Assembly: GCA_017516825.1 (NCBI GenBank)
Contig: JAFXBC010000043.1
Coordinates: forward strand, 4,019-68,018
DNA: 64,000 nt
Reading direction: 5' to 3'
From: Clostridia bacterium
GTDB taxonomy: Bacteria; Bacillota; Clostridia; Oscillospirales; CAG-382
Positions 1 through 64,000 of this stretch are shown here, one piece after another. Under the pieces are notes generated by a model, which was not told where the DNA came from, did no database searches, and saw nothing but the letters and a program-made list of their open reading frames with translations. Made by a program: the position numbers and the translations under genes. Positions within the stretch are counted from its first letter, which is position 1; the number at the start of each line of letters is the position of its first letter.

Positions 1-79
1 CGAAACGCAACAAACCCGTTTGGGGGTTGCTTTTTTATTTCTTTTGGTGTACCATATCCTCGAAAGGAGGGCAACGCCC

Positions 80-517
80 ATGAAGATCACCATCATCCAC
101 GACCCGGAGGTGAGAGAGCCTCAGATCACCGTGACCTACGGCTACCTCACCGAGGAGCTGCAGGCTCTGCTGGCGGAGATCAGCCTGGCCGACAACCGCA
201 TAGCGGGGGAGAAGGACGGCACCACCCATTTCTTGAACCTATCCGATCTCTACTATATCGAAACGGTGGACGGCAAGGTGTTCCTCTACACCGCTAAGGA
301 CACCTTCGAGACCAAAGCCCGCATCTACCAGCTGGAAGAAAAGCTTTCCGGCACTCCATTCGCAAGAGTTTCCAAATCCGCTATCGTAAACCTGAAAAAA
401 GTTCGTTCCATCACCCCGAAAAAGCACAGCAAGCTGATCATGACCCTGCTGAACGGGGAAAAGCTCATGGTCTCCCGTCAGTATCTGAACACCATCAAAG
501 AAAGGTTAGGTGTGTAA
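80..517 (+). CDS. Stand-alone LytTR-domain DNA-binding regulator (no receiver domain)
   Basis: ORF 20..517 trimmed to ATG 80, which follows GAAAGGAGG. The C-terminal half is LytTR-like (YYIETVDGKVFLYT ... ARVSKSAIVNLKKV ... LMVSRQY). Confidence 0.8.
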   Translation: MKITIIHDPEVREPQITVTYGYLTEELQALLAEISLADNRIAGEKDGTTHFLNLSDLYYIETVDGKVFLYTAKDTFETKARIYQLEEKLSGTPFARVSKSAIVNLKKVRSITPKKHSKLIMTLLNGEKLMVSRQYLNTIKERLGV

Positions 518-518
518 T

Positions 519-944
519 ATGAACTCTAACTCTAAGCTCGTTCGTTTGTTTTACAGCTATTTCGGTTCTTTTGGCGTAGCGGCATTGTTGCTCGCACTTT
601 TGGGGTGCCATATCGAAAGCGTGTATCGCTTTATTCTGCCCACTGCCGTTGCTCTTGTGATCCCCGCTTTTCTCAACGTCTTTGTGCTTTGCAGTAAACA
701 TCAGTCCAAAGCGGAGCTATGGCTCAATCGCGCTTCCTACGGAGTGGCGGCGATCCTTTGCACCTTGGGCAGTTATTCCGCTTTCGGAATCTACAATTCC
801 TGGAAGATCCTTGTTCTGGCTACCGTCGTGATGTTGGCCGTGTATGTTGCCTTCGGCATCCCTCTCTTTATCCTCGCCGACCGCAGAGAAAAACGCAAAC
901 TCCAAGCCATGAACGAAAAGTTTTTGGAAAATACGGAAGAATAA
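519..944 (+). CDS. Small polytopic membrane protein (DUF3021-like), probable partner of the upstream LytTR regulator
   Basis: ORF 510..944. The start (GTG 510 or ATG 519) overlaps or abuts the LytTR stop at 515..517. Four hydrophobic segments and a basic/acidic C-tail. Confidence 0.65.
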   Translation: MNSNSKLVRLFYSYFGSFGVAALLLALLGCHIESVYRFILPTAVALVIPAFLNVFVLCSKHQSKAELWLNRASYGVAAILCTLGSYSAFGIYNSWKILVLATVVMLAVYVAFGIPLFILADRREKRKLQAMNEKFLENTEE

Positions 945-951
945 ACGAAAC

Positions 952-1027
952 AAGGAAACTTCTTTGGGAAAAGAAGTTTCCTTGAACCTTCAAGAAACCT
1001 TATTGCCGAAACGCAGTTGCGTTTCGG
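952..1027 (+). repeat. Bipartite 3'-end hairpin module E1
   Basis: Palindrome AAGGAAACTTC..GAAGTTTCCTT, linker ..CCTTCAAGAAACCTTATTG, hairpin CCGAAACGCAGTTGCGTTTCGG plus T-run. Begins 7 nt after the stop at 944. Confidence 0.8.
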
Positions 1028-1123
1028 TATTTTTATTTTATCCCACGGGATTCCAAAGGGACTTGACCTGCTTGCAGGTCTTCCCTTCTGGCAGGGGATC
1101 ACAAGGGGACGGAGTCCCCTTGG

Positions 1124-3043
1124 TTAAGCGTCTCTTCCGATCGTCACTCTCTTGCCGTTCGTCTCCCCGCGGGCAACCTCTTTGCCGCCGTCGGAGACCA
1201 CCCAGCCGCCCTTGCCTACGCGAATGCCGTAGCACCCGCCGCAGATGGGGAGCTTTTCCAGGCTGATCTCACCCAGCTCCTCAAAGTAGACAGGCACAAA
1301 GGAGAAAGCTGTAAGCCCCTCCGGCCGAATACCGAAAAGCCCCTCTGTGACCACCCGTGCAAACAACGCGCTTTCCCCGGAAAGATGGCGCTTCCCGCCC
1401 TCCGGATAAGCCTCCACCGCATAGGGCACGCGATCACACAACAACCGCTTGCGGCAGTACCCCAAGAAGGGCGCCATGATCCGATCCCCCGCACCGGCAA
1501 GGAAGGCCGCCTTCATGCCGTACAGCGTGGAACGATCCCAAATGGTGCTGGAACGGTTTTCCTCGGAGATCTCGCAGGTCAGCATCCCTTCCTCCGTCCA
1601 CAGATAGGAGGAAAGCATGGCGTTCAAAGTGCCCTCCTTTCGTTTTCCCATCTCCATGCACAAGGGCAGGCAGATCCACGCCCGCAACGTGTCGTACCCC
1701 TTGGAGTAGCGGTAGGTCTCAAACCCGTGAAGCTCCGCACCGAAATAGCTGTCAATAGCCTCCGCCAACGCGGCGGCTCTCTTTTGATATTCCTCTGCCG
1801 TGTCAACGTCTCCCAAGGACTCCGCCAACTTGGAGGCAAATACCAACCCGCCGTAGCATAAGCAGGAGGTGGAAAGGTTGGCCTTCCTGTCCGTGGGGAA
1901 GCGCCCCTCCAATTCATCGGAATCGGAACGGATCACACCCTCCGGCAGGGTCTGACGGCGGCAGTACTCCGCACACCACTTGATGGCAGGGTAAAGCTCC
2001 TTGGCAACAGCCTCATCCCCTGCGTAAAGGCAGAACAGGGAAGCCCCGTACAAGTACATGGCCGCGTCCCCGCGGTCTCCCGCACCCTCCCAGATGTCCA
2101 GCCCCTCCGCGATAATGGAGCAGGGAAGCTTGTGGAAGCTGTCGGACATGAAAGCCGTGTAGGAGCGATAAGCGTTCAGGGAAGCCTCCATGGCAGCCTT
2201 GTCTCCCGTCATGGCGAAATGGGGGCCTGCGTACTCCGCCTGGTCGTTGCACCAGGTGGCGGCGTAGTAGGAGCGTCCCCCGGGGCTGTGATACTTCCCG
2301 GTGAGGGTCTCGAAAATGCTTTCCCCGGCGCGGAGCTTGGAAAAACGGAACATTCCGTCCAATACGGGGTTTGCGGTGCGGAGAACCGGGGTGCCGCAAA
2401 GCTCCTCCACCCGCGCAAGACGCGCCAAAAGCTCTTGCCCGCCGTCTACCTCGGGGCAGGGCTGATTGGCGATCCGTGCGGAGTAGTAAACGTAATAGGT
2501 CAGCGTGTCACCCGAGGCAAGCTTGATCACCTCCGGCGCATCGTGGCGGATCTCCGCAAGGTAAACCCCCTTGGTGCCTCTGCCGTATTCGCAGAGATGG
2601 GTAGTCGGCAGGGAAAGGGTAAACTCCCCGTCCTCTATGGCCATCAAGGACACCTGCTCCACACAGCAAAGTGCGTTTTGGGCAGGGTAAAAACGGCGCA
2701 CCACCAGAACGTCTTCGTCGGTATCGCAGGTGATGCAAAGAGTGCCGTCTAGCTCCGCCTGAATGGGGAATTCCTTCACGGGAACGCCGTCCTTCAAAAG
2801 ACGGGGCGCCTGCTCCCTTGCCACGTCAAAATGATAGGTGGCGTGGGTGTGGTTGGGAATGGTACGCAGGGTAGGGAAGTAAAAGCTCTGCTCCAAATGC
2901 AGGGTGCCGTCCTCCTTCACCCCGTAGGAAATGATCTCGTCGGCGTAAAAGCCGCTCATTTCAATGTCGTCGGTGTGAAATTGCCCTTTTTTGATCTCCC
3001 AAACCAAACGCTCCCCGTCGATCCTCCAGATCTGCTCCGTCAT
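1124..3043 (-). CDS. Cytoplasmic glycoside-hydrolase-like protein, probable (alpha/alpha)6-barrel; family not assignable by eye
   Basis: 639-aa ORF without signal peptide and with its own promoter at 3077..3106. The helical C-terminal half carries acidic motifs (GDRGDAAMYLYG, SDSDELEGRF) reminiscent of six-hairpin glycosidases. Confidence 0.45.
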   Translation of the reverse strand: MTEQIWRIDGERLVWEIKKGQFHTDDIEMSGFYADEIISYGVKEDGTLHLEQSFYFPTLRTIPNHTHATYHFDVAREQAPRLLKDGVPVKEFPIQAELDGTLCITCDTDEDVLVVRRFYPAQNALCCVEQVSLMAIEDGEFTLSLPTTHLCEYGRGTKGVYLAEIRHDAPEVIKLASGDTLTYYVYYSARIANQPCPEVDGGQELLARLARVEELCGTPVLRTANPVLDGMFRFSKLRAGESIFETLTGKYHSPGGRSYYAATWCNDQAEYAGPHFAMTGDKAAMEASLNAYRSYTAFMSDSFHKLPCSIIAEGLDIWEGAGDRGDAAMYLYGASLFCLYAGDEAVAKELYPAIKWCAEYCRRQTLPEGVIRSDSDELEGRFPTDRKANLSTSCLCYGGLVFASKLAESLGDVDTAEEYQKRAAALAEAIDSYFGAELHGFETYRYSKGYDTLRAWICLPLCMEMGKRKEGTLNAMLSSYLWTEEGMLTCEISEENRSSTIWDRSTLYGMKAAFLAGAGDRIMAPFLGYCRKRLLCDRVPYAVEAYPEGGKRHLSGESALFARVVTEGLFGIRPEGLTAFSFVPVYFEELGEISLEKLPICGGCYGIRVGKGGWVVSDGGKEVARGETNGKRVTIGRDA

Positions 3044-3076
3044 AACCCGTTACCTCTTTGTAGCTTTATTTTCTTA

Positions 3077-3106
3077 AGTATATCACAAGGCGTTTGGTTT
3101 TGTCAA
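3077..3106 (-). promoter_or_regulatory. Sigma-A-type promoter TTGACA-18-TATACT for the 1124..3043 gene
   Basis: Read on the minus strand. Confidence 0.6.
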
Positions 3107-3210
3107 TGAAAACACCTCCGAAAACGATGGTTTTCAACAATGGGTTTTTCTTTTTGGATCCTTTGTTCTCCCGCAAAAAAGGACCCTTTTGCAAGAGTCC
3201 TTTGATACGG

Positions 3211-4731
3211 TTATTCCTGTTCTCTCTGGTTGAAGGTCTCGATGAGATCATCCAGTGCCGACTGTGCGGAGCTTGCCAACCCGTCGTAGCTGGAGGCGAA
3301 GGAGCCCTTGGGCTTGTTGATGAGCTCGGTCAGCATATTGGACAGCCCGCCCACGCGGTAAACTGCCCCAAGATCTGCACCCGCGCAATCGAAGATCAGC
3401 TCCAGCATCTCCACGTCGTCGTCGGTACGGAGCTTCTGGTACTGCAGAACTACGTCGTAGTAGGTGGTGGCCACGGTATCCACGGAGTAAGCACCCAGCG
3501 CGTCCAGGATCACCTGTGCGCGGTAGGATCTCTCCTCGTCCATGCCGTAGGGGATGCAGTACGCGTTGGAGGACCATGCACCTACCTGGGTGTAGTACTG
3601 CTCCTGGTTTTTGTCAAACAAAGGAGAGGGGAGAATACCGAAATCGCTCTGCATATCGCCCAGCTTCAATGCATCCTCAATGCCGCCGGAATAGAACAAA
3701 CACTGGTCTGCCTTAAAGGAATCCAGCAGCAGAGTCATGGGGGTGGAGGACTCGTTAAAGTAATCGTCACCGCAAACGTAATCCTCGCTGTCCTGGAGCA
3801 GATCCAGAATGGAATCCACCACCTTGGCGCTTCTTTCGTTGTATACGGAGATGTAGGGAACACCCGCTTCGTCCACGTCGGCAATACGCTCCCCGGCGCC
3901 GTAGAACAGCTTCTGCATATCGCCGTTCTGACCTGCCCAGCCGTAGCTGTCGTGGTAAGTGATCTTGCCGTCCTTATCCAGGTCTTCGCTGAGATCCGCC
4001 TGCTTGATCAGCTCCAGGATCTTCTCGATGGTCCATTCCTTGTTGCGGACCAGCTCGTAGGGATATTGGATACCCGCATCGTCCATCAGCTTTTTGTTGA
4101 AGAACAGGCATCCCGCCGCGTTCTTGGCGCGCAAGCCGATGTCGCCGGTGAGGTAGTAGGTGCAGTTGCCGATGGCGGTGTCGGAAATAAAGGTCTGATC
4201 CCACCAGGAGTTTTGGATACGGATACCGGGAGCGGTAGCCAGGTCGATGATCAACCCCTCCGCCGCCATGGTGCCTGCATCCAGCAAGCAGGGATACAGA
4301 ATGTCGTAATCCCCCGTGCCGGAATACCCGAACTCACGGACAGCCGCCAGGAAGGTGCCGCCGTACCGCTTGGGGTCGATCATGATCTCTTCCTCAATGG
4401 TGATGCCGTAAGCCGCTTCCACCGCCTCGGTGCGCTCCTTGATGGCAACGGAAAGCGCCTTGGCGCAGGTCTCGTTGTTGGAGTTGTCCCCGATCTCGGT
4501 GACGTAGGAATCGTTGAATGCCGCGGTAAACACCTTGATGGTCTCCCCTTGGAATTCATCCGTCTCGATAAAGCTGTCGTCGTTCTTCGAAACCTCGTCG
4601 CTGATCTCGGGCAGAGAGCCGGGATCGGAGGCCACGGCAGAGCTTTCGGGCGTCTCGCCGCCGCAGCTTGCCAGCATCAGCAAGGCAAAGGTCAACAGCA
4701 GACAGATGCAGAGCAGTCTTTTCATGTTCAT
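3211..4731 (-). CDS. Extracellular solute-binding lipoprotein (large family-1 ABC SBP type); orphan, no permease or ATPase nearby
   Basis: Lipoprotein signal MNMKRLLCICLLLTFALLMLASCGG. About 500 aa, paralogous to 48793..50328 and 50344..51900 (shared WTIEK/WTIDK, FGILP/FGVLP and YY..V motifs). Confidence 0.8.
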   Translation of the reverse strand: MNMKRLLCICLLLTFALLMLASCGGETPESSAVASDPGSLPEISDEVSKNDDSFIETDEFQGETIKVFTAAFNDSYVTEIGDNSNNETCAKALSVAIKERTEAVEAAYGITIEEEIMIDPKRYGGTFLAAVREFGYSGTGDYDILYPCLLDAGTMAAEGLIIDLATAPGIRIQNSWWDQTFISDTAIGNCTYYLTGDIGLRAKNAAGCLFFNKKLMDDAGIQYPYELVRNKEWTIEKILELIKQADLSEDLDKDGKITYHDSYGWAGQNGDMQKLFYGAGERIADVDEAGVPYISVYNERSAKVVDSILDLLQDSEDYVCGDDYFNESSTPMTLLLDSFKADQCLFYSGGIEDALKLGDMQSDFGILPSPLFDKNQEQYYTQVGAWSSNAYCIPYGMDEERSYRAQVILDALGAYSVDTVATTYYDVVLQYQKLRTDDDVEMLELIFDCAGADLGAVYRVGGLSNMLTELINKPKGSFASSYDGLASSAQSALDDLIETFNQREQE

Positions 4732-4826
4732 AAAAGAAGTTCTCCTTTTTTATCAAATAGGGGACTGCTGCAGATGGTGCGAACCATGGCAACAGCCCCC
4801 CAAATCGGACTCATTGAACGGGATGT

Positions 4827-7202
4827 TTATTCTGCGGGAGACCACTTGCCCAGCAGATAGAGTCTCAACTGGAAGTAGTCCCTCTTGTTCACCTTGCCGC
4901 TACCGTCGATGTCACTTCTGGAAAGCATTTCGTCGGTGAAGTTGATGGGCTTATCCATCAGGAAGGTCTTCAGCTTGAAGTAGTCCAGCTTGCCCACCTT
5001 GCCGTCGCCATCGATGTCGCCGAACGGAACGGTAGGTGCCTTCACAACCTCCAGCAGTGCGCCGTCAACCACGCCGATCTTGCCGGCGTCGTTCTTGATG
5101 GCGCCCTTCACGGTGATGGTATCGCCCACCGCCAGGTCTGCCGCACCCTCGCCGGTGAGGCGGACGCACAGGAGGGGATAGTCCTTCAGCTCGCCCACCT
5201 GAATGGTCACGGAGCCGTCGGCATCCACGGAGAGGACTACGCCGGAAAGTTGGTACGGATGACCGTCGGAAAGGGTCTCGCCCTCTGCCAGACCGTAAGC
5301 CGCACCAAGGATCTCCTCGTCGGTCTCGTAGATCTTAACGGGGTTCTTGTAAGTAAAGCCGGCACCTTCAACGGTTACGTGGCCTGCGGCACCGCGGAGT
5401 GCGATCAGATCAACGTTGTAAAGGGTAATAACGGCACCCTTTTCAATGTCGGTAAGCTTTACGCCGTCTTCCTTGTTGCCGCTGAAGCCGATGATATAGC
5501 CGCCTACGGGACAAACCACGTCGCTCTTGTCGCCATCGGGTCTGCCCAGAACAAAGTGGGTCTCTTCTACCACGCCGTGGGCGTTCACGACGATGACGTA
5601 GAAGTAGTTCATATCCTTGCCTGAGCCGCTGTTACCCAGCGCGGTCAGCTGGTCGATGGTGAGATGGCCACCGGCAAGGATGCAGTGGAAGGAATCGTGG
5701 ATATAGCCTGCGTAGTCCAGAACCAGCGCGTCCCCGGGAAGTGCAACCAACTCGTCGGGCTGAACCTTGATGGCGGGAATGGCTTCGGTGTAGGAATCGC
5801 CGCAGGTACAGGTGTAGGTGCGGACGCCGTCTGCACTGAGGGTGGGCTCCAAGGTGATTGCGGAAGTATAAGCGTGTTCGTGAGCTTTCAGAACGGTAAA
5901 CTCTGCAATGGAGATGAACTCCCAGAAGATCTTGTTGTCCGCAGGGGCGTAGCCCAGAACGGGAGTGCTTGCGCCTACGCTCAGAACCACCCGGAGGTAA
6001 GCCGCCTCGGTGTTTTCGAAGTTGAAGACGTTACAAAGGGTGCCGTGAGTCTCCCCGGAAACCTCGGCAGGTACCAGGTCATATTTGCCCATCTCGGTCC
6101 AGCTTTCGCCGTCGACGGAAACCAGAACGGTTGCTTGTCCCTCGGGATAACCGATCATGACACCGGCACAGTGGTACAGGTCCACCATCAAACCGCTGAT
6201 CGTCTTGACCTCGCCCAGAGCGTAGTGCAGGGTAACGTCCATGCCGGTGGTGGTGCACTGGGTATTCTGAACCAGAACCACTTTGTTGGCACCTACCGCA
6301 GCCCAATCACCGTCGAAGTCGGTCATGCCGTCGGTGAGGAGCTTGTTTTCGTTTACGTTGACGTCGACTTTAACGTTTTCGGGACGCTTCACGCAGGCGT
6401 CCATTACACAGTTTGCGTCGAACTCAATGGTGCCGTTGTAATTCATCAGCTGACCGGTAACGGTGATGGTGTCGCCCACCTTCAGATCGGCAACGCCCTC
6501 ACCCTTCATGCGGTAGCACTGAATGGGCTTATCAGCGAGATCGCCCACGCGGATGGTAACGGTGATATTCTCGTATTCCTCGCTGTAAGACGTGTTGACG
6601 GCAAGCACCACGCCGGTGAGCTGATAAGAATGGCCATTGGAAAGGTACTCTTTGTTTTCAAGCTCGTAGGCGGCATTAACGATCTCCTCGGGAGTCTCGT
6701 AGATGGTCACGGGGGTTACCACGCTGACGGAAGCCTTGGAGCCCTTGGCATCCACAAGACCGGTGGCGGAGGCCAGGCTTTTCATGGACTCCACGTTTGC
6801 GGAAACGGTCACGTTGCCGGTAGCGAGAGGCACGAAGGTCACGGTGAACAGCTTGCCGGAAAGCACGTCGGAAGCGTTGACCGCCGCAACGGTGGCGGAG
6901 CCTTCTTTTACGTTGGTGGCAGTGATGCCTTCACCCTCAAAAACGATTCCACCCCAGGAAAGCAGGGCGGGATCCCAGGTGACCTCGATCTCGTAGCCGG
7001 CAATGGCGGTCATGCCGCCTGCAAGCTCCAGATCAAAGGAAACCTCAAAGGCATCCTTCTCGCCGTCACCGGTGAAGTACGCCCGGTCCGGCATACCCAC
7101 GGAAACCACGGAAACTTCCGCTGCCGTTACGGAAAGAAGGGAAGCGGACGTCATGGTGACGACCATCAGGACTGCCAATAAAAGCGATGTGAATCTTTTC
7201 AT
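4827..7202 (-). CDS. Secreted multidomain protein: cohesin-like module, two OB-like repeats, discoidin/CBM-like module, C-terminal dockerin
   Basis: Signal peptide MKRFTSLLLAVLMVVTMTSA. N-terminal cohesin-like pattern (FEVSFDLELAGGMTAIAGYEIEVTWDPALL ... GKLFTVTFVP). C-terminal double EF-hand dockerin (DIDGDGKVGKLDYFKLKTFL ... DIDGSGKVNKRDYFQLRLYLL). Confidence 0.7.
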   Translation of the reverse strand: MKRFTSLLLAVLMVVTMTSASLLSVTAAEVSVVSVGMPDRAYFTGDGEKDAFEVSFDLELAGGMTAIAGYEIEVTWDPALLSWGGIVFEGEGITATNVKEGSATVAAVNASDVLSGKLFTVTFVPLATGNVTVSANVESMKSLASATGLVDAKGSKASVSVVTPVTIYETPEEIVNAAYELENKEYLSNGHSYQLTGVVLAVNTSYSEEYENITVTIRVGDLADKPIQCYRMKGEGVADLKVGDTITVTGQLMNYNGTIEFDANCVMDACVKRPENVKVDVNVNENKLLTDGMTDFDGDWAAVGANKVVLVQNTQCTTTGMDVTLHYALGEVKTISGLMVDLYHCAGVMIGYPEGQATVLVSVDGESWTEMGKYDLVPAEVSGETHGTLCNVFNFENTEAAYLRVVLSVGASTPVLGYAPADNKIFWEFISIAEFTVLKAHEHAYTSAITLEPTLSADGVRTYTCTCGDSYTEAIPAIKVQPDELVALPGDALVLDYAGYIHDSFHCILAGGHLTIDQLTALGNSGSGKDMNYFYVIVVNAHGVVEETHFVLGRPDGDKSDVVCPVGGYIIGFSGNKEDGVKLTDIEKGAVITLYNVDLIALRGAAGHVTVEGAGFTYKNPVKIYETDEEILGAAYGLAEGETLSDGHPYQLSGVVLSVDADGSVTIQVGELKDYPLLCVRLTGEGAADLAVGDTITVKGAIKNDAGKIGVVDGALLEVVKAPTVPFGDIDGDGKVGKLDYFKLKTFLMDKPINFTDEMLSRSDIDGSGKVNKRDYFQLRLYLLGKWSPAE
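4830..5024 (-). other. Dockerin module
   Basis: Two 22-residue Ca-binding segments, D-x-D-G-x-G-K-V-x-x-x-D-Y. Confidence 0.8.
5043..5339 (-). repeat. Intragenic repeat copy 2 (IYETDEEILGAAYGL ... GDTITVKGAI)
   Basis: See copy 1. Confidence 0.7.
6393..6710 (-). repeat. Intragenic repeat copy 1 (IYETPEEIVNAAYEL ... GDTITVTGQL), OB-fold-like
   Basis: Residues ~165-270 align with residues ~622-720 of the same protein. Confidence 0.7.
6708..7121 (-). other. Cohesin-like beta-sandwich module (residues ~28-165)
   Basis: Resembles the type-I cohesin signature (hydrophobic beta-strands, G-x-x-I-x-G-Y-x-x-x-V-x-W-DP-x-x-L). Called by eye only. Confidence 0.45.
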
Positions 7203-7247
7203 AAAGCAGGAATTCCTTTCCTAAATAAGAAAAAGTATCATAAGCGT

Positions 7248-7276
7248 ATTATACAGTATCTTTCGGCGGATTGCAA
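7248..7276 (-). promoter_or_regulatory. Promoter TTGCAA-17-TATAAT for the cohesin/dockerin gene
   Basis: Read on the minus strand, downstream of the GDPD terminator. Confidence 0.6.
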
Positions 7277-7320
7277 GTGCTTTTTCACAAAAAGAAGAAA
7301 AAACACCCTGTTTCTCCCGT

Positions 7321-7357
7321 GAAAAAGAGAAGAGAGCGGCAGGAAAGCCGCCCTCTC
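7321..7357 (-). terminator. Intrinsic terminator after the GDPD gene
   Basis: GAGAGGGCGGC/GCCGCTCTC stem followed by TTCTCTTTTT on the minus strand. Confidence 0.6.
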
Positions 7358-7370
7358 GGGAAAAATCTGG

Positions 7371-10300
7371 TTATGCGGTGATACCGTACGCCTTCAGGGT
7401 GTTTTGCTTCAGCAGAATGTAATCCACGGCGTTGACTCTGCCGTCGCCGTTGATATCCGAGGCCGCCTGCTGGCTCTCGGAAAGGGTGAAGCCGTCCAGC
7501 GCGGAGCGCTTGATCAGCAGATAGTCTGCGGCGCTGACCTTGCCGTTGCCGCTGAGGTCGCCCTTCACGCAAATCGAGAAACTTGCGCCGTCCTTTTCCA
7601 CGGTGGCTCCCGTGCCGACTACGTCTGTACCGGAAAGGGATTTACCGCCCTTGCCGCTGATCTTGACGCCCTCGGAGGAAGCCAGGCTTCCCAGAAGATC
7701 CGCCGCGGTGAGACCGCTCTCGGAGAGGAGGATGCCTCGGTTCAGCAAATAACTGCTTTCCGCCTTCAACGCCAGAGCCTTGTGGCCGTCAACGCTTACG
7801 GTGATTGGCTGGGAATACAGGGTGTAGGAAGCACCGTTGGGAAGCTTGGTTTTGTAAGACAGCAGGAACACCGCCTTGCCGTACTTCAAAGGCGTCACGG
7901 TGCCGTCGTCTCCCAGCTCCACCACGCCGTCGTTCTCCAGGGTGATCACCTTGCTTCTGGAGAGGATATCCTTTTCCGTGCCGCCGTAGGTGACGGAGGT
8001 TGCGGAGAGGGTAATGGTGTCTCCCAGATCCACCCGCAGATCGGTGGGAACGGAAATGGTCTTCACCGTATCCTGGAGATACTGGGGATCGTCTGTGGTC
8101 ATACCGTTGACACCTGCCAGGAACATCTTACAGACCTGTGCGGCCACGGAGTTGGAATAGGTCCAGGTCCACAAGGTCAGACCGCGGTCGTTGGCGTTCC
8201 GCAGGAACTCTGCGGTCAGGTTGCCGTAGTTGATGGCCATGGTGGCGTGGTAGGACAGGGTATCCGTCTGCTTCTGGTAGTAATTGTTCAGGGTGTTCAG
8301 GGTATCGTTTTCCTCGGCAAAGCCGGCGGCGCTGATGAGATACCCGGTGGTAACGTTCATATACTGCTTTGCGGAGGTGAGCTGGTTGGCGTAGAAGCTG
8401 ATGAAGACCACCTGGTTTTCCATGTTGTACTTCTTGATCAGCTCAACGCACTTCCGAGGCAGATCTGCCTGGCCGGACTTGATCTCGCAAAGGAACTTCA
8501 CGTCCTTGCCCTGGAAGGCCTGGAGGATCTCCTCGAAGGTGGGGATATGCTCCTCGGAGAGGGTGCCGTTTCTGTACTTCAGCTTGTATTGCTGCAGCTG
8601 CTGGCTGGTCATGGAAGCGATCTTGCCCTTGCCGTTGGTGGTACGGTCGATGGAATCGTCGTGCATCACCATCACCACGCCGTCGGAGCTGAGATGCACG
8701 TCGATCTCAATGCAATCCGCTCCGGCTTCATAACCGCCCAGACAAGCTGCCAGGGAGTTTTCGGGGAACTTGGTGGAATAGCCTCTGTGGGCCGTCCATA
8801 CGGGAGTGCGGGTCAGAGCGTCGGAAGCGGTGAAGACCTCCGTCTGTACGGCGGCAACCAGCTCCGGGTTATCGCTGACCACGGCGTTGGCGCCGGAGGC
8901 TACCAGCCAAGCCGCCTGGGCAGCGGTCTTGATCCGTGTGCCGAAAGCCCAGACCGCCAGCTCGAATTCCTGCCACTTGGCTACGTATTCCTTGGTGGCC
9001 AGATGATAGGGCACCAGAATGGCCTGGGCGTAAGCCCCCGCCGCCTTGTTATAGTAGTCGTAGATCTCCTCATCGGTAAGGCTTTCCGCCTTGATCCCGG
9101 TGAGATCCAGCACGCCGCGGAGCTTCGTCTTGTTCTTCTCACGGGCGTACTTCACCACCTCCGCATCGGCGGAGATGACCGCGGCCTCGGGGATCTTTGC
9201 GGAGGTCAGCGCGGCGTTCAACGCATCCACCTGGGTCTTGGTATCCAGACGGAACTGGGGGATCACGTTCTTTTCCTTGAACCCCTTCAGGTAGGTCTCG
9301 AATTGCTCCTTGGAGATCTCTCTGCCGGTAAGATCCAGCAAAGCCGCCGCCGTCAGAGCCTCTCCTGCCAGATAGTCCTCAAAATCGCCGTAGGACAGAT
9401 ACGCCTGGGTGGAAACGTAGTTGGTGATATTGGTTTCTCCGCGGTTTACGGAGGAATCCACCAGCAACGGAACCACGGGAGGACGCTCCGGCGCAATTTC
9501 CTGTACGGTAACGCGGATGGAATCCACGTTCATGGTGCCGTAGTTATCGATGATGCCCACGTATCCCTTGGGATGAGCGGAGGCGTTGGTGACGAACATC
9601 ACCGATTCCTCGTCGATGAGGTACTGTACGGTACTGCCGAAGGCCTTCACCGTCAGGTTGTGGAAGTCCTCGTCGGTCATATCCAGCACGTGGGAATTGT
9701 TGTAGATCACGTTCCAGGAATTGGAAGTGGTACGCTCCGCAAACTCCACCGTACTGCTGGTGGTGTTGGCGCGGACGCACATATGGTAGTAGGGGTAGTA
9801 ATTTTTGTTGGCGTTTTCAATGCGGTAGGCGATGGAGCACCATCTGGAGCCGTTGAGCACCTCCGTCTGGTTGGCCATCATGGAAATGGCGTAATCGCCG
9901 AAATCCCCCAGCCACTCCGGAAGAATAGCGCGGTAATAGTCCTTGGCCTGGCTGCCGAAATGCATCACGCCGTCTTCGATGTTCACCAGCTTGGGGTTGA
10001 GAAACTTCCAGCCCTCTGCCTCCAGATCCTCCACCGTGCATTCGAAATCGTTCTCGTAAAGCACGTATTCCGTTTCGTCGGGAAGCTTGGAGACCAGATA
10101 TACCTTCTCGGAGACCTCCCCTGCGGTGGCGGTGAGGGTCAGAACCCCCTTCTCCTCCACCTTGACGGTCTTCACGGTCTCGCCGTCCAGCGTCCAGGTG
10201 ATCTCCTTGGGCTCCAGCCGCTTGCCGTTGTCGGCTTCCACGGTATACAGGGAAAGATCCACCGTAGCGCCCACGTTGGCGGTGATGGCGGGGTTGGTTT

Positions 10301-10418
10301 TCGTAATGATCTTGGCAAGATCCATCCCCATAGCCGCCCCGGTAAGAGGCAGGGATGCAAAGACCGTGAGCAGCAACGCCGCCGTCATCAATGCGGAAAG
10401 AATTCTTCTCATCTTCAT
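7371..10418 (-). CDS. Secreted glycerophosphodiester phosphodiesterase (GDPD) with LamG/DUF1080-like, degenerate GDPD-like and Ig-like modules plus a C-terminal dockerin
   Basis: Signal peptide MKMRRILSALMTAALLLTVFA. GDPD catalytic motifs WTAHRGYSTKFPENSL ... IEIDVHLSSDGVVMVMHDDSIDRTTNG. Dockerin GDLSGNGKVSAADYLLIK ... DINGDGRVNAVDYILLK. Confidence 0.8.
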   Translation of the reverse strand: MKMRRILSALMTAALLLTVFASLPLTGAAMGMDLAKIITKTNPAITANVGATVDLSLYTVEADNGKRLEPKEITWTLDGETVKTVKVEEKGVLTLTATAGEVSEKVYLVSKLPDETEYVLYENDFECTVEDLEAEGWKFLNPKLVNIEDGVMHFGSQAKDYYRAILPEWLGDFGDYAISMMANQTEVLNGSRWCSIAYRIENANKNYYPYYHMCVRANTTSSTVEFAERTTSNSWNVIYNNSHVLDMTDEDFHNLTVKAFGSTVQYLIDEESVMFVTNASAHPKGYVGIIDNYGTMNVDSIRVTVQEIAPERPPVVPLLVDSSVNRGETNITNYVSTQAYLSYGDFEDYLAGEALTAAALLDLTGREISKEQFETYLKGFKEKNVIPQFRLDTKTQVDALNAALTSAKIPEAAVISADAEVVKYAREKNKTKLRGVLDLTGIKAESLTDEEIYDYYNKAAGAYAQAILVPYHLATKEYVAKWQEFELAVWAFGTRIKTAAQAAWLVASGANAVVSDNPELVAAVQTEVFTASDALTRTPVWTAHRGYSTKFPENSLAACLGGYEAGADCIEIDVHLSSDGVVMVMHDDSIDRTTNGKGKIASMTSQQLQQYKLKYRNGTLSEEHIPTFEEILQAFQGKDVKFLCEIKSGQADLPRKCVELIKKYNMENQVVFISFYANQLTSAKQYMNVTTGYLISAAGFAEENDTLNTLNNYYQKQTDTLSYHATMAINYGNLTAEFLRNANDRGLTLWTWTYSNSVAAQVCKMFLAGVNGMTTDDPQYLQDTVKTISVPTDLRVDLGDTITLSATSVTYGGTEKDILSRSKVITLENDGVVELGDDGTVTPLKYGKAVFLLSYKTKLPNGASYTLYSQPITVSVDGHKALALKAESSYLLNRGILLSESGLTAADLLGSLASSEGVKISGKGGKSLSGTDVVGTGATVEKDGASFSICVKGDLSGNGKVSAADYLLIKRSALDGFTLSESQQAASDINGDGRVNAVDYILLKQNTLKAYGITA
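7389..7565 (-). other. Dockerin module
   Basis: Residues ~952-1010 form a duplicated Ca-binding loop and helix. Confidence 0.8.
8073..8807 (-). other. GDPD catalytic TIM-barrel domain
   Basis: H-R ... E-x-D-V-H ... H-D motif series, residues ~538-782. Confidence 0.8.
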
Positions 10419-10436
10419 AAGTATACTCCCTTTGCT

Positions 10437-11276
10437 TTATCGTAATGTGTTCTCGGCTTCAATGGCGTCCATAGCGTCTGCAATGACGTTGTTTGCCTTC
10501 TTCAAGGCTTCCTCGGCCCGCAGGGGGGTGCAGCCTGTCTTCTGGCAGATCATGCGGATGGCTCTTGCCACCAGCTTTCGGTTGGAGGGGATCATGTAGG
10601 CCATGTAATTCCCCCGCACCCTGCCGTAGCGCACCATGGCGCCGGTGGAAAGCATATTCAGGATCATTTTCTGAGCCGTCCCCGCCTTCATGCGGGTGGA
10701 GCCGTTGATCACCTCGGGGCCCACCTCCGCCGCGATGGCCAGGTCGCACAGGGGGATCAGATCGCTGTTTTTGTTGCAGGTGATGCAGATAGTCCCGGTG
10801 CCCAGCTCCCTTGCGTAAGCCAGAGCTCCCTTCACGCAGTTTGCGGATCCGCTGGCGGAAATGGCAACCAGAATATCCTTCTCACAGTATCCGTATTCCT
10901 CCCTCATCAGGTCGGCAATGCTGTTCGGGTTGTCCTCCGCGTCCTCCGCGGGATTGATGATGGCGCTGTATCCCCCGGCCATCAGACCGATGACTCTGCC
11001 GTACAGCCCGTAGGTGGGCGGGATCTCGGAGGCGTCCACCACCCCCAGTCTGCCGGAGGTTCCCGCACCGCAGTAAAAGATGCGTCCCTCCCGCTTTAAG
11101 GCCTCCGCCAACAGATCAATGGCCCGGCCGATCTCCGGCAGGCATTTTTCCACCGCAAGGGCTACCGTTTTGTCTTCTTCGTTGATGCACCTTGCGATCT
11201 CAAGGGCGCTCATCTTGTCGATCTGCGACGTAGAAGCGTTCTTTTGCTCCGTAGTCAGCGTATGAAATTCAGCCAT
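10437..11276 (-). CDS. murQ: N-acetylmuramic acid 6-phosphate etherase
   Basis: SIS-domain signature IFYCGAGTSGRLGVVDASEIPPTYG and the typical N-terminus TLTTEQKN...IDKMS. Only 18 nt upstream of the GDPD gene on the same strand. Confidence 0.9.
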   Translation of the reverse strand: MAEFHTLTTEQKNASTSQIDKMSALEIARCINEEDKTVALAVEKCLPEIGRAIDLLAEALKREGRIFYCGAGTSGRLGVVDASEIPPTYGLYGRVIGLMAGGYSAIINPAEDAEDNPNSIADLMREEYGYCEKDILVAISASGSANCVKGALAYARELGTGTICITCNKNSDLIPLCDLAIAAEVGPEVINGSTRMKAGTAQKMILNMLSTGAMVRYGRVRGNYMAYMIPSNRKLVARAIRMICQKTGCTPLRAEEALKKANNVIADAMDAIEAENTLR

Positions 11277-11317
11277 GCTGTCAAAGCCTCTTTCGTCAAT
11301 TGGTTTTTCTTGGTTTT

Positions 11318-11346
11318 ATTCTAACATAGAGAGGATTCTTTGTCAA
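11318..11346 (-). promoter_or_regulatory. Promoter TTGACA-17-TAGAAT for murQ-GDPD
   Basis: Divergent from the GT2 promoter. Confidence 0.65.
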
Positions 11347-11387
11347 TCATTTTTATGCGCCATTTCGGAAAAAAGTCTTAAAACCCG

Positions 11388-11416
11388 TTGACAAAAAAGG
11401 GAAGATATGGTACTAT
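11388..11416 (+). promoter_or_regulatory. Promoter TTGACA-17-TACTAT for the GT2 operon
   Basis: Read directly. Confidence 0.6.
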
Positions 11417-11454
11417 TGAACAAGAGAAATTTGCCGTAAAGAGGGAGGATTTAT

Positions 11455-12426
11455 ATGGAACTGATCAGCGTTATGGTTCCTTGCTTTAACGAGGAAGAAT
11501 CCCTGCCTCTTTTCCGCGAGGAGATCTTACACGTGATGGCTACCATGCCGGAATACGCCTTTGAGGTGATCTTTGCGGACGACGGCTCCGGGGACGGCAC
11601 CTTGAAGCTGTTGCGGGAGTACGCCGCCGCGGATGACCGCTTCCGCTACGTTTCCTTTACCCGCAATTTCGGCAAGGAAGCCGCCATGTACGCCTTGTTG
11701 CAGGCCTCCCGCGGGGACTTCGTGGTGTATATGGATGCGGATCTCCAGGATCCCCCCTCCCTTTTGCCCCGTATGATGGCGCTTTTGAAGGAGAAGGGGT
11801 GCGACAGCATCGGCACCCGCCGCTCCTCCCGTAAGGGGGAGCCGCCCATCAGAAGCTTTTTTGCCAACGTATTCTATAAAATGATCAACCGCATCTCCAA
11901 CGTGCGTTTGGTGCCCGCGGCAAGAGATTACCGCCTCATGTCCCGCCGCATGGCGGATTCCATCCTGTCCCTTTGCGAGTACAACCGCTTCTCCAAGGGC
12001 ATTTTCGAGTGGGTGGGCTACGAGACGGAATGGATCTCCTACGAGAACGTGGAGCGCAGTGCAGGGAAGACCAAGTTCTCCTTCTGGAAGCTGTTCAAGT
12101 ATTCCCTGGAATGCATCATCGCCTTCTCCACCGCACCTCTGGCCATCGCATCGGTGATGGGCTTCGTGTTCTGCTTTGCCGCCTTCATCGGGATTTTGGT
12201 GGTGATCATCCGTGCCCTGCTGGGTGTGGATTCCGCCTTCGGCTGGGCCTCCATGATGTGCGTCATCCTGTTCGTAGGAGGCGTTTTGGAGTTTTCCATC
12301 GGCATCCTGGGAGGCTACCTTTCCAAGACCTATCTGGAAAGCAAGCGCCGTCCCATCTATTTGTCCAAGGAGACGGAAAACGATCTGAAGGAGAAGAAAG
12401 ATGTTCGGCCGGAAGAAAAAAGATAA
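11455..12426 (+). CDS. Family-2 glycosyltransferase, GtrB-like polyprenyl-phosphate glycosyltransferase with two C-terminal TM helices
   Basis: VMVPCFNEEESL ... FADDGSGDGT ... DADLQDPP motifs, plus a hydrophobic C-terminal pair. Confidence 0.85.
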   Translation: MELISVMVPCFNEEESLPLFREEILHVMATMPEYAFEVIFADDGSGDGTLKLLREYAAADDRFRYVSFTRNFGKEAAMYALLQASRGDFVVYMDADLQDPPSLLPRMMALLKEKGCDSIGTRRSSRKGEPPIRSFFANVFYKMINRISNVRLVPAARDYRLMSRRMADSILSLCEYNRFSKGIFEWVGYETEWISYENVERSAGKTKFSFWKLFKYSLECIIAFSTAPLAIASVMGFVFCFAAFIGILVVIIRALLGVDSAFGWASMMCVILFVGGVLEFSIGILGGYLSKTYLESKRRPIYLSKETENDLKEKKDVRPEEKR

Positions 12427-12739
12427 ACCGCCCAAGAATACCGACAGCGTGGAGTTTCGCCTGTGGATGGCGAGAAAGCTGGACGGCCGCTCTCTCCGCT
12501 ATATCCTGGAGCGGGAGGAAAACGGCGTGGAGCGCGTCATCGGCAAGGGCGGCGTGCTCAGCTATTTCGAAGGGGAATTCAGCGTGATCAGCGGGGACAA
12601 GACCTTGTTCGTCACCACCGCCTCCGAACTGCACGCCTGGGAGTTTCTTTCCCTGGAGGGGGCCACCCTCACGGGCTTTGATAAGGTAGAAGGCAAGGAA
12701 AGAACCATCCTTGCTTACTATAAATACTATCGTGATTAA
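12401..12739 (+). CDS. Hypothetical small soluble protein, overlapping the GT2 gene end
   Basis: 112-aa ORF that overlaps the GT2 gene by 26 nt. No recognisable motif. The coding call rests on position and codon usage only. Confidence 0.5.
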   Translation: MFGRKKKDKPPKNTDSVEFRLWMARKLDGRSLRYILEREENGVERVIGKGGVLSYFEGEFSVISGDKTLFVTTASELHAWEFLSLEGATLTGFDKVEGKERTILAYYKYYRD

Positions 12740-12760
12740 ATAATCCAAAGGAGATTCACA

Positions 12761-13849
12761 ATGGATAAGAAACTGAGAATCGGTATCATCGGTTGCGGCG
12801 GTATTGCCAACGGCAAGCATATGCCCGCGCTCAAGAACTGCTCCGACCTGGCGGAAATGGTCTATTTCTGCGACCTGGAGCTTTCCCGCGCGGAGGCGGC
12901 CGCCAAGAAGTTCGGCACCCCCGACGCCAAGGTGTGCGCCGACTATAAGGAGCTTTTGGCAGACGAGACCATCGACGTGGTCCACGTTTGTACGCCCAAC
13001 CGCTCCCACAGCTTCATCACGGTTGACGCCCTGGAGGCAGGCAAGCACGTTATGTGCGAAAAGCCCATGGCCATCAACTCCGAGGAAGCGCAGAAGATGC
13101 TGGATGCCGCAAAGCGCACCGGCAAGAAGCTGACCATCGGCTACCAGAACCGCCATCGTCCCGATTCTATGTATATCAAGAAGGAATGCGAGGACGGCAC
13201 CCTGGGCGAGATCTATTACGCCAAGGCAACCGCCATCCGCCGCAGAGCCGTTCCCACCTGGGGCGTGTTCATGAACGAATACGAGCAGGGCGGCGGCCCC
13301 CTCATCGACATCGGCACCCATGCTCTGGATCTGACCCTGTGGTGCATGGATAACTATAAGCCCAAGTATTGCGTGGGTACCGTATACCACAAGCTGGGCG
13401 ATAAGTTCCCCACCGGCAACGCCTGGGGCGACTGGAAGCCCGGCGAACTCACCGTTGAGGATTCTGCCTTCGGCTTCATCGTCATGGAAAACGGCGCCAC
13501 CGTGGTTCTGGAATCCAGCTGGGCTCTGAACTCTCTGGACGTTCGTGAAGCCGTTACCACCCTGTGCGGTACCGACGGCGGTGCTGACATGGAGGGCGGC
13601 GTTCGCATCAACGGCATTCGCAACGGCAGACAGTACGTACTGAAGCCCGACCTGTCCGCAGGCGGCGTAGCCTTCTACGAGGGCGCAGGCGCAGGCTCTC
13701 CCCAGGATAACGAGGCACGCCTGTGGCTCAACGCCGTGATCAACGATACCGATCCCTTCGTGCTTCCCGAGCAGGCGCTGGTGGTCAGCCGCATCCTGGA
13801 GGGCATCTATATCTCCGCCAAGACCGGCGAGCCCTACTACTTTAATTAA
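12761..13849 (+). CDS. Gfo/Idh/MocA-family NAD(P)-dependent sugar oxidoreductase
   Basis: Rossmann N-terminus LRIGIIGCGGIANGKH and the EKP motif (HVMCEKPMA). Confidence 0.9.
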   Translation: MDKKLRIGIIGCGGIANGKHMPALKNCSDLAEMVYFCDLELSRAEAAAKKFGTPDAKVCADYKELLADETIDVVHVCTPNRSHSFITVDALEAGKHVMCEKPMAINSEEAQKMLDAAKRTGKKLTIGYQNRHRPDSMYIKKECEDGTLGEIYYAKATAIRRRAVPTWGVFMNEYEQGGGPLIDIGTHALDLTLWCMDNYKPKYCVGTVYHKLGDKFPTGNAWGDWKPGELTVEDSAFGFIVMENGATVVLESSWALNSLDVREAVTTLCGTDGGADMEGGVRINGIRNGRQYVLKPDLSAGGVAFYEGAGAGSPQDNEARLWLNAVINDTDPFVLPEQALVVSRILEGIYISAKTGEPYYFN

Positions 13850-13867
13850 TAGGAAGGAAATGCTCCC

Positions 13868-14836
13868 ATGAAATTAGGCGTATGTGCAGTCCTGTTCGGC
13901 GATCAACCGCTGGACAAGGTGCTTCCCTATCTGAAATCCATCGGCATCGAGGAATTGGAGATCGGCGCCGGCGGTTACCCCGGCAAGGCCCATTGCGACC
14001 CCGCAGTTCTTCTGAAGGACGAAAAGGCTCTGGAATCCTTCAAGGAGACCATCGCTGCCCACGGCCTGCCCATCAACACCCTCAGCTGTCACGGCAACCC
14101 CGTCCATCCCGACAAGGCCACCCGTGAAAGCTACCGCGAGGATTTCCGCAACACCATCCTTCTCTGCGAAAAGTTGGGGATCAAGAAGATCATCGGCTTC
14201 TCCGGCTGTCCCGGTGACAGCTTGGATGCCAAGTACCCCAACTGGGTCACCTGCCCCTGGCCCAACGATTTCTCCGACTTGCTGAAATGGCAGTGGGAGG
14301 AAGTCCTGGTGCCTTACTGGAAGGGTGAAGTGCAGTTTGCCGAGGCTCACGGCATCGAGAAGATCGCACTGGAAATGCATCCCGGCTTCTGCGTGTATAA
14401 CCCCGAGACCCTGTTGCATCTGCGTAGCGAGGTAGGCAACCTCATCGGCGCCAACATGGACCCCTCTCACCTGATCTGGCAGGGGATCGACCCCGTTGCC
14501 GCCATCCGTACCCTGGGGGACGCGATTTATCACGTTCACGCCAAGGACACCAAGGTGGATGGCTTGAACACCGCCGTCAACGGTGTTCTGGATACCAAGC
14601 CCTATGCCGACGAGCTTCACCGCTCCTGGGTGTTCCGCTCTGTGGGCTACGGCAACGATATGCAGTATTGGAGAGATTTCATCAGCAACCTCCGCCTTGT
14701 GGGATATGACGACATTCTGTCCATTGAGCATGAGGATAGCATCATGACCAACGTGGAGGGCCTGGAGAAGGCCGCTTACTTCCTGAAGCAGGCCATCATC
14801 AAGGATCCCAAGCCCACCGGTATGTGGTGGGTATAA
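13868..14836 (+). CDS. Xylose-isomerase-like TIM-barrel protein (sugar phosphate isomerase/epimerase family)
   Basis: Family-typical metal-ligand context (ALEMHPG, VHAKDTK, LSIEHED). Lies 18 nt after the oxidoreductase gene. Confidence 0.85.
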   Translation: MKLGVCAVLFGDQPLDKVLPYLKSIGIEELEIGAGGYPGKAHCDPAVLLKDEKALESFKETIAAHGLPINTLSCHGNPVHPDKATRESYREDFRNTILLCEKLGIKKIIGFSGCPGDSLDAKYPNWVTCPWPNDFSDLLKWQWEEVLVPYWKGEVQFAEAHGIEKIALEMHPGFCVYNPETLLHLRSEVGNLIGANMDPSHLIWQGIDPVAAIRTLGDAIYHVHAKDTKVDGLNTAVNGVLDTKPYADELHRSWVFRSVGYGNDMQYWRDFISNLRLVGYDDILSIEHEDSIMTNVEGLEKAAYFLKQAIIKDPKPTGMWWV

Positions 14837-14861
14837 CCCGAAAAATATCAAAATCTTCACG

Positions 14862-14896
14862 AACGGATGGGGAAGCCCCCATCCGTTTATTTTTTT
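14862..14896 (+). terminator. Intrinsic terminator after the TIM-barrel gene
   Basis: Perfect 11-bp stem AACGGATGGGG/CCCCATCCGTT, AAGC loop and T-run. Confidence 0.85.
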
Positions 14897-15000
14897 GCAG
14901 AAATGCCCAAAAACGGGATTTATGACGAATTTGTCAAAAAAACAGGAAAACCTTTGGCAATTATTTCCGGGAATATATCAAAGAAATCTCGAAAAAGTGG

Positions 15001-15029
15001 TTGACAATCTTTGAAAAAGGGTATATAAT
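15001..15029 (+). promoter_or_regulatory. Perfect consensus promoter TTGACA-17-TATAAT for the Cys-repeat dockerin gene
   Basis: Read directly. Leader of ~85 nt. Confidence 0.75.
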
Positions 15030-15116
15030 GAACTATGTATTAGGATGACCTTACTTTGGGGGTACAAGGTCAGGTTTAACTTATGCAAAAAAATAATTTA
15101 TATAAGTGAGGATGCT

Positions 15117-18100
15117 ATGAAGACAGTATTCAAAAGACTGATCAGTTCTCTGCTTTTGGTCGTGATGCTTGTTGCAGCTCTTCCCGTATCCATGGTCTCT
15201 GCGGCTTCCGCGGACATCGATTGGGAGTATCTGAAGGACAAGTACGGTCTGACCGATTCGCAGATCGACGCAGCCAAGGACATCGCTGACGACTACGGCC
15301 TGACCCAAGAGCAGGTTGACGCCGTCGAGGAGTATTACGATTCCTTGACTCCCGAGGAACAGGATGAACTGAAGGAAGCCGTTAAGAACGGCGAGATCTC
15401 CGGCACTGACGATCTTCCCGGTACCGAATCCGAGAAGTTCGTGAAGGCTATGTTCATTGCTACCATGAAGCAGGCGGCCAAGGATCTCCTGAACCGTGTT
15501 GTGGAAGCAATGGAGGGTGTTACCGTTAAGAACCCCTTCGACGTTTACCGTGTATATGACGAGAACGGCAACCTGGCAGGTGTAAACTTCGCTCTGCATG
15601 CAGTAGACGACGTTGAGCTCGTAGAGGCTATTAAGGGGATCGTCGAGAATTACGACGTTCTTTCCGCTCTCAAGATGATGGCAGGCGCAGTGCTTCTGTT
15701 CGACGAGGTTTCCGTCAACGGCCACACCGTTTACGACCTGGCCGATCCTTCCGATATCCGTAACGCACTGGTGCAGATCTATCGAGCTAACCCCATCGAG
15801 TTCTCCACCATCGCCAACATGGAAGGCAATACCCTTGCTACTTACAACTTCTCCCTGTCTTGCCGCGGCATCGAGATCAACGTTCCCGTGAACTTTGTTA
15901 TCGATTGCTCCGAGGCAACTCTGAACAAGATCAAATCTGCAGCTGCAAAGCTGGCAGACATCTTCGAAGTCAACGGTGACTTCTCCGAAGATGACGGTAT
16001 CTTCTCCGCTGATCTGGAAGGCATTGTGGATGCTTCTGACTATGTGGACAGCATTCTGAAGTACCTCCTGCCCGCCGCAGTGGCAGACAACTACTCTCTG
16101 GTACGTGACCAGCTCCACACCATGACCTTGGGCGATCTTCTTGAACAGGTCAAGCTGGGGAGACTGCAGTACGTTGCAGAGAAGCTGGGCTACGGCGTTC
16201 AGTTCGAGAAGTTGGTGAACAAGATTGCCGATCACTTCCATCTGAGCCTGGAAGAGCCTAACGACCTCAAGGCTCTCATCGACGTTATCGACGAGAAGAA
16301 CCTGCTTTCCGTATACGCAAAGGCTATTATGCAGAAGGCAGTTGCAGTTCGTACTGCCATCGCCAACGTTGATGCCGCTGATCTGAAGAACGCACTTATC
16401 GCTCTGGATAAGAAGCTTCAGGTTCCCGCTTCCGTTAAGATGCTGCTGGTGCAGGCATACGGTGCCAATGCAGATCTGGTTTCCATCTCCGCTACCAAGC
16501 TGAAGGAAATGCTCCTGGATCTGGAAGCAAAGATCCAGCTTCCCGCAGATTTCGTTGATACCCTGAAGAATGCCATCAGCATTCAGTATATCCAGAACAA
16601 GATGAATAAGACCGTTGGCTCCTTCTACAATGGAGACGGCTCTTACTCCTTCGCCATCGGTAACGGCATTGGCCCCAAGGGCTTCTACAACTATGCAGAG
16701 GCTATTCTGGACAGACTGCTCTCCACCAAGCTGGAGGACAGAATCTCCAAGGCTCTCAAGGCTCATGGCTACGCTACCGTTGAAGATTACGTTGAGGCCG
16801 CTAAGGCAAGATACAACAAGCTCTACACCGGCAAGTACGATCTGGATATGAACTTCACCCTGGTTCTCTTCGACGTATATACTGTTACCTTCGTTGATGA
16901 GAAGGGCAACGTTCTGGATACCCAGAAGGTTGTTGCAGGCGATTCCGCAGAGGATCCCTACTACCACGGCGGCTCTGTTCTCGGCGTTAACTACTCCGCA
17001 GACAAGAGCTACGAGAACGTTCTCGCCGACATGACCGTTGTTCTGACCCGTGAGAACCATAAGCTGGATAAGGTTGAGATCATTAAGGAACCCACCTGCG
17101 ATACCGACGGTCTGAAGAACGTTTACTGTTCCATCGAAGGCTGTGATTACGCAGAGCTGAACGTTCTGATCCCCGCACACGATCACGAGCTCATCGTTGA
17201 CGAGTACTTAGCTCCCGATTGTGAGAACCCCGGCTATATTTATCAGGTATGTAAGTACTGCGGCATCCTCAAGAACGAGGTTCTGGATGCTCTCGGCCAC
17301 ATTTGGGTGGTTGACGTGGAAGTTCTCCCCGATGCTTGCGAGGACGGTTATAGACTGTCTCACTGCGAGCGTTGCGGCGAGGTCAAGCGCGAGAAGCTCC
17401 CCGGCGGCGATCATGATCTTGTAGCCGGCACCCCCGTAGCTCCCACCTGTACCGAAGATGGCTACACTCCCTATACCTGTACCGTTTGCGGCGAGGTCTT
17501 CAATTTGGATATCGTTCCCAAGCTAGGTCATAATATCTATCATGAGACCGTACAGCCCGACTGTACCGAGGATGGGTATGCAATCATCAAGTGTCTGAAC
17601 GGCTGTGGTATCGATGAGAAGCACGTTATTCCCGCTCTGGGTCACCTCTGGGATGACGGTGTTGTCACCACTGATCCCACCTGTACCGACCCCGGCGTGA
17701 AGACCACTACCTGTCTCCGCTGCCGTGAGACCAAGACCGAGGAGATCCCCGCTCTTGGCCATAACCTGACCGAGTTTATCGGCGTTATGTATCCCAATAC
17801 TTGTATCCACTACGGTGTTGATACCTACTTCTGCGATCGTTGCTTCGATTTCGTTGCAGTAGCCACCAACCCCGACGGCGTTTCTCACAGCTTTGAGCAT
17901 GTTGACGGCAAGGCCGCAACCTGCACCCAGCCCGGCTACGACTCCTACGTCTGCCGCTTCTGCGGTATGCCTGAGACCGTGATTATTCCTGCTCTCGGCC
18001 ATGCTTACGACCTGGACAACGGCGTATTCGTAGCTCCCACCTGCACCACCGAGGGTTCTTGGACTTACACCTGTCTGACCTGCGGTGACACCAAGGTTGT

Positions 18101-18725
18101 GATCATTCCCAAGACCGGCCACGTTTACAAGCCCGTTCATACCGAAGGCTTCAACTGCCACAACCCCTCTTACGATGAGAACTTCTGCATCAACTGCGGC
18201 GAGTCCGGTGGCATCGTGAACGTAACCGATATCTACTATCCTCCGCTGAGAAACTACGCGCTGAACATCGCCTTCATCGACGACACTCTCATCGTTAAGA
18301 TCGACAGAATGACCGTTGGCGAGTTCAAGACCAACTTCACCGATCCTATCACCGTTTACAAGAATCAGGAAGCCCTCGATGCTGGCGAAGCAATGGCTGA
18401 CGAAGCATACGTTGGTACCGGTTGCATCGTAGTCTGCGGTGTTTGCGGTGAAGAGTTCAACGTAGCAGTTATCGCTGATATCAACGGCGACGGTAAGGTC
18501 AACTCCATCGACTACATGTACGTGAAGCGTCACGTTCGTGGCAACTACGTGCTGTCCGGCATCCAGAAGGTTGCAGCAGACGTTAACGTTGACGTTAAGG
18601 TTTCCGCTCTGGACTACGCTCGCGTTAAGGCTCACGTAATGTACCGTTACGACGTTTACGAGAACTTCCCCGCATGGGAGTCCATCAAGAACACCATTTA
18701 CTTCAATACCGTCAGCGCTGACTAA
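15117..18725 (+). CDS. Large secreted dockerin protein with helical N-terminal half, Listeria-Bacteroides-type repeat and ten Cys-rich ~38-aa repeats
   Basis: ORF 15045..18725 trimmed to ATG 15117, which follows GTGAGGA. Signal peptide MKTVFKRLISSLLLVVMLVAALPVSMVSAASA. Repeats follow P-x-C-x-x-x-G-x5-C-x2-CG-x6-IPALGH. C-terminal dockerin DINGDGKVNSIDYMYVK. Confidence 0.8.
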   Translation: MKTVFKRLISSLLLVVMLVAALPVSMVSAASADIDWEYLKDKYGLTDSQIDAAKDIADDYGLTQEQVDAVEEYYDSLTPEEQDELKEAVKNGEISGTDDLPGTESEKFVKAMFIATMKQAAKDLLNRVVEAMEGVTVKNPFDVYRVYDENGNLAGVNFALHAVDDVELVEAIKGIVENYDVLSALKMMAGAVLLFDEVSVNGHTVYDLADPSDIRNALVQIYRANPIEFSTIANMEGNTLATYNFSLSCRGIEINVPVNFVIDCSEATLNKIKSAAAKLADIFEVNGDFSEDDGIFSADLEGIVDASDYVDSILKYLLPAAVADNYSLVRDQLHTMTLGDLLEQVKLGRLQYVAEKLGYGVQFEKLVNKIADHFHLSLEEPNDLKALIDVIDEKNLLSVYAKAIMQKAVAVRTAIANVDAADLKNALIALDKKLQVPASVKMLLVQAYGANADLVSISATKLKEMLLDLEAKIQLPADFVDTLKNAISIQYIQNKMNKTVGSFYNGDGSYSFAIGNGIGPKGFYNYAEAILDRLLSTKLEDRISKALKAHGYATVEDYVEAAKARYNKLYTGKYDLDMNFTLVLFDVYTVTFVDEKGNVLDTQKVVAGDSAEDPYYHGGSVLGVNYSADKSYENVLADMTVVLTRENHKLDKVEIIKEPTCDTDGLKNVYCSIEGCDYAELNVLIPAHDHELIVDEYLAPDCENPGYIYQVCKYCGILKNEVLDALGHIWVVDVEVLPDACEDGYRLSHCERCGEVKREKLPGGDHDLVAGTPVAPTCTEDGYTPYTCTVCGEVFNLDIVPKLGHNIYHETVQPDCTEDGYAIIKCLNGCGIDEKHVIPALGHLWDDGVVTTDPTCTDPGVKTTTCLRCRETKTEEIPALGHNLTEFIGVMYPNTCIHYGVDTYFCDRCFDFVAVATNPDGVSHSFEHVDGKAATCTQPGYDSYVCRFCGMPETVIIPALGHAYDLDNGVFVAPTCTTEGSWTYTCLTCGDTKVVIIPKTGHVYKPVHTEGFNCHNPSYDENFCINCGESGGIVNVTDIYYPPLRNYALNIAFIDDTLIVKIDRMTVGEFKTNFTDPITVYKNQEALDAGEAMADEAYVGTGCIVVCGVCGEEFNVAVIADINGDGKVNSIDYMYVKRHVRGNYVLSGIQKVAADVNVDVKVSALDYARVKAHVMYRYDVYENFPAWESIKNTIYFNTVSAD
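17058..18212 (+). repeat. Ten tandem in-frame Cys-rich repeats (C-x4-G-x5-6-C-x2-C ... G-H), putative Zn-knuckle beads
   Basis: Read directly from the translation: HKLDK...PAHDH / ELIVD...ALGH / IWVVD...GGDH / DLVAG...KLGH / NIYHE...ALGH / LWDDG...ALGH / NLTEF...GVSH / SFEHV...ALGH / AYDLD...KTGH / VYKPV...CGESG. Confidence 0.85.
18474..18641 (+). other. Dockerin module (second segment degenerate)
   Basis: ADINGDGKVNSIDYMYVKRHV ... DVNVDVKVSALDYARVKAHVM. Confidence 0.7.
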
Positions 18726-18740
18726 TTCCCCAAAAGCAAG

Positions 18741-18771
18741 ATCCTCCGCAGCTCGTCTGCGGAGGATTTTT
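18741..18771 (+). terminator. Intrinsic terminator after the Cys-repeat dockerin gene
   Basis: ATCCTCCGCAG/CTGCGGAGGAT stem plus TTTTT. Confidence 0.85.
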
Positions 18772-18872
18772 CCTTTCGTAGGATGAAAAGGGCGCGATTG
18801 CCATCGTTCAAAAGAAAATAGGGATAAACGTTGGTGAGGGTTAGCCCCTCGGATCTTCGGTAGCCAAGGCTG

Positions 18873-18922
18873 CCCCGGAAGGGGGAGCTGTCGCGGCGGT
18901 AAACACGCCGTGACTGAGGGGG
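18873..18922. repeat. GC-rich double-hairpin element, type 2, copy a
   Basis: CCCCGGAAGGGG-GAGCTGTC-[GCGGCG..CGCCGT]-GACTGAGGGGG. Confidence 0.7.
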
Positions 18923-18994
18923 TTGACCCCTTCTGATGATTTCATTTTAAGAAGAACGACTTGAAATACAGATGGGCGGGGAGATGACCCCATC

Positions 18995-19028
18995 AAAAAA
19001 GAACCTTTCGAAGCGAAAGGCTCTTTTT
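18995..19028 (-). terminator. Bidirectional intrinsic terminator ending the aromatic operon
   Basis: A6-GAACCTTTCG-AAG-CGAAAGGCTC-T5. Confidence 0.8.
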
Positions 19029-19039
19029 GTTATGAAGTT

Positions 19040-20263
19040 TTAAGACAAGCTTTTCAGGATCTCTGAAACCGTCTCCGCGGGGGATTTGCAGTTCTCCACG
19101 GTCACGTCTGCCAAAGCAACGTAAAGCGGCTGACGCTCCTTATAGAGCTTCTCAAGGGCTTCTCCGGAGGAGGACAGCGGTCTGCCTCCCGTGGCAAGTT
19201 CCTCCAAGCTCCGTTCCACCAAAATCACCCGTCCGTTCTGCTTCAGCAGGGAATGGTTCTCCGGTCGCTTCACGACGCCGCCCCCGGTGGCAACCACAGC
19301 GCCGCCGGTAGCGGTAACCTCCGCCAACACCTCGGTCTCCAAAGCACGGAAGACGTCCTCACCATCTTCCGCAAAGATCTCAGGGATGGTCTTTCCTGCC
19401 AGCTCCTCAATGCTGACGTCGGTGTCGATGAACGTTTTCCCCAACGCCTCTGCCAACAGCCTGCCCAGGGTGGATTTTCCGCTTCCGGGCATACCGATCA
19501 GGCAGATCGTCTCGCAGATCCCGCGAATTTCCTTGATAACGGGGCGGATGGCGCCGTCATCTATGACTTGATCCTCGAAGATCTCCGCGGCACGCTTTGC
19601 CTGGGCCACCAGCATGGGCAACCCGCCCGCGCAAGGCGCTCCCAATTCCTCCGCCTGTTGCATGAACGCCGTTTTCAAAGGGTTGTAGATCAGATCCGCA
19701 ACCCCCTTCAGATTTTTGAATTGCCTAAGATCCACAGGGGATTTGCCGTTGCCCGGAAACATTCCAACGGGGGAGGTATTCACCACCACAGTATGCTCTG
19801 AAATGGTTTCGATAAACCCGGGGGTGTTCAGGGTTCTGGGGACCACCGTGATATGTGATGCCCCAAGATCCTCCAGTACAGCGCAAACCGTAGGAGCAAC
19901 ACCGCCGTTTCCGATCACCGCGCATTTTTCGCCCACAACGGAAATTTTCCCTTCCTCCAGCATATATCGAAAACCGTAGTAATCCGTATTGTAGCCGTAC
20001 AGCTCCCCGTCCTTCACCTTGATGGTGTTTACACTGCCGATCCGCTTTGCCAAAGGCGAAAGCTCCTTGCAGTAGGGAATCACGGCCTTCTTATAGGGCA
20101 TTGTTACGTTGAGATTACCGAACCTGCCGCTTTTCAGAAAGGATTCAAGCTCCTCTTTGGGGGTGGGAAACAATCGGTATTCATAGCTCCCGAAGCGGGA
20201 ATGGATCAAAGGAGAAAAGCTGTGCCCCAGCTTCTCTCCCAAAAGACCGTAAGGCTTCATCAT
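19040..20263 (-). CDS. aroE-aroK: Bifunctional shikimate dehydrogenase / shikimate kinase fusion
   Basis: N-terminal AroE motifs (LGHSFSPLIH, NVTMPYK, NTDYYGF). C-terminal AroK P-loop (LIGMPGSGKSTLGRLLA ... FIDTD). Confidence 0.85.
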   Translation of the reverse strand: MMKPYGLLGEKLGHSFSPLIHSRFGSYEYRLFPTPKEELESFLKSGRFGNLNVTMPYKKAVIPYCKELSPLAKRIGSVNTIKVKDGELYGYNTDYYGFRYMLEEGKISVVGEKCAVIGNGGVAPTVCAVLEDLGASHITVVPRTLNTPGFIETISEHTVVVNTSPVGMFPGNGKSPVDLRQFKNLKGVADLIYNPLKTAFMQQAEELGAPCAGGLPMLVAQAKRAAEIFEDQVIDDGAIRPVIKEIRGICETICLIGMPGSGKSTLGRLLAEALGKTFIDTDVSIEELAGKTIPEIFAEDGEDVFRALETEVLAEVTATGGAVVATGGGVVKRPENHSLLKQNGRVILVERSLEELATGGRPLSSSGEALEKLYKERQPLYVALADVTVENCKSPAETVSEILKSLS

Positions 20264-21402
20264 ACCACCTCAAGATAACTGCCCAGATACCGAAGCTCCT
20301 CCGTCTCCGCCTCCAACAGCGCGATCAACTCGTACAGCGCGGGAGACGCGGCGGGAATGTCCAGATCTAGATAGAACAAAAACTCAAAATCTCTCTCCGG
20401 CAAGGGGCGGCTTTCCAGCTTCACCAGGTTCACGCCCAGCTCGTTGCAACGCTCCAACACGGAGAACAAGGCGCCGGGCTTGTGCTTCAAAACCAGGATC
20501 AGCGTGGTTCTGTTAGCCCCGGGATAGATCTCCTTCTTCTTGGAGATGCAGATAAATCTGGTGCGGTTTGCACCGGTGTCCTGAATGGTCTCCGCAAGGA
20601 TGGAAAGCCCGTAAAGCTCTGCACAGGAGCGGGAGGAGATGGCGGCAATGGAGGGATCGTCACTCGTCGATACCATCTGCGCCGCCATAGCTGTGTTGGC
20701 GCATGCCTTCACCTTCACACCCGCCAGGGATGATAAGAACTTAGAGCATTGACCGATGGCCTGCTCGTGAGAGTAGATCACCTTGATGTCCGAAAGCTTT
20801 ACCCCGGGCTTTGCCAGCAGGCAATGGCTGATCAAAAGGCGGGTACTGCGGACGATGTTGCATTGGTAGTTCACCAGCAGATCGTAATTTGCCTTCACGG
20901 ACCCGGCGGTGCTGTTTTCAATGGGGAGAATGCCGTAGCGGCAGGTTCCCTCGTCCACCGCCTTGAAAACGTCCTCAAAGGTGGGGAAGAATTTGATCTC
21001 CGGATCTCTGAACAGCTTCTCGCAGGCCAAGGAGGAGTAAGCGCCCTCCACACCCTGGCAGGCCACGGTGGCTTCCGTGGGGAACAGCTCGGGGGTCTCC
21101 AGCCTGGATCTGTTGATCTCCTCCGCCAAAGCGGAAGGGGGATCCGTCAGCTTATGCTGATAGGAACGGCTGTAACCGAACAAGGAGCGGAACATACACC
21201 GCACGTAGGGCTCGAATTCTTCTTTCGAAAGCGCCCCCACGGCGTTCAGCTTGTCCCGTTCCCGCCCGCGGTCAAAAATGGGCTTGCCGTTTTCCTTTTT
21301 CCATCTTGCCACGTCACCGCAGATCTCCATACGGCGGCAGAACAGCTCCACAAGCTGTGCGTCCAGCACATCCAATTGATCTCTGTAATCTTTAATATCC
21401 AT
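20260..21402 (-). CDS. pheA: Chorismate mutase / prephenate dehydratase (P-protein) with ACT domain
   Basis: CM helix region (LDAQLVELFCRRMEICGDVARWK), then a PDT domain and a C-terminal ACT-like region. ATG 21402 has better SD spacing than ATG 21408. Confidence 0.85.
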   Translation of the reverse strand: MDIKDYRDQLDVLDAQLVELFCRRMEICGDVARWKKENGKPIFDRGRERDKLNAVGALSKEEFEPYVRCMFRSLFGYSRSYQHKLTDPPSALAEEINRSRLETPELFPTEATVACQGVEGAYSSLACEKLFRDPEIKFFPTFEDVFKAVDEGTCRYGILPIENSTAGSVKANYDLLVNYQCNIVRSTRLLISHCLLAKPGVKLSDIKVIYSHEQAIGQCSKFLSSLAGVKVKACANTAMAAQMVSTSDDPSIAAISSRSCAELYGLSILAETIQDTGANRTRFICISKKKEIYPGANRTTLILVLKHKPGALFSVLERCNELGVNLVKLESRPLPERDFEFLFYLDLDIPAASPALYELIALLEAETEELRYLGSYLEVV

Positions 21403-21414
21403 GATCATACCCTC

Positions 21415-22482
21415 TTAAAGCAAACAATCCGCCACTGCCAGTGCGGCCACCGCCTCCACAACGGGAACGGCTCTCTGCAGGATGCAGGGATCGTGACGTC
21501 CCTGGATCACCAGATCGGTGTTCTCCATACGGGAAAGGGAAATGCTTTTCTGCACCTTCCCGATAGAGGGGGTAGGCTTGATCCCCACGCGGAATACAAT
21601 AGGCATCCCGTTGGCGATCCCGCCCATCAGCCCGCCTGCGTTGTTGGTCTCGGTGTAAATTCTTTTTCCGTCGGTGCGGATGGGATCGTTGTTTTCCGAT
21701 CCTCTCTTTTCACAGCCGGCAAAGCCGCTGCCGAACTCGATCCCCTTCACGGCGGGAATGCCGAACGTGGCCGTGGCGATCCTGCCCTCCATGCCTCCGA
21801 AGGAGCTGTCTCCCGTGCCTGCGGGGATCCCCGTCACGGCGCACTCGATACTGCCCCCCACGGAATCCGCTTCACCCTTGGCACACAGAATGATCTCCTG
21901 CATAGCCTTGCCCTTTTCCTCGTTCAGAACGGGGAAGTCCTTCTTCCCGGGGGCAAGTAGCTCCTCCGCGGCAGGCTCTACGGAGAATCTGTCGTCCTCC
22001 ACCCCGCCAACGGATGCGATATGAGCCCCCACGCGAACGCCCAGGGTCTCCAGATAAGTCATGCAAAGATAGCCCGCCACGCAAAGGGGTGCGGTCAACC
22101 GCCCGGAAAACTCGCCGCCTCCCCGGTGATCCCGATGCGCGCCGTACTTGAAATAGGCTGCCAGATCCGCGTGGGAGGGGCGGGGAATATCCGCAAGCTT
22201 TTCGTAATCCTTACTGCGGGTATCCGTATTCATGATCACGGCGGAAACAGGAGCTCCCGTGGTAACGCCGTCCACTACGCCGGAAAGGAATTCCACCTTG
22301 TCGGGCTCTTTTCTTGCGGTGGAAAAAGCATTCCGCCCCGGGGCGCGGCGCTCCATAAAGGCGGCAAGCCCCTCCGCGTCCACGGAGATCCCGGCAGGGA
22401 AGCCGTCTATCACCACACCCATTCCCGCAGAATGGGATTGCCCGAATACCTGCACCCGCAGGCGATTTCCGTAGGTAAACAT
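21415..22482 (-). CDS. aroC: Chorismate synthase
   Basis: FGQSHSAGMGVVIDG, SHADL and GGGEFSGRLTA motifs. ATG 22482 follows GAGAAGG. Confidence 0.9.
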   Translation of the reverse strand: MFTYGNRLRVQVFGQSHSAGMGVVIDGFPAGISVDAEGLAAFMERRAPGRNAFSTARKEPDKVEFLSGVVDGVTTGAPVSAVIMNTDTRSKDYEKLADIPRPSHADLAAYFKYGAHRDHRGGGEFSGRLTAPLCVAGYLCMTYLETLGVRVGAHIASVGGVEDDRFSVEPAAEELLAPGKKDFPVLNEEKGKAMQEIILCAKGEADSVGGSIECAVTGIPAGTGDSSFGGMEGRIATATFGIPAVKGIEFGSGFAGCEKRGSENNDPIRTDGKRIYTETNNAGGLMGGIANGMPIVFRVGIKPTPSIGKVQKSISLSRMENTDLVIQGRHDPCILQRAVPVVEAVAALAVADCLL

Positions 22483-22496
22483 CAAACTACCTTCTC

Positions 22497-23753
22497 TCAG
22501 TTAAGTTCCTTATAAACACCGCCAAGGCTTTCCAGATGGCGGAAAAAGTCGGGGTAAGATTTCTCAACGGCCCGGGCGCCTATGATCTCCACGGGCTCAC
22601 AGCAGGCCAGAGAAGCCACAGCGGCACTCATGGCAATGCGGTGGTCGTTACAAGCATCCACCACGCCGCCCTTCAATCCGCCTCCTTGAATGACCATACC
22701 CTCTGCCGTTTCCTCGCAGAAAACTCCCAAGGCCTTCAGCATCCCGCAAACGCTGGCAATGCGGTCGCTTTCCTTCAAGCGAAGTCTTGCCGCTCCTTTG
22801 ATCACCGTCTCGCCCTCGGCGTAAGCCGCCGCAATAGCCAATACGGGCACCAGATCGGGAATATCCGAAGCGTCGATGGTCACACCATGAAGAACAGACT
22901 GTTCGGCACAATAAACGCCCTGTTCTTCCCGAACGTTGCCGCCCATTTCACGGAGGATGGAGACGATGGCCTTATCCCCCTGGGTGGAATCCTTTTGCAA
23001 TCCCGTCAAGCGGATCTTTCCGCCTATAACGCCTGCCACCAGCCAGAAGGCGGCGTTGGACCAATCGCCCTCCGCGTAAAGCTCACCGGGTGACCGGAAG
23101 GGGGCGGGGGAGACGAGCATTTCACTCTCCGTCACCACAGGCTCCACGCCGAATTCCTTCATCACGGCGCAGGTCAATGCAACGTAAGGCGCAGACTCCA
23201 GCCTGCCCGACACGGTGATCCTGCTTGCTGCGGGAAGCAAAGGCAACCCCAAAAGCAGTCCCGTAAAGAACTGGGAGCTGACAGAGCCGTCCAGGGTAAA
23301 GTCTCCCGCCGTTAACTGCCCCTCCATGGAAAGGGGAAACACCCCGTTGGGGGACAGGGTCACGCCGTGGCGAACCAACTCCTCGTACAGCGGGGAAAGA
23401 GGTCTTGCCGACAGCCTTCCCTTAGCGTGGAAAACAGCCTTCCGCCCCAAAGCCGCCGTGACGGGCAACATAAAGCGCAAGGTAGAGCCGCTTTCTTCGC
23501 AGCAAAGATCGGCCGCTTCCTCTTTTTTTGCCACGGGGAACACGGTATAAACGCCTTTTTCCTCGCGGATCTCCGCCCCCAAAGCAGAAAGACAACCGGC
23601 GGTAGCCCAAATGTCCCGGTTGGATCGGGGGCAATGTAAAACCGTCGGTTTGTCAGCCAGGGATGCGCAGATCAATGCGCGGTGCATATAGGATTTGGAG
23701 GGGATCACCCTCAATTCTCCCTCCAAAAAGGAGGGATTCAGTAATACGTTCAT
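22497..23753 (-). CDS. aroA: 3-phosphoshikimate 1-carboxyvinyltransferase (EPSP synthase)
   Basis: ORF trimmed to MNVLLNPSF... (ATG 23753), which removes the overlap with aroB. Motifs PSKSYMHRALI and LKESDR. Confidence 0.9.
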   Translation of the reverse strand: MNVLLNPSFLEGELRVIPSKSYMHRALICASLADKPTVLHCPRSNRDIWATAGCLSALGAEIREEKGVYTVFPVAKKEEAADLCCEESGSTLRFMLPVTAALGRKAVFHAKGRLSARPLSPLYEELVRHGVTLSPNGVFPLSMEGQLTAGDFTLDGSVSSQFFTGLLLGLPLLPAASRITVSGRLESAPYVALTCAVMKEFGVEPVVTESEMLVSPAPFRSPGELYAEGDWSNAAFWLVAGVIGGKIRLTGLQKDSTQGDKAIVSILREMGGNVREEQGVYCAEQSVLHGVTIDASDIPDLVPVLAIAAAYAEGETVIKGAARLRLKESDRIASVCGMLKALGVFCEETAEGMVIQGGGLKGGVVDACNDHRIAMSAAVASLACCEPVEIIGARAVEKSYPDFFRHLESLGGVYKELN

Positions 23754-23767
23754 GTTTGGTACTCGGT

Positions 23768-24817
23768 TCAGATGATTTGTGCAAACAAGTGGGGAAGCTC
23801 CTTCACGTCCACAGGGTAGAGAACGCAATCTCCCATCCCCCGCGGCAAGATCAACCGCAGGGTATCTCCCGCCCGCTTTTTGTCGGAAAGCATGGTTTCA
23901 AGCAACACGTCTCCGGGGTAGGGTGACTCTACGGGCAGTCCGTAAGCCTGCAAAAGCTCCACCGTCTCCTGTACAAGCTCCTCGCCGCACAGCCCCAGCT
24001 TGACCGAAAGCCCGGCGGCGATCACCATTCCCATGGCAACGCACTTCCCGTGGGAAAGGGCAAAAGCGGAACGCTTCTCGATGGCGTGGCCAACGGTATG
24101 CCCCAAATTCAAGAACATCCGCACTCCGGTGTCGAATTCATCCTCCTCCACCATATCCCGCTTGATGGAAACGCATTGGGTGATGATGGTAGTCCAATTC
24201 GCACTTTCGGGGGCTTTCAGCATGGAAAGCAAGGGCTCTCCCTTCAAAAGGGCGTACTTGATCACCTCGGCGCACCCGTCGGAGAATACCTCGGGGGAAA
24301 GGGTCTGCAATACCAAGGGATCGCAATATACCGCCGCAGGCTGATGAAAAGCACCTGCCAGGTTCTTCCCGCCCTCTAAGTCGATAGCCGTCTTTCCTCC
24401 CACGGAGGAATCCACCGCCGCCAGCAGGGTAGTGGGGATCTGTACGTAACGAATGCCCCGCAGGTATACCGCGGAGGCAAACCCCGCCAGATCTCCGATC
24501 ACGCCGCCGCCCAGAGCGAACACCGCATCGGTGCGGGTCAGCTTACGGGAGGCCAAAAATTCCAAAACCTCCCCCAAACGGGTAAGACACTTGGTCTGTT
24601 CCCCCTCGGGCAACACCAGACGAAACACGGTAAACCCGGCCTCTGTAAGATTCCGCTCCACCCTGTCACCGTACAGCGCGTTCACCCGCTCCTCGGTGAT
24701 CAAAGCGGCGGTCTTCCCCGGGAGCAGTTCTCTTGCAAGAACCCCTACGCGGTCAAGAAGACCCTCTTCCACCAAAACCTCATATTCCGTTGATGCCTTT
24801 ACTTTTACGGTTGCCAT
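23768..24817 (-). CDS. aroB: 3-dehydroquinate synthase
   Basis: GGGVIGDLAGFAS, DSSVGGKTAID and HTVGHAIE motifs. Confidence 0.9.
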   Translation of the reverse strand: MATVKVKASTEYEVLVEEGLLDRVGVLARELLPGKTAALITEERVNALYGDRVERNLTEAGFTVFRLVLPEGEQTKCLTRLGEVLEFLASRKLTRTDAVFALGGGVIGDLAGFASAVYLRGIRYVQIPTTLLAAVDSSVGGKTAIDLEGGKNLAGAFHQPAAVYCDPLVLQTLSPEVFSDGCAEVIKYALLKGEPLLSMLKAPESANWTTIITQCVSIKRDMVEEDEFDTGVRMFLNLGHTVGHAIEKRSAFALSHGKCVAMGMVIAAGLSVKLGLCGEELVQETVELLQAYGLPVESPYPGDVLLETMLSDKKRAGDTLRLILPRGMGDCVLYPVDVKELPHLFAQII

Positions 24818-24836
24818 GGAATGCCTCGTTCACAGT

Positions 24837-25673
24837 TCAAACAGTTTCCAGCTCGCCCTTACGAATCGCCCCTTCTTGCAAAAGGGCGGCAAGGGAGGCC
24901 CGGTCGCGTTCTTCCAACGCCTTCCTATATAATACAAGATTTTGGATCATAATGTCAAGTTCTTCCGCAAGAAAATCTGCATTTTCCATAAATAATTCCG
25001 TCCACATGGGTACGTTCACCTTGGCGACCCTGGCCATATCCCGAAAGCTTCCCGCAGAAAACCCCCGATGCTCCGCCGCCGTGGGATTCTTCACGTAGGC
25101 GTTGGAAAGGATATGGGGGAGCTGGGAGGTGAAGGCGATTCGCCTGTCATGCTCCTCGGGAGTGCAGGTGACGATCTTGGAAAATCCTACCTCGCGGAAC
25201 AGCTTGCAGATCCGATCCAATTTCGGCAGATCGTCGCAATCTCCCGGGACTAAGATCATGCTTGCTCCGCGGAACATTTTTTCCTTTGCCGCACGGAAGC
25301 CGGAGGCCACCGCCCCCGCCATGGGATGTCCGCCGATGAAGGTGAAGCCGTATTCCGCCGCCGTCTCCTTCATTTGCTCGAAAATGGCCCGCTTTACACC
25401 GCAAAGATCCACCACCACCGCATCCTTGGAAAGATGCTTGCCGTTTTCCCTCAAAAAGTCAGCAGAAGCCTGAGGATACAGCGTGATGAGGAGGATATCG
25501 CATTCCTGCATGGCCTCCTCCGTCAGCACCCCGTCGATGGAGTCGGTGAATTTGGCAAAAGCCACGGCGTCGCTATTCCGATCCAGCCCCAAAACCGTGT
25601 GGTCGCCGTAGGTCTTGATGGCCTTGGCAAAGGAACCGCCGATGGTGCCCAAGCCTACGATGCCGATCCTCAT
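24837..25673 (-). CDS. tyrA: Prephenate dehydrogenase
   Basis: MRIGIVGLGTIGGS Rossmann start and the GGHPMAG motif. ATGA overlap with the upstream gene. Confidence 0.85.
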   Translation of the reverse strand: MRIGIVGLGTIGGSFAKAIKTYGDHTVLGLDRNSDAVAFAKFTDSIDGVLTEEAMQECDILLITLYPQASADFLRENGKHLSKDAVVVDLCGVKRAIFEQMKETAAEYGFTFIGGHPMAGAVASGFRAAKEKMFRGASMILVPGDCDDLPKLDRICKLFREVGFSKIVTCTPEEHDRRIAFTSQLPHILSNAYVKNPTAAEHRGFSAGSFRDMARVAKVNVPMWTELFMENADFLAEELDIMIQNLVLYRKALEERDRASLAALLQEGAIRKGELETV

Positions 25674-26671
25674 ACCAACGCCTCCCTTACCTTGAAGACG
25701 GCCTTGGCCAGATCCTCAAATTGGTCGGGTGTCAAGGACTGGGGTCCGTCGCACAAGGCGTGACCGGGGTCGTTGTGTACCTCGATCATCAAGCCGTCAG
25801 CCCCTGCGGCGGCGGCCGCCAGAGCCATGGGCTTTACGTAGCGGGAAACCCCGGTGGCGTGGCTGGGATCCACGATGACGGGAAGATGGGATAGCTCCTT
25901 CAGCACCGCCACGGCGGATAGATCCAAGGTATTGCGGGTGTAGGTCTCAAAGGTTCTGATCCCCCGCTCACAGAAGATCACCTTCTCGTTGCCTCCCGCC
26001 ATGATGTATTCCGCGGACATCAAAAGCTCCTTAATGGTGTTGGCAAGCCCTCTTTTCAGCAGAATGGGCTTATCGATCCTTCCCAGCTCCTTGAGAAGCT
26101 CAAAGTTCTGCATATTCCGCGCCCCCACCTGGATCATATCCACCTGCTCGAACAGGGGAAGGTGCTGGGCGTTCATGATCTCCGTGACAATAGGCAGACC
26201 CGTCTCCTTCTTGGCTTCCAGCAAAAGCTCAATGCCGTCAGCCCGTAAGCCCTGGAAGTCGTAAGGGGAGGTTCTGGGCTTGAAGGCACCGCCCCGCAGC
26301 ATGGTAGCCCCGGAAGCCTTCACCGACTTGGCGATCCCGATCAACTGCTCCCGGGATTCCACGGAGCAGGGCCCCGCCATCAGGGTGAAGCCTCCGCCGC
26401 CTACGGTGAAGGACTCTGCCCCGATCACCGTGTCTTCCTCGTGGAACTTCCTGTTGGCTTTCTTGAAGGGCTCGGAGACCCGCTGGACCTTCTCCACGAT
26501 CTCCAGCCCCTCCAGCATATCCGTGTCAATGCTTCCCGTGTCGCCCACCAACCCCAGAACGGTGTGGTACTGCCCCTCGGAAATGTGTACGTCCAACGCC
26601 TTGGAACGAAGCCAATCTATCAATTCTTCCCGCTTTTGCAGGGTGGTCTGATTCTTCAATACGATGATCAT
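25670..26671 (-). CDS. aroF: DAHP synthase, type I-beta with N-terminal ferredoxin-like regulatory extension
   Basis: GPCSVES, RGGAFKPRTSPY and DPSH motifs. A ~65-aa N-terminal extension precedes the barrel, as in Thermotoga-type enzymes. Confidence 0.9.
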   Translation of the reverse strand: MIIVLKNQTTLQKREELIDWLRSKALDVHISEGQYHTVLGLVGDTGSIDTDMLEGLEIVEKVQRVSEPFKKANRKFHEEDTVIGAESFTVGGGGFTLMAGPCSVESREQLIGIAKSVKASGATMLRGGAFKPRTSPYDFQGLRADGIELLLEAKKETGLPIVTEIMNAQHLPLFEQVDMIQVGARNMQNFELLKELGRIDKPILLKRGLANTIKELLMSAEYIMAGGNEKVIFCERGIRTFETYTRNTLDLSAVAVLKELSHLPVIVDPSHATGVSRYVKPMALAAAAAGADGLMIEVHNDPGHALCDGPQSLTPDQFEDLAKAVFKVREALV

Positions 26672-26709
26672 AACGGTCTTCCTCTTGCTCGAATTAAAAC
26701 TTTTTCGTT

Positions 26710-26738
26710 ATAATACCATAATATTTTTCTTATGTCAA
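26710..26738 (-). promoter_or_regulatory. Promoter TTGACA-17-TATTAT for the aromatic operon
   Basis: Read on the minus strand. The leader is only ~30 nt, so there is no room for a T-box or attenuator. Confidence 0.7.
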
Positions 26739-26822
26739 TAGGTTTGCACAAAAAATAAAAAAACAATTGCTTGTGCAATTGCTTGGAATATATAGTTTCT
26801 GCGAAAACCTATTTTATTTCTT

Positions 26823-26895
26823 CCGAAAACGCAAGTTTTCGGCATTGGATTTCTTTGGAGTGCAGAACCTTTCTTTTTCCAAAGAAAGGTTCTGC
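26823..26895 (-). repeat. Bipartite 3'-end hairpin module E7
   Basis: On the minus strand: GCAGAACCTTTCTTT..AAAGAAAGGTTCTGC, linker ACTCCAAAGAAATCCAATG, hairpin CCGAAAACTTGCGTTTTCGG. Begins 13 nt after the stop at 26909. Confidence 0.8.
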
Positions 26896-26908
26896 AAAAC
26901 GTTCTTCC

Positions 26909-28186
26909 TTATACCAACGCAGGCTCTTTTTCCGCCGCCTTCTCTTCGGGAGGCTTTGCGTTGGAAAGCATCAGCTTGATGCGGTTTTCCTGGTTGATCT
27001 TGGTTGCGCCGGGATCGTAGTCCACCGCCACCAGATTCACCTGCGGATACTTCTCCTTCAAGGGCTTCATCATCCCCTTGCCGCAGATGTGGTTGGGCAG
27101 ACACCCGAAGGGCTGTGTGCAGATGATGTTGTTCACCCCGTCTTTGATCAGGGAAAGCATCTCCGCCGTCAACAGCCAGCCCTCGCCCATCTTCACGCCG
27201 ATGCCGATGATCTCCTGTACACCCTGCCGCGCTTCCTCGAAATCCAAGGGGGGATCAAAGCCCTCCTCGGCGATGATGCGGTTCATATCTCCCTGCTTCT
27301 TCAACAGGAATTTATAAACGAAATTCATAATTCTCCGCTTGAACTTACTGCCGCCGTAAAGATCCACGTCTGCCACCATGTTGTAAACGCAGTACAGGCA
27401 AAACTCCATAAGCCCCGGCAGAACAGGCTGTGCCCCCTCGGAAATGAGAAACTCCTCCAGATTGTTGTTTCCCAACGGAGAGAACTTCACGAAGATCTCT
27501 CCCACGATGCCCACCTTGGGCTTCTTCACGGAACGATCCATGGGAAGCTCCGCAAAGGACCTTGCGATCCTGCGGTAGTTCTTCTTGATCCTGCGGTAGC
27601 TGAACCGCTTGCTTACGATGTCGTCGTAAAGCCTGTCCTCCCATTCCTGCGCCAAGGATTCCGTGGCACCGGGAACTGTTTCGTAGGGACGGCATTGATT
27701 CTTCAGATCCATCAGCAGGTCGCCGTAAAGCACCCCGGAGATCCCCTTGACCAGCATTGGCAGGGTCAGCTTGAACCCGGGATTGGATTCCAAACCCGTA
27801 AGGCTCATGGAGATGATGGGCACGTAGGGATAGCCCGCCTTCTCAAAGGCCTTCCGCATCAAAAAGATGTAGTTGGAGGCACGGCAGCCGCCCCCGGTCT
27901 GGAAGTACAGGAAGGCCACCTTGTGAGGATCGTATTTCCCGCTTTCCAAAGCGTCGATCATCTGTCCGATGACCAGAAGGGCGGGGTAGCAAGCGTCGTT
28001 ATGTACGTATTTCAGCCCGTATTCCTTGATCTTCTCGCTTTTGCCGTCCATTACCTCCGCCTTGTAGCCGTAATGGTTCAGAACACGGCAGATGAGACGG
28101 AAATGAATGGGAAGCATGGTGGGCACCAAAATGGTGTAATCCTTTCGCATTTCCTCGGTAAAGAGAACCCGCTTCTTATCTTCCAT
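26909..28186 (-). CDS. 2-hydroxyacyl-CoA-dehydratase-like (HgdB/DUF2229-related) protein, partner of the upstream double ATPase
   Basis: ORF 26909..28219 trimmed to ATG 28186, which follows GGAGGGA. Cys motifs NDACYPA and GGGCRASNY are typical of the acyl-CoA dehydratase activase-related family. Confidence 0.7.
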   Translation of the reverse strand: MEDKKRVLFTEEMRKDYTILVPTMLPIHFRLICRVLNHYGYKAEVMDGKSEKIKEYGLKYVHNDACYPALLVIGQMIDALESGKYDPHKVAFLYFQTGGGCRASNYIFLMRKAFEKAGYPYVPIISMSLTGLESNPGFKLTLPMLVKGISGVLYGDLLMDLKNQCRPYETVPGATESLAQEWEDRLYDDIVSKRFSYRRIKKNYRRIARSFAELPMDRSVKKPKVGIVGEIFVKFSPLGNNNLEEFLISEGAQPVLPGLMEFCLYCVYNMVADVDLYGGSKFKRRIMNFVYKFLLKKQGDMNRIIAEEGFDPPLDFEEARQGVQEIIGIGVKMGEGWLLTAEMLSLIKDGVNNIICTQPFGCLPNHICGKGMMKPLKEKYPQVNLVAVDYDPGATKINQENRIKLMLSNAKPPEEKAAEKEPALV

Positions 28187-31160
28187 TTTGGTTTCCCTCC
28201 TTTCTTGCCCGCTCCTCAAGAGCGCCCAGCATACTGCGGAGACGGATCCGCACGGCCCCCAGATTGGTGATCTCGTCGATCTTCAATTGGGTGTAAAGCT
28301 TGCCCTGCTTTTCCAAGATCGCCCGCACCTCGTCGGTGGTGATGGCGTCCACACCGCAACCGAAGGAGACCATTTGCACCAGCTCCACGTCCTTGTTTTC
28401 CGCGGCAAACTGTGCCGCCGCGTAAAGACGGGAGTGATAGGTCCATTGATTCAATACCTGGACGGGAGGCACCTTTGCCAGATGGGCAATACTGTCCTCG
28501 GACACCACCACGAAGCCCAGGGATACCGCCAGCTTGTCGATACCGTGGCAGATCTCCGGGTCGATGTGATAGGGCCGTCCCGCCAGGATCAAGATCTTCT
28601 TTCCGTGCTTCCTGGCAAAGTCAACGGCCTTCTCGCCCTCCGCTCTCACTGCCGCCATGTGGGCGCGGTAATCCGCCATCCCCTTGGCCACGGCCTTTTT
28701 GCAATCCTTTTTCGTGTGATTTTCCTCCGGCGCGTGCTTTTGCAGGTAGGCGTAAAGCTCCTTTGCACAGGCCTTCTCGTCGTTTACGTTGAGATAGGGG
28801 AAGAAGAACTTCACGTCCTTTACGGATTCCATATTTCCGTTCAACAACTCTGCATAGTAAGCCACCACGGGACAGTTGTAATGGTTATCGCTATTATGTT
28901 CGTCCATATTGTAGGTCAGAGCAGGGTAGAACAGAATGTCGCACCCCTTTTCGATCAGCTCCTCCATGTGGCCGTGCATGATCTTGGCAGGGTAGCAGGC
29001 GGTATCCGAGGGGATGGAATACTGTCCCTTCATATAGGTCTTGCGGGTGGAGAACTCGGAAACCACCACCTCGTACCCCAGGGCGGTAAAGATCCCGTGC
29101 CACAGGGGCAACAGCTCAAAGGTTCCCAAGGCCAAAGGCAATCCCAGCTTCTTTTTGCCGGGCTTGCTTTCCCGGGAGACCAGAAGCTCCCGCTTCCTTG
29201 CGTACAGGTTGGGGAGAGGCTCTCCCTCGGTACGGATGCCCGCGCCCTTCTCGCATTGGTTGCCGGAAATGTATTTTTCTCCCGTGCCGAAGGTGTTCAC
29301 CGTCATATGGCAGCGGTTGCCGCACCCGCCGCAGGTAATGCCCTTGGCGGTATGGGTAAAGACCTGGATCTCCTCCTTTGAGAGCAGGGAAGAAGTCTCA
29401 AGGTTCAAGGACTTGGCGTGAAGTGCCGCGCCGAAAGCACCCATCAAAGGGGCGATCTTTGGGCGGATCACGTTTCTGCCGATTTCCTTTTCAAAGGATC
29501 GCAACACCGCGTCGTTCATGAAGGTACCGCCCTGGACCACGATCTCCTTGCCCAATTCGTCGGCGTTGGCGGCGCGGATCACCTTGTAGATGGCGTTCTT
29601 CACCACGCTGACAGAAAGACCCGCAGAAATATTCTCCACGGAAGCGCCGTCCTTCTGGGCCTGCTTCACCGAGGAGTTCATAAACACCGTGCAACGGGTG
29701 CCCAGATCAACCGGCGCGTTGCCGAATAAGCCCTTCTTTGCAAACTCCTCCACGGTATACCCCATGGATCTCGCAAAGGTCTCGATAAACGACCCGCACC
29801 CCGAGGAGCAGGCCTCGTTTAAGATGATGCTGTCGATGGAATCGTTGTGTACCTTAAAGCACTTGATATCCTGCCCGCCGATGTCCAAAATGAAATCCAC
29901 CTTGGGGTTAAAATACTTGGCGGCGGAATAGTGGGCCATGGTCTCCACCAGCCCCGCATCGGTGTGGAAGGCGTGGCAGATCAGCTCCTCGCCGTACCCG
30001 GTCACACCGCTTCCGCAGATCTTTGCATCTTCATGCATGCGGGAATAGATGATCCCCAGCTGTTCCTTAACGATCTGCACGGGATTGCCCTTGTTGGAAT
30101 CGTAATAGGTATACAGGATCTTGTTGTCCTCGGAGATCAGCACCAATTTCGTGGTGGTGGAGCCGCAGTCAATGCCCAGATACGCCTTCCCGCGGTAGTC
30201 CTCAAGCACACCGAACTCCGCAGTGGCCTTGCCGTGGCGGGCGGAGAAGACCTCGTATTCCTCCTCGTTTGCAAACAAAGGCGGGGTGGTGGAAAGCTCT
30301 TCCTTTTCCCCAACGCTGTTTTGCAGTCTTTGGAACAATTCCTCAAAAGCCAAAGGTTTCTTCTGCTTGTCCCCGTAAAGAGCCGCTCCCAGGGAAACGG
30401 CGTAGAGCGCGTAGGGCGGGAAGGCCGCGTGTTCCTCGTCCAGCTTCAGGGTCTTCATAAACCGTGCCCGCAAGCCCTTGCAGTAGTAGAGAGGGCCGCC
30501 TAAGAACATCACGTTGCCCCCGATCTTTCTGCCCTGGGCAAGACCGGCAATGGTCTGGTTCACCACCGCCTGGTAAATGCTGGCGGCAATGTCCTCCTTC
30601 CGCGCCCCCTGGTTCAGAAGGGGCTGGATATCCGTCTTGGCAAATACGCCGCAACGGGAGGCGATGGGGTAGATACGGCTGTACGCAAGGCTCAACTCGT
30701 CCATCTCATCGTTGGTCACGTCCAGCAGGGTGGCCATCTGATCGATAAATGCACCGGTGCCTCCCGCACAGGAGCCGTTCATACGCTCGTCCAACCCGCC
30801 GTCGAAAAAGATGATCTTGGCGTCCTCGCCCCCCAGCTCGATCACGGCGTCCGTCTCGGGAGCCAGGGTGCGAACCGTTTCCGCCGTGGCGAAAACCTCC
30901 TGTACGAAGGGAAGATCGGCGGAGAGGGCTGTTCCCAATCCCGCAGACCCTGCGATGGCAACGGACACCGTCTTGCCCTTCAGCAGATGGGCGGCGTCTG
31001 CCAGCATGGCCACCGTCTTCTGGCGTACCTGGGAGTAATGGCGCTCGTATTTGGCGTAGAGAACTTGCCCGTTCTCCACGATCACCAGCTTTGCCGTGGT
31101 GGAGCCGATGTCAATGCCCACGGCGGTATTTTTTATAGGTAATTCCTTCATGTTTTCCAT
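28176..31160 (-). CDS. Double BcrAD/BadFG-type ATPase (CoA-substrate-specific enzyme activase type) fused to a DUF2229/dehydratase-like domain
   Basis: Two acetate/sugar-kinase-fold ATPase starts (VGIDIGSTTAKLV and LGIDCGSTTTKLV). Cys cluster CGGCGNRC. C-terminal DTACYPAK motif. The start is ambiguous between ATG 31160 and ATG 31172. Confidence 0.8.
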   Translation of the reverse strand: MENMKELPIKNTAVGIDIGSTTAKLVIVENGQVLYAKYERHYSQVRQKTVAMLADAAHLLKGKTVSVAIAGSAGLGTALSADLPFVQEVFATAETVRTLAPETDAVIELGGEDAKIIFFDGGLDERMNGSCAGGTGAFIDQMATLLDVTNDEMDELSLAYSRIYPIASRCGVFAKTDIQPLLNQGARKEDIAASIYQAVVNQTIAGLAQGRKIGGNVMFLGGPLYYCKGLRARFMKTLKLDEEHAAFPPYALYAVSLGAALYGDKQKKPLAFEELFQRLQNSVGEKEELSTTPPLFANEEEYEVFSARHGKATAEFGVLEDYRGKAYLGIDCGSTTTKLVLISEDNKILYTYYDSNKGNPVQIVKEQLGIIYSRMHEDAKICGSGVTGYGEELICHAFHTDAGLVETMAHYSAAKYFNPKVDFILDIGGQDIKCFKVHNDSIDSIILNEACSSGCGSFIETFARSMGYTVEEFAKKGLFGNAPVDLGTRCTVFMNSSVKQAQKDGASVENISAGLSVSVVKNAIYKVIRAANADELGKEIVVQGGTFMNDAVLRSFEKEIGRNVIRPKIAPLMGAFGAALHAKSLNLETSSLLSKEEIQVFTHTAKGITCGGCGNRCHMTVNTFGTGEKYISGNQCEKGAGIRTEGEPLPNLYARKRELLVSRESKPGKKKLGLPLALGTFELLPLWHGIFTALGYEVVVSEFSTRKTYMKGQYSIPSDTACYPAKIMHGHMEELIEKGCDILFYPALTYNMDEHNSDNHYNCPVVAYYAELLNGNMESVKDVKFFFPYLNVNDEKACAKELYAYLQKHAPEENHTKKDCKKAVAKGMADYRAHMAAVRAEGEKAVDFARKHGKKILILAGRPYHIDPEICHGIDKLAVSLGFVVVSEDSIAHLAKVPPVQVLNQWTYHSRLYAAAQFAAENKDVELVQMVSFGCGVDAITTDEVRAILEKQGKLYTQLKIDEITNLGAVRIRLRSMLGALEERARKEGNQNGR

Positions 31161-31265
31161 AGTTATGGCCATTCCTTTCGTAGACCGCCCCCGGCGTGCG
31201 GTCTCATGTTTGAAAAAGGATCCCTTTTTCAAACTTTTTCCTCGAAGGTAAAAAAGCATATCCTC

Positions 31266-31294
31266 ATTCTATATCCTTCCCGTGAAAATTACAA
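31266..31294 (-). promoter_or_regulatory. Promoter TTGTAA-17-TAGAAT for the ATPase/dehydratase-like pair
   Basis: Followed by a ~90-nt leader with two hairpins (palindrome around 31209..31233, and GACCGC..GCGGTC around 31181..31201). Confidence 0.5.
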
Positions 31295-31366
31295 GGAAAG
31301 ATTGTGAAAAAATTGTGAATGGCAAAAAAGGACACCTCCGCCGTTGCGGTAGTGCCCTTTTTCCTC

Positions 31367-33007
31367 TTATTCAACAGAGATCACGTAGTAATACAACGGC
31401 TGTCCGCCGGAAAGCAAGGCGATCTCCGTGTCGGGAGCCTTACTCTGCAGGAACGCAAGAGTCTCGTTAGCCTCCGCCTCGTCCACGTCACTGCCGTAGA
31501 AAACGGTGATGAAGGACGCTCCGTCCAGCTCGGGAAGCATTTTCTCAAGACATTCCGTCCGGCTGTCTGCAACGTAACGAACCTTATGCTCCACCAAACC
31601 CAGGATCTGACCGCAGGTCACGGCCTCGCCGTCCACGGTGGAATCGTGAGCCGCGTAGGTCATGTCCAAAGTCTTTACAGACTTCAGCGCCTCCAACATC
31701 GCTTGCTTGTTGTCCTCGGCAGAAGCGTCGGGATCAAACTGCATCAAAGCGGTGATCCCTTGAGGAACGCTCTTGGTGGGGATAACGAATACGTTTCTGT
31801 CCTCTACGAACTTATAGACCTGCTCCGCCACCAGACAGATGTTGGAGTTGTTGGGGAAGATAAACACGTTCTTGGCGGGGGTCTGCAAAACCGCCTCCAC
31901 CAGCTGATCGGTGGAAGGATTCATGGTCTGACCGCCGCTGACGAAGCTACTTACGCCCAGGTCCTCAAATACGCTCTTCATGCCGTCCCCCATGGTCACG
32001 GCAACGAATCCGTATTCCTCCTCGGGAACAGCCGCCGCGGGAGCTTGTTCCTCCTCGGCGGGCCGGGATTCGATGAGCTCGCTGTGCTGATTCTTCATAT
32101 TCTCTACCTTAACGGTGTAGAGAGAACCGTACTTCAATGCCTCGGAAAGCACTCTGCCGGGATCCTTGGTATGGACGTGGATCTTGATGATCTCGCTGTC
32201 CTCCGCGAACACTACGGAGTCACCCATGGAAAGCACGAACTTGCGGAACTTCTCCACGCTGCCCTCACGGCTGTATTCCTTGCTCTTGGTGACGATACAT
32301 TCCGTGCAATAGGGATTCTCAATGCTTTCGGTATCGAAGCTTGCAAAATCGGCGCTTTCGCGGATCTCGGTCTTCCCGGTGGATTCCACGGGGGTGCCCT
32401 TCAAATAAGCGCGCATACCGCCCAGGATCTCAAGGAAGCCCCGTCCGCCGGAGTCTACCACGCCCGCCTGCTTCAGAACGGGAAGCATATCGGGAGTCTT
32501 CTCCAGGGTATCCGCCGCAACGTCGTACATACGGTCGAACAGCCCGATGAGGTCCAGACCCTCCGTCTCAAATTCCGTACAGCTTCTCATGACGGTGAGA
32601 ATGGTACCCTCTCTGGGATACTGCACCGCCTTGTAAGCCTCTTTTACACCTTTTTGGAACGCGGCTGTTACTTCGGGAACACCCGCTTCCGTTACCCCCT
32701 TAAACCCCTTTGCCAAACCGCGGAAAAACAGCGAAAGAATAACGCCGGAATTGCCTCGTGCGGCGCGCAAGAACAAGCTTGCCGCCTTATCGGCGCATTC
32801 GGAAAGACTGCCCGTCTGCCCGCTCAGATCTCCGGCAGGCTTCATAGTCATGCTCATGTTGCTGCCGGTGTCTCCGTCGGGGACGGGATATACGTTCAAC
32901 CGGTTGATCAGATCTTTTTCGTTGGCCAGGGCGTTTGCACCGGAGCGGACCATGCCCGCGTATTCGGTACCGCCAATCACGGTAGGAACGTTCGCTACTT
33001 CATTCAT
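31367..33007 (-). CDS. yloV: DAK2-domain fusion protein YloV
   Basis: N-terminal DAK2 motifs (VYPVPDGDTGSNM, ARGNSGVILS) plus the DegV-like C-terminal half. Confidence 0.9.
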   Translation of the reverse strand: MNEVANVPTVIGGTEYAGMVRSGANALANEKDLINRLNVYPVPDGDTGSNMSMTMKPAGDLSGQTGSLSECADKAASLFLRAARGNSGVILSLFFRGLAKGFKGVTEAGVPEVTAAFQKGVKEAYKAVQYPREGTILTVMRSCTEFETEGLDLIGLFDRMYDVAADTLEKTPDMLPVLKQAGVVDSGGRGFLEILGGMRAYLKGTPVESTGKTEIRESADFASFDTESIENPYCTECIVTKSKEYSREGSVEKFRKFVLSMGDSVVFAEDSEIIKIHVHTKDPGRVLSEALKYGSLYTVKVENMKNQHSELIESRPAEEEQAPAAAVPEEEYGFVAVTMGDGMKSVFEDLGVSSFVSGGQTMNPSTDQLVEAVLQTPAKNVFIFPNNSNICLVAEQVYKFVEDRNVFVIPTKSVPQGITALMQFDPDASAEDNKQAMLEALKSVKTLDMTYAAHDSTVDGEAVTCGQILGLVEHKVRYVADSRTECLEKMLPELDGASFITVFYGSDVDEAEANETLAFLQSKAPDTEIALLSGGQPLYYYVISVE

Positions 33008-33136
33008 ACGTATATCGGGTTCCTTTCTTGATCTTCATTTTACACCCCGAAACGCCCACGCGTGGTCGCCCAAGGTGCAAAGAATCATAGTTGGTGCCGG
33101 GTCGGCACACAGTATGCGAGTATACATACACCCAAT

Positions 33137-33165
33137 ATATTACCAAAAAAACCGCTGTTTGTCAA
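33137..33165 (-). promoter_or_regulatory. Promoter TTGACA-17-TAATAT for yloV
   Basis: Read on the minus strand. Structured leader of ~125 nt. Confidence 0.6.
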
Positions 33166-33207
33166 TAGTCCGCCCCGATAAAGTTTCGGGTGCAGGGGGA
33201 GAAGCTT

Positions 33208-33624
33208 TTATCGGATTTTGACAGAAAATTCCCCTTTACAGCGGGGACAGCACACCGTATGCTCTCCTTTTCTGTAAGGCAACCGAAGCTGCGCTTTGCA
33301 TAGAGGGCATACCTTGTATACGTGCTCCTTGTCCGCCTTTTGCTTCTTTCGCATCTTGGAATTTCTGCGGAATCTCCCGAAGAAATTGCGAAAGGCTTGG
33401 TTTTCCGCCCGTCTCTTTGCCACGTTGCGGGAGAAGAAGCGGAAGATGGCGTATCCGAACAAGCCCAAATAAAGCAGGGAGCAGAGCAGGCTGTCCCAGA
33501 ACATCCCCAGAACCGCAAGGACCAGGGAAGACCAGATGCATACGTTGTAAATGGTATCCGGACCGTTTCTCCCTACGAGAAAGCCCGCAAGCCGCTGACG
33601 GAAGGGCGGTCTGTTTCGAAACAT
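33208..33624 (-). CDS. Membrane protein with C-terminal zinc ribbon
   Basis: ATG 33624 follows AAGGAG. Two TM segments, then CPLC ... CCPRC. Confidence 0.6.
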   Translation of the reverse strand: MFRNRPPFRQRLAGFLVGRNGPDTIYNVCIWSSLVLAVLGMFWDSLLCSLLYLGLFGYAIFRFFSRNVAKRRAENQAFRNFFGRFRRNSKMRKKQKADKEHVYKVCPLCKAQLRLPYRKGEHTVCCPRCKGEFSVKIR

Positions 33625-33757
33625 GGTGATCAATCTCCTTTGTCATAAACGTCTACCATATCATACCAAACGAAATACGAATAAAATATGAAGCCATTGC
33701 AAACATTTATACAAATTTGAAGGGCTTTTTTAGTTGAATTTGCCGTGGGGATTCCTG

Positions 33758-33786
33758 TTGACTTTTTGGCGGAAAAGGAGTATCAT
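33758..33786 (+). promoter_or_regulatory. Promoter TTGACT-17-TATCAT for the NAGPA surface protein
   Basis: Read directly. Confidence 0.6.
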
Positions 33787-33825
33787 AAAAGCATAAATAA
33801 GAAACGCAAAAAAGGAGATTTTCTT

Positions 33826-36774
33826 ATGAAATGCACAAAGAAAGTTCTGTGCTTCCTGCTGGTTGCGCTGATGGCCATGCCCGCCCTTGGCGGTATGCTT
33901 GCCTCTGCGGCGGCGGAATATTCCTTTACGGAAGATTCCTCCAAGGCGTACGAGGTTGCCGACGGCGTCTTCTACAGTGAGTACACCCTCTCCAGCGGCG
34001 TCTACGAAAACGTTTACGTTTCCGCCTCCGCTTTGGAATTCAACACCGAGGACTACATGATTGTTGCCTACGGCGGTGCCGCAGGCGGCGCGGCTTACCT
34101 GGCCAACCAGTACCGTCTGGCTACCGAGGACGGCTACGAGGTAGTGGGCGCCATCAACGGCTCCTTCTTCTCCATGGATACCTCCGGCAACGGTAACTAC
34201 GGCTACCTGAACGAGTACCTGATCTCCGGCGGCGAGATCTACTCTGCCGACAGCGGCAACGCCGCATCCGAGTTTGGCGGCGCCGTGGCCTTCATGTCCG
34301 ACGGCACCCTTGCCAACGTAACGGATTCCTGCCTGTCCTTCGGCCTGTACATCAACGGCCAGTCCATTTCCGGCGGCCTGGGCCACGTGAACAAGTACGG
34401 CGGCAGATTCAAGCCCGCCAACTGGGGCAACGGCTTCTACTACTTCGACACTCACTCCGGCGACCTGTATTACGACGTCACCGAGGACGGCGAAGGCAAC
34501 GTCTACGGCGAGATGATCTCCCAGGCGCTGACCTTCGAGAACATTCCCGGCTACCAGGTGCTTTGCCGTAAGGTGAACGGCTCCCGTCTCTCCGTGGACA
34601 GCACTCTGAGAGGCGAGGTCGTCTCCGTGACCGACAATTCCTACCGCACCAAGCTTGCGGAGGACGAGTTCATCCTCTTCGTCAAGGCAGGCTCTCCCAA
34701 CGTGGAATACGTTAAGGACCTGAAGGCAGGAGATCCCATTGACATCACCGCCACCGAGCTGGGCGGCAAGGCCTCCGGCGTCACCTCCACTGCGGATTCC
34801 GTCATCGGCATCTGCGGCTGTCTGGTAAGAGACGGCCAGAACCTGACCTTGAACAACTCCTTCAACAGCGGCGCGGCTCACTCCAACACCACCAAGGCAC
34901 GTTGGACCGCGTTCGGTATCAAGGAGGACGGCTCCTACGTCTTCTTCACCACCGAGGGCGCTTCCACCGGCTCCGACGGCTCCGTCACCCTCCAGGACGT
35001 TGCCAAGGCAATGATCGAGATGGGCTGTGTGGACGTTTACCGTCTGGACGGCGGCGGATCCTCCGCTATGTACGTCTGCGACGACGGCACCGGCAAGGCA
35101 GGCTTCAAGCAGTATTCCGGCCGTTCCATCGCGGACTGCCTGCTCATCGTGAAGCGTACCAGCCCCGCTCTGCAGAAGGGTAAGACCGAGCTGCAGACCT
35201 TGACTTCTCAGTATGAGAGCAAGACCGGCAAGGCCTACGAGACCGCCGTTGCAGACGCAAAGGCAGTTCTTGCAGACAAGACCGCCGTTACCGGCGACTT
35301 CTACCGTGCTTATTGTGCATTGCAGAGCGTTGTCACCGCAGAAGCGGTTCTGACCTCCGCCGCAAACGACGCCAAGGCCGCACAGTCCGCCGATTACGCC
35401 GCTACCGTTTGGAACTCCATCCGGAGCCTGCAGGCGGAAGCCGAGGCCCTTCTCAAGGGTGACCCCACTCTGGAAGAGATGGAAAAGGTGGGTACTGCTC
35501 TCCGCAGTGCTCTCAGCTCCAAGGGTACTTACTACAACAACCTGGCTCTGGGTAAGAGCTACACCTCCAAAACTGCCTCCAATTCCAGCTACGTGGATAA
35601 GGACGGCGTGGAAATGACCGACGGCTTCTACGGAGCCGCATCCAGCGCCTACGACCCTGCATGGGCAGGCTGGAACAGCGACGCCGTATTCACCATCGAC
35701 CTGGGTGCGGTCTACGATAATATCACCGCCTTCAAGGTGAACGCATTGCAGCTGACCTCCTGGGGCATCGGCATTCCCAAGCCCATCACCATCGCCGTTT
35801 CCGAGGACGGCGAGAACTTCACCGACGTAGGCGAGCTGGTAGATCCCGAGGGACTTACCCGCAAGGAAGAGGGCTCCGCCTTCACCCTGTCTCTGGAACT
35901 TGAGACCGGCGTCAAGGCCCGCTACGTCCGCATCACCCCCAAGCGTAACCTTTCCTTCTTCTTCTGGAGTGAGATCGAGGTCATCCGCTGTGAGCTTCCC
36001 GGCGAGGGCATCGAGGATCCCGTAGATCCTCCCGTAGATCCCCCCGTAGATCCTCCCGTTGACGTTCCCGCAGTACCCGAGGATCCCACCGAGGATTGGA
36101 TCGGTACCGCAGAAAAGGGTGCCGACGGCAACTATACCGCAGACGTTCCCTACGGCTACGTCTGGATCCTGAACTACCTGGACGGCAAGATCGTTGGCGA
36201 GGACATCACCGTCTGCACCACCGACGAGGCCTATAAGGCTTGTAATCCCAACTGGGCCATCACCATCTTCCTGGAAGAGCAGGAGGACGGCACCTACGTG
36301 GCTTTGCAGAACGCCATCGTGACCCCCGAAAACGCTAACGCCATCACCATCGGCGAGAACCAGATCGCCCTGGTCGTCCACTCCTCCGCCTCCAACGACG
36401 ATAACCCCGCCTACCACAACTGGCTGGGCAAGGTAGTCGCTATGTCCGTCAAGAAGGGTGACGTCTTTGAGATCCTGGGCGACATGGAAGCCGTGAAGGC
36501 AGTCGTTCCCGCAGACGATCCCGTAGATCCTCCCTCCGAGGATCCCGATGAATCCTCCGCTCCCGAGGACGAGTCCTCCGAAGAACCCGACGAGTCCTCC
36601 GAAGAGTCCGAGGAATCCTCCGAAGCTTCCACTCCCGCAACCTCCGCTCCCGCAGAGTCTTCCGCCGCTCCCGGCGAGGACGAAGACTCCGCTCTGCCCA
36701 TCATTCTGATCGTGGTAGTGGTAGTCGTGGTTGCCGCTGTGGTGGTAATCATCCTCATCAAGCGCAAGAAGTAA
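33826..36774 (+). CDS. Surface-anchored phosphodiester glycosidase (NAGPA/DUF2233) with F5/8-type-C-like module, PVDP repeats, acidic stalk and C-terminal TM anchor
   Basis: ORF trimmed to ATG 33826, which follows AAGGAG. Signal peptide MKCTKKVLCFLLVALMAMPALGG. NAGPA motifs AINGSFF ... YRLDGGGSSAMY. C-terminus LPIILIVVVVVVVAAVVVIILIKRKK. Confidence 0.75.
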   Translation: MKCTKKVLCFLLVALMAMPALGGMLASAAAEYSFTEDSSKAYEVADGVFYSEYTLSSGVYENVYVSASALEFNTEDYMIVAYGGAAGGAAYLANQYRLATEDGYEVVGAINGSFFSMDTSGNGNYGYLNEYLISGGEIYSADSGNAASEFGGAVAFMSDGTLANVTDSCLSFGLYINGQSISGGLGHVNKYGGRFKPANWGNGFYYFDTHSGDLYYDVTEDGEGNVYGEMISQALTFENIPGYQVLCRKVNGSRLSVDSTLRGEVVSVTDNSYRTKLAEDEFILFVKAGSPNVEYVKDLKAGDPIDITATELGGKASGVTSTADSVIGICGCLVRDGQNLTLNNSFNSGAAHSNTTKARWTAFGIKEDGSYVFFTTEGASTGSDGSVTLQDVAKAMIEMGCVDVYRLDGGGSSAMYVCDDGTGKAGFKQYSGRSIADCLLIVKRTSPALQKGKTELQTLTSQYESKTGKAYETAVADAKAVLADKTAVTGDFYRAYCALQSVVTAEAVLTSAANDAKAAQSADYAATVWNSIRSLQAEAEALLKGDPTLEEMEKVGTALRSALSSKGTYYNNLALGKSYTSKTASNSSYVDKDGVEMTDGFYGAASSAYDPAWAGWNSDAVFTIDLGAVYDNITAFKVNALQLTSWGIGIPKPITIAVSEDGENFTDVGELVDPEGLTRKEEGSAFTLSLELETGVKARYVRITPKRNLSFFFWSEIEVIRCELPGEGIEDPVDPPVDPPVDPPVDVPAVPEDPTEDWIGTAEKGADGNYTADVPYGYVWILNYLDGKIVGEDITVCTTDEAYKACNPNWAITIFLEEQEDGTYVALQNAIVTPENANAITIGENQIALVVHSSASNDDNPAYHNWLGKVVAMSVKKGDVFEILGDMEAVKAVVPADDPVDPPSEDPDESSAPEDESSEEPDESSEESEESSEASTPATSAPAESSAAPGEDEDSALPIILIVVVVVVVAAVVVIILIKRKK
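36016..36063 (+). repeat. In-frame 12-nt tandem repeat x4 encoding (DPPV)n linker
   Basis: gatcccgta gatcctcccgta gatccccccgta gatcctcccgtt gac. Confidence 0.9.
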
Positions 36775-36790
36775 TTCTCATAAAAACCAA

Positions 36791-36825
36791 AAGCCGATAC
36801 GGATTCACTTCCGTATCGGCTTTTT
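36791..36825 (+). terminator. Intrinsic terminator after the NAGPA gene
   Basis: AAGCCGATACGG/CCGTATCGGCTT stem plus T-run. Confidence 0.85.
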
Positions 36826-36832
36826 CTATCTC

Positions 36833-36905
36833 CCGAAAGCGACAGCTTTCGGCATTTAAGTTCTTTGGGGATTTTTAAGGGGGCTTCTTTCAAGAAAGCC
36901 CCCTT
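36833..36905 (-). repeat. Bipartite 3'-end hairpin module E2
   Basis: On the minus strand: AAGGGGGCTTTCTTGAAAGAAGCCCCCTT, linker AAAAATCCCCAAAGAACTTAAATG, hairpin CCGAAAGCTGTCGCTTTCGG. Begins 22 nt after the ynbB stop. Confidence 0.8.
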
Positions 36906-36927
36906 AAACGTTCTCTCGTATTTTATA

Positions 36928-38157
36928 TCAATGCCCCATCTTTTCCAGCGCGGTCAAAATCCCGTACTTGCCGGATTCGTAGGTCAACCCGCCCTGCATA
37001 TACACGCGGTAGGGGGGACGAATGGGTGCGTCAGCGGAAAGCTCAATGGAAGCCCCCTGCACGAAGGCGCCCGCCGCCATCACCACCTCGTCGTTGTAGC
37101 CGGGCATAGCCCATCCCTCGGGGGTGACGTAGCTGTCCACGGGAGACCCCGCCTGAATGCCGCCGCAGAAGGCTAGCAGCAGCTCACGGGTCTTACAATC
37201 CACCGTCTGAATGATATCGCTTCTTTCCTCCAACGCGGAAGGATTGCAATGATAACCGAAGCTTTCAAACATAGCCGCCGCAAAATGCGCCGTCTTCATG
37301 GCCTGCAATACCGTGTGGGGCGCGTAGAACAAGCCCTTGATCAACTGCTTGGTGGTTCCCAGGGAAGCCCCTGCCTCCAACCCGATGCCGGGCACCGTCA
37401 AACGGTAGGAAGCCAGCTCCACGGCCTCTGCAGAGCCCACTAAGTAGCCTCCCGACTCTGCCATGCCGCCGCCGGGATTTTTGATGAGAGAGCCGATGAG
37501 AAGGTCAGCCTTGGGCTCCTCCTTCTCCACGAATTCCCCGTAGCAGTTGTCCACCACGAAGAACACGCCGGGATACTGCTTCACCAGTTCTCCCAATTGG
37601 GTAAGCTCCGCCGCCGTCAGCGTTCTGCGGGCGGAATATCCCTTGGAACGCTGTGCGTAGATCATCTTCACGTTTCCCTTGTCCAACCGCTCCTTGATAG
37701 CGGGGAGATCAAGGGTGGCCTCGCCGATCATGTCGATCTGCTCGTACTTCACCCCGAACTCTGCCAAGGACCCGGCGCAGGGAGTCAACCCGATGACACC
37801 GCTCAAGGTGTCGTAAGGCCTGCCCGTCACGGAGACCATCACGTCCCCCGGGCGTAACAGCCCCTGGAGCCCGATGGCCAGCGCGTGAGTACCTGAAATG
37901 ATGGAGGCACGGGCAAACCCCGCCTCGCATCCAAAGGACTGGGCAAACAGCTTGTCGCAAAGATCCCGTCCGTCGTCGTTATAGCCGTAGCCAACCGTTC
38001 CGTTGAAATGCCGCTCGGAAAGCTGATTATCCGCAAACACCCCCATCACCTTGCGGGTGTTGTAAAAGGCGGTCTCCTCCAGACGGGCAAAGGTACCCGC
38101 CAAGGCTTTTTCACATTCCGCCGCACGGTCAAGCAGCGCTTTAGAAAATTCCTTCAC
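36928..38157 (-). CDS. ynbB: PLP-dependent methionine gamma-lyase-family protein (YnbB / aluminium-resistance type)
   Basis: N-terminal pattern FNGTVGYGYNDDGRD ... ISGTHALA is typical of this family. Confidence 0.8.
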   Translation of the reverse strand: MKEFSKALLDRAAECEKALAGTFARLEETAFYNTRKVMGVFADNQLSERHFNGTVGYGYNDDGRDLCDKLFAQSFGCEAGFARASIISGTHALAIGLQGLLRPGDVMVSVTGRPYDTLSGVIGLTPCAGSLAEFGVKYEQIDMIGEATLDLPAIKERLDKGNVKMIYAQRSKGYSARRTLTAAELTQLGELVKQYPGVFFVVDNCYGEFVEKEEPKADLLIGSLIKNPGGGMAESGGYLVGSAEAVELASYRLTVPGIGLEAGASLGTTKQLIKGLFYAPHTVLQAMKTAHFAAAMFESFGYHCNPSALEERSDIIQTVDCKTRELLLAFCGGIQAGSPVDSYVTPEGWAMPGYNDEVVMAAGAFVQGASIELSADAPIRPPYRVYMQGGLTYESGKYGILTALEKMGH

Positions 38158-38163
38158 GATGGG

Positions 38164-39156
38164 TTATACTCCTTTTTCAATGAAGGCGGTCAACAGCTTG
38201 GCGCAAGCGTCCAGATCCTTCATATCGATGGTCTCAACAGGGGAGTGGATGTAACGGGTGGGGATGGAAATGCACCCTGCCGCACAGCCCGCCCCTACCA
38301 TCTGCATGGAGGAGGTATCCGTGCCGCCTGCGGTAAGCACCTCGTACTGATAAGGAATGTCCCCTTCCTTTGCCAGCTCGGTGAGACGGTCGATGATCAT
38401 GGGAGAGCAAAGCACGGAGGAATCCTTGATCTTAATGGCCGCACCCTCGCCCAGCTTGGTCACCGCAGACCCGCCGCACTCTCCCGCGGAGGTCACGTCC
38501 AAAGCGATGCCGTAATCGGGCATAATGCGGAACGCCGCAGGACGGGAGCCTCTGCAGCCCACCTCTTCCTGTACGGTAAACACGAACCAGGTGTCGTAAG
38601 CGGGGGTATCGCAATGCAACGCCGCGTAAGCCGCCACCACGCAACCGATGCGGTCGTCAAATGCCTTTGCCGCATAGCGGGAGCCGCCCAGCTTCTGAAG
38701 CATGGGAACCACCGCGCACACGTCGCCGATCTTCACACGCTTCTCGGCCGCCTTCTTGTCCTTGGCGCCGATGTCGATCACCATCTTCTTTACGGAGATA
38801 TCCGCCGCCTTGGTGCCGTTCTCCAGAACGATCACACCGGTAACGCCGTTTGCAAACTTCACCTTCTGATAGGAGGAAGCCACGGCGTGAATGCCGCCGA
38901 TGTTGGAAACGTGAATGTAGCCATCCCCGTCGATGGAGGTGACCACGAAGCCGATCTCATCCATGTGAGCGGCGATCATCACCTTGCGGGAGGAGTCCTT
39001 ACCCTTTTTCAAAACCAAAAGATTCCCCATGGGATCGGTCTCGATAGCGTCCGCCACGGGTGCCAGTTCATTTTTGATGATCTCCGCCAAGGGCTTTTCC
39101 ATGCCGGACACGGAAAAAGCGGAGGTAAATTTCTTGGTCAACGTCAACATACTCAA
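38164..39156 (-). CDS. M42 family metallo-aminopeptidase (TET/FrvX type), paralog 3 of 3
   Basis: AAHMDEIGF, FDDRIGC and VQEEVG motifs. Confidence 0.85.
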   Translation of the reverse strand: MSMLTLTKKFTSAFSVSGMEKPLAEIIKNELAPVADAIETDPMGNLLVLKKGKDSSRKVMIAAHMDEIGFVVTSIDGDGYIHVSNIGGIHAVASSYQKVKFANGVTGVIVLENGTKAADISVKKMVIDIGAKDKKAAEKRVKIGDVCAVVPMLQKLGGSRYAAKAFDDRIGCVVAAYAALHCDTPAYDTWFVFTVQEEVGCRGSRPAAFRIMPDYGIALDVTSAGECGGSAVTKLGEGAAIKIKDSSVLCSPMIIDRLTELAKEGDIPYQYEVLTAGGTDTSSMQMVGAGCAAGCISIPTRYIHSPVETIDMKDLDACAKLLTAFIEKGV

Positions 39157-40175
39157 ATCTTCCTTTCAATGATCGCTCTTGCCAGCTTGCCCACGGAGAT
39201 GAGATCCTCCTTGGCGGCAACGCTGCAGGCGGAATGGATGTATCTTGTGGGCGCGGAAATGGCAAGCACTCTTGCTCCCATGGCACCCTTCTGGAAGGCA
39301 CTTGCTTCGTTGCCTCCCGCCACGATGTTCTTCAGCTGACAGGGGATGTCCTGCTCCTTGCCCACCTCCAGCGCCAACGCCACCAGCTCCTTGTCGTAGA
39401 TGGTACCGCCGTCCATGTGGGAGATCACCGCACCCTTGCGTACCTCGCAGGCACGTCTGCCCTCGGGGGCACCGCAGACATCTCCCGCGGTGGTGGATTC
39501 CAGGATCACCGCAATATCGGGACGAATGCGGTAGCAGACCTCGGAAGCACCGTCGCAACCGATCTCCTCGCAGGTGTTGAAGGCAAAATAGGTGTCGTAT
39601 TCCAGATCGGAATTGATCATATCCACCATCAAGGCACAGCCGAAACGGTCGTCCAATGCCTTGGATTTGATCAACCCGTCTCCGAAGTCCTCGTAATTGG
39701 GGCAGAAGGTAGCGCAGTCGCCCACCTTGGCAAGCTTACAAGCGCTCTCTCTGTCGTAACAGCCGATATCGATGTTCATCTCGGAAACAGGCTCGCAGAT
39801 GCCGAACTCGGAGGGCTTCTGAATGTGGATGGACTTGGAAGCCACCACGCCGATGATGCCGTTCTTGCAGAACTTCAGTCTCCGTCCGCTGACCACGCGG
39901 CGGTCGATACCGCCCACGGTGTCAAACCACAGATAGCCGTCCTCTCCCACGTAGGTGACCATAAAGCCCACCTCGTCCATGTGAGCGGCAACCAACAGCT
40001 TCTTGTCACGGCGCTGTCTGCCCTTCTTGAAGACCACCAGGTTGCCCACGGCGTCTACCTCGTATTCCGCACCGGAATCCTTGATGTCTTCGATGATTCT
40101 TTCTCTGACAAGATCCTCCATGCCGGAAGGCCCGAGGATATCACAGTATTCCTTTAGTCTTTCAAAAAATTCCAT
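39153..40175 (-). CDS. M42 family metallo-aminopeptidase, paralog 2 of 3
   Basis: AAHMDEVGF, LDDRFGC and TCEEIG motifs. 4-nt overlap with the next gene. Confidence 0.85.
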   Translation of the reverse strand: MEFFERLKEYCDILGPSGMEDLVRERIIEDIKDSGAEYEVDAVGNLVVFKKGRQRRDKKLLVAAHMDEVGFMVTYVGEDGYLWFDTVGGIDRRVVSGRRLKFCKNGIIGVVASKSIHIQKPSEFGICEPVSEMNIDIGCYDRESACKLAKVGDCATFCPNYEDFGDGLIKSKALDDRFGCALMVDMINSDLEYDTYFAFNTCEEIGCDGASEVCYRIRPDIAVILESTTAGDVCGAPEGRRACEVRKGAVISHMDGGTIYDKELVALALEVGKEQDIPCQLKNIVAGGNEASAFQKGAMGARVLAISAPTRYIHSACSVAAKEDLISVGKLARAIIERKI

Positions 40176-40176
40176 C

Positions 40177-41220
40177 TCAAATGCCCTCCTGTTCCCCGAT
40201 CTTGCGGAGCAGTGCCTCCACCAAACGGGAAGCGGCCATCACGTCCCGCAGATCCACGATCTCGTTTGCCGTGTGCATATTCTTCAAAGGCACGGAGATC
40301 AGACAAACGGGTACGCCGCCTCTCACCGTCTGTACCGCGTTGGAGTTGGTACCGGTTCTGCCGGGCTCTGCCAACAGCTGAATGGGAATATCCTTTTCCT
40401 CCGCAAGCCGTTCCGCCAATGCGGTGAACCTGCGGGTGGTCTGGGGCGCGTAGGACAGAATACAGCCCTTGCCCATCTGTACGCACTTTCTCTTTTCCGG
40501 CGCGCCGGGAACGTAGGCGTGACCCACGTCCATGACGATGGCCAGATCGGGGTTCAAGCGGTACGCCGTGGTCATGGCGCCCTTGTAGCCCTGCTCCTCC
40601 CTGGCGGAGAACTGCACGGCGATGTTGATGCCGAGATCCTCATCCCCCAAAAGCTCCAACACCCGCAAATGCGCCGCGGCACAGATACGGTCGTCAAAGG
40701 AGGGGCTGACGGCTACGTGTTCGTTCAATCTCTCCGTCTCGGACTTGAAGCCCACGTAAGTACCCACGCGGACGATCTCCTCCAATGCCTCCTTGGAAAG
40801 TCCCGTGTCAATGGAGAAGGAGGAAAGCTCCATCTTCTTCTCGCTTTCGCCCGGCTCCTGGAGATGGGGAGGCTTGGAAGCGAACACACCGGGAATGATC
40901 TTCTTACCGTAGATCCAGACCTCCGATGCGGAAAGATTCTTTTCCGAGGTCCTGCCGATACCGGCAACCTTCAAAAAGCCTCCCTCACAGATCTGGGTCA
41001 CGATGAACCCGATGGTATCCAGATGAGCGTCCAACAGCACGGTTTTGGCGCCTTCCTTCTTACTCTTGCGGATGCCGTAGAAGGAAGCCACGGGGGTGAT
41101 CCCCGTCTCGTCAAAATAATGCCCGAACAGCTTTTCCAGATCGGGAAGCGCGCGGTCTTCGTCCCCGGAAACACCGGGCAGAGAGATCAGCGTCTTCGCC
41201 AAGTCGTAAATGCGATCCAT
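40177..41220 (-). CDS. M42 family metallo-aminopeptidase, paralog 1 of 3
   Basis: DAHLDTIGF, FDDRICA and AREEQG motifs. Confidence 0.85.
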   Translation of the reverse strand: MDRIYDLAKTLISLPGVSGDEDRALPDLEKLFGHYFDETGITPVASFYGIRKSKKEGAKTVLLDAHLDTIGFIVTQICEGGFLKVAGIGRTSEKNLSASEVWIYGKKIIPGVFASKPPHLQEPGESEKKMELSSFSIDTGLSKEALEEIVRVGTYVGFKSETERLNEHVAVSPSFDDRICAAAHLRVLELLGDEDLGINIAVQFSAREEQGYKGAMTTAYRLNPDLAIVMDVGHAYVPGAPEKRKCVQMGKGCILSYAPQTTRRFTALAERLAEEKDIPIQLLAEPGRTGTNSNAVQTVRGGVPVCLISVPLKNMHTANEIVDLRDVMAASRLVEALLRKIGEQEGI

Positions 41221-41246
41221 AATTCCGTATATCCTTTCTGTAACGA

Positions 41247-42614
41247 TTACAATTCACGTACCAATTTTTTGAAGGTCTCGCCCCGCACGGCAAAGTTCTT
41301 GAACATGTCAAAGCTTGCCGCCGCCGGAGAAAGTACCACGCAGTCTCCCGAAACCGCCTTTTGGGAAGCCAGCTTCACCGCGTCCTCAAATCGTTCCACA
41401 CGTGTGAAGTCCGTGTACCCCACGTCTGTCAGCACCTTCTCGATCTTTGCAGAGGTAGCCCCGCAAAGAATGGCGTGCTTCACCCGCCCGGGGAACAGCT
41501 CACCCAGGGGCTCCAAGGGAATGTTCTTGTCGTACCCGCCGCAGATCACCACCAAGGGCACCTTGAAGCTGTTGACACAGGCCGCGGTACGGGTGGGGCT
41601 GGAATCGATGGAGGAGTTGTAATACTTCACTCCGTCCTTCTCTCTGACAAACTCACAGCGATGCTCCACGCCGCCGAATTCTCTTGCCACCTTCCGAACG
41701 GTCTCGTGGGAAACAAGCCCCTCCGTGGCACAGATGGCCTGGGCGTAGTTGTAGCGGTTGTGGATCCCCACCAAACGGATCTCCTCGTCCTTCACCACCA
41801 AGGTGTCGCCCAGGTAGATCCCGGTTTGATCAAACCAAACGTGAGCCTGTTCCTTCCCGGAGGTGAACTTTAAGCTCCCTCTCGCCTTGGAAGCGCACCG
41901 AGTAGCGTACCCGTCGTCGGCGTTTAAGATCAAAGTATCCGTCTCCTCCTGGAACAGGAAAATGTTCTCCTTGGCGGTGACGTATTCCTCCATGTCTATA
42001 TGCCAGTTGAGATGGTTGGGGGAAAGATTGGTCACCACCGCAATATGGGGAGACCTCGTCATCTTCATCAGCTGGAAGGAGGAAAGCTCCACCACCGCAA
42101 AATGATCCTTTTCCATGGCGTCCAGCTCGCACAGCAGATTCCTGCCGATGTTGCCTCCCAGATGCACCGTCCTTCCCTCCGCCTCCAAAAGCTTGGCGAT
42201 GAGGGTGGTGGTAGTGGTCTTGCCGTCGCTTCCCGTCACCCCGATGATAGGGCAGGGACACAAACGGAAGAACTCCTCCATCTCGTTGGTCAGCACCGTG
42301 CCCCGCTCCTTGGCCTTCACAAGCCCGGGCAGATCCTCCCGCACGGCAGGGGAGAGGAACAGAACGTCCTCGTCAACGTTTTCCAGATAGCCTTCTCCGC
42401 AGATGAATTCCACCCCTTCCGCCGTCAGAGGCGCAAAGGCTTCTTCCCGGGAAATACCCTTCATATCCCGCACGCGGCAGATGGCTCCCACTTGCAAAAG
42501 CAAACGGAGAATAGGGGTATTGCTCACCCCGAGACCGATAAAGCCCACCTTTTTTCCGCGGAAGGTTTTCGCATATTCCAATAGCAAGGTCAAGTCCTCC
42601 CCTTCAAAAAACAT
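41247..42614 (-). CDS. murD: UDP-N-acetylmuramoyl-L-alanine--D-glutamate ligase
   Basis: Mur ligase P-loop GVTGSDGKTTTTTL and overall MurD layout. Confidence 0.9.
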   Translation of the reverse strand: MFFEGEDLTLLLEYAKTFRGKKVGFIGLGVSNTPILRLLLQVGAICRVRDMKGISREEAFAPLTAEGVEFICGEGYLENVDEDVLFLSPAVREDLPGLVKAKERGTVLTNEMEEFFRLCPCPIIGVTGSDGKTTTTTLIAKLLEAEGRTVHLGGNIGRNLLCELDAMEKDHFAVVELSSFQLMKMTRSPHIAVVTNLSPNHLNWHIDMEEYVTAKENIFLFQEETDTLILNADDGYATRCASKARGSLKFTSGKEQAHVWFDQTGIYLGDTLVVKDEEIRLVGIHNRYNYAQAICATEGLVSHETVRKVAREFGGVEHRCEFVREKDGVKYYNSSIDSSPTRTAACVNSFKVPLVVICGGYDKNIPLEPLGELFPGRVKHAILCGATSAKIEKVLTDVGYTDFTRVERFEDAVKLASQKAVSGDCVVLSPAAASFDMFKNFAVRGETFKKLVREL

Positions 42615-42625
42615 ATATCCTATAC

Positions 42626-42654
42626 ATTATATCTTCAAAACAAAAAATAATCAA
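42626..42654 (-). promoter_or_regulatory. Promoter TTGATT-17-TATAAT for murD and downstream genes
   Basis: The -10 ends 11 nt before the annotated ATG, which implies a very short or absent leader. Confidence 0.5.
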
Positions 42655-42658
42655 TAGG

Positions 42659-42687
42659 TTGACAAAATAAAATTTCTGTGTTAAGAT
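42659..42687 (+). promoter_or_regulatory. Promoter TTGACA-17-TAAGAT for rnpB
   Basis: The -10 ends ~6 nt before the predicted P1 5' end. Confidence 0.7.
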
Positions 42688-42692
42688 AAAAA

Positions 42693-43035
42693 TCCACCAC
42701 TCCAGACAGTCGCGCAAATGCGGGCGACCGCAAAGTGAGGAAAGTCCGGGCTCCGCAGAGCAGGATAACAGATAACGTCTGCCGAAGGTGACTTCAGGGC
42801 CAGTGCAACAGAGAGATACCGCCGCATCTTTTTGCGGTAAGGGTGGAAAGGCGAGGTAAGAGCTCACCGGCGTGCGGGAGACCGTGCGGCCATGTAAACC
42901 CTATCCGGAGCAACACCCACCGAAGCGTTTTAAGCTTGCTCGGCAGCTTCACGGGTGGCAAAGAGGCGTACGGCGACGTACGTCCAAGATAGATGACTGT
43001 CCAATACAGAACCCGGCTTACAGAAGTGATGGAAC
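42693..43035 (+). ncRNA. rnpB: RNase P RNA, bacterial class A
   Basis: Universal P4 strands GAGGAAAGTCCGGGCTCC (42737..42754) and ACAGAACCCGGCTTA (43006..43020). GGTAAGGGTGGAAAGG region. P1 pairing 42693-42701 with 43025-43033. Own promoter and terminator. Confidence 0.9.
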
Positions 43036-43038
43036 AAG

Positions 43039-43066
43039 GGTCCCCTCGGGGATCTTTTGTTTTTCT
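43039..43066 (+). terminator. Terminator after rnpB
   Basis: Short GC stem (GGTCCC/GGGATC), tetraloop, then TTTTGTTTTT. Confidence 0.55.
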
Positions 43067-43108
43067 CCCGTTGCGGCATAAAAAGAAAGGATTTCCCCAA
43101 ATACTCTC

Positions 43109-43137
43109 TTGACAAAAATACCCTTTCTTAGTATAAT
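43109..43137 (+). promoter_or_regulatory. Perfect consensus promoter TTGACA-17-TATAAT for prfB
   Basis: Read directly. Confidence 0.75.
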
Positions 43138-43174
43138 ATCATTGAATGTATATGAACATCAGAGGTAAACGACA

Positions 43175-44296
43175 GTGCTGATTCAATTGGAACAGGCAAA
43201 ATTATCCCTTCGCGACCTGGAGGCGGGGATCAACGATCTCAAGGCTTCCATCAAATTCGATACCTTGCAGCAGGAGGTTGCCGACCTGGAAATGAAGACC
43301 GGCGAGGCAGGCTTTTGGGACGATCCCCAGGAATCCCAGAAGATCTTAAAGGTCCTGAAGGTGAAGAAATCCCTTCTGGAAAACTACCTCCACCTTCGCC
43401 GCGTGTTTGACGATGTCTCCGTCCTCATCGATATGACCATCGAGGAGGATGACGAATCCATGGTGGACGACGTTCTGGCAGATCTGGAGGCCGTCCGCAA
43501 GGAATACGAGGAACAGCGCATCGAGGTGCTTCTCTGCGGGGAATACGACGGCAACAACGCCATCATCAGCATCCACCCCGGCGCAGGCGGTACCGAGGCT
43601 CAGGATTGGGCGCAGATGCTTTACAGAATGTACCTCCGCTATGCGGAACGTAAGAAGTTCAAGGTCAAGGTGCTGGATTACCTGGACGGCGACGAAGCGG
43701 GTATCAAATCCGTTTCCTTCCTGGTAGAGGGCACCAACGCCTACGGCTACCTTAAGAGCGAATCCGGCGTTCACCGCCTGGTCCGCGTCTCTCCCTTCGA
43801 TGCAGGCGGCAGACGGCAGACCTCCTTCGCTTCCGTTGAGGTGCTTCCCGAGTTCACCGATCAGAACGAGGGCATCGAGATCCGCGACGAGGATCTGCTC
43901 ATCGTTGCCCACCGTTCCAGCGGCGCAGGCGGCCAGCACGTCAACAAGACCGACTCCGCCATCCGCATTACCCACATCCCCACGGGCATCGTGGTGGGCT
44001 GTCAGACGGAGCGTAGCCAGGTGCAGAACAAAGAGACCGCCATGCGTATGCTGAAGAGTAAGCTTTTGGAGATCAAGGAGCGCGAGCATCTGGAGCGTAT
44101 CGAGGACATCACCGGCAACAAGATGAAGATCGAGTGGGGCAGCCAGATCCGTTCCTACGTCTTCATGCCCTACACCCTGGTAAAGGACAACCGCACCTCC
44201 TGCGAGACGGGTAATATCCAGGCAGTGATGGACGGCGAGCTGGACGACTTTATCAACGAATTTCTCAAGCTTTCCTGCAAGGGAACCGAGAACTGA
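43175..44296 (+). CDS. prfB: Peptide chain release factor 2, encoded in a single frame (no programmed +1 frameshift)
   Basis: GTG 43175 follows AGAGG. SPF and GGQ motifs (VSPFDAGGRRQTSFA, SGAGGQHVNKTDSA). The N-terminus reads continuously through the region where the CTT TGA frameshift site would sit. Confidence 0.9.
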   Translation: MLIQLEQAKLSLRDLEAGINDLKASIKFDTLQQEVADLEMKTGEAGFWDDPQESQKILKVLKVKKSLLENYLHLRRVFDDVSVLIDMTIEEDDESMVDDVLADLEAVRKEYEEQRIEVLLCGEYDGNNAIISIHPGAGGTEAQDWAQMLYRMYLRYAERKKFKVKVLDYLDGDEAGIKSVSFLVEGTNAYGYLKSESGVHRLVRVSPFDAGGRRQTSFASVEVLPEFTDQNEGIEIRDEDLLIVAHRSSGAGGQHVNKTDSAIRITHIPTGIVVGCQTERSQVQNKETAMRMLKSKLLEIKEREHLERIEDITGNKMKIEWGSQIRSYVFMPYTLVKDNRTSCETGNIQAVMDGELDDFINEFLKLSCKGTEN

Positions 44297-44328
44297 TCAT
44301 AACCACATACGGAAAGGAAGAAACACAC

Positions 44329-44616
44329 GTGAAAAAAGCAAAATTTATCGCAGGCCTTTGTCTCATCGGTCAATCCATCCTCTTTTTCATCCTGTTCTTG
44401 GTGTACTGGAACAAGTCCAAGAGCCTTTCCCGCACCCTTGCCGTGTTCTCCGCGGTAGGCGGCGTGGCAGGCGCTTACCTGGTGTTCAACGAGCTTCGTA
44501 ACCAGAAGATCTCCCGGGCTATGGAGGAGGACTTCGAGGATTACGACGTGGATTTCATCGAGGATCTTGAGGACATTTTCGACGGCGATATCGAGTGCGC
44601 CTTCGGAGAAGACTAA
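44329..44616 (+). CDS. Hypothetical small membrane protein with acidic C-tail
   Basis: GTG start follows AAGGAAG. Two hydrophobic helices, then a DFEDYDVDFIEDLEDIFDGD tail. No family recognised. Confidence 0.45.
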   Translation: MKKAKFIAGLCLIGQSILFFILFLVYWNKSKSLSRTLAVFSAVGGVAGAYLVFNELRNQKISRAMEEDFEDYDVDFIEDLEDIFDGDIECAFGED

Positions 44617-44631
44617 AGCCAAAAACAAGAA

Positions 44632-44658
44632 TCAGCACTCTCTATATGGGAGTGCTGA
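44632..44658 (+). promoter_or_regulatory. CIRCE-like HrcA operator upstream of htpG
   Basis: TCAGCACTC-N9-GAGTGCTGA versus consensus TTAGCACTC-N9-GAGTGCTAA (8 of 9 per arm, exact 9-nt spacer). Lies 92 nt before the htpG ATG. Confidence 0.6.
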
Positions 44659-44749
44659 TTTTAACATTTTTGTCACAAATACCCCGAAGTTCTTTCACAA
44701 CACGGGGGTATACTGCAAGTATCAGATCAAACAAAGGAGTGTGAATCAT

Positions 44750-46531
44750 ATGGCAAACGGTGCATTGTCGGTGGATACCGAGCATCTTTTTCCCATCATC
44801 AAAAAATGGCTGTATTCCGAGAAGGACATCTACCTCCGTGAGGTGCTGTCCAATTCCTGCGATGCGGTCACCAAGCATAAACGGTTGGTCTCCCTGGGTG
44901 AGGCGGCGGAAAGCGAGACTCCCTACCGCATCGACGTACGGGTAGACAAGGAAGCCCGCACCATCACCGTCTCCGACAACGGCATCGGTATGTCGGAAGC
45001 CGAGGTAGAGAAATACATCAACAACATCGCCCTGTCCGGGGCTGTGGACTTCATCTCCAAATACGAGGGAGAGGGAGGAAGCGGCATCATCGGCCACTTC
45101 GGCCTGGGCTTCTATTCCATGTTCATGGTGGCGGATAAGGTCACCATGGAGACCAAGTCCTACACCGACGCTCCCGCCGTGCTGTGGGAATGCACCGAGG
45201 CAGGCGCCTACGAAATGCAGCCCGGCACCCGTACCGAACGGGGCACCGAGATCACCATGTACCTCATGGAGGACGAGGAAGCCTACCTTTCCGCCGATGC
45301 CTTGAAGCCCATCCTGGAAAAATACTGCTCCTTCATGCCCGTGGAGATCTACCTCCACGACGGCGAAAAGGAGGAGCTGATCAACGAGACTACCCCGCTT
45401 TGGCAGAAGAACCCCGCCGATTGCAGCGACGAGGAGTACAAGGAGTTCTACCGCAAGCAATTCCACGATTACACCGACCCTCTGTTCTGGGTGCACATCA
45501 ACGCCGATTACCCCCTGAACTTCAAGGGCATCCTGTACTTCCCCCGCCGCAAGAACGCCTTCGACACCCAGGAGAGTGAGATCCGTCTTTTCTACAACTC
45601 CGTGTTCGTGGCGGACAACATCAAAGAAGTCTGCCCCGAGTTCCTGATCAACCTGAAGGGCGTTCTGGATTGCCCCGAGCTTCCCTTGAACGTCTCCCGC
45701 AGCTACCTGCAGAACGACGCCTACGTCCGCAAGGTATCCGCCCACATCGTCAAGAAGGTCTCCGACCGTCTCAACTTCCTCTTTAACGACAACCGCGAGG
45801 AGTTCGAAAAGAATTGGGAAGGCTTCAAGCCCTACATCCAGTATGGCTGTATCAAGGACAGCAAGTTTAACGACCGTGCCAAGGGCGTGATCTTGTTCGA
45901 GAAGGCAACCGGCGGCTGGAGCACCCTGTCCGAGTATCTGGAGGACAAGGAAGAAGGCACCGTTTACTATACCACCGATCCCAAGGCCCAGAGCTACTAC
46001 CTGGATCTGTACGCCGCAAAGAACATCCCCGTTCTGGTGTTCGATACCATCATGGACACCAACTATGCCCAGTTCTGTGAGAGCAAAAACGACAAGGTGA
46101 AGTTCCGCCGCATCGACGCCGACCTGGACGCCATCAAGGGAGAAGGGGAGACGGACACCGCATCCCTGGAGGCCCTCTTTAAGGCCGCCGTGGGCAAGGA
46201 AGACGCCAAGGTATCCTTCGTCACCCTGGGCAAAGAGGACGCCCCTGCGCTCCTCTCCGTCAGCGAGGAGAGCCGCCGTATGGCAGAGATGATGAGAATG
46301 TACAGTATGCAGGGCGAAGGCGACTTCTCCTTCCCCGTGGAGGAGATCCTCACCGTCAACGTGGGCAGCCCCCTGGTGCAGAAGCTGCAAACCCTCCCCG
46401 AAGGAGACGAAAAAGCGTCCCGCATCGCCAAGCATATCTACCTCTCCGCCGTGATGCTCGCCCGCCCCCTCACCCCCGAAGAACTCCGCGCCTACGTTGC
46501 CCTCAACCGCGAGATCCTGATGGCACTGTAA
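44750..46531 (+). CDS. htpG: Molecular chaperone HtpG (Hsp90)
   Basis: ORF 44567.. trimmed to ATG 44750, which follows AAAGGAG. Motifs YSEKDIYLREVLSNSCDA, DNGIGMS and GHFGLGFYS. Confidence 0.9.
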   Translation: MANGALSVDTEHLFPIIKKWLYSEKDIYLREVLSNSCDAVTKHKRLVSLGEAAESETPYRIDVRVDKEARTITVSDNGIGMSEAEVEKYINNIALSGAVDFISKYEGEGGSGIIGHFGLGFYSMFMVADKVTMETKSYTDAPAVLWECTEAGAYEMQPGTRTERGTEITMYLMEDEEAYLSADALKPILEKYCSFMPVEIYLHDGEKEELINETTPLWQKNPADCSDEEYKEFYRKQFHDYTDPLFWVHINADYPLNFKGILYFPRRKNAFDTQESEIRLFYNSVFVADNIKEVCPEFLINLKGVLDCPELPLNVSRSYLQNDAYVRKVSAHIVKKVSDRLNFLFNDNREEFEKNWEGFKPYIQYGCIKDSKFNDRAKGVILFEKATGGWSTLSEYLEDKEEGTVYYTTDPKAQSYYLDLYAAKNIPVLVFDTIMDTNYAQFCESKNDKVKFRRIDADLDAIKGEGETDTASLEALFKAAVGKEDAKVSFVTLGKEDAPALLSVSEESRRMAEMMRMYSMQGEGDFSFPVEEILTVNVGSPLVQKLQTLPEGDEKASRIAKHIYLSAVMLARPLTPEELRAYVALNREILMAL

Positions 46532-46554
46532 AACCGAATAGAGGACGACGAAAA

Positions 46555-46628
46555 AGAGGAACTTTTTAAAAAAAGTTCCTCTTTAAATCTCCTCAAAAAC
46601 TTCTCGTTCCGAAAACTGTCGTTTTCGG
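46555..46628 (+). repeat. Bipartite 3'-end hairpin module E3
   Basis: AGAGGAACTTTTT..AAAAAGTTCCTCT, linker TTAAATCTCCTCAAAAACTTCTCGTT, hairpin CCGAAAACTGTCGTTTTCGG. Begins 23 nt after the htpG stop. Confidence 0.8.
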
Positions 46629-46729
46629 GGGATGCTCAATATTACTGATTTCGCCCCGCGACAAAGCTTCACCAACGAAGAGGATAAGCAGGGGCGTACG
46701 ATATTTCCCGCTTGCGAAGCAAGCCTCGC

Positions 46730-46765
46730 CTTCCCCTATGGGGAAGGGGGACCGTCAGCGGACGG
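46730..46765. repeat. GC-rich double-hairpin element, type 2-like variant
   Basis: CTTCCCCTATGGGGAAG-GGGGAC-CGTCAGCGGACG. Confidence 0.5.
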
Positions 46766-47007
46766 AAAAAGCAAGAAAAAGCAAACTATACTTATCTCCG
46801 CAGACGGTGGATGAGGTTCCTATTGCCCTTCTTTCGAATCCATCTCGTCCGCCTATGTTCACCCCGCTCACTGCGAGACCGTAGGGGACGACGTCCTCCG
46901 GCGTCCCGCTTACGTGGAATCCGGCAGGGCTTTTCTCCATTGTCTGCCGCGTGCCTGAAAAGCGTTGAAAAAGGCTTAGTCTTTAGCCTTGTACCGAGCG
47001 CGAGGCG

Positions 47008-47048
47008 CCCCTTGGCAAGGGGAGCTGTCACCGCAGGTGACTGAGGGG
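47008..47048. repeat. GC-rich double-hairpin element, type 2, copy b
   Basis: CCCCTTGGCAAGGGG-AGCTGTC-[AC CGCAG GT]-GACTGAGGGG. Same flanks as copy a with a different inner stem. Lies 7 nt beyond the sigma-fusion stop at 47056. Confidence 0.7.
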
Positions 47049-47055
47049 ATCGTCC

Positions 47056-48678
47056 TTACAAATACAAGAACGCACCCACCGTCTTCCCGGTGTTCTCATT
47101 GTCCTGGAGCCACCCGTCCTTGACGGCTTGCTCCAAAACCTCCGAACGGTCAAACCCGGCATTTCTGCATGCCAGCTCGCAAAGATTCTGATCGTCGCGG
47201 AAACGGGCAGGCAGATCCTTCTTGATAACCTGATCGGAATACGCCGCAAGCTCCCCAAACGAGGCCTTCAGTTGTGTCGAAAGCCTGTCGACCTCCTCCT
47301 GCGCTTCCTTGTCAAGCAAATCCCAATACTTTCCGCAGCCCCAGCCGTCGAATACGAGGATCCGGGGCAGGTAACCTTCGCCGTCTTTTTCAACGTATCC
47401 GTAGCCCGCCAAAGCTTCCAGCATGGATGCATTGCATTCCTGCCATTTGCCTTCGGCAACCAGCTTCAGCGCATACCCTTCCTCGTGGGAAAGATGTTGC
47501 GGCGTTCGAGCGTTTATACCGCCGTGCATAAACTTGAATTGGTTAAAGCGGACCTCGGGAAGATCCTCACGGGTAGAGAAACAGCCGTGCTGACCCACAA
47601 AGGGGAGATGAGGGATTCGGGTGGTTTGACAGCCCACCACCTCCCACTTTCCGTTGTTCGGACGATCGCGGTATTCACACCGCGGCCTTTCATACCAGCG
47701 ATAGTGATCAAACGCGATCATCAACAAACTCCACTTAGCATCCTCGTAGGGGATGTACCCGCCGAAATAGTTCACACCCGCCTTTTCGCAAGCGTCGTGG
47801 AACGTATCCAGCAGCTTCTCCAACAGGGAAGTGATCTTTGCAGTCAAGGCGGCGTTTTTCTCTGCGATCTTTTCTTGGGCTTCTCTGCTGATGATGGGGA
47901 AATCCGTTTCATACTTGTCTCTATTCTTTACCAGGAACGTTTCTTTTACCAGATATTCCAATTCCTCTTCCATGTAGGGCAGAGCGATCCCCAGCTCCAA
48001 CGCCAGCTCTTCTGCGGTGGAAGGGTTGTTGTACGCCTCCAAAAGGATGTTCTTGTACATCCCGTGATTCAAAATGCTCCAGGGCTGTCCGTTGTCGCCG
48101 AAGGCAGTGCAGTTGTTGATAAACGTGATCTCTTCCGGCTGATAGCTTCTGACACCAAATTCTCTTGCCATGTTCATTCCTTCTTTCAATCGCTTTCTTC
48201 CTCGGTGGAGCTTGGATTCCACCGTTCCTTTGGGAAGTCCCGTGGTGCGGACGATGTCTCTGATCGACTTGTTTTCCAGATAATACCCGATGAGAATGTT
48301 GCGGTAATCCGACGAGATGAACGCCAGCTCACGCCTCAGCAGGGCGATCTGCTCCCTGCGGATCAGCTCATTCTCCGTCACCGCATTCTCGTCCTCGATC
48401 TCGTAGTCTGCTACGTCCGACCCAGCCAGGGTGTCTCTGCTTTTCCTTTTCAAGTCCGCCCAGCGGGCGTAGCGGTTCCTCGCTACCTGCCAGACGTAAG
48501 CGGGGAAGTCCTCGGGAACGGTACCTTTTCCCAAAGCCTCCAGAACGCACAGCAGGATCTCCGAGCAAAGGTCCTCCGCTTCATAGCTGTCACCCGTTTT
48601 TTTCAAACAGAAATAGAACAGCTTTTCCCCGTATTCCTCTGCCAGAGCCTTGATCAGATCTTCACGACGTTGCATCAT
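47056..48678 (-). CDS. ECF-like sigma-70-family factor fused to a ~360-aa soluble C-terminal domain
   Basis: Region 2 (EDLCSEILLCVL ... YVWQVARNRYA) and region 4 (NKSIRDIVRTTGLPKGTVESKLHRGRKRL). No TM segment in the extension. Confidence 0.8.
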   Translation of the reverse strand: MMQRREDLIKALAEEYGEKLFYFCLKKTGDSYEAEDLCSEILLCVLEALGKGTVPEDFPAYVWQVARNRYARWADLKRKSRDTLAGSDVADYEIEDENAVTENELIRREQIALLRRELAFISSDYRNILIGYYLENKSIRDIVRTTGLPKGTVESKLHRGRKRLKEGMNMAREFGVRSYQPEEITFINNCTAFGDNGQPWSILNHGMYKNILLEAYNNPSTAEELALELGIALPYMEEELEYLVKETFLVKNRDKYETDFPIISREAQEKIAEKNAALTAKITSLLEKLLDTFHDACEKAGVNYFGGYIPYEDAKWSLLMIAFDHYRWYERPRCEYRDRPNNGKWEVVGCQTTRIPHLPFVGQHGCFSTREDLPEVRFNQFKFMHGGINARTPQHLSHEEGYALKLVAEGKWQECNASMLEALAGYGYVEKDGEGYLPRILVFDGWGCGKYWDLLDKEAQEEVDRLSTQLKASFGELAAYSDQVIKKDLPARFRDDQNLCELACRNAGFDRSEVLEQAVKDGWLQDNENTGKTVGAFLYL

Positions 48679-48754
48679 GAAAACCTCCTTTCGATCATAT
48701 AGTGCACGAATTTGGCGTTTGCTTGCAAAAAAGCGAAAAACTTTTTCTCAATGG

Positions 48755-48785
48755 AAAAGACCCACGGTTACCCATGGGTCTTTTT
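48755..48785 (-). terminator. Terminator after SBP paralog B, separating it from the sigma-fusion gene
   Basis: GACCCATGG/CCGTGGGTC stem flanked by A/T runs. Confidence 0.7.
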
Positions 48786-48792
48786 CGTTTGA

Positions 48793-50328
48793 TCAGTCTA
48801 AGTTCTTGAAAACCTCGACGGTGTCGTTCATGGCTTTCTCAACACCGTTTGCAATGGTCTCCCAGCTGGAGACGAAGGTGTTGGTGCCGGACCATGCGAT
48901 ATTGTTCATGAATCCGGTGATGGAATTGGAATCGGACTCGCCGGAGCCGCCCCAGTTGAACACGGTGCCGAAGTCGTAGGTTCTGGAATCGAAGATCAGA
49001 TCCATCATGGCTTCGCTCTCGTCGTCCTGAATCTTACGCTCCTTCATGATGACCTCGATGTAAGCCTCGGTCACGGTATCGGTGGAAGCCTGCATCATCG
49101 CGTCTGCGATAACAGAGGACTTCTCCACGTCTTCCACGTTTACGGGAATGGCGATACAGGAAGCGTAAATAGTGGAAACACGGCAGTAGTAGTTCTCCTG
49201 TGCCTCCTCAAACTTGGGAGTGGGCAGAACGCCGAAGTTACAATCGTATTCACCCAGCGCCAGAATGGAGTTCAGAGAAACCGCGCGGAACAGGCAACGC
49301 TTGCTGGCGATGGCCTCGGTAGCTGCTACCCAAACGGTCTTGCCGTCTGCAACGGCGGTAGAACCAAAGCCTCTTGCGTTGTTGTCGATCTGACCGCAGG
49401 CGGTGGGATCGTTGACCAGATCAAAGATCTTGTTGAAGACCTTGGTGGCATTCTCGGAGTAAACGGTGATGATGGGCTCGTCGTTGTTATCCTTGTCGGT
49501 GAAACGCAAGCCGGAGCCGATGAACATACTGGAGATGAAGTTATGGTTTACCAGGAAACCATACCTATCCTCGTGCGTCCACTCGGACTGCCCGTCGATA
49601 TCCGCGGTGACCTTCTTGGCCATTTCCGCCAGCTTATCGATGGTCCATTTGCCGCTTTTTACCAGGTCGTAGGGGCTTTCCAGGTTGAAGTCCACCACAA
49701 CGTCCTTGTTAAACAGCAGAACGTGGGTCACGTCGGAGGCCAGCAGAGTCATATCACCGGTGAGGAAGTAGTTCTTCCCGCCGATGGAAAGGCCCTGCAC
49801 GCAGCCCTGATCGTAATAAGGCATATCCCAATGGATATTCTCCAACGTTCTCAGGTCGTAGAAATATCCCTGCTGAGCGGCGGTGGCCGCAACGGGAACG
49901 TAAGGCATTACGATATCGTACTCGCTGGTGCCCGCGGAAGCGTTCTCGCGCATGGTATTTGCCATTTCGGAGGAAGCGGAGGTGCGGAATTCTTCGATCT
50001 TTACGTCAAATCTTTCTTCCACCAGATCGTTACGATCCTGAATGGCAGAATTCAGCGTTTCATAAGAGTTGGGCTGAGGCATGACCTCCACGGACTTGTA
50101 GGTGTCCATGTAGTCGCCCTCTACCAGGAACTTTACCGTTTCGCCGCCGAAGGTGATCTCGGGCAGGTTGGAGAAGAGCACAAATTTTTCTTCCTCGGAA
50201 ACCTCGGATTCCACAGGAACGGATTCCGTGGAGGAGGAAGTGCCGGAAACAGTCTCTCCTGTCTCAGAGCAAGCTGCGAGGCTTGCCAGTAACAGAAAAA
50301 CAAGAGCTAACGCAAGAAGACGTTTCAT
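48793..50328 (-). CDS. Extracellular solute-binding lipoprotein, orphan (paralog B)
   Basis: Lipobox LLLASLAACSE. Aligns along its whole length with 50344..51900. Confidence 0.8.
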   Translation of the reverse strand: MKRLLALALVFLLLASLAACSETGETVSGTSSSTESVPVESEVSEEEKFVLFSNLPEITFGGETVKFLVEGDYMDTYKSVEVMPQPNSYETLNSAIQDRNDLVEERFDVKIEEFRTSASSEMANTMRENASAGTSEYDIVMPYVPVAATAAQQGYFYDLRTLENIHWDMPYYDQGCVQGLSIGGKNYFLTGDMTLLASDVTHVLLFNKDVVVDFNLESPYDLVKSGKWTIDKLAEMAKKVTADIDGQSEWTHEDRYGFLVNHNFISSMFIGSGLRFTDKDNNDEPIITVYSENATKVFNKIFDLVNDPTACGQIDNNARGFGSTAVADGKTVWVAATEAIASKRCLFRAVSLNSILALGEYDCNFGVLPTPKFEEAQENYYCRVSTIYASCIAIPVNVEDVEKSSVIADAMMQASTDTVTEAYIEVIMKERKIQDDESEAMMDLIFDSRTYDFGTVFNWGGSGESDSNSITGFMNNIAWSGTNTFVSSWETIANGVEKAMNDTVEVFKNLD

Positions 50329-50343
50329 GTAAGCGATCTCTCC

Positions 50344-51900
50344 TTAATCGTTGTTGTAGTAAGCATCCAGGGTGTCGTTCATATCGTTGATGACCGCGGA
50401 CTCGATGGTCTGCCACTGGGAGGTGAAGGTGTTGGAGCCGGAGATGGCGATAGCGTTCATGAAGCCGGAGATGGAGGCAAGATCGCCCTCGCCGGTGCCG
50501 CCCCAGTGATAGATGGAAGCCAGGTCGTAAACGCGGCTGTCAAAGATCAGCTGCAGCATATCTTCGCTTTCGGTATCCTGAACCTTACGGTCCTGCATGA
50601 TGGTCTGGAAGTAAGCGTACTTGGAGGTATTGGTGGAAGCCTGCATCAGAGCGTCGGTGATGATGGCAGACATCTCGGGATCTCTTACGTTCTTGGGGAT
50701 GGCTACGCAGGTAGCGTAAACGGTGGAAACACGGTTGTAGTAGTTGTCCTGAGACTCGTCCAGCTTGGGAGCAGGGAGAACGCCGAAGTCACATTCGTAG
50801 TCGCCCTGATCGAAGATATCGATAATCGCCATTGCGCGGAACAGCGCGCGATTCTCCGCGATGGATTCCAGAGCGGCAACCCAAACGGTCTTGCCTGCTG
50901 CGGAGGCGGTGGTGTTGTAGCCGTTGTTGGCTGCGCTGAACTGGCAAACTGCGGTGGTGTCGGTTACGAAGGAGTAGATCTTGTCGTAAACCCGTGCAGA
51001 AGACTCACTGCCCACTGCGATGATAGGCTCGTCGTTGTTGTTCTTGGTGGTGAAGCGCTGGCCTGCGCCGATGTAAAGGCTGTTCACGAAGTTGTCGTTT
51101 ACCAGGAAGCCGTAGGTATCCTTGTAGCCCCAGCCGGACTCGCCGTCGTCGTCAGCGGTGATGCCGCGGCACATTTCCAGCATCTTATCCAGGGTCCACT
51201 TGCCGGAGGTGACCAGCTCGTAGGGATTCTCCAGACCGCGCTCGTTGATCACGTTCTTGTTGAAGATGATGGCGTGAGTGCAAGCCAAAGACAGCAGAGA
51301 AAGGTCGCCGGTAACGAAATAGTTCTTGTTTGCAACGGAAAGGTCGCGAACGGAGCCCTGGTCGTAGTAAGGCATATTCAGATGGATCAGACCGTCGAAC
51401 ATAGCGTCGTTCAGATCGTAGAAGTGACCCTCGAGCGCCAGAGTAGCGGCGTCGCTCATGTAAGGCATGACCATGTCGTATTCGCTGGTACCTGCCACGG
51501 CGTTGGTGGTAAGGGTAGAGACCATCTCGGTGCTGGAGGTGGTACGGTATTCCTCAAATTCCACGCCGAACTGCTCGGTGATCAGGTCGTTACGTTCAGC
51601 CACGGCCTTCTTCAGGGTGTCGTAAGAGGACTCCTGAGGCATAAACTCAACGGACATGTAAGTGGTGATGTGGTCACCCTCAACGATGACCTTGAAGGTC
51701 TCGCCGGAGTAATCTACTTCGGGAAGGTTGGAGAAGAGGACGAATTCCTCCTCTTGGGAGGTTTCCTGAGAGGTGGTGCCGCCCACGTCGGAGGAAGGGG
51801 TAGAAGTGGTCTGTGCGCTATTGCCGCAAGCGGTCATCAGCAGAGAGAGCATGAGGACCAAAAGCAAGCAAAGGGAGAGAGAACGCTTGGTTTTCTTCAT
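50344..51900 (-). CDS. Extracellular solute-binding lipoprotein, orphan (paralog C)
   Basis: Lipobox LSLLMTACGN. Lies 15 nt upstream of paralog B. Confidence 0.8.
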   Translation of the reverse strand: MKKTKRSLSLCLLLVLMLSLLMTACGNSAQTTSTPSSDVGGTTSQETSQEEEFVLFSNLPEVDYSGETFKVIVEGDHITTYMSVEFMPQESSYDTLKKAVAERNDLITEQFGVEFEEYRTTSSTEMVSTLTTNAVAGTSEYDMVMPYMSDAATLALEGHFYDLNDAMFDGLIHLNMPYYDQGSVRDLSVANKNYFVTGDLSLLSLACTHAIIFNKNVINERGLENPYELVTSGKWTLDKMLEMCRGITADDDGESGWGYKDTYGFLVNDNFVNSLYIGAGQRFTTKNNNDEPIIAVGSESSARVYDKIYSFVTDTTAVCQFSAANNGYNTTASAAGKTVWVAALESIAENRALFRAMAIIDIFDQGDYECDFGVLPAPKLDESQDNYYNRVSTVYATCVAIPKNVRDPEMSAIITDALMQASTNTSKYAYFQTIMQDRKVQDTESEDMLQLIFDSRVYDLASIYHWGGTGEGDLASISGFMNAIAISGSNTFTSQWQTIESAVINDMNDTLDAYYNND

Positions 51901-51954
51901 AAAAAGAAGCCTCCATAAATTGTTTTTTGCAGTAAAACTGCACTATCTGCTGAT

Positions 51955-51983
51955 AGCATACCACAAATTTTTCATTTCGTCAA
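51955..51983 (-). promoter_or_regulatory. Promoter TTGACG-17-TATGCT (TG-extended) for the SBP pair
   Basis: Read on the minus strand. Confidence 0.6.
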
Positions 51984-52001
51984 GAAAAATTCCTGTTTTC
52001 T

Positions 52002-52030
52002 TTGACAAATGCAAAAAAATATGATATACT
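52002..52030 (+). promoter_or_regulatory. Promoter TTGACA-17-TATACT for phoH-ybeY-era-recO
   Basis: Read directly. Confidence 0.7.
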
Positions 52031-52073
52031 CCATTTGTGAAAGTTTGATTATTTATGTTTAATAAGGATCATT

Positions 52074-53039
52074 ATGTACGAAAAGATCATCGAAGAACTG
52101 TCCGTGGACTTCCTGTCACGGCTTTACGGCACCCTGGATTCCAATCTCACCATCATTGAGGACGAATTTTCCGTCACCGTTTTGTGCAGAGACGGCGGTG
52201 TGAAGGTGCAGGGCTCCTCTCAAGCGGAGGTGGAGCAGGCCGCCGCCTGTATCTCCCAGCTCTACCGCATGTTTTCCATCTCCGGCAATCTGGAGGAAAA
52301 CTCCGTCCGCTACGTGATCTCCATGATTCGTGAGAACCGCGCCGACGAGCTTCACGCCCTGTACAGCGATTGCATCTGCCTCACCGGCAAGGGCAAGCCG
52401 GTAAAGGCCCGCACCGTGGGTCAGCGGAAATACGTGGACGCTATCCAAAAGAACACCTTGGTCTTCGGTATCGGCCCTGCGGGCACGGGAAAGACCTTCC
52501 TGGCCGTTGCCATGGCCGTCACCGCTTTGAAGCAAAAGCAGGTCTCCCGCATCATCCTCACCCGTCCCGCTGTGGAGGCAGGGGAGAAGCTGGGCTTTTT
52601 GCCCGGGGATCTCCAGAGTAAGATCGATCCCTACCTCCGTCCTCTGTACGACGCCTTGGGCGAATTGCTTGGGGGAGAGGGTGCCGCCCGCAACGCGGAA
52701 AAGGGGATCATCGAGGTCTGCCCTTTGGCGTATATGCGCGGCAGAACCTTAGACGACGCCTTCATCATCCTGGACGAGGCCCAGAACACCACTCCCGAGC
52801 AGATGAAGATGTTCTTGACCCGTCTCGGAAACAACAGCAAGGCCGTGGTCACGGGTGACGTCACCCAGATTGACCTTCCCCGCAATTGCAAGAGCGGCTT
52901 GGTGGAGGCTGTGCAGATTTTGCAGAATATCAAGGATATCGAGATCTTCCGCTTCTCCCGCAAGGACGTGGTGCGCCATCCCCTGGTACAGAAGATCATC
53001 GAGGCCTACGAGACCCGTACCCGGGACGACAGAGAGTAA
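52074..53039 (+). CDS. phoH: PhoH-family ATPase (YbeZ-like)
   Basis: Walker A GPAGTGKTFLAVA and the ILDEAQN motif. Confidence 0.9.
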   Translation: MYEKIIEELSVDFLSRLYGTLDSNLTIIEDEFSVTVLCRDGGVKVQGSSQAEVEQAAACISQLYRMFSISGNLEENSVRYVISMIRENRADELHALYSDCICLTGKGKPVKARTVGQRKYVDAIQKNTLVFGIGPAGTGKTFLAVAMAVTALKQKQVSRIILTRPAVEAGEKLGFLPGDLQSKIDPYLRPLYDALGELLGGEGAARNAEKGIIEVCPLAYMRGRTLDDAFIILDEAQNTTPEQMKMFLTRLGNNSKAVVTGDVTQIDLPRNCKSGLVEAVQILQNIKDIEIFRFSRKDVVRHPLVQKIIEAYETRTRDDRE

Positions 53040-53051
53040 AGGAGCCCTTTT

Positions 53052-53501
53052 ATGATCCGCTTTTACGTAGAACAAGACCCCGCGTACCCCATCCCCGTCA
53101 CCTACCTTCCCCTGATGAAGAAGGTGATCCGCACCTGCGTGGAGGAGCAGTATCCCAACCACCGCTTCGAGGTGGAGCTCACCCTCTGCGGGGACGAGGA
53201 GATCCACGGTATCAACAAGGAATTCCGAGGCATCGACCGTCCCACCGACGTGCTGTCCTTCCCCATGATGGAGTTTTCCATGCCCCAGGTATACGTCTCC
53301 CTGGGGAATATCGTCCTCTCCGTGGAGACCGCCCGCCGCCAGGCGGAGGAATACGGACATTCCTTAAAAAGAGAACTGTGCTTCCTGTGTGCCCATTCCG
53401 CATTGCATCTTCTGGGCTACGACCATGAGACGGAGGACGAGCGCGAGGAAATGGAAGCCAAGCAAAGAGAGATCCTGGATGCCCTGGGCATCAAACGATA
53501 A
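53052..53501 (+). CDS. ybeY: rRNA maturation endoribonuclease YbeY
   Basis: HSALHLLGYDHE zinc motif and TDVLSFPM. Confidence 0.9.
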   Translation: MIRFYVEQDPAYPIPVTYLPLMKKVIRTCVEEQYPNHRFEVELTLCGDEEIHGINKEFRGIDRPTDVLSFPMMEFSMPQVYVSLGNIVLSVETARRQAEEYGHSLKRELCFLCAHSALHLLGYDHETEDEREEMEAKQREILDALGIKR

Positions 53502-53520
53502 CAGATAAGGAACCGAATAT

Positions 53521-54411
53521 ATGACAAGAACCGCATTCATCACCATTACGGGCAAGCCCAACGTAGGCAAGTCCACTCTGCTGAACGCCCTGCTGGGGGA
53601 GAAGGTCGCCATCGTCTCCCGCAAGCCCCAGACCACCCGCAACCGTATCACGGGCATCCTCACCAAGGGGGAGGATCAGTACGTGTTCATCGATACCCCC
53701 GGCCTTCATAAGCCCAAAACCCTTTTGGGTGAATACATGATGAAGCAGGCGGGCAACGCCGCCTCGGATTCCGATGTGATCCTGTTCATGTTGGAGGCCT
53801 GCACCCCCTTGAACGCCACCGAGGAGGCCACCCTGGAGAAGTATTCCAACTCCCGCACCCCTCTGCTTTTGGTGATCAATAAGGTGGACAAGGCCAACAA
53901 GGCCAAGCTTGCCGCCCAGATCATGGAGCTTTCCACCAAATACGACTTTGACGCCGTCATCCCCGTGTCCGCCGCCAATAAGGACGGGCTGGAGGGCATC
54001 TTCAAGGAGCTGGAGCCCTTTATGACGGAAAGCGTCCATTTCTTCCCCGACGACGAGATCACCGACCAGCCGGAGCGGCAGATCTTTTCAGAGATCGTCC
54101 GCGAGAAGGCGCTTCGTCTCCTCAGCGAGGAGGTGCCCCACGGTATCGCTGTGGCCATCGAGGAATTCACCGAAAAGAAGGACGTCCTGGTGGTCCGTGC
54201 GGAGATCTTCTGCGAGCGCGCCTCCCACAAGCGGATCATCATCGGCAAGGACGGGGAGATGCTGAAAAAGATCGGCACCTACGCCCGTGAGGAAGCCCAG
54301 GAGATCTTCGGTGCCAGAGTGTACCTGGATCTGTGGGTCAAGGTCAAGGAGAACTGGCGGGATAAGCCCGTTCTGCTGAACAACTTCGGCTATAACGGCG
54401 AGGATTACTGA
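53521..54411 (+). CDS. era: GTPase Era
   Basis: GKPNVGKSTLLN, DTPG and NKVD motifs plus a KH domain. Confidence 0.95.
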   Translation: MTRTAFITITGKPNVGKSTLLNALLGEKVAIVSRKPQTTRNRITGILTKGEDQYVFIDTPGLHKPKTLLGEYMMKQAGNAASDSDVILFMLEACTPLNATEEATLEKYSNSRTPLLLVINKVDKANKAKLAAQIMELSTKYDFDAVIPVSAANKDGLEGIFKELEPFMTESVHFFPDDEITDQPERQIFSEIVREKALRLLSEEVPHGIAVAIEEFTEKKDVLVVRAEIFCERASHKRIIIGKDGEMLKKIGTYAREEAQEIFGARVYLDLWVKVKENWRDKPVLLNNFGYNGEDY

Positions 54412-55166
54412 TGCAACACAAAGTGAAAGGCATCGTTGTCCGGGAAGCCGCCAAGGGAGAAAACGATAAGCTGCTCACCATCCTCACGGGGGAAGAGGGT
54501 GTCATCACCGTCAGAGCCCCGGGGGTGAGAAAGCTTTCCGCCTCCAATCTGCGCTCCGCCCAGCTCTTTGCCTATTCCGACCTGCTTTTATACGTAAAAA
54601 ACGGCTTTTATACTCTGCAGGAATCCATCCTGCGGGAGGATTTCTACGCCCTGCGGGAGGACGTAACGGATTTCGCTTTGGGCTGTTACCTTTGCGAGCT
54701 TGCCTCTGCCGTCTCCGTAGGCGGGGAAGAGGGGAACGAGATCCTGCGGTTGTTGCTCAACGCCTTGTACGCCGCGGAAAAGAAGATCGCGCCTCCCAAG
54801 CTGATCAAGACCGCCTTTGAGTTCCGCCTGGCCGCCCTCATCGGCTACGAGCCGGAGCTTTCCGAATGCCCCCTTTGCGGCAAGCCTGCGGAGCAGATGC
54901 AAAACCGTATGTTCGAGCTGACCGACGGCTACCTGTTCTGCGCCTCCTGCGATTCTCCCGAGGAGGGCTTCACCCGCCGCGCTCCCGTGTCTCCCGCTTG
55001 CTTTGCCGCCATGAAGCATTTGCTGGTCTCCCCGGTGAACAAGATCTTCCTGTTCCGCCTGGAGGAGTCCGCCCTGGCAGAGCTTTCTGCTCTCACCGAG
55101 GAATACCTCTTATTGCGTGTAGAGCGTAAAATGAAGACACTGGATTTCTTGAAGAAAAACTTATAA
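54411..55166 (+). CDS. recO: DNA repair protein RecO
   Basis: TGATG overlap with era. OB N-terminus and zinc finger CPLCG ... CASC. Confidence 0.85.
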   Translation: MQHKVKGIVVREAAKGENDKLLTILTGEEGVITVRAPGVRKLSASNLRSAQLFAYSDLLLYVKNGFYTLQESILREDFYALREDVTDFALGCYLCELASAVSVGGEEGNEILRLLLNALYAAEKKIAPPKLIKTAFEFRLAALIGYEPELSECPLCGKPAEQMQNRMFELTDGYLFCASCDSPEEGFTRRAPVSPACFAAMKHLLVSPVNKIFLFRLEESALAELSALTEEYLLLRVERKMKTLDFLKKNL

Positions 55167-55173
55167 GGGTACG

Positions 55174-55252
55174 CTTAAGAAACTTTCTTTCGAAAAAGAA
55201 AGTTTCTTAAGAATCTTCAAAGAAACGCATTGCCAAAAGCTGGCGCTTTTGG
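55174..55252 (+). repeat. Bipartite 3'-end hairpin module E6
   Basis: CTTAAGAAACTTTCTTTCGAAAAAGAAAGTTTCTTAAG, linker AATCTTCAAAGAAACGCATTG, hairpin CCAAAAGCTGGCGCTTTTGG. Begins 7 nt after the recO stop. Confidence 0.8.
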
Positions 55253-55369
55253 AAGAAGGAAAAAAATGCGGGTTTCCAAAGGGACCCGGGTCCCTTTGGC
55301 GGGGAGTATAAGGGGCGGCGCCCCTTGGGCGTACTCCATACTTCACCCATCATCAAAAAGGAACAAACC

Positions 55370-57739
55370 ATGAAAGGTTTCGAAAAAGGAAAAATCGTAT
55401 TAGAATTTGATAAGATCATGGCCATCGCCGCAGGCTTCGCCTATACCGACAGCGGCAAAAGCGCCATCCTTGACAGTTACCCCTCCTCCGACCCCGTGGT
55501 GGTAAACCGCCGCCTGGACGAAACGGAGGAAGCCTTAGAGCTGTTGACCTATAAGGGCGCACCCCCGCTCTCCTGTGCCAACGGCATCCTCAACGCCGTG
55601 GAGCGCAGCCACAAGGGTGCCGTCCTGACTCCCGGAGAGCTGCTCTCCATCGCCGCCTTACTTCGCACCGCCATCGCCGTGAAGCAGTACGGTGCAGGGA
55701 AGGAGCATAAAGCCCTGGGCGTGTACTTCGGCGAGCTGGTGGAGCAACGTCCCCTTGCCGAGGAGATCGAGCGGATCATCATCGCCGAGGATATGATCGC
55801 TGACGACGCCTCCGACGACCTGTACCGCATCCGCCGCGCCATCCGCCGTGCGGAAAACGAGGTGCGGGAGGTGCTGAACCGTATCATCACAGGCCCCGCC
55901 CAGAAGCATTTGCAGGAGGCCATCGTCACCCAGCGTTCGGGGAGATTCGTGGTTCCCGTCAAGGCCTCGGAAAAGAGCGCCGTCAAGGGCATCGTCCACG
56001 ATTCCTCCGCCTCCGGTGCAACTCTGTTCATCGAGCCCGTAGGGGTGGTGGAGGCCAACAACAAGCTCCGTGACCTGATGGGTCAGGAAAAGGAGGAGAT
56101 CGAGAAGATCATGCGGGAGCTTTCCGCCACCGTTTCCTCCTACGGCAATACCATCGTCATCAACTACCGTACCGTCACCGACCTGGACGTGATCTTTGCC
56201 AGGGCTTCCTACTCCTCCCATATGCGCTCCACCCGTCCCAGAATGGGGGGCAAGGAGATCTGCATCGTCCGGGGAAGACACCCTCTGCTGGATCCCGCAA
56301 AGGTGGTTCCCTCCTCCCTCTGCTTCGGCGACGGGGAAAAGACCCTCATCGTCACAGGCCCCAACACAGGCGGTAAGACCGTCACCCTGAAGACCGTGGG
56401 TCTGTTTGCCTACCTGGCACAGGCGGGCTTCCTGCTTCCCTGCGACGACGGCACCGCATTGCCCGTGTTTACGGGAGTCCTTGCGGACATCGGTGACGAG
56501 CAAAGCATCGAGCAATCTCTCTCCACTTTCTCCTCCCACATGGTGAATATCGTCTCCATCTTAAAGGAGTGTGACAGCGGATGCCTGGTGCTGTTCGACG
56601 AGCTTGGCGCAGGTACCGACCCTACCGAGGGTGCGGCTCTGGCCATCTCCATCTTAGAGCGTGTCCGTTCCCTGGGCGCCCTCACCGCCGCCACCACCCA
56701 CTATTCCGAATTGAAGCTTTACGCTCTGGATACCCCCGGGGTGCTGAACGCATCCTGTGAGTTTGACGTGGATACCCTGCGCCCCACCTACCGTCTGATC
56801 ATCGGCCTGCCGGGCAGATCCAACGCCTTCGCCATCTCCTCTCGGCTGGGTCTGGAGGAAAGCATCATCGACTCCGCCCGTAACCTGCTGGCCGAGGATA
56901 ACATCCGCTTTGAGGACGTGATCTCCCGCTTGGAGGAAAGCGAGCAGACCCTGGAAAAGGAAAAGACCGCCGCCGCAGAGGCCAAGCGGAAGGCCCAAAC
57001 CACCGCCGAGGAGACCGAGCGGAAGAGCCGTGAGCTGTTGGACCGCGCCGATGCAGAGCTGGATCGCGCCCGTCAGCAGGCGAACCGTATCCTGGAGGCC
57101 GCCAAGGCCGCCAGCCGCCAGATCTTTACCGAGCTGGAGGCCATCAAAAAGCAGGAAGCCAAGAAGATGGATGCCGCCCGCATCGAGGAAGCCCGCCGTT
57201 CCATCCGCGGGATGATCAAGGATGCAGGTGACAAGGTAGGCGCCTTGGAAGATCGCCGCGACATGGACGAGGATTACGTCCTGCCCCGCCCCCTGAAGCC
57301 GGGAGACGCCATCCTGCTGGCAGACATCGGCTGTAACGCCACCGTCAAAAGCGTTTCCGGGGAGACCGTGGTGTGCATCGTGGGCAGAACGGAGACCCGT
57401 ACCGCCCTGTCCAACGTCCGCCTTACCAACCCGCCCAAGACCGGCGGCAAAAAGAAGACCGGCAACACCTCCTACACCCAGAACGCCGCGGCTACCAAAA
57501 ACGAATGCGACGTGCGAGGGCTTACCGGGGACGATGCCTGGTTCGTCATCGACCGTTGGCTGGAGGAGGTCCGCATGGCGGGCTTCACCACCGTCACCGT
57601 GATCCACGGCAAGGGCACGGGCGCCTTACGGGCCGCCCTTTGGCAGTTCTTCCGCAAGGACAACCGCATCGCCTCCTTCCGTATGGGAAGATACGGGGAG
57701 GGCGAGACCGGTGTTACCGTATTGGAAATGAAAAAATAA
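55370..57739 (+). CDS. mutS2: Endonuclease MutS2 (MutS domain V plus C-terminal Smr)
   Basis: ORF trimmed to ATG 55370. Motifs GPNTGGKT and DELGAGTDP. Smr tail VIHGKGTGALR. Confidence 0.9.
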   Translation: MKGFEKGKIVLEFDKIMAIAAGFAYTDSGKSAILDSYPSSDPVVVNRRLDETEEALELLTYKGAPPLSCANGILNAVERSHKGAVLTPGELLSIAALLRTAIAVKQYGAGKEHKALGVYFGELVEQRPLAEEIERIIIAEDMIADDASDDLYRIRRAIRRAENEVREVLNRIITGPAQKHLQEAIVTQRSGRFVVPVKASEKSAVKGIVHDSSASGATLFIEPVGVVEANNKLRDLMGQEKEEIEKIMRELSATVSSYGNTIVINYRTVTDLDVIFARASYSSHMRSTRPRMGGKEICIVRGRHPLLDPAKVVPSSLCFGDGEKTLIVTGPNTGGKTVTLKTVGLFAYLAQAGFLLPCDDGTALPVFTGVLADIGDEQSIEQSLSTFSSHMVNIVSILKECDSGCLVLFDELGAGTDPTEGAALAISILERVRSLGALTAATTHYSELKLYALDTPGVLNASCEFDVDTLRPTYRLIIGLPGRSNAFAISSRLGLEESIIDSARNLLAEDNIRFEDVISRLEESEQTLEKEKTAAAEAKRKAQTTAEETERKSRELLDRADAELDRARQQANRILEAAKAASRQIFTELEAIKKQEAKKMDAARIEEARRSIRGMIKDAGDKVGALEDRRDMDEDYVLPRPLKPGDAILLADIGCNATVKSVSGETVVCIVGRTETRTALSNVRLTNPPKTGGKKKTGNTSYTQNAAATKNECDVRGLTGDDAWFVIDRWLEEVRMAGFTTVTVIHGKGTGALRAALWQFFRKDNRIASFRMGRYGEGETGVTVLEMKK

Positions 57740-57760
57740 AACGTATAAAGGAGCAAACAC

Positions 57761-59560
57761 ATGACCGACGTAAGAGCCGATATTCCGGCAAAGTACAAAT
57801 GGGATCTCTCCGTGATCTACGCAGACATGAAGGCCTTTGATGCCGACTATGACCGCGCCAAGGAAATGATCGCCGCATTCCCTGCCCATAAGGACACCAT
57901 GCTCACAAGTGCAGAGGCGCTGTACAATATGTTCTGCGATATGACCGCTCTGGGCCGTATCCTCCAGAAGCTTTACAGCTACGCCTCCCTTAACTCCGAC
58001 GTGGACACCTCCGATAACAGCTACGTTTCCCTGAAGGGCCGCGTGATGAACCTGGACAACGACCTGTCCGCCGCCGCCTTCTTCGTGGATCCCTACCTTC
58101 TCCGCCTGGACGACGAGACTCTGAACAAATGGTTCGCCGAATTCCCCAAGCTGGAGGAATACCGCCGCTCCATCGAGGCCTCCCTCCGCTACCGTCCCCA
58201 CACCCTGTCCGACGAGTGCGAAAAGCTGATGGCAGACCTGTCCGCAGGCTTCCACACCCACGGCAACATCCGCTCCACCTTCTCCAACGCCGATCTCACC
58301 TTCGGCAAGATCAAAGGGGAAGACGGCAAGCCCGTGACGCTCACCGACAGCACCTACGGCATCTTCCTCCAAAGCACCAACCGCCGCGTCCGTAAGGCGG
58401 CCTTCGACCGTATCTACGCTACCTATTCCTCCTTCGGCAACACCTACGCCGCACTGATGAACTCCTTCGTCAAGGAGCGCACCACCTACGCCAAGGTGAG
58501 AAACTTCCCCGACAGCATCACCGCCTCCGTCTTCCGTGACGAGGTGACCCCCGTTATCTACAACAACCTGTGCGACACCGTTTCCAAGAACCTGAAGCCT
58601 CTCTACGATTACTACGCGCTGAAGAAGAAGGCTCTGGGTGTTCCCAAGCTTCACCTCTACGACATCTACACCCCCCTCATCTCCTCCTGCGACCGTAAGT
58701 ATACCTACGAGGAAGCGGTTGACATCGTCCTGGATGCCATCAAGCTCTTCGGCGAGGAATACCACTCCACCCTGTCCGCAGGCCTTAAGGAAAAGGGCTG
58801 GGCAGACGTTTACCCCAACAAGGGCAAGCGTGGCGGTGCTTACAGCTCCGGCAGCTACGATACCGAGCCCTATATCCTTTTGAACTATACCGACACCCTG
58901 GACGACGTTTCCACCCTGGCACACGAAGCAGGCCACTCCATGCACAGCTACTTCTCCGCCAAGGCCAACACGCCCCAGGAATCCCACTACACCATCTTCG
59001 TGGCAGAGGTCGCCTCCACCGTCAACGAGCTGGTGCTGTTCCGCAAGCTCCTCCGCGAGTCCGACAACCGCGAGGAAAAGCTGTACATTCTCAATCAGCT
59101 CATGGAGACCTACAAGGGCACCCTCTACCGCCAGACCATGTTCGCAGAGTTCGAAAAGGAAATGCACGCCATGGTGGAAGCAGGGGAGACCCTCACCAAG
59201 GATCTGCTGTGCAAGCGCTACTACGAGCTGGTACGCCGTTACTTCGGCAAGGACGTTGTCTGCGATAAGCAGATCGCCTGCGAGTGGATGCGTATTCCTC
59301 ACTTCTACTACAACTTCTACGTTTACAAGTACGCCACCTGTATCTCCGCCGCTTCCGCCATCGTGAAGAAGATCGAGGAGCAGGGTGACGCGTACGTGGA
59401 GAAGTATCTGAACTTCTTAAAGTGCGGCGGATCCCGCAGTCCTCTGGACAGCCTGCTGGTTGCCGATATCGACCTCACCAAGCCCGAGGTCATCGAGGAC
59501 GCCATCGCCGACTTCGCCGCGGCCGTGGAGCAGTTCCGCACCCTCTACGAGGCTGAATAA
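57761..59560 (+). CDS. pepF: Oligoendopeptidase F (M3B)
   Basis: HEAGHSMH zinc motif and family-typical length. Confidence 0.9.
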   Translation: MTDVRADIPAKYKWDLSVIYADMKAFDADYDRAKEMIAAFPAHKDTMLTSAEALYNMFCDMTALGRILQKLYSYASLNSDVDTSDNSYVSLKGRVMNLDNDLSAAAFFVDPYLLRLDDETLNKWFAEFPKLEEYRRSIEASLRYRPHTLSDECEKLMADLSAGFHTHGNIRSTFSNADLTFGKIKGEDGKPVTLTDSTYGIFLQSTNRRVRKAAFDRIYATYSSFGNTYAALMNSFVKERTTYAKVRNFPDSITASVFRDEVTPVIYNNLCDTVSKNLKPLYDYYALKKKALGVPKLHLYDIYTPLISSCDRKYTYEEAVDIVLDAIKLFGEEYHSTLSAGLKEKGWADVYPNKGKRGGAYSSGSYDTEPYILLNYTDTLDDVSTLAHEAGHSMHSYFSAKANTPQESHYTIFVAEVASTVNELVLFRKLLRESDNREEKLYILNQLMETYKGTLYRQTMFAEFEKEMHAMVEAGETLTKDLLCKRYYELVRRYFGKDVVCDKQIACEWMRIPHFYYNFYVYKYATCISAASAIVKKIEEQGDAYVEKYLNFLKCGGSRSPLDSLLVADIDLTKPEVIEDAIADFAAAVEQFRTLYEAE

Positions 59561-59582
59561 GAGTACGAATAGGAACGCGTTT

Positions 59583-59659
59583 AAGGGGAAACTTTCGAAA
59601 AAGTTTCCCCTTAAAAATCCCCTTCAAACCTCAATGCCCGATCCGTTTCACGAATCGGG
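59583..59659 (+). repeat. Bipartite 3'-end hairpin module E4
   Basis: AAGGGGAAACTTTCGAAAAAGTTTCCCCTT, linker AAAAATCCCCTTCAAACCTCAATG, hairpin CCCGATCCGTTTCACGAATCGGG, with a T-run at 59666-70. Begins 22 nt after the pepF stop. Confidence 0.8.
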
Positions 59660-59915
59660 AAGCGGTTTTTGTCACCTCTGCGAAACCCGGTCCGTTGGAC
59701 TCATCTCGTACGGAACGTAGCCACGGCTACTTGTCACCCTGAGCAAGCGCGGAATGGAGCTGTTACGGCTGTGCACAACGGTATATCTCCGCGCGCGTCG
59801 AACTGTGGGGAGTGGCGTTAGCCCGAACCACAGGCAAAAAATGCCTCGCATTTTTTGAGGGTATGGGATGCTTTTCGATACAGCCTTTTTTCGCATATCA
59901 ACTCACACCCCCCGC

Positions 59916-60012
59916 AAAAAAACAGGCTCGGAAACACTCCAAGCCTGTTTTTTCTTCACAATGAGTTTCTTGAAAGGTGCGGAAAACTTCTTTTTCGAAA
60001 GAAGTTTTCTGC
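59916..60012 (-). repeat. Bipartite 3'-end hairpin module E8
   Basis: On the minus strand: GCAGAAAACTTCTTTCGAAAAAGAAGTTTTCCGC, linker ACCTTTCAAGAAACTCATTGTGAAG, hairpin A6-CAGGCT..AGCCTG-T7. Begins 13 nt after the sigma-fusion stop. Confidence 0.8.
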
Positions 60013-60025
60013 AAACCGTACCCCC

Positions 60026-62512
60026 TCACTCCCGATCCTTGTACCCGATTCCGTTGTGAAGCACCAAAAGGCCGTCCTCGTCCTCCACGTAGGTATGCTC
60101 CAACGCACCGTGCCAGATCCCGGAAATATCGATAGGCTCGTACCGACGGAACAGCCCGCCGACCATGGGGAAGTACCCCTCGCCCTGGCCGCGATATGTT
60201 ACCAGCTCCCAAACGGAGGTTTTCGTGCCGCCCCAGAAATCCGTCTCAAATCGTACCACGCCCACACCGGGTGCGAACCAGTACTGCTTCTTCCCGTTGC
60301 CGTAGCCCATGCCGCCTCCGAAGCCCTCGGCGGTGTAAGTGACGTGCCTGCAGTTCTCAAACCGCCCTGCGGCCACCTCCACCGTCTCGTCCTCCAGAAC
60401 GTCCATGACGATCTTCACCTCCGGGTTCCATGCGTCGATCCCCTTTCGTTCCATGTGATAGCCGGGGACCCACTCGTCGGACCACAGCGTCCCCAGATCA
60501 TCCTCCAGCCTGTCGAACAGAAAGGAGTAAAGCAGCTTCCAGCCCTGCTCCCCGCAATCTCCCAGGCACTTCCACTCAAAGGAGTAGGAGCGGTTGTCGT
60601 TAAACTTACGCTTTTCCTTGTCCGCTTCCAGATAGCAGAAGAAGTTCCACACTCCCTGCACGGCAGTTTCGGGGTTGAAATCCGGGTTGGTGAGGAGGAT
60701 CCTCTCCATGACCTCCTTCGCCACGGCGGCGTGAGCCTTTTCACGCTCCGTCACCGCCAAAGACACAGCACGGTCGGTATACTTCCGCACGTCGATGGCC
60801 TTTTCGGTGTACCGCTCGAAATACCCGTGCCGCGCCGCAAGGCAGTTCCCGCGGAAGGTGTCGGAATATCCCACGTCCTCTGCCGCAAGGTACGCCGCCA
60901 CGGTGACGGAATCCTTGGTAGCACCGGTAACCTCCAAAACGCGTTCCACCTTCTGGATCACGTCGGGGTCGCCAACGCAACCGTATTCCCAGCGGTTGCC
61001 GGTGGCAAAGGGGAGATAACCTTCACCGCCCTTGATCTCCGCCTTGGTCAAAAACCATTCGTAGCGATTCTGCCGATTCACCTTCTGCTTGACGATGCCC
61101 ACCCCGGGAGCAAAATAGGTCTCCGCATAGGTCAGCCCGTAGTGTTCTCCCTCCAGCACCGTACAAATGCAGTTCTCAAACTTCCCTGCAGGGGTCTCCA
61201 CCGTGAAGTTTCTCCCCTTGAAGGTCATTTTGATCTTCCCGTCGGAGGCCTCCAGAACCTGGCCGTCCTCCATCTCCGGGTCAAGGATCAAGCTGTCCAC
61301 CTGACTGCAGTTCCAGAACTCCGCGCACTCCATATCGTCCCCGCGGGTGTAGCCGGGCTGGGACCAGAAATACCACTTCCCGCCGATGTTCTTGTAAAGC
61401 TCCCCGGTGGGAGTGCCGTGTACGTTGTGAGGGCTGTTCTTGGCAACCGTCTCAAAAGCAATGGCCGCCTTGGCGTTGGCGTAATACAAGTCGCCTGGCT
61501 TTGAGATCTCCATCACCTTGCGGTAGCATTCCAACGCCTTGTCCACTTCTTTTTGACCGTCCACGTAAGCATAGCCCAGCCAGAACCATTCGTAGGCCAG
61601 TGCCTCCACGAATCCGTTCTTCTCCAAAAAGGGGATCTGTTGCTCCCGCATCTGCTCCTTGCTCAGCTTATCGTTCTCATAAGCCATCACGGACTGCATC
61701 ACGTCCTCGTTGTGGCTGTCCAACGCCGCCTGCTTGATGCGGGCAAAGGTCTCGTCGTTCTTTTCTCCGGGGATCCACCAGTATCCTCGCAACAGCACGT
61801 CCGCCAAAGCGTATTGCTTCTCGGGGGATTCCTCTAAGGATTCCACGTTCTTCAAAACCATGCGGTATTCCGCCTCCACCCCGGAGCGGTCGTTTTTGAG
61901 CCCCCAGAGCTTCAGCTGTTCCACCTGGTACATCACCTTTTCCACAAAGGTCATTTCGTCCATTCGTTCGTTCATCACACCGTATTCCTTTCTAAGTAGC
62001 TTTCTTCCCTCGGAAAGCCGCCACTTCACCGTACCGATGGGGAGCCCCAGCTCCTCTGCGATCTCCTTCACGGAAAGCCCTTCAAAATAATGTAGCTCCA
62101 CCGTCTGTCGGATCTTATCGCTGAGCGTTTCCAAAGCCTCCTGCAGATCCATCTGCTGTTCCGCCCTTTCGTCGCGGAGACCCAAAGCCTCCGTATTCTC
62201 CAAAAGATGCAAGCTGATCTCTCCGCAGGTGTTCCTGTAATGGGTCACCACCGCCTTGGCGCAGTTCTTGGCGATGGCGCAGACCCAAGGGCCGAACTTC
62301 TCCCGCTCCCGCAAGCCGTCCAGCTTCATCCAGGCGGAAACGAAAGCGTCCTGGGAGGCGTCCTCCGCAGAGAATTGGTTCCCCGTCACCTTGTACGCCG
62401 TGCCCTTCACGGCCTTTTCGTAACGGCGTACCAGCTCCTCGTAGGCGTATTGCTCCCCCAAAAGGGACAGTTCCACCAGGGTGCCGTCGGATTTGTCTGT
62501 GTACTTGTTCAT
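60026..62512 (-). CDS. ECF-like sigma-70-family factor fused to a ~640-aa soluble C-terminal region with an internal beta-domain duplication
   Basis: ORF trimmed to ATG 62512, which follows GGAGGA. Region 2 (DASQDAFVSAWMKL) and region 4 (LSVKEIAEELGLPIGTVKWRLSEGRKLL). Duplicated block TVE(T/V)(P/A)AG(K/R)FENC ... (Y/W)FAPGVG(I/V)V. Confidence 0.8.
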   Translation of the reverse strand: MNKYTDKSDGTLVELSLLGEQYAYEELVRRYEKAVKGTAYKVTGNQFSAEDASQDAFVSAWMKLDGLREREKFGPWVCAIAKNCAKAVVTHYRNTCGEISLHLLENTEALGLRDERAEQQMDLQEALETLSDKIRQTVELHYFEGLSVKEIAEELGLPIGTVKWRLSEGRKLLRKEYGVMNERMDEMTFVEKVMYQVEQLKLWGLKNDRSGVEAEYRMVLKNVESLEESPEKQYALADVLLRGYWWIPGEKNDETFARIKQAALDSHNEDVMQSVMAYENDKLSKEQMREQQIPFLEKNGFVEALAYEWFWLGYAYVDGQKEVDKALECYRKVMEISKPGDLYYANAKAAIAFETVAKNSPHNVHGTPTGELYKNIGGKWYFWSQPGYTRGDDMECAEFWNCSQVDSLILDPEMEDGQVLEASDGKIKMTFKGRNFTVETPAGKFENCICTVLEGEHYGLTYAETYFAPGVGIVKQKVNRQNRYEWFLTKAEIKGGEGYLPFATGNRWEYGCVGDPDVIQKVERVLEVTGATKDSVTVAAYLAAEDVGYSDTFRGNCLAARHGYFERYTEKAIDVRKYTDRAVSLAVTEREKAHAAVAKEVMERILLTNPDFNPETAVQGVWNFFCYLEADKEKRKFNDNRSYSFEWKCLGDCGEQGWKLLYSFLFDRLEDDLGTLWSDEWVPGYHMERKGIDAWNPEVKIVMDVLEDETVEVAAGRFENCRHVTYTAEGFGGGMGYGNGKKQYWFAPGVGVVRFETDFWGGTKTSVWELVTYRGQGEGYFPMVGGLFRRYEPIDISGIWHGALEHTYVEDEDGLLVLHNGIGYKDRE

Positions 62513-62623
62513 GGCGTCCTCCGTCTTCTTTTTTGAGTACTCGACCATAAGAGGGAAAAAAGATGTCAAAAGGTTGGGTGTGTAACAAAATTTTATCATA
62601 TTTTTTTAAGAAGCGCAAGATTT

Positions 62624-62698
62624 AAGGGGGAACTTTCGAAAAAGTTCCCCCTTAAGATCCCCTTCAAACCTCAATGCCCGATCCGTTTCACGAATCGG
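62624..62698 (+). repeat. Bipartite hairpin module E5 (no plus-strand gene upstream; lies in the duplicated segment)
   Basis: Copy of E4 with a compensatory A-T to G-C change in the stem. Confidence 0.8.
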
Positions 62699-62954
62699 AA
62701 GCGTCTGCATGTCACCTCTGCGAAACCCGGTTCGTTGGACTCATCTCGCACGGAACGTAGCCACGGCTGCTTGTCACCCTGAGCAAGCGCGGAATGGAGA
62801 TGTTACGGCTGTGCACAACGGTATATCTCCGCGCGCGTCGAACTGTGGGGAGTGGCGTTAGCCCGAACCACAGGCAAAAAATGCCTCGCATTTTTTGAGG
62901 GTATAGGATGCTTTTTGATACAGCCTTTTTTCGCATATCAACTCACACACCCGC

Positions 62955-63051
62955 AAAAAACAGGCTCGGAACACACTCCAAGCCCGTTTTTTTCTTCACA
63001 ATGGGTTTCTTGAGGGGTGTGGGGAACTTCTTTTCCGAAAGAAGTTCCCCA
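62955..63051 (-). repeat. Bipartite 3'-end hairpin module E9
   Basis: Copy of E8 with a compensatory AA/TT to GG/CC change. Begins 33 nt after the spoVAE stop. Confidence 0.8.
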
Positions 63052-63084
63052 TATCGTCTCCCCACGTCGTCCCCCTCGTCCCCC

Positions 63085-63438
63085 TCACTTCTGCTTTGAC
63101 TTAAAAACCAAGCTCCAAACCAGCGCAAACAGCAGGGAAGCGGTGATCCCCGCGGAGGCCGCCGCCAGGCCCCCCGTCAAAGCCCCCAACAGCCCGTCCT
63201 TCTCCACGGCGGTGCGTACCCCCTCCGCCAGCAGATGCCCGAACCCCACCAAGGGCACGGAAGCTCCCGCCCCCGCGTATTCCTTCAAGGGCGCAAACAC
63301 ACCGAGAGCGCTTAACAGCACCCCCAGGCACACGTACCCCGTCAGGATCCGCGCAGGGGTCAGCTTGGTCTTGTCAATGAGGATCTGTGCCAAAAGGCAG
63401 AACGTACCGCCCACCCAGAAGGCGTTGAAATACGCCAT
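63085..63438 (-). CDS. spoVAE: Stage V sporulation protein AE
   Basis: ORF 63085..63609 trimmed to MAYFNAFWVGG... (ATG 63438). 117-aa polytopic protein. ATGA overlap with spoVAD. Confidence 0.85.
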   Translation of the reverse strand: MAYFNAFWVGGTFCLLAQILIDKTKLTPARILTGYVCLGVLLSALGVFAPLKEYAGAGASVPLVGFGHLLAEGVRTAVEKDGLLGALTGGLAAASAGITASLLFALVWSLVFKSKQK

Positions 63439-64000
63439 CAAACCACCTCCAGACAAACCCCGTGAGCCACCCCGGGAATGGAAAGCTTCTGCAGCGGCGT
63501 GGAGGCGTTCAACAGCGCCCCCGTCCCTACCGCCAAGATCCGTTTCAGCTCCTTTGCCTGTAACCGCTTCATAAAATACCCTCCCAATACCGTGGAAAGA
63601 CAGCCGCATCCGCTGCCTCCGCAGTGCATATCCTGCGCTTTGGCATCAAAGATCAACACCCCGCCGTCCACATGACGGGAAGCAATGTCCAGCCCGTTGC
63701 TCCGTAACAGCTCCTGGACCAGCTCCAAGCCCTCCATGCCAAGATCCCCCGTGACGATGGCGTCAAACTCCTCTTGTCTCCTGCCGCTGTGCTGAAAATA
63801 CCGCAAGATGGTGTCCGCCGCCGCGGGGGCCATAGCCGCCCCCATGTTGTTGGCGTCAGTGATCCCGCCGTCTATAATTCGCCCGATCACCCCGTCCGCC
63901 ACCCGCAGGGGAGACTTTTTCCTCGTCAGATAAAACGCCCCCGCGCCCGTCACGGTGTATTGCGCCGTGGGCGGCCGCTGACTGCCGTACTCCGGGGGAA
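63438..64000 (-). CDS. spoVAD: Stage V sporulation protein AD, 5' part outside the window
   Basis: The reading frame stays open to the window edge (..PPEYGSQRPPTAQYTVTGAGAF..). Thiolase-like C-terminal half with HCGGSGCGC. Confidence 0.85.
   Translation of the reverse strand, partial: PPEYGSQRPPTAQYTVTGAGAFYLTRKKSPLRVADGVIGRIIDGGITDANNMGAAMAPAAADTILRYFQHSGRRQEEFDAIVTGDLGMEGLELVQELLRSNGLDIASRHVDGGVLIFDAKAQDMHCGGSGCGCLSTVLGGYFMKRLQAKELKRILAVGTGALLNASTPLQKLSIPGVAHGVCLEVV

Follow-up and report, generated by a model that had tools for sequence, protein, structure and literature searches.

A putative hairpin/triplex/hairpin element repeated just behind gene 3' ends in gut Clostridia

Among the operon-end genes of this uncultured gut Clostridia genome and of related genomes, about half have a two-hairpin element of about 100 bases just past the stop codon. 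In the 64-kb stretch of DNA analysed here (the window) it occurs ten times, every copy intergenic (Table 1), and related DNA totalling 0.42 Mb yielded about 70 more. The best explanation is that the module is a clade-specific structured element that acts in cis and would be transcribed as the first part of the upstream gene's 3' UTR. Its linker mirrors its first hairpin, and we consider the chances evenly balanced that the module is co-transcribed as a putative hairpin/triplex/hairpin that defines or protects mRNA 3' ends.

The initial annotation had reported nine copies (E1 to E9) of a three-part hairpin module, and had proposed scanning this and related genomes with a covariance model and searching Rfam. 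A model built from 34 copies from other genomes together with E2 and E3, and run over the window with filters off, recovered all nine copies at the positions first reported (E = 2e-18 to 2e-6), along with a tenth, decayed copy. Further copies were present in related genomes, covered as 8-kb loci, such that approximately 12 gut and rumen Clostridia MAGs carry the module and 87 distinct copies were collected. The hairpin-1 palindromes of the nine copies account for nine of the top 14 inverted repeats in the window, and a degenerate pattern comprising hairpin 1, linker and ATTG, which matches five of the nine, found nothing in 100 shuffles. The module is not a named Rfam family, as RNase P was the sole match when the whole window was compared with Rfam 15 at gathering threshold; permissive scans around E6 and E4-E8 returned chance-level microRNA/sRNA matches only (best E 0.019, bits far under gathering scores).

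Table 1. Copies of the module in the window and associated features; positions are counted from the first letter of the window.
Feature	Position	Strand	Remarks
E1	936..1039	+	after gene 510..944(+), stop 7 nt upstream; 80.4 bits, E 9.5e-15
E1 hairpin 1	951-965/970-984	+	loop GGGA; arms 100% complementary
E1 mirror third strand	987-998	+	CCTTCAAGAAAC
E1 hairpin 2	1004-1029	+	then TTTTTATTTT
Tenth copy, decayed	3106..3203	-	after gene 3211..4731(-); 35 bits, E 2.2e-5
Tenth copy linker remnant	3144-3158	-	TCCAAAAAGAAAAAC; hairpin 2 at 3119-3136
Promoter, strong	3106-3077		TTGACA-18-TATACT; after tenth copy
E7	26811..26910	-	after gene 26909..28219(-); 88.3 bits
E7 hairpin 1	26881-26896/26861-26876	-	third strand 26849-26860; hairpin 2 26823-26842
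Separate canonical terminator 3' of E7	26784-26761		then promoter 26738-26710
E2	36821..36921	-	after methionine gamma-lyase-like gene 36928..38157(-); 84.9 bits
E2 hairpin 1	36874-36908	-	one bulged T; third strand TCCCCAAAGAAC 36860-36871; hairpin 2 36833-36852
Separate bidirectional terminator 3' of E2	36824-36789
E3	46538..46640	+	after htpG 44567..46531(+); 70.8 bits
E3 hairpin 1	46553-46567/46570-46584	+	third strand TCTCCTCAAAAAC 46588-46600; hairpin 2 46609-46628
E6	55161..55264	+	between recO 54411..55166(+) and mutS2; 97.9 bits, E 2.3e-18
E6 hairpin 1	55174-55190/55195-55211	+	third strand TCTTCAAAGAAAC 55214-55226; hairpin 2 55233-55252
E4	59567..59671	+	after pepF 57761..59560(+); 49.8 bits, E 1.9e-8
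E4 hairpin 1	59580-59595/59600-59615	+	third strand TCCCCTTCAAAC ~59618-59629
E4 variant hairpin 2	59637-59659	+	CCCGATCCGTTTCACGAATCGGG
E8	59912..60027	-	after ECF sigma/anti-sigma fusion gene 60026..62599(-); 40.5 bits, E 1.6e-6
E8 hairpin 1	59998-60013/59978-59993	-	one A.C mismatch; third strand CCTTTCAAGAAAC 59965-59977
E8 bidirectional terminator replacing hairpin 2	~59916-59955
E5	62607..62711	+	no co-oriented gene before; 40.1 bits, E 1.9e-6
E5 hairpin 1	62621-62636/62641-62656	+	third strand ~62658-62669; variant hairpin 2 62677-62698
E9	62952..63085	-	after spoVAC (stop codon at 63085, minus strand); 47.2 bits, E 6.8e-8
E9 hairpin 1	63038-63051/63020-63033	-	third strand CCCCTCAAGAAAC 63005-63017
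E9 tandem partial 5'-arm copies, three	~63052-63082		GGGGGACGA type
E9 bidirectional terminator replacing hairpin 2	~62955-62995

The three-part layout first described is upheld: a palindrome (hairpin 1) is followed by a conserved linker reading ...CAA(A)GAAAC..ATTG and then by hairpin 2, CCGAAAAC-NNNN-GTTTTCGG, which takes a variant form in E4 and E5 and gives way to a full bidirectional terminator in E8 and E9. Hairpin 1 is long and AT-rich at its top, with arms that read AAGGGGC TTTCTTT / AAAGAAA GCCCCTT and a foot that is either (C)TTAAG or variable; in the nine window copies the arms span 14-17 nt and are 94-100% complementary. The initial claim that the palindrome arms vary together likewise stands, with compensatory changes seen in both hairpins. 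Over the two hairpins, 98.9% of cells are paired compared to 82% after shuffling (observed values reached in 0/500 shuffles), changes fall on both sides in 17 of 22 pairs, and slid controls are only 46-68% paired. Among 55 distinct hairpin-1 stems G.T outnumbers A.C by 20 to 3 (p = 5e-4), and the sense strand is therefore the folding strand.

The reported association with gene 3' ends extends across genomes. In approximately 62 of 70 copies, on either strand, hairpin 1 comes -2 to 62 nt (mostly 7-28 nt) behind the stop of a co-oriented coding ORF, and a convergent gene lies closer than 80 nt to the 3' end of the module in only about 11 of 70. Copies on both strands are interleaved along the window, where eight of the nine start 7-33 nt past a co-oriented stop codon, and convergent gene pairs have two facing copies, each behind its own gene. 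The neighbouring genes are of an ordinary housekeeping type (recO, htpG, pepF, spoVAC etc.) and lie 3-20 kb apart. The exception, initially described as a duplicated copy, is E5, the duplicate of E4; it belongs to a ~435-bp segment, bounded by inverted copies, that is duplicated at ~95% identity (59580-60013 and 62621-63051; 91% identity over 526 columns in the duplication alignment).

In keeping with the initial annotation, the module is not an ordinary intrinsic terminator. With such terminators, bidirectional ones included, it shares a place after genes and the presence of hairpins, and hairpin 2 is followed by a T-run in E1 and in ~20-25% of copies, but hairpin 1 is long and AT-rich at its top, no copy has a U-tract after it, and the sequence is conserved between copies. 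Hairpin 2 sits at the usual place of a terminator. Of 82 copies, 10 have at least six T in the eight positions after hairpin 2 and another 10 have 4-5, most copies continuing with GGGAGAGG and not with U's. Within the window, E1 has a T-run behind hairpin 2 and E4 a weak one, and when the window was scanned for terminators in the sense direction the only hairpin 2 to score was that of E1, which is followed by TTTTTATTTT and is therefore an intrinsic terminator. The E4-type variant hairpin 2 in locus L020 precedes TTTCTTTTT, a T-run, and in E8 and E9 the place of hairpin 2 is taken by a hairpin with an A-run on one side and a T-run on the other. Behind each of E2 and E7 lies a separate canonical terminator, indicating that the module itself does not end those transcripts. 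The genes recO and mutS2 lie ~160 nt apart and look co-transcribed, and no terminator was called between them.

The linker had been described as conserved in sequence and not in structure, and this part of the initial annotation needs revision: the linker co-varies with hairpin 1 as a mirror repeat, not as a Watson-Crick partner, which argues for third-strand pairing over a plain single-stranded binding site. Specifically, it repeats the 3' arm of hairpin 1 in mirror image, which equals the parallel complement of the 5' arm, so that the E3 stem GAGGAAC/TTTTT is mirrored in its linker as CTCCTC/AAAAA. Compared in parallel register with the complement of their own 5' arm, linkers score a mean of 8.15 versus 6.73 when shuffled (z = 12.5, 0/20000), and alignment as a direct repeat reaches only z = 3.1. 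Where the 5' arm reads T(a)CT(b) and the linker A(c)GA(d), the correlation between a and c is 0.96. Of 32 stem groups, 30 have a = c, as do 13 of the 14 in which a is not 3 (values 2, 4, 5, 7); groups with such atypical runs and a = c include short variants in Christensenellales and other Clostridia, and short variants of distant lineages obey the parallel register without hairpin 2 and without the pyrimidine run. The better register is parallel in 21 of 27 asymmetric modules and antiparallel in none. Over 54 modules, 712 levels could be aligned in parallel register (87% complementary) as opposed to 411 in antiparallel register, and a column test on four variable levels gave a covariation of 0.178 vs 0.070 (0/500). 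No own-specific Watson-Crick partner of the linker was identified in the 3' arm or within 60 nt upstream and 80 nt downstream, nor was covariation detected for an antiparallel helix between linker and 5' arm. The pyrimidine part fits less well than the purine part, with C opposite C-G pairs 52 times and one level usually skipped at the junction; among Y-run types, 13 favour the parallel register, 3 disfavour it and 12 give a tie.

The mirror repeat expected of a generic intramolecular triplex, namely a third strand with the same base as one duplex strand and antiparallel to that strand, is present at the level of sequence. As read from the alignments, the co-variation matches a base-triple code of T.A-T and C+.G-C followed by A.A-T and G.G-C, the same triples and strand polarities as in the two canonical triplex motifs (PMC13541005). 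We infer that this pattern reflects a physical triple helix and that the folded molecule is probably RNA. The sense RNA would form a hairpin of 14-18 bp whose 5' arm is an R-run plus U(a)CU(b) and whose 3' arm is A(b)GA(a) plus a Y-run, and the following ~13 nt, Y-run plus A(a)GA(b), would fold back on it as a third strand, with one base for each level of the helix. The lower half, with its purines in the 5' arm, would hold U.A-U and C+.G-C triples, and the upper half, with its purines in the 3' arm, A.A-U and G.G-C triples. A short spacer, C-NN-AUUG, would lead from the third strand to the 8-bp hairpin 2. The compact hairpin/triplex/hairpin may mark or protect the mRNA 3' end as a roadblock to 3'-to-5' exonucleases, and the 3'-end triple helices ENE and MALAT1 are described as exonuclease blocks (PMC13541005). 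In about a quarter of copies hairpin 2 with its U-run would be the terminator itself; the stabiliser/terminator role is a putative one. We regard as somewhat short of an even chance the prediction that hundreds of bacterial genes are followed by a natural alternate-strand triple helix, formed intramolecularly, in which the downstream strand would read the 5'-arm purines (pyrimidine motif) and then the 3'-arm purines (purine motif).

Two aspects of chemistry weigh against a triplex in sense RNA, since the lower half needs 3-6 adjacent C+.G-C triples, unfavourable at neutral pH, and the upper half depends on A.A-U and G.G-C triples of purine type. Triples of this kind are well established in DNA and poorly documented in RNA. 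The turn from the 3' arm into the third strand has only ~2-5 nt unless the outermost TTAAG pairs open.

Triple helices of the ENE/MALAT1 type are known at the 3' ends of viral, mammalian, plant and fungal RNAs, whereas the module is bacterial and multi-copy. In an ENE one A-rich strand is clamped by two U-rich strands (U.A-U); the module has one U-rich and two A-rich strands, with a third strand that mirrors the 3' arm, and it was rejected as an ENE-type RNA triple helix. The module also has a pyrimidine run over its G-rich lower stem, so that the third strand would have to switch motif, and this strand is internal and not a 3' tail. No sequence or Rfam similarity between ENE/MALAT1 and the module was found.

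Copies are retained behind the same gene in different genomes at 78-93% coding identity. Orthologues were identified for E7 (L014, L046 and L059, 94-99% identical), E6 (L020:965-1068) and E9 (L026, L045 and L054), and the site orthologous to the decayed tenth copy holds an intact module (L047:2682-2789). In the tenth copy itself hairpin 1 is gone and the linker and hairpin 2 are kept, with a terminator-like hairpin, AAAGGACTCTTGCAAAAGGGTCCTTTTTT, upstream of the remnant. An extra hairpin has been gained inside the 3' arm in L067, L048 and L063, and single copies are therefore dispensable, as they can lose hairpin 1 or gain a hairpin. Between L023 and L060 the flanking gene is 99% identical and the module 79%, stem and linker having been exchanged together; this swap resembles turnover or gene conversion among copies and thus weakens the assumption of independent co-variation events. 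Upstream of the hairpin, some copies also have part of the 5' arm repeated in tandem, as 1-3 TAAGRGNACGNT units.

An alternative is a selfish non-autonomous repeat of the REP/REPIN or MITE type that has spread across these genomes and survives only where it is harmless, behind genes and in the non-disturbing orientation, its hairpin and mirror strand being an ssDNA structure recognised by a transposase or RAYT-like enzyme and having no mRNA function. The density of 10 copies per 64 kb, the strong likeness of copies within a genome (hairpin-1 top, linker and hairpin 2), the module replaced between 99%-identical flanks, the tandem partial arms, the decayed and interrupted copies, and the duplicated 435-bp segment with inverted copies at its bounds all favour this reading. 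Both triplex motifs are also chemically comfortable in DNA. We nevertheless think it unlikely, given that the module is kept behind the same genes over the range of coding identities above and is near-strictly co-oriented with the upstream gene on both strands of a single 64-kb window, which replication-strand bias could not produce. The G.T excess points to the transcribed sense strand, no terminal inverted repeats beyond the hairpin itself or target-site duplications were recognised, no transposase was detected among the ten window proteins scanned against Pfam, and a search of 2.9 million viral contigs for the module gave no matches.

The initial suggestion of a REP/BIME-like element holds for copy number and location only. 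Like the REP/BIME elements and REPINs of Enterobacteria and Pseudomonas, the module is a short, imperfect, extragenic palindrome with many copies, many of them shortly behind the 3' ends of genes, and it would likewise be transcribed into 3' UTRs. REP/BIME elements in 3' UTRs can stall 3'-to-5' exonucleases and so stabilise the upstream mRNA. However, the module is three-part and ~100 nt long with a mirror-repeat third strand, has a (C)TTAAG or variable foot and no GTAG/GGAG head, forms facing pairs only at convergent genes, and is almost always co-oriented with the upstream gene, 7-28 nt past its stop, at orthologous sites kept across species. Set against the features of MITEs, it has retained orthologous sites and no TIR or TSD recognised beyond the hairpin, besides the replaced module and the duplicated unit.

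Action at the level of DNA, as a cruciform extruded by the perfect palindrome, an H-DNA-type mirror repeat of 3' arm and linker, or a triplex of nascent RNA or displaced non-template strand with the neighbouring duplex, could block RNA polymerase at gene ends in an orientation-dependent manner. In DNA at neutral pH, far greater stability would be expected of the purine-type half and of G.G-C runs on the antisense strand, the AT-rich centre of the hairpin favours extrusion, and the mirror rule, being symmetric, holds for DNA strands and for RNA:DNA combinations alike. H-DNA is defined at the level of sequence by mirror repeats and is reported to stall RNA polymerases (PMC11667243). The module shares mirror symmetry, the four triples and strand polarities with H-DNA and synthetic alternate-strand triplexes. 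Classical H-DNA, in contrast, requires long homopurine.homopyrimidine duplex tracts, and the module mirror is short (~13 levels) and not homopurine throughout, with a purine block and a pyrimidine block coupled to an inverted repeat. The wobble asymmetry suits a sense strand that folds on its own, RNA being the simplest case, and does not suit a structure based on duplex, and the ordinary terminators behind E2 and E7 and the copy between the co-transcribed-looking recO and mutS2 further make a DNA-level role improbable in our estimation.

We give a similarly low probability to the idea that a sequence-specific protein or a small RNA, for instance a factor for termination, antitermination or processing, docks on the module and reads the conserved loop, single-stranded CAAAGAAAC..ATTG and hairpin 2, the mirror relation being a by-product of subfamily history. 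The hairpin-1 top (CTTTCTTT-NGAA-AAAGAAAG), the linker segment AAAGAAAC, ATTGCC and hairpin 2 are near-invariant across copies and species, a conservation that ordinary terminators lack, and module-wide replacement could bring correlated changes with it. Reading of repeated half-sites by a protein, however, predicts direct or inverted repeats and in no case a mirror repeat; the parallel register is obeyed by at least 13 stem groups with runs of 2, 4, 5 or 7, distant lineages included, and the linker has no own-specific Watson-Crick partner nearby. Integron attC sites, which are also imperfect palindromes at gene 3' ends, co-oriented and conserved in structure with variable sequence, were rejected because the R''/R' core (RYYYAAC/GTTRRRY) is absent, there is no integrase gene nearby and the flanking genes are not arrayed cassettes.

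Mirror co-variation is a sequence signature of a triple helix and has not been described before for a bacterial gene-end element. If the alternate-strand triplex is real, these Clostridia would have a base-triple code written in the co-variation of at least 30 stem variants, and the module would rank as the first counterpart in bacteria of the triple-helix stabilisers at eukaryotic and viral RNA 3' ends; if the triplex instead forms in DNA or as RNA:DNA, it would be a dedicated triplex-based polar transcription barrier.

The nine copies (E1 to E9) of a ~100-nt gene-end module, comprising hairpin 1, a linker, an ATTG spacer and hairpin 2, that had been picked out in the initial annotation of this DNA proved to be real. 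They align with one another over ~90 nt, the arms of their first hairpins are 14-17 nt long and 94-100% complementary, and these hairpins make up 9 of the 14 best inverted repeats of the window. A pattern combining hairpin 1, the linker and ATTG matched five window copies versus 0 in 100 shuffles, and, with filters off, a covariance model (R1) built from a 36-sequence alignment recovered all nine (E = 2e-18 to 2e-6) and a tenth. R1 also identified many copies beyond those chosen by pattern in 8-kb loci fetched from related genomes (L0xx handles; a number after the colon is a locus position). The comparative sample amounts to ~0.55 Mb of related DNA, consisting of loci rather than whole genomes, and 87 distinct modules remained once reverse-strand shadows and duplicates were taken out. 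When 185,579 species-representative genomes were searched for the pattern, 49 loci emerged; two of these are chance matches in Bacteroidota and the rest belong to ~12 Clostridia MAGs from gut or rumen (labelled Eubacteriales, Oscillospiraceae, Clostridia, Christensenellales and Angelakisella). A second pattern of linker and hairpin 2 only was found on 14 contigs of one metagenome assembly. The window itself comes from an uncultured spore-forming Firmicute with a G+C content of ~55%, carrying spoVAC/AD, recO, mutS2, pepF and htpG among its genes, and its RecO had matches on metagenome contigs only. The module falls outside the named Rfam families: at gathering threshold the whole window yielded RNase P RNA only, and two permissive scans, around E6 and E4-E8, gave chance-level matches only. 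Neither pattern matched any viral contig, and there is thus no sign of a phage origin; a distant blastn search of the plasmid collection with the 471-nt E4-E8 unit found no match. Exact module sequence strings were absent from searchable papers, and literature searches by topic returned general triplex and H-DNA reviews only.

Association with gene 3' ends and co-orientation with the gene hold across the wider sample. Counting own-strand ORFs in any frame that have at least 60 codons, are codon-usage-positive and end just upstream, about 62 of 70 modules follow such a gene, with the stop codon -2 to 62 nt (mostly 7-28 nt) before the foot of hairpin 1 and only four to six true exceptions. A convergent gene ending at most 80 nt from the other side of the module was seen in only about 11 of 70, and converging genes can have two facing modules, one behind each gene (L008, L018, L022, L024, L041, L048). 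Plus- and minus-strand copies are interleaved along the window, contradicting replication-strand bias as the cause of orientation. Roughly half of the window's gene ends with real intergenic space downstream are followed by a module. A role as 5' leader of the downstream gene was rejected, as that gene shares the module's orientation in about 24 of 66 cases, well below half, and its distance ranges from 1 to 1500 nt, and so was a recoding signal, given the variable stop-codon distance and no conserved reading frame beyond the stop. The flank from stop to hairpin is patterned, with one to three 12-13-nt units (TAAGRGNACGNT) that resemble the outer 5' arm and often provide the gene's TAA stop; in three cases the stop is a TAA within the hairpin's own TTAAG. 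Tandem units of this kind (GGGGGACGA in E9) set TAA triplets 12 nt apart, frequently in the same frame as the stop of the gene, and are possibly remnants of earlier hairpins or products of slippage.

The suggestion that the module is more than an ordinary terminator was borne out, nothing U-rich being present after hairpin 1. A T-run follows hairpin 2 in about 20-25% of copies, the remainder having mostly GGGAGAGG. Terminator layouts in the window place the module in the 3' UTR, either upstream of a terminator or merged with one. At six loci a second conserved element lies directly behind the module, consisting of (AT)GCGGGATTCYWAAGGGA, hairpin A (CCAAAGGGAC..GTCCCTTTGG or CTTAAGGGAC..) and then CGGGGATCATAAGRGGCGGCGCCYCTTAT (hairpin B), with stems similar to the outer arm of hairpin 1 (TTAAGGGAC); in L007 and L040 a T-run after hairpin B indicates that this element provides the terminator there. 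On the strand antisense to the module, hairpin 2 and the linker complement (CATTNNNTTTCTTTGG) form a weak terminator-like site at two window positions, although its U-rich part begins at a greater distance from the stem than in a canonical terminator, suggesting that the module might also impede transcription entering the gene from its 3' end.

Positions of features associated with the module (window coordinates unless a locus handle is given)
Feature	Position	Strand	Remark
E1 hairpin 2	1004-1029		intrinsic terminator
Terminator behind E2	36824-36789		separate, canonical
Terminator behind E7	26784-26761		separate, canonical
E8 and E9			full bidirectional terminator replaces hairpin 2
E6	between recO and mutS2		without terminator
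Tenth copy	3106-3203	-	decayed
Second element	1046-1125	+
Second element	55269-55335	+
Second element	L007:3822
Second element	L040:3585
Second element	L020:1074
Second element	L034:7237	-
Antisense terminator-like site	26823-26842	+
Antisense terminator-like site	36833-36852	+
Tandem units	63052-63085	-
Tandem units	L024:5576
Tandem units	L039:2417
Tandem units	L020:5375
Exceptions to the position behind a co-oriented gene (examples)	L024:1012, L027:1250, L048:7676
Extra hairpin	L067:8862, L048:5480, L063:758
Inverted hairpin 2, form 1	L046:4171-4190		CCGAAAACTTGCGTTTTCGG
Inverted hairpin 2, form 2	L014 and window 26823-26842		CCGAAAACGCAAGTTTTCGG
tRNA-associated variant	L019:3454-3549		Angelakisella MAG
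Duplicated unit	59580-60013 and 62621-63051
Arginine-rich ORF	59672..59896	-	74 codons
ORF with ECF sigma domain	60026-62599	-	857 codons
RNase P RNA	42694-43036

As first proposed, the arms of hairpin 1 vary and yet stay paired, with RNAalifold reporting compensatory changes at 10 of 16 pairs in the nine copies. Over the 71 best matches, standard pairs occupy 98.9% of cells in both hairpins versus 82.0% in shuffled alignments, both sides have changed at 17 of 22 pairs, and the covariation score of 0.455 (versus 0.122) was reached by 0 of 500 shuffles; sliding the register lowers pairing to only 46-68%. Hairpin 2 has the form CCGAAAAC-NNNN-GTTTTCGG, with clean swaps of A-U to G-C, G-C to A-U, and CCCCAAAC/GTTTGGGG. 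Wobbles in 55 stems of hairpin 1 are biased towards G.T (20, versus 3 A.C; p = 5e-4), with the proviso that the hairpin finder scored G.T mildly positive and so slightly favoured wobbles at stem ends, most of the 20 being internal. In one orthologue set, the L046 copy has the interior of hairpin 2 inverted relative to L014 and the window copy, a flip of the loop and closing pairs of the kind produced by template switching within a hairpin. Three copies (L067, L048, L063) have an extra G+C-rich hairpin in place of the outer 3' arm (GCCCTCGC-TTTCG-GCGAGGG, then ATGGGATCAT, upstream of the CAAAGAAAY strand), which is a structured insertion within the module.

Modules are retained at orthologous sites, being present behind a gene of about 1040 codons in six genomes (coding identity 78-93%), behind a gene of about 70 codons in six species-level genomes, and behind the E7, E6 and E1 genes in two to four genomes, with module identity between such sites (0.69-0.99) similar to that of coding DNA. 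Turnover is also apparent: the 70-codon gene has three stem states with the linker changing along with the stem, the tenth window copy, which has an intact orthologue in L047, has lost hairpin 1, and L023 and L060 have a gene 99% identical followed by modules only 79% identical, indicating that whole-module replacement or very fast hairpin evolution occurs. High copy number and this turnover, together with tandem partial arms and a duplicated 435-bp unit, would suit a selfish REP/MITE-like repeat, an explanation that we nevertheless consider unlikely, as conservation at orthologous sites, orientation coupled to transcription and the wobble bias are at odds with it.

The ~435-bp unit, duplicated at about 95% identity, has an internal sequence of about 260 nt enclosed by a plus-strand module and a minus-strand module, and has the look of a composite that recombination between modules moved or copied. 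Its internal segment is missing from the orthologous pepF/sigma spacer in L020 and contains a 74-codon arginine-rich ORF; structured RNA was rejected for this segment (fold z-scores 0.4 and 1.3; no Rfam match). The neighbouring 857-codon ORF, called at 828 codons in other assemblies, has an ECF sigma factor (regions 2 and 4) at its N terminus and a DUF3108-like domain in its long C-terminal part, and is an unusual sigma/anti-sigma-like fusion.

The linker had been described as conserved in sequence, not structure, a view that we have to revise since it covaries with hairpin 1 as a mirror repeat. If the 5' arm is written as R-run, C, T(a) C T(b), the 3' arm as A(b) G A(a), G, Y-run and the linker as Y-run, A(c) G A(d), C, then relative to the 3' arm the linker has its block order swapped and the order within blocks also reversed (5' arm/linker: CTTCTTT/CAAGAAAC, TTTTCTTT/AAAAGAAAC, TTTTTCTTT/AAAAAGAAAC, TTTTTTTCTTTT/AAAAAAAGAAAAC, GGAAAC/CCTTC, GGGGAAC/CCCCTC and GAGGAAC/CTCCTC). 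Each linker was aligned locally with the complement, left unreversed, of its own 5' arm and of the arms of other copies, which gave an own mean of 8.15 versus 6.73 shuffled (z = 12.5; 0 of 20000), and covariation at the four variable levels (0.178 versus 0.070; 0 of 500) lies above every slid register; because copies are related by descent and replacement, such shuffle statistics overstate independence and group-level counts are safer. By those counts, a equals c in 30 of 32 stem groups, including short variants from Christensenellales and other Clostridia that have neither hairpin 2 nor the pyrimidine run. Of the 14 groups in which a differs from 3, 13 show this equality. One of the two violating groups (a = 5, c = 3) is the Angelakisella variant, a short hairpin and A-run directly behind a tRNA rather than a protein gene. 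Run lengths correlate accordingly (0.96 for a and c, 0.23 for b and c), and 21 of the 27 asymmetric modules favour the parallel register, with none favouring the antiparallel one. In the parallel register 712 positions of 54 modules align with 87% complementarity (T:A 370, G:C 123, A:T 68, C:G 61, and C:C 52 at the junction), compared with 411 positions, from the AAAGAAA block alone, in the antiparallel register. Evidence is weaker for the pyrimidine run, where the parallel register is better in 13 types, worse in 3 and tied in 12.

No own-specific Watson-Crick partner for the linker was found in the 60 nt upstream, the 3' arm or the 80 nt downstream. Complementarity to the 5' arm is partial and block-wise only, as expected since CCCC and AAAGAAA are each mirror-symmetric; the corresponding antiparallel helix is 92.6% paired with no covariation, and two blocks would need to cross, so that an attenuator-like switch (1:2 versus 2:3) is rejected. 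A model in which the linker repeats the 3' arm directly, as a third protein half-site, scored z = 3.1 versus 12.5 for the mirror and is contradicted by the run lengths. Mirror repeats are not produced by any copying process, nor by a protein reading half-sites, and we give a protein or sRNA docking site a low probability.

[quoted passage not shown] In the lower half, with its G/A-rich 5' arm, T.A-T and C+.G-C triples (third-strand base. Watson-Crick pair) would form with the third strand parallel to the purine strand (pyrimidine motif), and in the upper half, with its A/G-rich 3' arm, A.A-T and G.G-C triples would form with the third strand antiparallel to it (purine motif). With these polarities they are the two canonical triplex motifs (PMC13541005). 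The third strand would have to switch purine strands at the junction, and it is there that a level is usually left out or taken up by a C. Being symmetric, the mirror rule holds equally for the antisense strand, with a U/T-rich third strand over the upper and a G-run over the lower stem, and for RNA:DNA combinations or duplex H-DNA formed by the 3' arm and linker. A polar barrier acting at the DNA level, as cruciform or H-DNA, is compatible with the rule and in our view has a low probability. Strict gene co-orientation and the wobble bias of hairpin 1 favour the sense transcript. Counting against a sense-RNA triplex are the adjacent C+.G-C triples in runs at neutral pH and the short turn; to our knowledge, purine-type RNA triplexes are also scarcely documented.

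To a co-transcribed 3'-UTR fold of hairpin, third strand and hairpin, which would define or protect mRNA 3' ends, we give an even chance on the comparative sequence evidence. Its closest functional analogies are REP stabilisers and the ENE/MALAT1 triple helices, from both of which the module differs in architecture; the latter block 3' exonucleases (PMC13541005). These four readings are compatible, as an element spread as a repeat can still serve its host. At bacterial gene ends, a triplex-coded third strand would be a novelty. Read conservatively, the module represents a new family of gene-end elements that extends across a clade of abundant, uncultured Clostridia of gut and rumen, marking about half of the gene ends with real intergenic space behind them, and is useful for building expression tools in these organisms and, in the annotation of MAGs, for recognising operon ends, 3' UTRs and gene orientation. 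If the triple helix is true, bacteria would use such helices routinely and genome-wide in gene expression, beyond a few riboswitch cores, and the family would offer dozens of natural "compensatory triple" variants for studies of purine-type and alternate-strand triplexes, and would make mRNA 3'-end shielding directly testable in bacteria without poly(A)-based protection.

Follow-up and report, generated by a model that had tools for sequence, protein, structure and literature searches.

One gene in the 64,000-nucleotide stretch of Clostridia bacterium DNA analyzed here (the window) encodes a secreted cellulosome-type protein whose ten tandem Cys/His units probably form a metal-stapled, rod-like spacer stalk (a "periscope"), most likely built with zinc. 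The gene is an ordinary member of a repeat family that is barely described. So far the family has only been predicted, in a single IgA protease whose version is short and irregular, and its trace in the literature is two 2025 papers (PMC12237041, PMC12415215). New here is the canonical ten-unit array, which together with family-wide covariation provides evidence from sequence, independent of structure prediction, for metal sites between units.

A secreted dockerin protein carries ten Cys/His units

The 1202-aa protein is identical to NCBI MBR4054175.1, a MAG-derived entry annotated as "hypothetical protein [Clostridia bacterium]." Its gene starts at 15117 on five public contigs, compared with 15045 for the listed open reading frame (Table 1). 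A candidate signal peptide is followed by an orphan head, the ten units, an insert of about 60 aa, and a dockerin that scores 51.1 bits against PF00404 (gathering cut-off, 22.9); this head-stalk-anchor order bears out the original prediction of a stalk ahead of a dockerin. Pfam and NCBIfam searches with the head found no family, its homologues fall into only 2 clusters among 5.8 billion proteins, and its AF2 model (pLDDT 34.9) was unusable.

The translation of 17058-18212 (+) contains the ten tandem Cys/His units just as they were first reported. The start of that span is correct, but its end falls short, with unit 10 reaching about 18236. The array holds 30 Cys, 7.8% of its residues versus 0.7% elsewhere in the protein, arranged as ten triads that recur every 38-42 aa, each with a His ahead of it. 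The strict pattern C-x9-C-x2-4-C occurs nine times in the array, against a mean of 0.43 and a maximum of 5 in 20,000 composition-preserving shuffles; unit 3 (C-x8-C) departs from this spacing. The longer regular expression offered initially suits units 2, 4, 6, 8, and 9 well; units 1 (C-x4-C), 3, 5 (C-x3-C), 7, and 10 depart from it. Mean identity between the ten units is 30%, and no DNA-level tandem repeat was found in the array. Besides the ligands and Gly/Pro/Thr framework positions, the unit has no conserved surface patch. Across the family the knuckle consensus is C-x2-C-G, and C-x2-C-H is present in 0 of the 10 units of the window protein.

Table 1. Positions of features in the window. 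Site residue numbers count from the ORF start at 15045; subtract 24 for gene numbering.
Feature	Position	Strand	Basis or remark
Whole gene, 1202-aa secreted dockerin protein	15117..18725	+	Listed ORF, gene calls, cluster look-up
Candidate signal peptide MKTVFKRLISSLLLVVMLVAALPVSMVSAASA	15117..15212	+	By eye: basic N terminus, hydrophobic core, A-x-A end
Orphan N-terminal head, 615 aa	15213..17057	+	Without Pfam/NCBIfam match
Putative N-terminal end site: H672, C695, C700; E670 possible fourth ligand	17052..17144	+	Homologue caps
Ten units of ~38 aa	17058..18236	+	Cys/His pattern; AF2 of units 4-6
Unit starts	17058, 17184, 17298, 17412, 17529, 17643, 17760, 17886, 18000, 18120	+	Cys/His pattern
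Nine putative inter-unit Cys3His sites, Cys1(i)/His/Cys2(i+1)/Cys3(i+1)	17097..18197	+	Homologue covariation and strand topology
Putative site 1: C685/H714/C736/C739			
Putative site 2: C726/H752/C774/C777			
Putative site 3: C765/H790/C812/C815			
Putative site 4: C802/H829/C850/C854			
Putative site 5: C840/H867/C890/C893			
Putative site 6: C880/H906/C930/C933			
Putative site 7: C920/H948/C970/C973			
Putative site 8: C960/H986/C1010/C1013			
Putative site 9: C1000/H1026/C1048/C1051			
Segment of 62 aa, unit 10 to Cys cluster	18237..18422	+	Resembles small pre-dockerin domain of homologue P0183
Cys cluster C1127-x3-C1131-x2-C1134, just ahead of dockerin	18423..18446	+	Candidate terminal cap
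Type I dockerin, aa 1144-1198	18474..18638	+	Pfam PF00404, E 1.5e-13
Single unit HEHAYTSAITLEPTLSADGVRTYTCTCGDSYTEAIPAI in dockerin protein 4827-7202 (-)	5769..5882	-	Sequence comparison

Distribution and prior description of the repeat

Sequence searches of Pfam, NCBIfam, and the PDB returned neither a family model nor a solved-structure match for the module, in agreement with the earlier remark that the repeat could not be assigned to a named family. At E <= 1e-3 the module matches 76,576 clusters (50% identity), and at E <= 1e-30 it matches 20,575; hosts are mostly gut and rumen Clostridia, the longest arrays have 66 units, and host proteins reach 7,583 aa. Homologues combine the module with cell-surface domains: cohesin, dockerin, SLH, Big_2, CAP, and LRR_5. 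The array had been thought an unusual design, which does not fit a module found in tens of thousands of clusters beside such domains. Nor is the repeat new: in 2025, work on an IgA protease (PMC12237041, PMC12415215) had already presented a short form of it as a putative, previously undescribed zinc-binding fold. Profile A1 matched the IgA protease chain 9qa6_A at E 0.0012, exactly over the ZBD1 and ZBD2 regions, and a single-unit HMM scored 41.4 bits (E 9e-10) against ZBD1 and 30.8 bits (E 2e-6) against ZBD2. On sequence grounds, the repeat is homologous to these predicted zinc-binding rod domains (CTD2/CTD4) of the Thomasclavelia ramosa enzyme.

A sister family has the same head (61% identity) and the same repeat, with a transmembrane anchor in place of the dockerin. 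Its complete variants of 795, 833, 871/872, and 909/910 aa have 5, 6, 7, and 8 units, length classes at >90% identity that could partly reflect assembly collapse of near-identical units. In the 90% cluster of the window gene itself, 11 of 11 members are 1202 aa long, and thus there is no length variation for this gene.

Covariation points to metal sites between units

The original prediction had the three Cys and the terminal His of one repeat form a single bead. AF2 modeled units 4-6 (17400-17774, 36-sequence alignment) with a pLDDT of 95.3, and DSSP assigned three short strands per unit, short loops, and no helix; a Foldseek search of the model against the PDB returned nothing at E < 0.001. 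Each unit is predicted to be a three-stranded antiparallel up-and-down sheet, and the units would be arranged end to end. The prediction is confidently all-beta. Cys1 sits in the loop between beta1 and beta2, and C-x2-C at the turn from beta2 to beta3; with seven strand residues between them, Cys1 and Cys2 of one unit cannot share a site.

Ligand loss in homologues was scored in 1,181 units from the best 120 homologues and the window protein (1,223 units parsed, protein-end units left out). Loss of Cys1 in unit i accompanies loss of the following His (odds ratio [OR] 67, p 3e-60), and Cys3 is lost together with the His that precedes it (OR 32, p 4e-35), while Cys1 and Cys3 within one unit are lost independently (OR 0.93). 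We then considered 845 unique junctions, tracking the preceding unit's Cys1, the linker His, and Cys3. All three ligands are present in 677 junctions, and Cys3 alone is replaced in 84, nearly always by C-x-[N/R/H]-D-x-x-H, a ligand swap. All three are absent in 34, with both Cys1 and His replaced by Tyr; co-loss events share ancestry, and these 34 junctions seem to go back to a few inherited events. In a second, more canonical homologue set, His loss is almost absent.

A larger set of 4,391 junctions from 267 homologous proteins revealed compensation. The knuckle variant C-x2-H-x2-C occurs there in 28 cases, in 13 proteins from different 50% clusters. The preceding unit's Cys1 is absent in 28/28 of these, and none of the 4,201 junctions retaining that Cys1 has the variant (p 9e-40). 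The variant is not associated with Cys1 of its own unit. This compensation and the end caps described below are more independent evidence than co-loss. Strand topology and covariation together suggest that four ligands converge at the joint, such that each metal site would combine Cys1 from unit i with the His of the linker and both knuckle Cys of unit i+1. The co-loss of His and Cys and the ligand swaps uphold the earlier claim that these residues act as metal ligands and not as disulfide partners; the single bead is not supported, since Cys1 pairs with the following His and the C-x2-C of the next unit and varies independently of the C-x2-C in its own.

Array ends

In homologues from many lineages, a C-x-H, H-x-H, or C-x2-C motif stands ahead of the first unit, and the last unit either lacks Cys1 and the following His or is closed by a G-H-x5-9-C-x2-C cap. 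Terminal units that drop Cys1 and the trailing His still retain C-x2-C, and G-H-x5-9-C-x2-C-G closes homologue arrays directly ahead of a dockerin. As sequence patterns, these end caps fit the inter-unit site model.

Both ends of the array in the window protein are imperfect. The N-terminal end site has no Cys from a preceding unit, and E-N-H replaces the Cys/His cap. At the other end, unit 10 keeps its Cys1 (C1038, nt 18156) without a canonical partner; conceivably, the C1127/C1131/C1134 cluster is a cap that completes the last site with C1038.

A proposed metal-stapled stalk and its alternatives

We propose that successive three-stranded sheets stack end to end with one tetrahedral metal, most probably Zn(II), at each joint. 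Unit i would supply Cys1 from its beta1-beta2 loop, the linker following beta3 the conserved His, and unit i+1 the Cys2-x2-Cys3 knuckle at its beta2-beta3 turn. Because the ligands would be drawn from two neighboring units, every unit would serve two sites, and ligands of neighboring sites would interleave along the chain, which should lock the joints. Complete Cys3His joints would number nine in the window protein, besides one end site at the N terminus, and there may be a terminal Cys4 site as well. At about 3.7 nm per unit, a value taken from the published 110 Å model of a three-subunit IgA-protease domain (PMC12237041), the rod would measure roughly 35 nm. It would keep the 615-aa head distant from the dockerin and therefore from the scaffoldin or cell surface into which the dockerin plugs. 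We infer the identity of the metal, the rigidity and estimated length of the rod, and its role as a spacer, a role that leaves room for an added binding function.

Could each 38-aa repeat instead fold alone around its own three Cys and terminal His, giving a flexible string of independent zinc-knuckle beads? The counts agree, with ten triads and ten preceding His, and homologues draw faint matches, below threshold, from the zinc-ribbon and rubredoxin models of Pfam. We nevertheless find such beads highly improbable, as Cys1 and Cys3 of one unit vary independently and track the following and preceding His, respectively, C-x2-H-x2-C offsets only loss of the preceding unit's Cys1, terminal units keep C-x2-C without Cys1 or a trailing His, and a strand parts Cys1 from Cys2 in the AF2 model. 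A classical zinc ribbon or rubredoxin-type domain was rejected on similar grounds (one knuckle per unit, Cys1 decoupled from its own knuckle, no Pfam model at threshold), as was a C2H2 zinc finger (no helix in the AF2 model, a single His per unit, secretion with a dockerin); the PDB and Pfam C2H2 matches are sub-threshold composition matches. A metal-free, disulfide-stabilized repeat of the EGF-like type would suit a Cys-rich region of an extracellular protein, but is very unlikely here given the odd number of Cys (three per unit), the near-invariant His that covaries with Cys, and replacements of Cys by Asp/His or His that follow ligand logic rather than disulfide logic. Moreover, the hosts are strictly anaerobic gut Clostridia, and the homologous IgA protease showed no disulfides and required reducing agent for monodispersity (PMC12237041).

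It is also conceivable that the rod surface or certain units bind a carbohydrate, host molecule, or protein, which would be compatible with a metal-stapled fold. Unit surfaces are highly variable, as the low mean identity indicates, and homologues pair the module with the adhesin-type domains LRR_5, Big_2, and CAP. An extra function is left open in PMC12415215, and the C-terminal domains of the IgA protease hamper IgA cleavage in vitro (PMC12237041). However, those domains are dispensable for catalysis (PMC12237041), the unit lacks a conserved patch outside its ligands and framework, and the way the sister family gains and loses whole units suits length tuning better than a specific site; we regard an adhesive array as unlikely. 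That the array is a metal sensor or a redox or electron-transfer wire, with Fe or another redox metal at Cys3His or heme at C-x2-C, seems extremely improbable. Its C-x2-C-G knuckles are rubredoxin-like and one homologue is labeled "cytochrome c2" by one source, but the array is extracellular on a dockerin protein, and C-x2-C-H occurs in 45 of the 4,201 junctions keeping the preceding Cys1. With a C-x2-C-G consensus, and C-x2-C-H rare in homologues and missing from all ten window units, a multiheme cytochrome c was rejected. Electron tunneling over ~3.7 nm is far beyond established range limits. Adjacent sites would lie about that far apart (110 Å per three subunits, PMC12237041), which makes a wire unlikely.

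Returning to the metal-stapled stalk, we offer a broader proposal that we ourselves consider doubtful: extracellular rods of this kind would make up a very large, uncurated superfamily, with the repeat as its canonical form and an open-ended chain of interleaved Cys3His zinc sites as their only "core." How stiff the rods are and how far they reach would in that case depend on the supply of zinc, and gut Clostridia would have, for their cellulosomal and surface proteins, a periscope tunable by zinc that could, for example, be sensitive to host zinc sequestration. The last site might clamp the pre-dockerin insert (C1038 with C1127, C1131, and C1134).

Comparison with known systems

The array and ZBD1/ZBD2 of the IgA protease (M64, UniProt Q9AES2) share significant sequence similarity, three-stranded sheets predicted to lie end to end, Cys/His sites predicted at sheet interfaces, and a location with a functional head on one side and a cell anchor on the other. 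The ZBDs also follow the same cap rules, with H-x-H on the first unit and terminal units without Cys1. In AF3 models, ZBD1/ZBD2 are three-stranded up-and-down sheets, with putative Zn sites (2His+2Cys or 3Cys+1His) predicted at subdomain interfaces and a distant zinc-ribbon resemblance in subdomain I (PMC12237041); by SAXS, CTD2 is a fully extended rod, and a metal-associated periscope domain was proposed (PMC12415215). The ZBDs differ in having only two to three irregular units with mostly 2His+2Cys sites, and in being split by an Ig-like domain, whereas the window array has ten regular units, canonical Cys3His joints, and a dockerin anchor; in both, the metal is predicted only.

The G5/E repeats of the periscope proteins SasG and Aap (PMC9704523; discussed in PMC12415215) resemble the proposed stalk in being tandem beta-sheet units, one layer thick and with no large hydrophobic core. 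They form a long rod that projects a head from the surface, vary in length by whole repeats (as the length classes of the sister family may also do), and in Aap involve zinc (PMC9704523; PMC12415215). They match the window repeat in neither sequence nor fold, and the zinc of Aap links one protomer to another by way of His/Asp/Glu sites on the surface, whereas the Cys/His sites of the window protein are predicted to be intramolecular and fully coordinated.

The zinc ribbon of the TFIIS C-terminal domain also has a three-stranded antiparallel sheet and a C-x2-C knuckle at a hairpin turn, but there the two knuckles of a single domain provide all four ligands; the putative window site combines a knuckle with the previous unit's loop Cys and the linker His. 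In the cross-brace or interleaved zinc sites of RING domains and the DnaJ cysteine-rich domain, ligands of neighboring sites interleave and the metals tie non-adjacent segments. Those are closed two-metal intracellular domains, whereas the interleaving in the window array would be open-ended and extracellular.

The module is among the commonest unannotated surface-protein building blocks in gut and rumen Clostridia, and its cap and ligand-swap rules could seed a curated family. For cellulosome biology it would supply a rigid spacer on cohesin-bearing and dockerin-bearing proteins alike, and for protein design a very thin rod that may be stabilized almost entirely by metal staples.

A single unit in a neighboring protein

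The window holds one further unit on the minus strand, in a protein previously taken to be a cohesin/dockerin protein; the dockerin is there, but Pfam finds no cohesin. The unit had been spotted correctly and called degenerate. It lacks Cys1 and the trailing His, but is better described as a self-contained one-site version with an H-x-H cap and a C-x-C knuckle.

An array of diverged Cys/His repeats in a dockerin protein

The segment at 17058-18212 (+) had been proposed to encode tandem Cys/His repeats, and this observation is real. The translation matches the sequence originally quoted, and it contains ten Cys triads of the form C-x9-C-x2-C, with small variants, recurring at a period of 38 to 42 aa with a His ahead of each. 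Strict matches to the triad pattern number 9, far more than in 20,000 shuffles (mean, 0.43; maximum, 5). The array holds 30 Cys, or 7.8% of its residues, compared to 0.7% in the rest of the protein. With a mean identity of 30% and no tandem repeat detected by TRF at the DNA level in the array region, the units are old and diverged.

The repeats lie inside a single ORF (15045-18725), for which gene callers on five public contigs place the start at 15117. The resulting 1202-aa protein is exactly NCBI MBR4054175.1, labeled "hypothetical protein" from a Clostridia MAG. The longest ORF begins 24 codons upstream of the called start (15045-15116, +), the signal peptide starts at 15117, and a 1226-aa form is called in one Logan record. 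The type I dockerin is the sole genuine Pfam or NCBIfam match on the protein; the remaining hits are spurious and sub-threshold. A contig scan of GTDB species representatives with the whole 1202-aa protein found no relatives.

Features of the repeat-bearing protein
Feature	Position	Strand	Basis
Signal peptide	15117-15212	+	Sequence
Head region, 615 aa	15213-17057	+	
Ten units	17058-18236	+	
62-aa segment	18237-18422	+	
C-x3-C-x2-C cluster	18423-18446	+	
Type I dockerin	18474-18638	+	PF00404, E 1.5e-13

No family match to the head was found in Pfam or NCBIfam, and an AF2 prediction made with three sequences is unusable as a model (pLDDT 34.9). Short helical repeats, "YGLT(D/Q)xQ(I/V)DA," are present at its start. 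Homologues of the head form only two clusters among 5.8 billion proteins. These clusters are a sister family (P0271 and cluster members P0299-P0312) with a 61% identical head and the repeat in common, and they carry a C-terminal transmembrane anchor where the window protein has its dockerin. Complete variants in the sister family are 795, 833, 871/872, and 909/910 aa long, corresponding to 5, 6, 7, and 8 units in steps of exact 38-aa units, which could reflect either real variation or assembly collapse of near-identical units. Length variation is absent from the window gene's own cluster.

The repeat is abundant but uncurated

The original prediction could not place the repeat in a named family, and our searches of Pfam, NCBIfam, and PDB sequences likewise returned no match. 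Apparent Pfam matches in homologues (DUF6911, RUBY_RBDX, zf-CHY, A24_N_bact, and others) were rejected because their scores are sums over fragments, none of which passes by itself. For the region against PDB sequences, phmmer returned only weak C2H2 composition matches, which were also rejected. At E < 1e-3, a word-indexed search reached its candidate limit with more than 5,127 proteins. An exhaustive three-unit profile search over 1.84 billion 50%-identity representatives matched 76,576 clusters at E <= 1e-3 (the weakest tier, in which some eukaryotic C2H2 arrays may be present), 50,774 at E <= 1e-10, and 20,575 at E <= 1e-30. The module is common, contrary to the earlier suggestion of an unusual design.

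The 150 best-scoring representatives have arrays of up to 66 units (median, 31), and the longest of these proteins has 7,583 aa. The consensus is H-x-W-x-x-G-x-V-T-x-x-P-T-C-T-E-x-G-x-K-T-Y-T-C-x-x-C-G-x-T-K-T-E-x-I-P-A-L-G-H, and the accompanying domains in homologues are cohesin, dockerin, SLH, Big_2, CAP, and BspA-type LRR. When a canonical three-unit peptide was searched against genome contigs, nearly all of the 80 loci found were in gut or rumen Clostridia MAGs (Oscillospiraceae, Lachnospiraceae, Christensenellaceae, Acutalibacteraceae, and others), with one isolate, Sellimonas catena. The same repeat fold is present in BFVD A0A8S5QLF9 and A0A8S5SUG5 (Foldseek E 9e-10 and 4e-6, respectively). 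Both derive from phage-labeled metagenomic contigs; the first of the pair to be noted has an SLH domain or is a leucine-rich repeat protein, and the second is the other of these two kinds. They may be bacterial surface proteins that are carried by prophages or were mis-binned.

A profile of the repeat (A1) run against PDB sequences matched three stretches of chain 9qa6_A, "IgA protease" (E 0.0012), and a single-unit HMM scored 41.4 bits (E 9e-10) and 30.8 bits (E 2e-6) on these stretches. The matched domains have been named ZBD1 and ZBD2, and in AF3 models they are elongated strings of three-stranded up-and-down sheets measuring ~110 Å per three subdomains (PMC12237041). The same domains are named CTD2 and CTD4 in a separate study (PMC12415215). 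In both papers, metal in these domains is unmeasured and family size is unmentioned. Full-text searching retrieved no papers with the motif "IPALGH," literature on periscope, zinc, and cysteine tandem repeats yielded nothing besides the IgA protease work, and an EMBO J paper on M64 peptidases does not mention these domains. No curated family exists for the repeat, and a short form was described in 2025, by prediction only. The window gene adds a member to a kind of rod that was already known but is barely characterized and experimentally unvalidated.

Covariation and array ends place the predicted metal sites between units

We designate the three Cys of a unit Cys1, Cys2, and Cys3; the C-x2-C formed by the last two is the knuckle, and the conserved His lies in the linker at the junction between successive units i and i+1. 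An AF2 model of units 4 to 6 (17400-17774; 36-row alignment; mean pLDDT, 95.3; pTM, 0.64) has three short strands in each unit, with Cys1 four residues ahead of strand 2, Cys2 at the end of strand 2, Cys3 in the turn toward strand 3, and the His in the linker toward the following unit. In this model Cys1 and Cys2 of one unit cannot share a metal, because a seven-residue strand separates them. If a simple meander is assumed, Cys1 and the following His would lie at one end of the sheet and the preceding His and the knuckle at the opposite end, a placement that predicts sites between units.

We examined the co-loss of ligands in 1,181 units from the 120 best homologues and the window protein (1,223 parsed, minus protein-end units). 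When Cys1 of unit i is lost, the following His tends to be lost as well (OR 67, p 3e-60), with no such tie to the preceding His. Losses of Cys3 accompany losses of the preceding His (OR 32, p 4e-35), and Cys1 and Cys3 of the same unit are independent (OR 0.93). Zinc sites of the kind originally proposed within each repeat are probably correct, but their register is not: Cys1 is lost together with the following His and independently of its own Cys3. All three tracked ligands (preceding-unit Cys1, linker His, and Cys3) are retained in 677 of 845 unique junctions. In another 84, Cys3 alone is replaced, nearly always by C-x-[N/R/H]-D-x-x-H, and 34 lack all three, with Tyr in place of Cys1 and of the His.

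Because these 34 junctions look like a few inherited events, we sought further, independent evidence. The 150 most canonical giant proteins had too few ligand losses to rerun the co-loss test, and a compensation test was used in its place on a pooled set of 4,391 junctions from 267 proteins, 91% of them canonical. A variant knuckle, C-x2-H-x2-C, is present at 28 junctions, which are spread over 13 proteins of different 50% clusters. The preceding-unit Cys1 is missing in all 28 cases, whereas the variant occurs in none of the 4,201 junctions that keep Cys1 (p 9e-40); it is unlinked to Cys1 of its own unit. Other recurrent variants among homologues P0121 to P0270 are C-x-N-D-x-x-H for C-x2-C, C-x-C knuckles, and C-x11-C, in which strand 2 is two residues longer.

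Array ends follow the same register. In terminal units of many lineages, Cys1 is changed to S, E, Y, D, T, P, or R and the trailing His is absent, and other arrays end in a short cap, G-H-x5-9-C-x2-C, immediately ahead of a dockerin, CAP domain, or membrane anchor. C-x-H, H-x-H, or C-x2-C precedes first units. Scoring array ends simply for a His did not help to assign the His to triads, as one is usual at both ends. Taken together, co-loss, compensation, and array ends indicate a site composed of Cys1 of unit i (or the knuckle His), the linker His, and Cys2 and Cys3 of unit i+1. Interface sites in the IgA protease ZBDs were predicted from models; covariation in the repeat family agrees with them and is independent of structure prediction.

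A metal-stapled stalk is the best-supported reading

We considered what kind of structure these sites could support. Metal beads held within units, one per repeat, are contradicted by both the cross-unit covariation and the seven-residue strand between Cys1 and Cys2 in the AF2 model. Disulfide-linked Cys with no metal are unlikely given the odd number of Cys per unit (three), the covariation of His with Cys, ligand swaps at Cys positions, and the anaerobic hosts; the IgA protease data agree. A redox wire or heme site is also unlikely, as the sites would be ~3.7 nm apart and the knuckle is C-x2-C-G.

The array is best read as a metal-stapled stalk, the metal probably being zinc, and it may have a binding role in addition. 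The window protein would contain nine complete Cys3His joints and an N-terminal end site formed by H672, C695, C700, and perhaps E670 (residues numbered from the ORF start at 15045; subtract 24 for gene numbering). At the other end, C1038 (Cys1 of unit 10; 18156-18158, +) has no canonical partner, and immediately ahead of the dockerin lies the C1127-x3-C1131-x2-C1134-G cluster, which is similar to the terminal caps in homologues. In one homologue, P0183, the last Cys1 is lost and the equivalent pre-dockerin segment is without Cys. From these sequence features, C1038 and C1127/C1131/C1134 are a possible closing Cys4 site, which would loop out the 62-aa segment. Based on the published model length, the rod would extend ~35 nm at ~3.7 nm per unit. 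The head-stalk-anchor order, the transmembrane anchor of the sister family, and its 5- to 8-unit variants fit a spacer of tunable length. The module would be a very abundant, uncurated, and experimentally unvalidated rod whose metal ligands interleave, and it may be of interest to specialists on surface proteins, cellulosomes, and metalloproteins.

Other dockerin proteins and loci in the window

Three dockerin proteins are encoded in the window, at 4827-7202 (-), 7371-10418 (-), and 15117-18725 (+), and two of the three carry the repeat module. The additional copy predicted at 5769-5882 (-) was confirmed. In its host (4827-7202), Pfam detects a dockerin (E 4.8e-8) together with a weak signal for F5/8 type C, but not the cohesin also attributed to this protein. 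Its single unit has an H-E-H cap and a C-T-C knuckle and lacks Cys1 and the trailing His, an arrangement of motifs that fits a one-site version of the inter-unit site.

The 1015-aa protein at 7371-10418 (-) combines GDPD (glycerophosphodiester phosphodiesterase, E 8e-42) with a dockerin, without the Cys/His repeat, and is a non-glycoside-hydrolase enzyme carrying a cellulosome-type anchor. Elsewhere, an 857-aa ORF at 60026-62599 (-) has N-terminal ECF-type sigma-70 regions 2 and 4 followed by a long extension with a sub-threshold DUF3108-like signal, which makes it unusually long for a sigma factor.

Follow-up and report, generated by a model that had tools for sequence, protein, structure and literature searches.

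The arrangement described here is best explained, with a probability of about 0.62, by the duplication of a convergent-terminator spacer around a structured RNA-like element, with gene conversion between the two copies and a sigma-factor gene between them that would be ancestral at the locus. In the window, which is the whole 64,000-nucleotide stretch of DNA analysed, a direct repeat of ~430 bp and ~93% identity extends over 59580-60012 (left copy) and 62621-63051 (right copy). Comparison of the window with itself by blastn aligned 59580-60012 with 62621-63046 (430 columns, 93.26% identity, 22 mismatches, 7 gap openings, E=7e-180), a result far beyond chance. A repeat-finding program gave the identical register, with an offset of 3040 nt and a central 251-nt block 96% identical, and a MAFFT alignment of the two copies agreed with this picture. 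The end-to-end direct repeat reported in an initial annotation of this DNA was thereby confirmed, as were the six central differences it had counted (exactly 6 in 59672-59896 versus 62712-62936). The copies are flanked by ACGCG...AAACCG on the left and CAAGA...ATCGTC on the right. No further full copies were found in the 64-kb window, either by blastn or by a covariance-model search with filters off, which returned 2 matches only. The genes around the copies are:

57761-59560, plus strand: PepF gene, left flank (Pfam)
60026..62512, minus strand: sigma-fusion gene of 828 aa, an ECF-like sigma factor with a ~640-aa C-terminal extension (Pfam)
62513..62620, minus strand: unique region upstream of sigma, outside the repeat, with promoter and RBS; conserved in the outgroup contig L004
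63085-63438, minus strand: SpoVAE, right flank, stop codon at 63085 (Pfam)
from 63438, minus strand: SpoVAD, right flank, beyond SpoVAE (Pfam)

As originally annotated, the copies bracket one gene, the sigma gene being the sole real gene there. Its product carries the Pfam domains Sigma70_r2 (residues 27-86), Sigma70_r4_2 (121-173) and DUF3108_like (688-757), and also Sigma70_ECF. Among 8,000 candidates scored, 744 homologues were found at E<=1e-10, and the full query was covered in all 120 matches listed.

Folding confirmed that each copy is bounded by hairpin modules on the plus and the minus strand:

59580..59658, plus strand: left bipartite terminator module behind pepF, with palindrome H1 (59580-59614), a linker and hairpin H2 (59637-59658)
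59912..59958, both strands: left T1, an intrinsic terminator of bidirectional type; stem 59923-47, preceded by an A-run and followed by a T-run
59979..60012, minus strand: left HA, first palindrome of the minus-strand module, adjoining the sigma stop codon (60026); stem 59981-60009
62621..62698, plus strand: right plus-strand module, an orphan; H1 62621-55, H2 62677-98
62951..63051, minus strand: right minus-strand module behind spoVAE; T1 62961-86, linker, HA 63021-49

The left plus-strand module folded into two hairpins (-32.5 kcal/mol, z -5.5) and left HA into one stem (-16.4 kcal/mol, z -5.2). The compensatory changes noted earlier between the copies, A59589/T59606 to G62630/C62647 and AA59983-4/TT60007-8 to GG/CC in the right copy, were found to be correct. 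In T1 a hairpin is followed by a U-run whichever strand is read, as in an intrinsic terminator. Its fold reached -24.2 kcal/mol on the minus strand versus -19.2 on the plus strand in the left copy, and -23.1 versus -14.8 kcal/mol in the right copy; T1 variants give rise to G-U pairs on the minus strand only. By these predicted folds, the minus strand is clearly the one for which T1 is optimised. Good U-tracts are missing from H1/H2 and HA, stable as these hairpins are, and modules like H1/H2 as well as HA-like palindromes are also seen at the ends of other genes in the window. The right plus-strand module has no plus-strand gene ahead of it; in the list of open reading frames only the minus-strand sigma gene lies upstream.

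The relatives suggest where this orphan module came from. In L004, from an outgroup species, the spacer between pepF and sigma is 151 bp long and consists of H1, H2 and HA only, without the core. There is no repeat upstream of sigma and no covariance-model match in this contig; an APH-family kinase gene stands upstream of sigma in place of the repeat, and the sigma promoter region is conserved. The module is thus native to the pepF-side spacer, which supports the earlier view that a whole convergent-terminator spacer was duplicated. L005 has the two copies arranged as in the window, with a sigma protein 81% identical, and pepF nucleotide identity was 88.8% between the window and L005, versus 86.0/85.6% for L004. 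In L007, spoVAD, spoVAE and sigma follow one another with unrelated spacers and no repeat, and the sigma ortholog is 57% identical. By this comparison of gene order, sigma already belonged to the ancestral locus and is neither cargo nor an excisable cassette. The spacer was copied from the gap between pepF and sigma into that between sigma and spoVAE; this took place in the common ancestor that the window species shares with L005/L009, once the lineage of L004 had branched off.

The core of each copy contains a predicted four-way-junction element preceded by a partial unit:

59670..59731, plus strand: left 62-nt partial unit, found in the long 'type A' allele only; it opens with TGTCACCTCTGCG, a near-copy of the 5' end of the element
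59732..59885, plus strand: left four-way-junction element, 154 nt, covariance-model score 193 bits
59736-40/59858-62, 59747-96, 59803-33, 59835-57 and 59863-85, plus strand: P1, the variable arm P2, P3, P4 and the conserved tail of the left element
62710..62771, plus strand: right 62-nt partial unit, in the right copy
62772..62925, plus strand: right four-way-junction element, covariance-model score 191 bits
62776-80/62898-902, 62787-836, 62843-73 and 62875-97, plus strand: P1, P2, P3 and P4 of the right element

P1 closes three arms, of which P2 is hypervariable, P3 carries the conserved loop GAGUGGC..GCCCGAA and P4 is an A/U-rich stem. The junction was also obtained from the single-sequence MFE fold of the left element. 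Among 14 hand-collected variants, 98.6% of pair cells were standard and 7 pairs had changed on both sides; none of 500 shuffles reached the observed covariation score. With 19 distinct sequences, including the third copy and the beta type described below, 96.1% were paired, against 35-52% in slid controls, and double changes occurred at 17 of the 31 pairs. The structure alignment (A9) was model-fitted, and an independent MAFFT/RNAalifold run recovered the same helices. Covariation was present in all four helices. The P3 stem occurs as CUGUGG/CCACAG, CUUCCGC/GCGGAAG, CUUCCG/CGGAAG, CUCUUA/UAAGAG and CUUCUGC/GCAGAAG, and the P1 pairing ACCCU/AGGGU becomes AUCCU/AGGAU in beta copies. Since the relatives come from a narrow clade and one other organism, the independent covariation events are modest in number, and covariation alone cannot distinguish an RNA fold from a fold of single-stranded DNA. 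The element nevertheless has what generally marks a structured RNA, a conserved secondary structure with compensatory changes. Rfam 15 contained no family for it, RNase P being the sole match in the window to reach threshold. At E<=10, the left copy, copy 3 and L031 gave only matches far below threshold and at chance level, mostly to eukaryotic miRNA and snoRNA families, with a few bacterial ones (fstAT, SAM-II, CRISPR-DR, istR, DUF2815). The initial suggestion that the core might be an uncharacterised structured RNA has thus gained from the covariation and Rfam checks proposed with it, and the core can be called a candidate structured RNA.

The two copies have not evolved independently. At the 35 sites that distinguish the left from the right copy of the window, the left as well as the right copy has a mosaic pattern in other strains. 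A 7-nt direct repeat, TGTCACC, bounds the left 62-nt partial unit, and this unit is missing from the 'type B' copies (L005, L009, L014, L018 and the right copies of L021 and L023). L021 and L023 combine a left copy of type A with a right copy of type B. Two tandem units are found in the left spacer of L022 and L024. The left and right cores of L005 are nearly identical, and both bear a species-specific P2 allele. From the mosaic copies and the exchangeable alleles of two helices it follows that gene conversion occurs. The two copies flanking sigma exchange sequence by gene conversion and by recombination between strains, giving mosaics and swappable P2/P3 alleles. When 8.7 kb of the window were compared with L005, the best-conserved 100-nt block was found inside the right copy (97%), with sigma at 64-88% and pepF at no more than 94%.

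Members of the family were also found beyond the two copies. A diverged third copy lies ~3.9 kb further on in sister strains, outside the window, and has been largely deleted in the window's own strain, where only a remnant is left; around the spoVA genes, the lineage carries three copies of one orientation, all within ~7.5 kb. In L013 and L009, a gene with an RBS follows copy 3 in the same orientation after ~60 nt; it encodes a membrane protein of 191 aa that has only 3 homologues, and it is missing in L014. In L013/L014 the third copy comes after comparable partial units of 62 nt in tandem, and one 62-nt partial unit precedes the alpha element in each of L032 and L034. Another uncultured organism (L031-L034) has clustered members, alpha and beta convergent, at three or more unrelated loci. 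In one scan of species representatives, the 22-mer of the P3 loop, which misses other P3 alleles, matched 2 MAG contigs, 1 contig per MAG. Even among diverged members, the nucleotides left unpaired in the junction show strong conservation. By sequence comparison, the element is a member of a small family of clustered elements that matches nothing in Rfam 15.

As to the strand, the mean MFE of 19 members was -49.8 kcal/mol for the plus strand and -45.3 kcal/mol for the minus strand, and the strand-informative cells were balanced (8 G-U versus 7 A-C). The co-oriented gene behind copy 3 in L013 and L009 speaks for the plus strand, the fold of T1 for the minus strand. No sigma-70-type promoter was recognisable ahead of either window copy, and the gap between H2 and the element is just ~15-75 nt. 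After each window copy come a terminator and a gene in convergent orientation; the copies point at 3' ends and not at a gene that could be regulated in cis. Our best guess is a plus-strand structured RNA ending at the bidirectional terminator: the element would be transcribed as RNA, more likely from the plus strand of the window, end at T1 and act as a stable small RNA or a cis element. The 3' strand of P1 (GAGGG, followed after 6 nt by AUG) may be an SD-like site, which P1 would hide.

Several other explanations were weighed. The initial annotation had considered that recombination inserted or captured the sigma gene and so duplicated the spacer; in this reading sigma would have entered the gap between pepF and spoVAE along with one copy of the repeat. 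Exactly one gene does lie between direct repeats, but the gene orders contradict this idea: sigma adjoins spoVAE in the repeat-free L007, and in L004 it adjoins pepF with the same promoter region and without core or second copy. Relatives with pepF, one copy and spoVAE but without sigma, whose existence had been envisaged, were not found among ~17 related contigs; in all contigs long enough to judge (L001, L002, L005, L010-L015, L019, L021-L023, L025, L026, L029, L030) sigma adjoins a repeat copy or copies. Nor do the copies look like attL and attR of an integrated cassette, as the list of open reading frames holds no recombinase between them, no empty site occurs in the 17 contigs and sigma is ancestral. 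We give hardly any credence to capture. The direct repeats could also be a built-in RecA substrate for deletion or tandem amplification of sigma, generating population heterogeneity in sigma dosage. Repeats of 430 bp with 93% identity in direct orientation offer ample homology for RecA, the copies demonstrably recombine, and assemblies often break within them (L003, L009, L016-L018, L020). However, sigma adjoins the repeat in all 17 informative contigs, although consensus assemblies cannot reveal rare variants, and the exchanges seen were conversions and not crossovers. The excision and amplification substrate suggested earlier is therefore not supported, and we judge it improbable, though such events may occur as a side effect. 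A small protein encoded by the core, either by the 74-aa minus-strand ORF or by a plus-strand micro-ORF starting at the AUG 6 nt past GAGGG, is very improbable. The 74-aa ORF is open in both window copies, and the plus-strand AUG in L031-L033 opens an ORF of 14-16 codons, M(L/S)FD(T/I)AVLRS(V/A)CYQ*, in which three synonymous codon changes can be read between L031 and L033. Against this, the frame of the 74-aa ORF is broken in relatives by indels, changes in T-run length and the type B allele; it has no Pfam match and just 2 matches among 5.8 billion predicted proteins, both spurious ORF calls. The plus-strand ORFs of the window copies agree over the first 15 residues only, and beta copies and copy 3 hold only a 4-codon ORF without usable SD spacing. 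The 74-aa ORFs had been said to differ at 4 nt, all non-synonymous; the actual number of differing nucleotides is 6, with 4 of the changes non-synonymous and 2 synonymous, and the conclusion that the conserved core is not protein stands.

The most serious objection to the preferred reading, a duplicated spacer around an RNA-like element, comes from selfish repeats. The element could be a selfish, non-autonomous repeat of intergenic regions, akin to MITE, ERIC or BIME, with a fold that acts at the level of DNA or mobilisation and sigma-flanking copies that are neighbouring landings or local copies; it would settle in convergent terminator regions because insertions there are harmless. In another organism its members stand at unrelated loci, frequently with several members to a locus and with either orientation represented. 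The element is cleanly missing from the orthologous spacer of L004, it commonly varies between a long and a short form, with partial units in tandem or with deletions, this strain has lost the third copy, and no promoter was found. As copy 3 is mostly deleted here and L004 lacks the element, the element is dispensable, which fits a selfish repeat too. Target-site duplications were, however, absent at the flanks of both copies and at the 'empty' L004 spacer junction, and the L004/window junction showed no element-specific terminal inverted repeats. H1/HA were rejected as such repeats, being generic palindromes that are present in the coreless L004 and at other gene ends. With generic terminator modules as ends, no target-site duplications and 2 copies in the window, a classical MITE-like element with palindromic ends, as initially proposed, is not supported. 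Two copies in 64 kb and 1 contig per matched MAG also speak against a selfish repeat, as do the phage, plasmid and viral collections, which yielded no family matches. The conserved unpaired junction nucleotides are more typical of a functional RNA core. Moreover, the right copy includes the terminator module of pepF and so arose by segmental copying, not by transposition. ERIC and BIME of enterobacteria are likewise non-coding, strongly structured and located at 3' ends or between convergent genes, have long and short forms through internal insertions, and are conserved across species above neutral DNA. They are imperfect palindromes in tens to hundreds of dispersed copies, whereas 2-3 clustered copies per genome are documented here, with a four-way junction and conserved unpaired junction nucleotides instead of a long hairpin. 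A selfish repeat is possible but, in our view, unlikely.

Within the preferred reading of a duplicated spacer, the element shares features with several known systems. The Qrr1-5, LhrC1-5 and PrrF1/2 sRNA families also have paralogous copies, sometimes in tandem, in intergenic positions between terminators, with a conserved scaffold, variable segments and homogenisation by gene conversion; the element, known from sequence alone, exceeds typical base-pairing sRNAs in size and in the intricacy of its fold. Copies of tufA/tufB and of rRNA operons within a genome likewise share lineage-specific variants and mosaic tracts, but here the units are non-coding spacers, 3 kb apart in direct orientation, and homogenisation is incomplete, as the differing left and right alleles of L021 and L023 show. 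Riboswitches and other cis RNAs have in common with it the multi-helix junction, the invariant junction nucleotides, a P1 3' strand over the SD-like GAGGG and a terminator after it; the window copies, like antisense-gating riboswitches (S-box/ubiG in Clostridium acetobutylicum, B12/AspocR in Listeria), are directed towards the 3' ends of genes in convergent orientation. Unlike riboswitches, the element has no consistent class of co-oriented downstream genes (a gene follows copy 3 alone, in L013 and L009), gives no hint of a ligand, showed no antiterminator and matches no Rfam family, and hypervariable arms are unusual for aptamers. It is a tentative and rather doubtful idea that the 154-nt junction represents a novel class of functional structured RNA among sporulating Clostridia of the gut, riboswitch-like or protein-binding, with P2 and P3 as exchangeable 'specificity' arms, and that the copies beside spoVA and sigma gate antisense or read-through transcription or act in trans. 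If this were true, selection for matched copies would explain their likeness.

Comparison of the window with itself by blastn gave two direct repeats, 59580-60012 (left copy) and 62621-63051 (right copy), with 93.26% identity over 430 columns, 22 mismatches and 7 gap openings (E=7e-180), and a repeat search and a MAFFT alignment placed both copies in the identical register. This confirmed the direct repeat of about 430 bp described in the initial annotation, together with its count of six central differences (exactly six were found in 59672-59896), and the compensatory hairpin changes listed there were correct on checking. No further full copy of the repeat was found in the 64-kb window by blastn, and no further core element by a covariance model run with filters off. 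Between the copies there is, as had been claimed, a single real gene, the sigma-factor fusion (sigma) at 60026-62512 on the minus strand, which encodes an 828-aa protein with Sigma70 r2/r4 and DUF3108-like domains; PepF is encoded at the left and SpoVAE/SpoVAD at the right. Within the C-terminal extension of sigma, a 37-nt direct repeat (60349-60385 and 61168-61204, 81%, 819 nt apart) suggests an internal domain duplication; TPR matches are also present in some sigma homologues. The convergent genes pepF and sigma share a 25-nt stretch in the sense direction (59218-59242, plus, and 62420-62444, minus; 23/25 identical), encoding RYYELVRRYF and AYEELVRRYE respectively, probably by chance or as a shared short motif.

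Parts of each spacer copy, in order
Plus-strand terminator module: long palindrome H1, linker, hairpin H2
In this strain, a 62-nt partial unit (type A, the long allele)
154-nt element (core): 59732-59885 in the left copy, 62772-62925 in the right copy
T1, a bidirectional intrinsic terminator
Palindrome HA, which with T1 forms the minus-strand module directly behind the sigma or spoVAE stop codon

Other terminator modules in the window, at the 3' ends of unrelated genes
953-1040
26820-26900
36840-36910
46555-46640
55178-55260

The bipartite modules consist of a perfect palindrome of ~30 nt with a GAAA/TTTC centre and a conserved linker of ~23 nt (..yTCAAAGAAAC..ATTGCC), and elsewhere in the window a ..TCAAAGAAAC..ATTGCC linker joins the palindrome to a second hairpin. 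Since such modules stand at other gene ends, the palindromic ends of the repeat are the ordinary terminators of this genome and not transposon ends, which contradicts their reading as ends of a MITE-like element. A MITE was also rejected for having no TSD and no specific TIR. T1 folded with -24.2/-23.1 kcal/mol on the minus strand and -19.2/-14.8 kcal/mol on the plus strand (left/right copy), and its variants form G-U pairs on the minus strand only. T1 primarily terminates the sigma and spoVA genes.

Related contigs were used to order the events at this locus. L001-L003 encode an identical sigma protein and thus come from the same strain as the window. L005, with a sigma 81% identical, has both copies in a matching arrangement. 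The nucleotide identity of pepF (86.0/85.6%, as against 88.8% between the window and L005) makes L004 (sigma 79% identical) the outgroup; its pepF-sigma spacer measures 151 bp and holds only H1, H2 and HA, and H2 is shared by the two convergent modules. L004 has a conserved sigma promoter region, and upstream of it an APH-family kinase gene takes the place of the repeat. In L007 (sigma 57% identical) the order spoVAD-spoVAE-sigma is kept and the spacers are unrelated. From these three arrangements it follows that sigma is ancestral at the locus and that the core was either gained by the clade of the window and L005 or kept in that clade alone. The right copy is a copy of the left spacer, since it carries the pepF terminator module without a plus-strand gene in front, and the earlier proposal that a whole spacer was duplicated is upheld on this ground. 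The bracketing of sigma by the repeats is thereby explained and is ordinary.

The exact protein sequences of SpoVAE and PepF were looked up and occurred at 20 places, drawn from many samples; 17 contigs were informative, L001, L002, L005 and L010 included. Sigma was in place in every contig long enough to tell, and no sigma-less arrangement was found among the 17. Many short contigs broke off within a repeat copy, as would be expected where repeats collapse. Capture or insertion of sigma, one of the readings first offered, is contradicted by its ancestry and by its presence in all 17 informative contigs; excision was not observed, these contigs showing no presence/absence polymorphism. The defining tests for an integrated cassette failed. 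The ideas of a captured gene and of an excisable sigma cassette can be set aside.

Left and right copies recombine. At the 35 columns that distinguish the two copies of the window, the left and right copies of other strains are mosaics of both states: the 5' third of the right copy in L015 is left-like, and the 3' ends of the left copies in L010, L025, L026 and L030 are right-like. The two cores of L005 are almost identical to each other and both carry a species-specific allele. In L021 and L023 the left copy has the long allele (type A) and the right copy the short one (type B). In two independent assemblies, L022 and L024, the left spacer holds a tandem pair of units with the junction GATACAGC/AGGGGCGATTCACGAATCGGG, and the first unit of the pair has the alternative P3 allele. 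The L022 scaffold contains a gap of 100 N, and the tandem junction was confirmed by an independent contig. Lying 3 kb apart, these non-coding paralogues offer a natural system in which to study gene conversion.

Tandem units, complete or partial, in the pepF-sigma spacer
L022 6801-7611
L024 6820-7214

A four-way junction was predicted from the copies by RNAalifold, and it was also obtained when the window sequence was folded alone.

Helices and junctions of the core
P1: ACCCU/AGGGU
P2: variable arm
P3: 6-7-bp stem closing the conserved GAGUGGC-NNNN-GCCCGAA loop
P4: 10-bp A/U-rich stem
Invariant junctions: GAGCAAG, GCGUCGAA and G

The core fold is conserved. Pairing is preserved across the P2 alleles (A, B, C) and P3 alleles (CUGUGG/CCACAG and CUUCCGC/GCGGAAG) of the strains. 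Among 19 distinct sequences, in an alignment fitted to the covariance model, 96.1% of pair cells were standard and 17 of the 31 pairs were changed on both sides; none of 500 shuffles reached the observed score, and slid controls gave 35-52% pairing. These helices were also recovered from an independent MAFFT alignment of 14 variants, in which pairing was 98.6% and 7 pairs had changed on both sides. Once the more distant members (the beta copies and copy 3, below) were included, covariation was seen in all four helices. In an 8.7-kb comparison with L005, identity peaked at 97% in the 100-nt block 62856-62955, with 64-88% in sigma and at most 94% in pepF. Fold and covariation thus support the core as a candidate structured RNA, as had been suggested, and the proposed Rfam check gave no match in Rfam 15 for any member (whole window at gathering threshold; left copy, copy 3 and L031 at E<=10). 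The only Rfam match of the window at gathering threshold is a bacterial RNase P RNA class A (42694-43036, plus strand, 247 bits). ARAGORN found no tRNA or tmRNA. Although J1/2 (CUGAGCA) is similar to CUGAUGA, hammerhead, hairpin and other ribozyme cores were rejected: the topology is different, the invariant G8 is lacking, and none of the Rfam ribozyme models matched. No account of a motif of this kind turned up in a full-text literature search.

A JGI scan with a 20-mer from the P3 loop gave no match. A gapped pattern anchored on P1 yielded three contigs of another metagenomic organism (L031-L033), and a fourth, L034, was reached via a spurious ORF call over the element. In these contigs the element lies at unrelated loci, beside mnmA, a histidine kinase and others, in clusters of a partial unit, an 'alpha' copy and a convergent, diverged 'beta' copy, with a further degenerate copy in L034. 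The alpha and beta members point towards each other across 50-100 nt, and the alpha copy is preceded by a conserved GTCGGCA...TGCCGAC hairpin; L031 and L034 represent a single locus recovered from two samples. Closer to the window, sister strains and the L009 species were found with the covariance model to carry a diverged third copy (copy 3), ~3.9 kb past the right copy; the strain of the window keeps just a 39-nt remnant of it, outside the window. Partial units of 62 nt precede copy 3, two in L013, one in L014 and at most a fragment in L009. They consist of GTCACCYCTGAGCAT, the hairpin CCAACCC-UGC-GGGUUGG and ACGCGGGAUCGAGCCGCUGUGUCUGCGU, an architecture shared by the type A allele of the window.

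Further members of the family and neighbouring genes
L031 640-1320: alpha/beta cluster
L032 1400-1837: alpha/beta cluster
L033 1-330: alpha/beta cluster
L034 1-760: alpha/beta cluster
L013 1479-1761, minus strand: third copy and partial units
L014 1569-1761, minus strand: third copy and partial unit
L009 ~2490-2633, plus strand: third copy
L001 207-5157 and L011 1-1083 (same strain): recombinase genes, from ~7.4 kb beyond the right end of the window

A few kb beyond the spoVA genes stand three consecutive large serine recombinase genes (Resolvase+Recombinase+Zn_ribbon) and a DUF6870 gene. They are absent from the fetched stretches of L013 and L014, which have other genes at that distance from spoVAD, and the group looks like a strain-specific mobile island near the site of the third-copy deletion. 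Blastn 'distant' searches gave no phage or plasmid match and three IMG/VR pattern scans no viral match, and an origin from these sources was rejected on those null searches. Here the element was found in uncultured Clostridia alone, in most cases in metagenomes and MAGs from animal guts.

The 74-aa ORFs of the repeat had been described as most likely noncoding, with four differences, all non-synonymous. The noncoding character stood and the count did not, as six nucleotides differ, four changes being non-synonymous and two synonymous. The type B allele and changes in T-run length disrupt the ORF, which has no Pfam match and against 5.8 billion predicted proteins matched only two spurious ORF calls over other element copies; the defining tests for a small protein gene failed. 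On the plus strand, the P1 3' strand (GAGGG) is followed after 6 nt by an AUG. This codon opens an ORF of 14-16 codons with some synonymous variation in L031-L033, its frame is not kept past 8-15 codons in the window lineage, and the ORF has only 4 codons in the beta copies and copy 3. This micro-ORF is a lead and not a finding.

We propose that the fold would be used at the RNA level. The plus strand appears somewhat more likely to be the sense strand, on account of its mean MFE (-49.8 kcal/mol, against -45.3 for the minus strand), of the terminator-like hairpins downstream in that orientation, T1 among them supported by folding, and of the position of copy 3 ~60 nt upstream of a co-oriented gene in L013 and L009. 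That gene encodes a protein with only 3 homologues, and the defining tests for a riboswitch leader failed. In L031 and L032 a weak downstream hairpin was seen by eye, and the one stem flagged by the scan was P4 of the convergent beta copy. A promoter scan found no sigma-70 promoter near the elements, and inspection by eye nothing consistent with SigE/K/F/G or ECF-type boxes; G-U and A-C cells were balanced (8 vs 7).

A combined explanation, with duplication, conversion, a structured element and a putative functional RNA, is given a probability of about 0.62, a figure held down because of the missing promoter, the G-U/A-C balance and the fact that the element is dispensable in some lineages. 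Within it, most confidence rests on duplication, conversion and the structured element, and that the element is a transcribed, functional RNA would be a matter of about even odds. The main rival, that the element is a selfish structured intergenic repeat, is considered unlikely; the element behaves alike as a multicopy structured ncRNA and as an ERIC-like intergenic repeat.

An apparently undescribed structured non-coding motif is present inside a duplicated terminator spacer, and it is a solid candidate for follow-up. A duplicated terminator spacer by itself is ordinary genome tinkering; the added value is that the duplicate preserves a compact, covariation-supported four-way junction with invariant junction nucleotides and no Rfam family. 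In this lineage the element clusters beside spore-maturation genes and an unusual sigma-factor fusion. If transcribed, it would represent a new structured RNA class, with whole helices as swappable alleles within a species; if a selfish repeat, it would be a small, well-delimited case of elements colonising convergent terminator regions.
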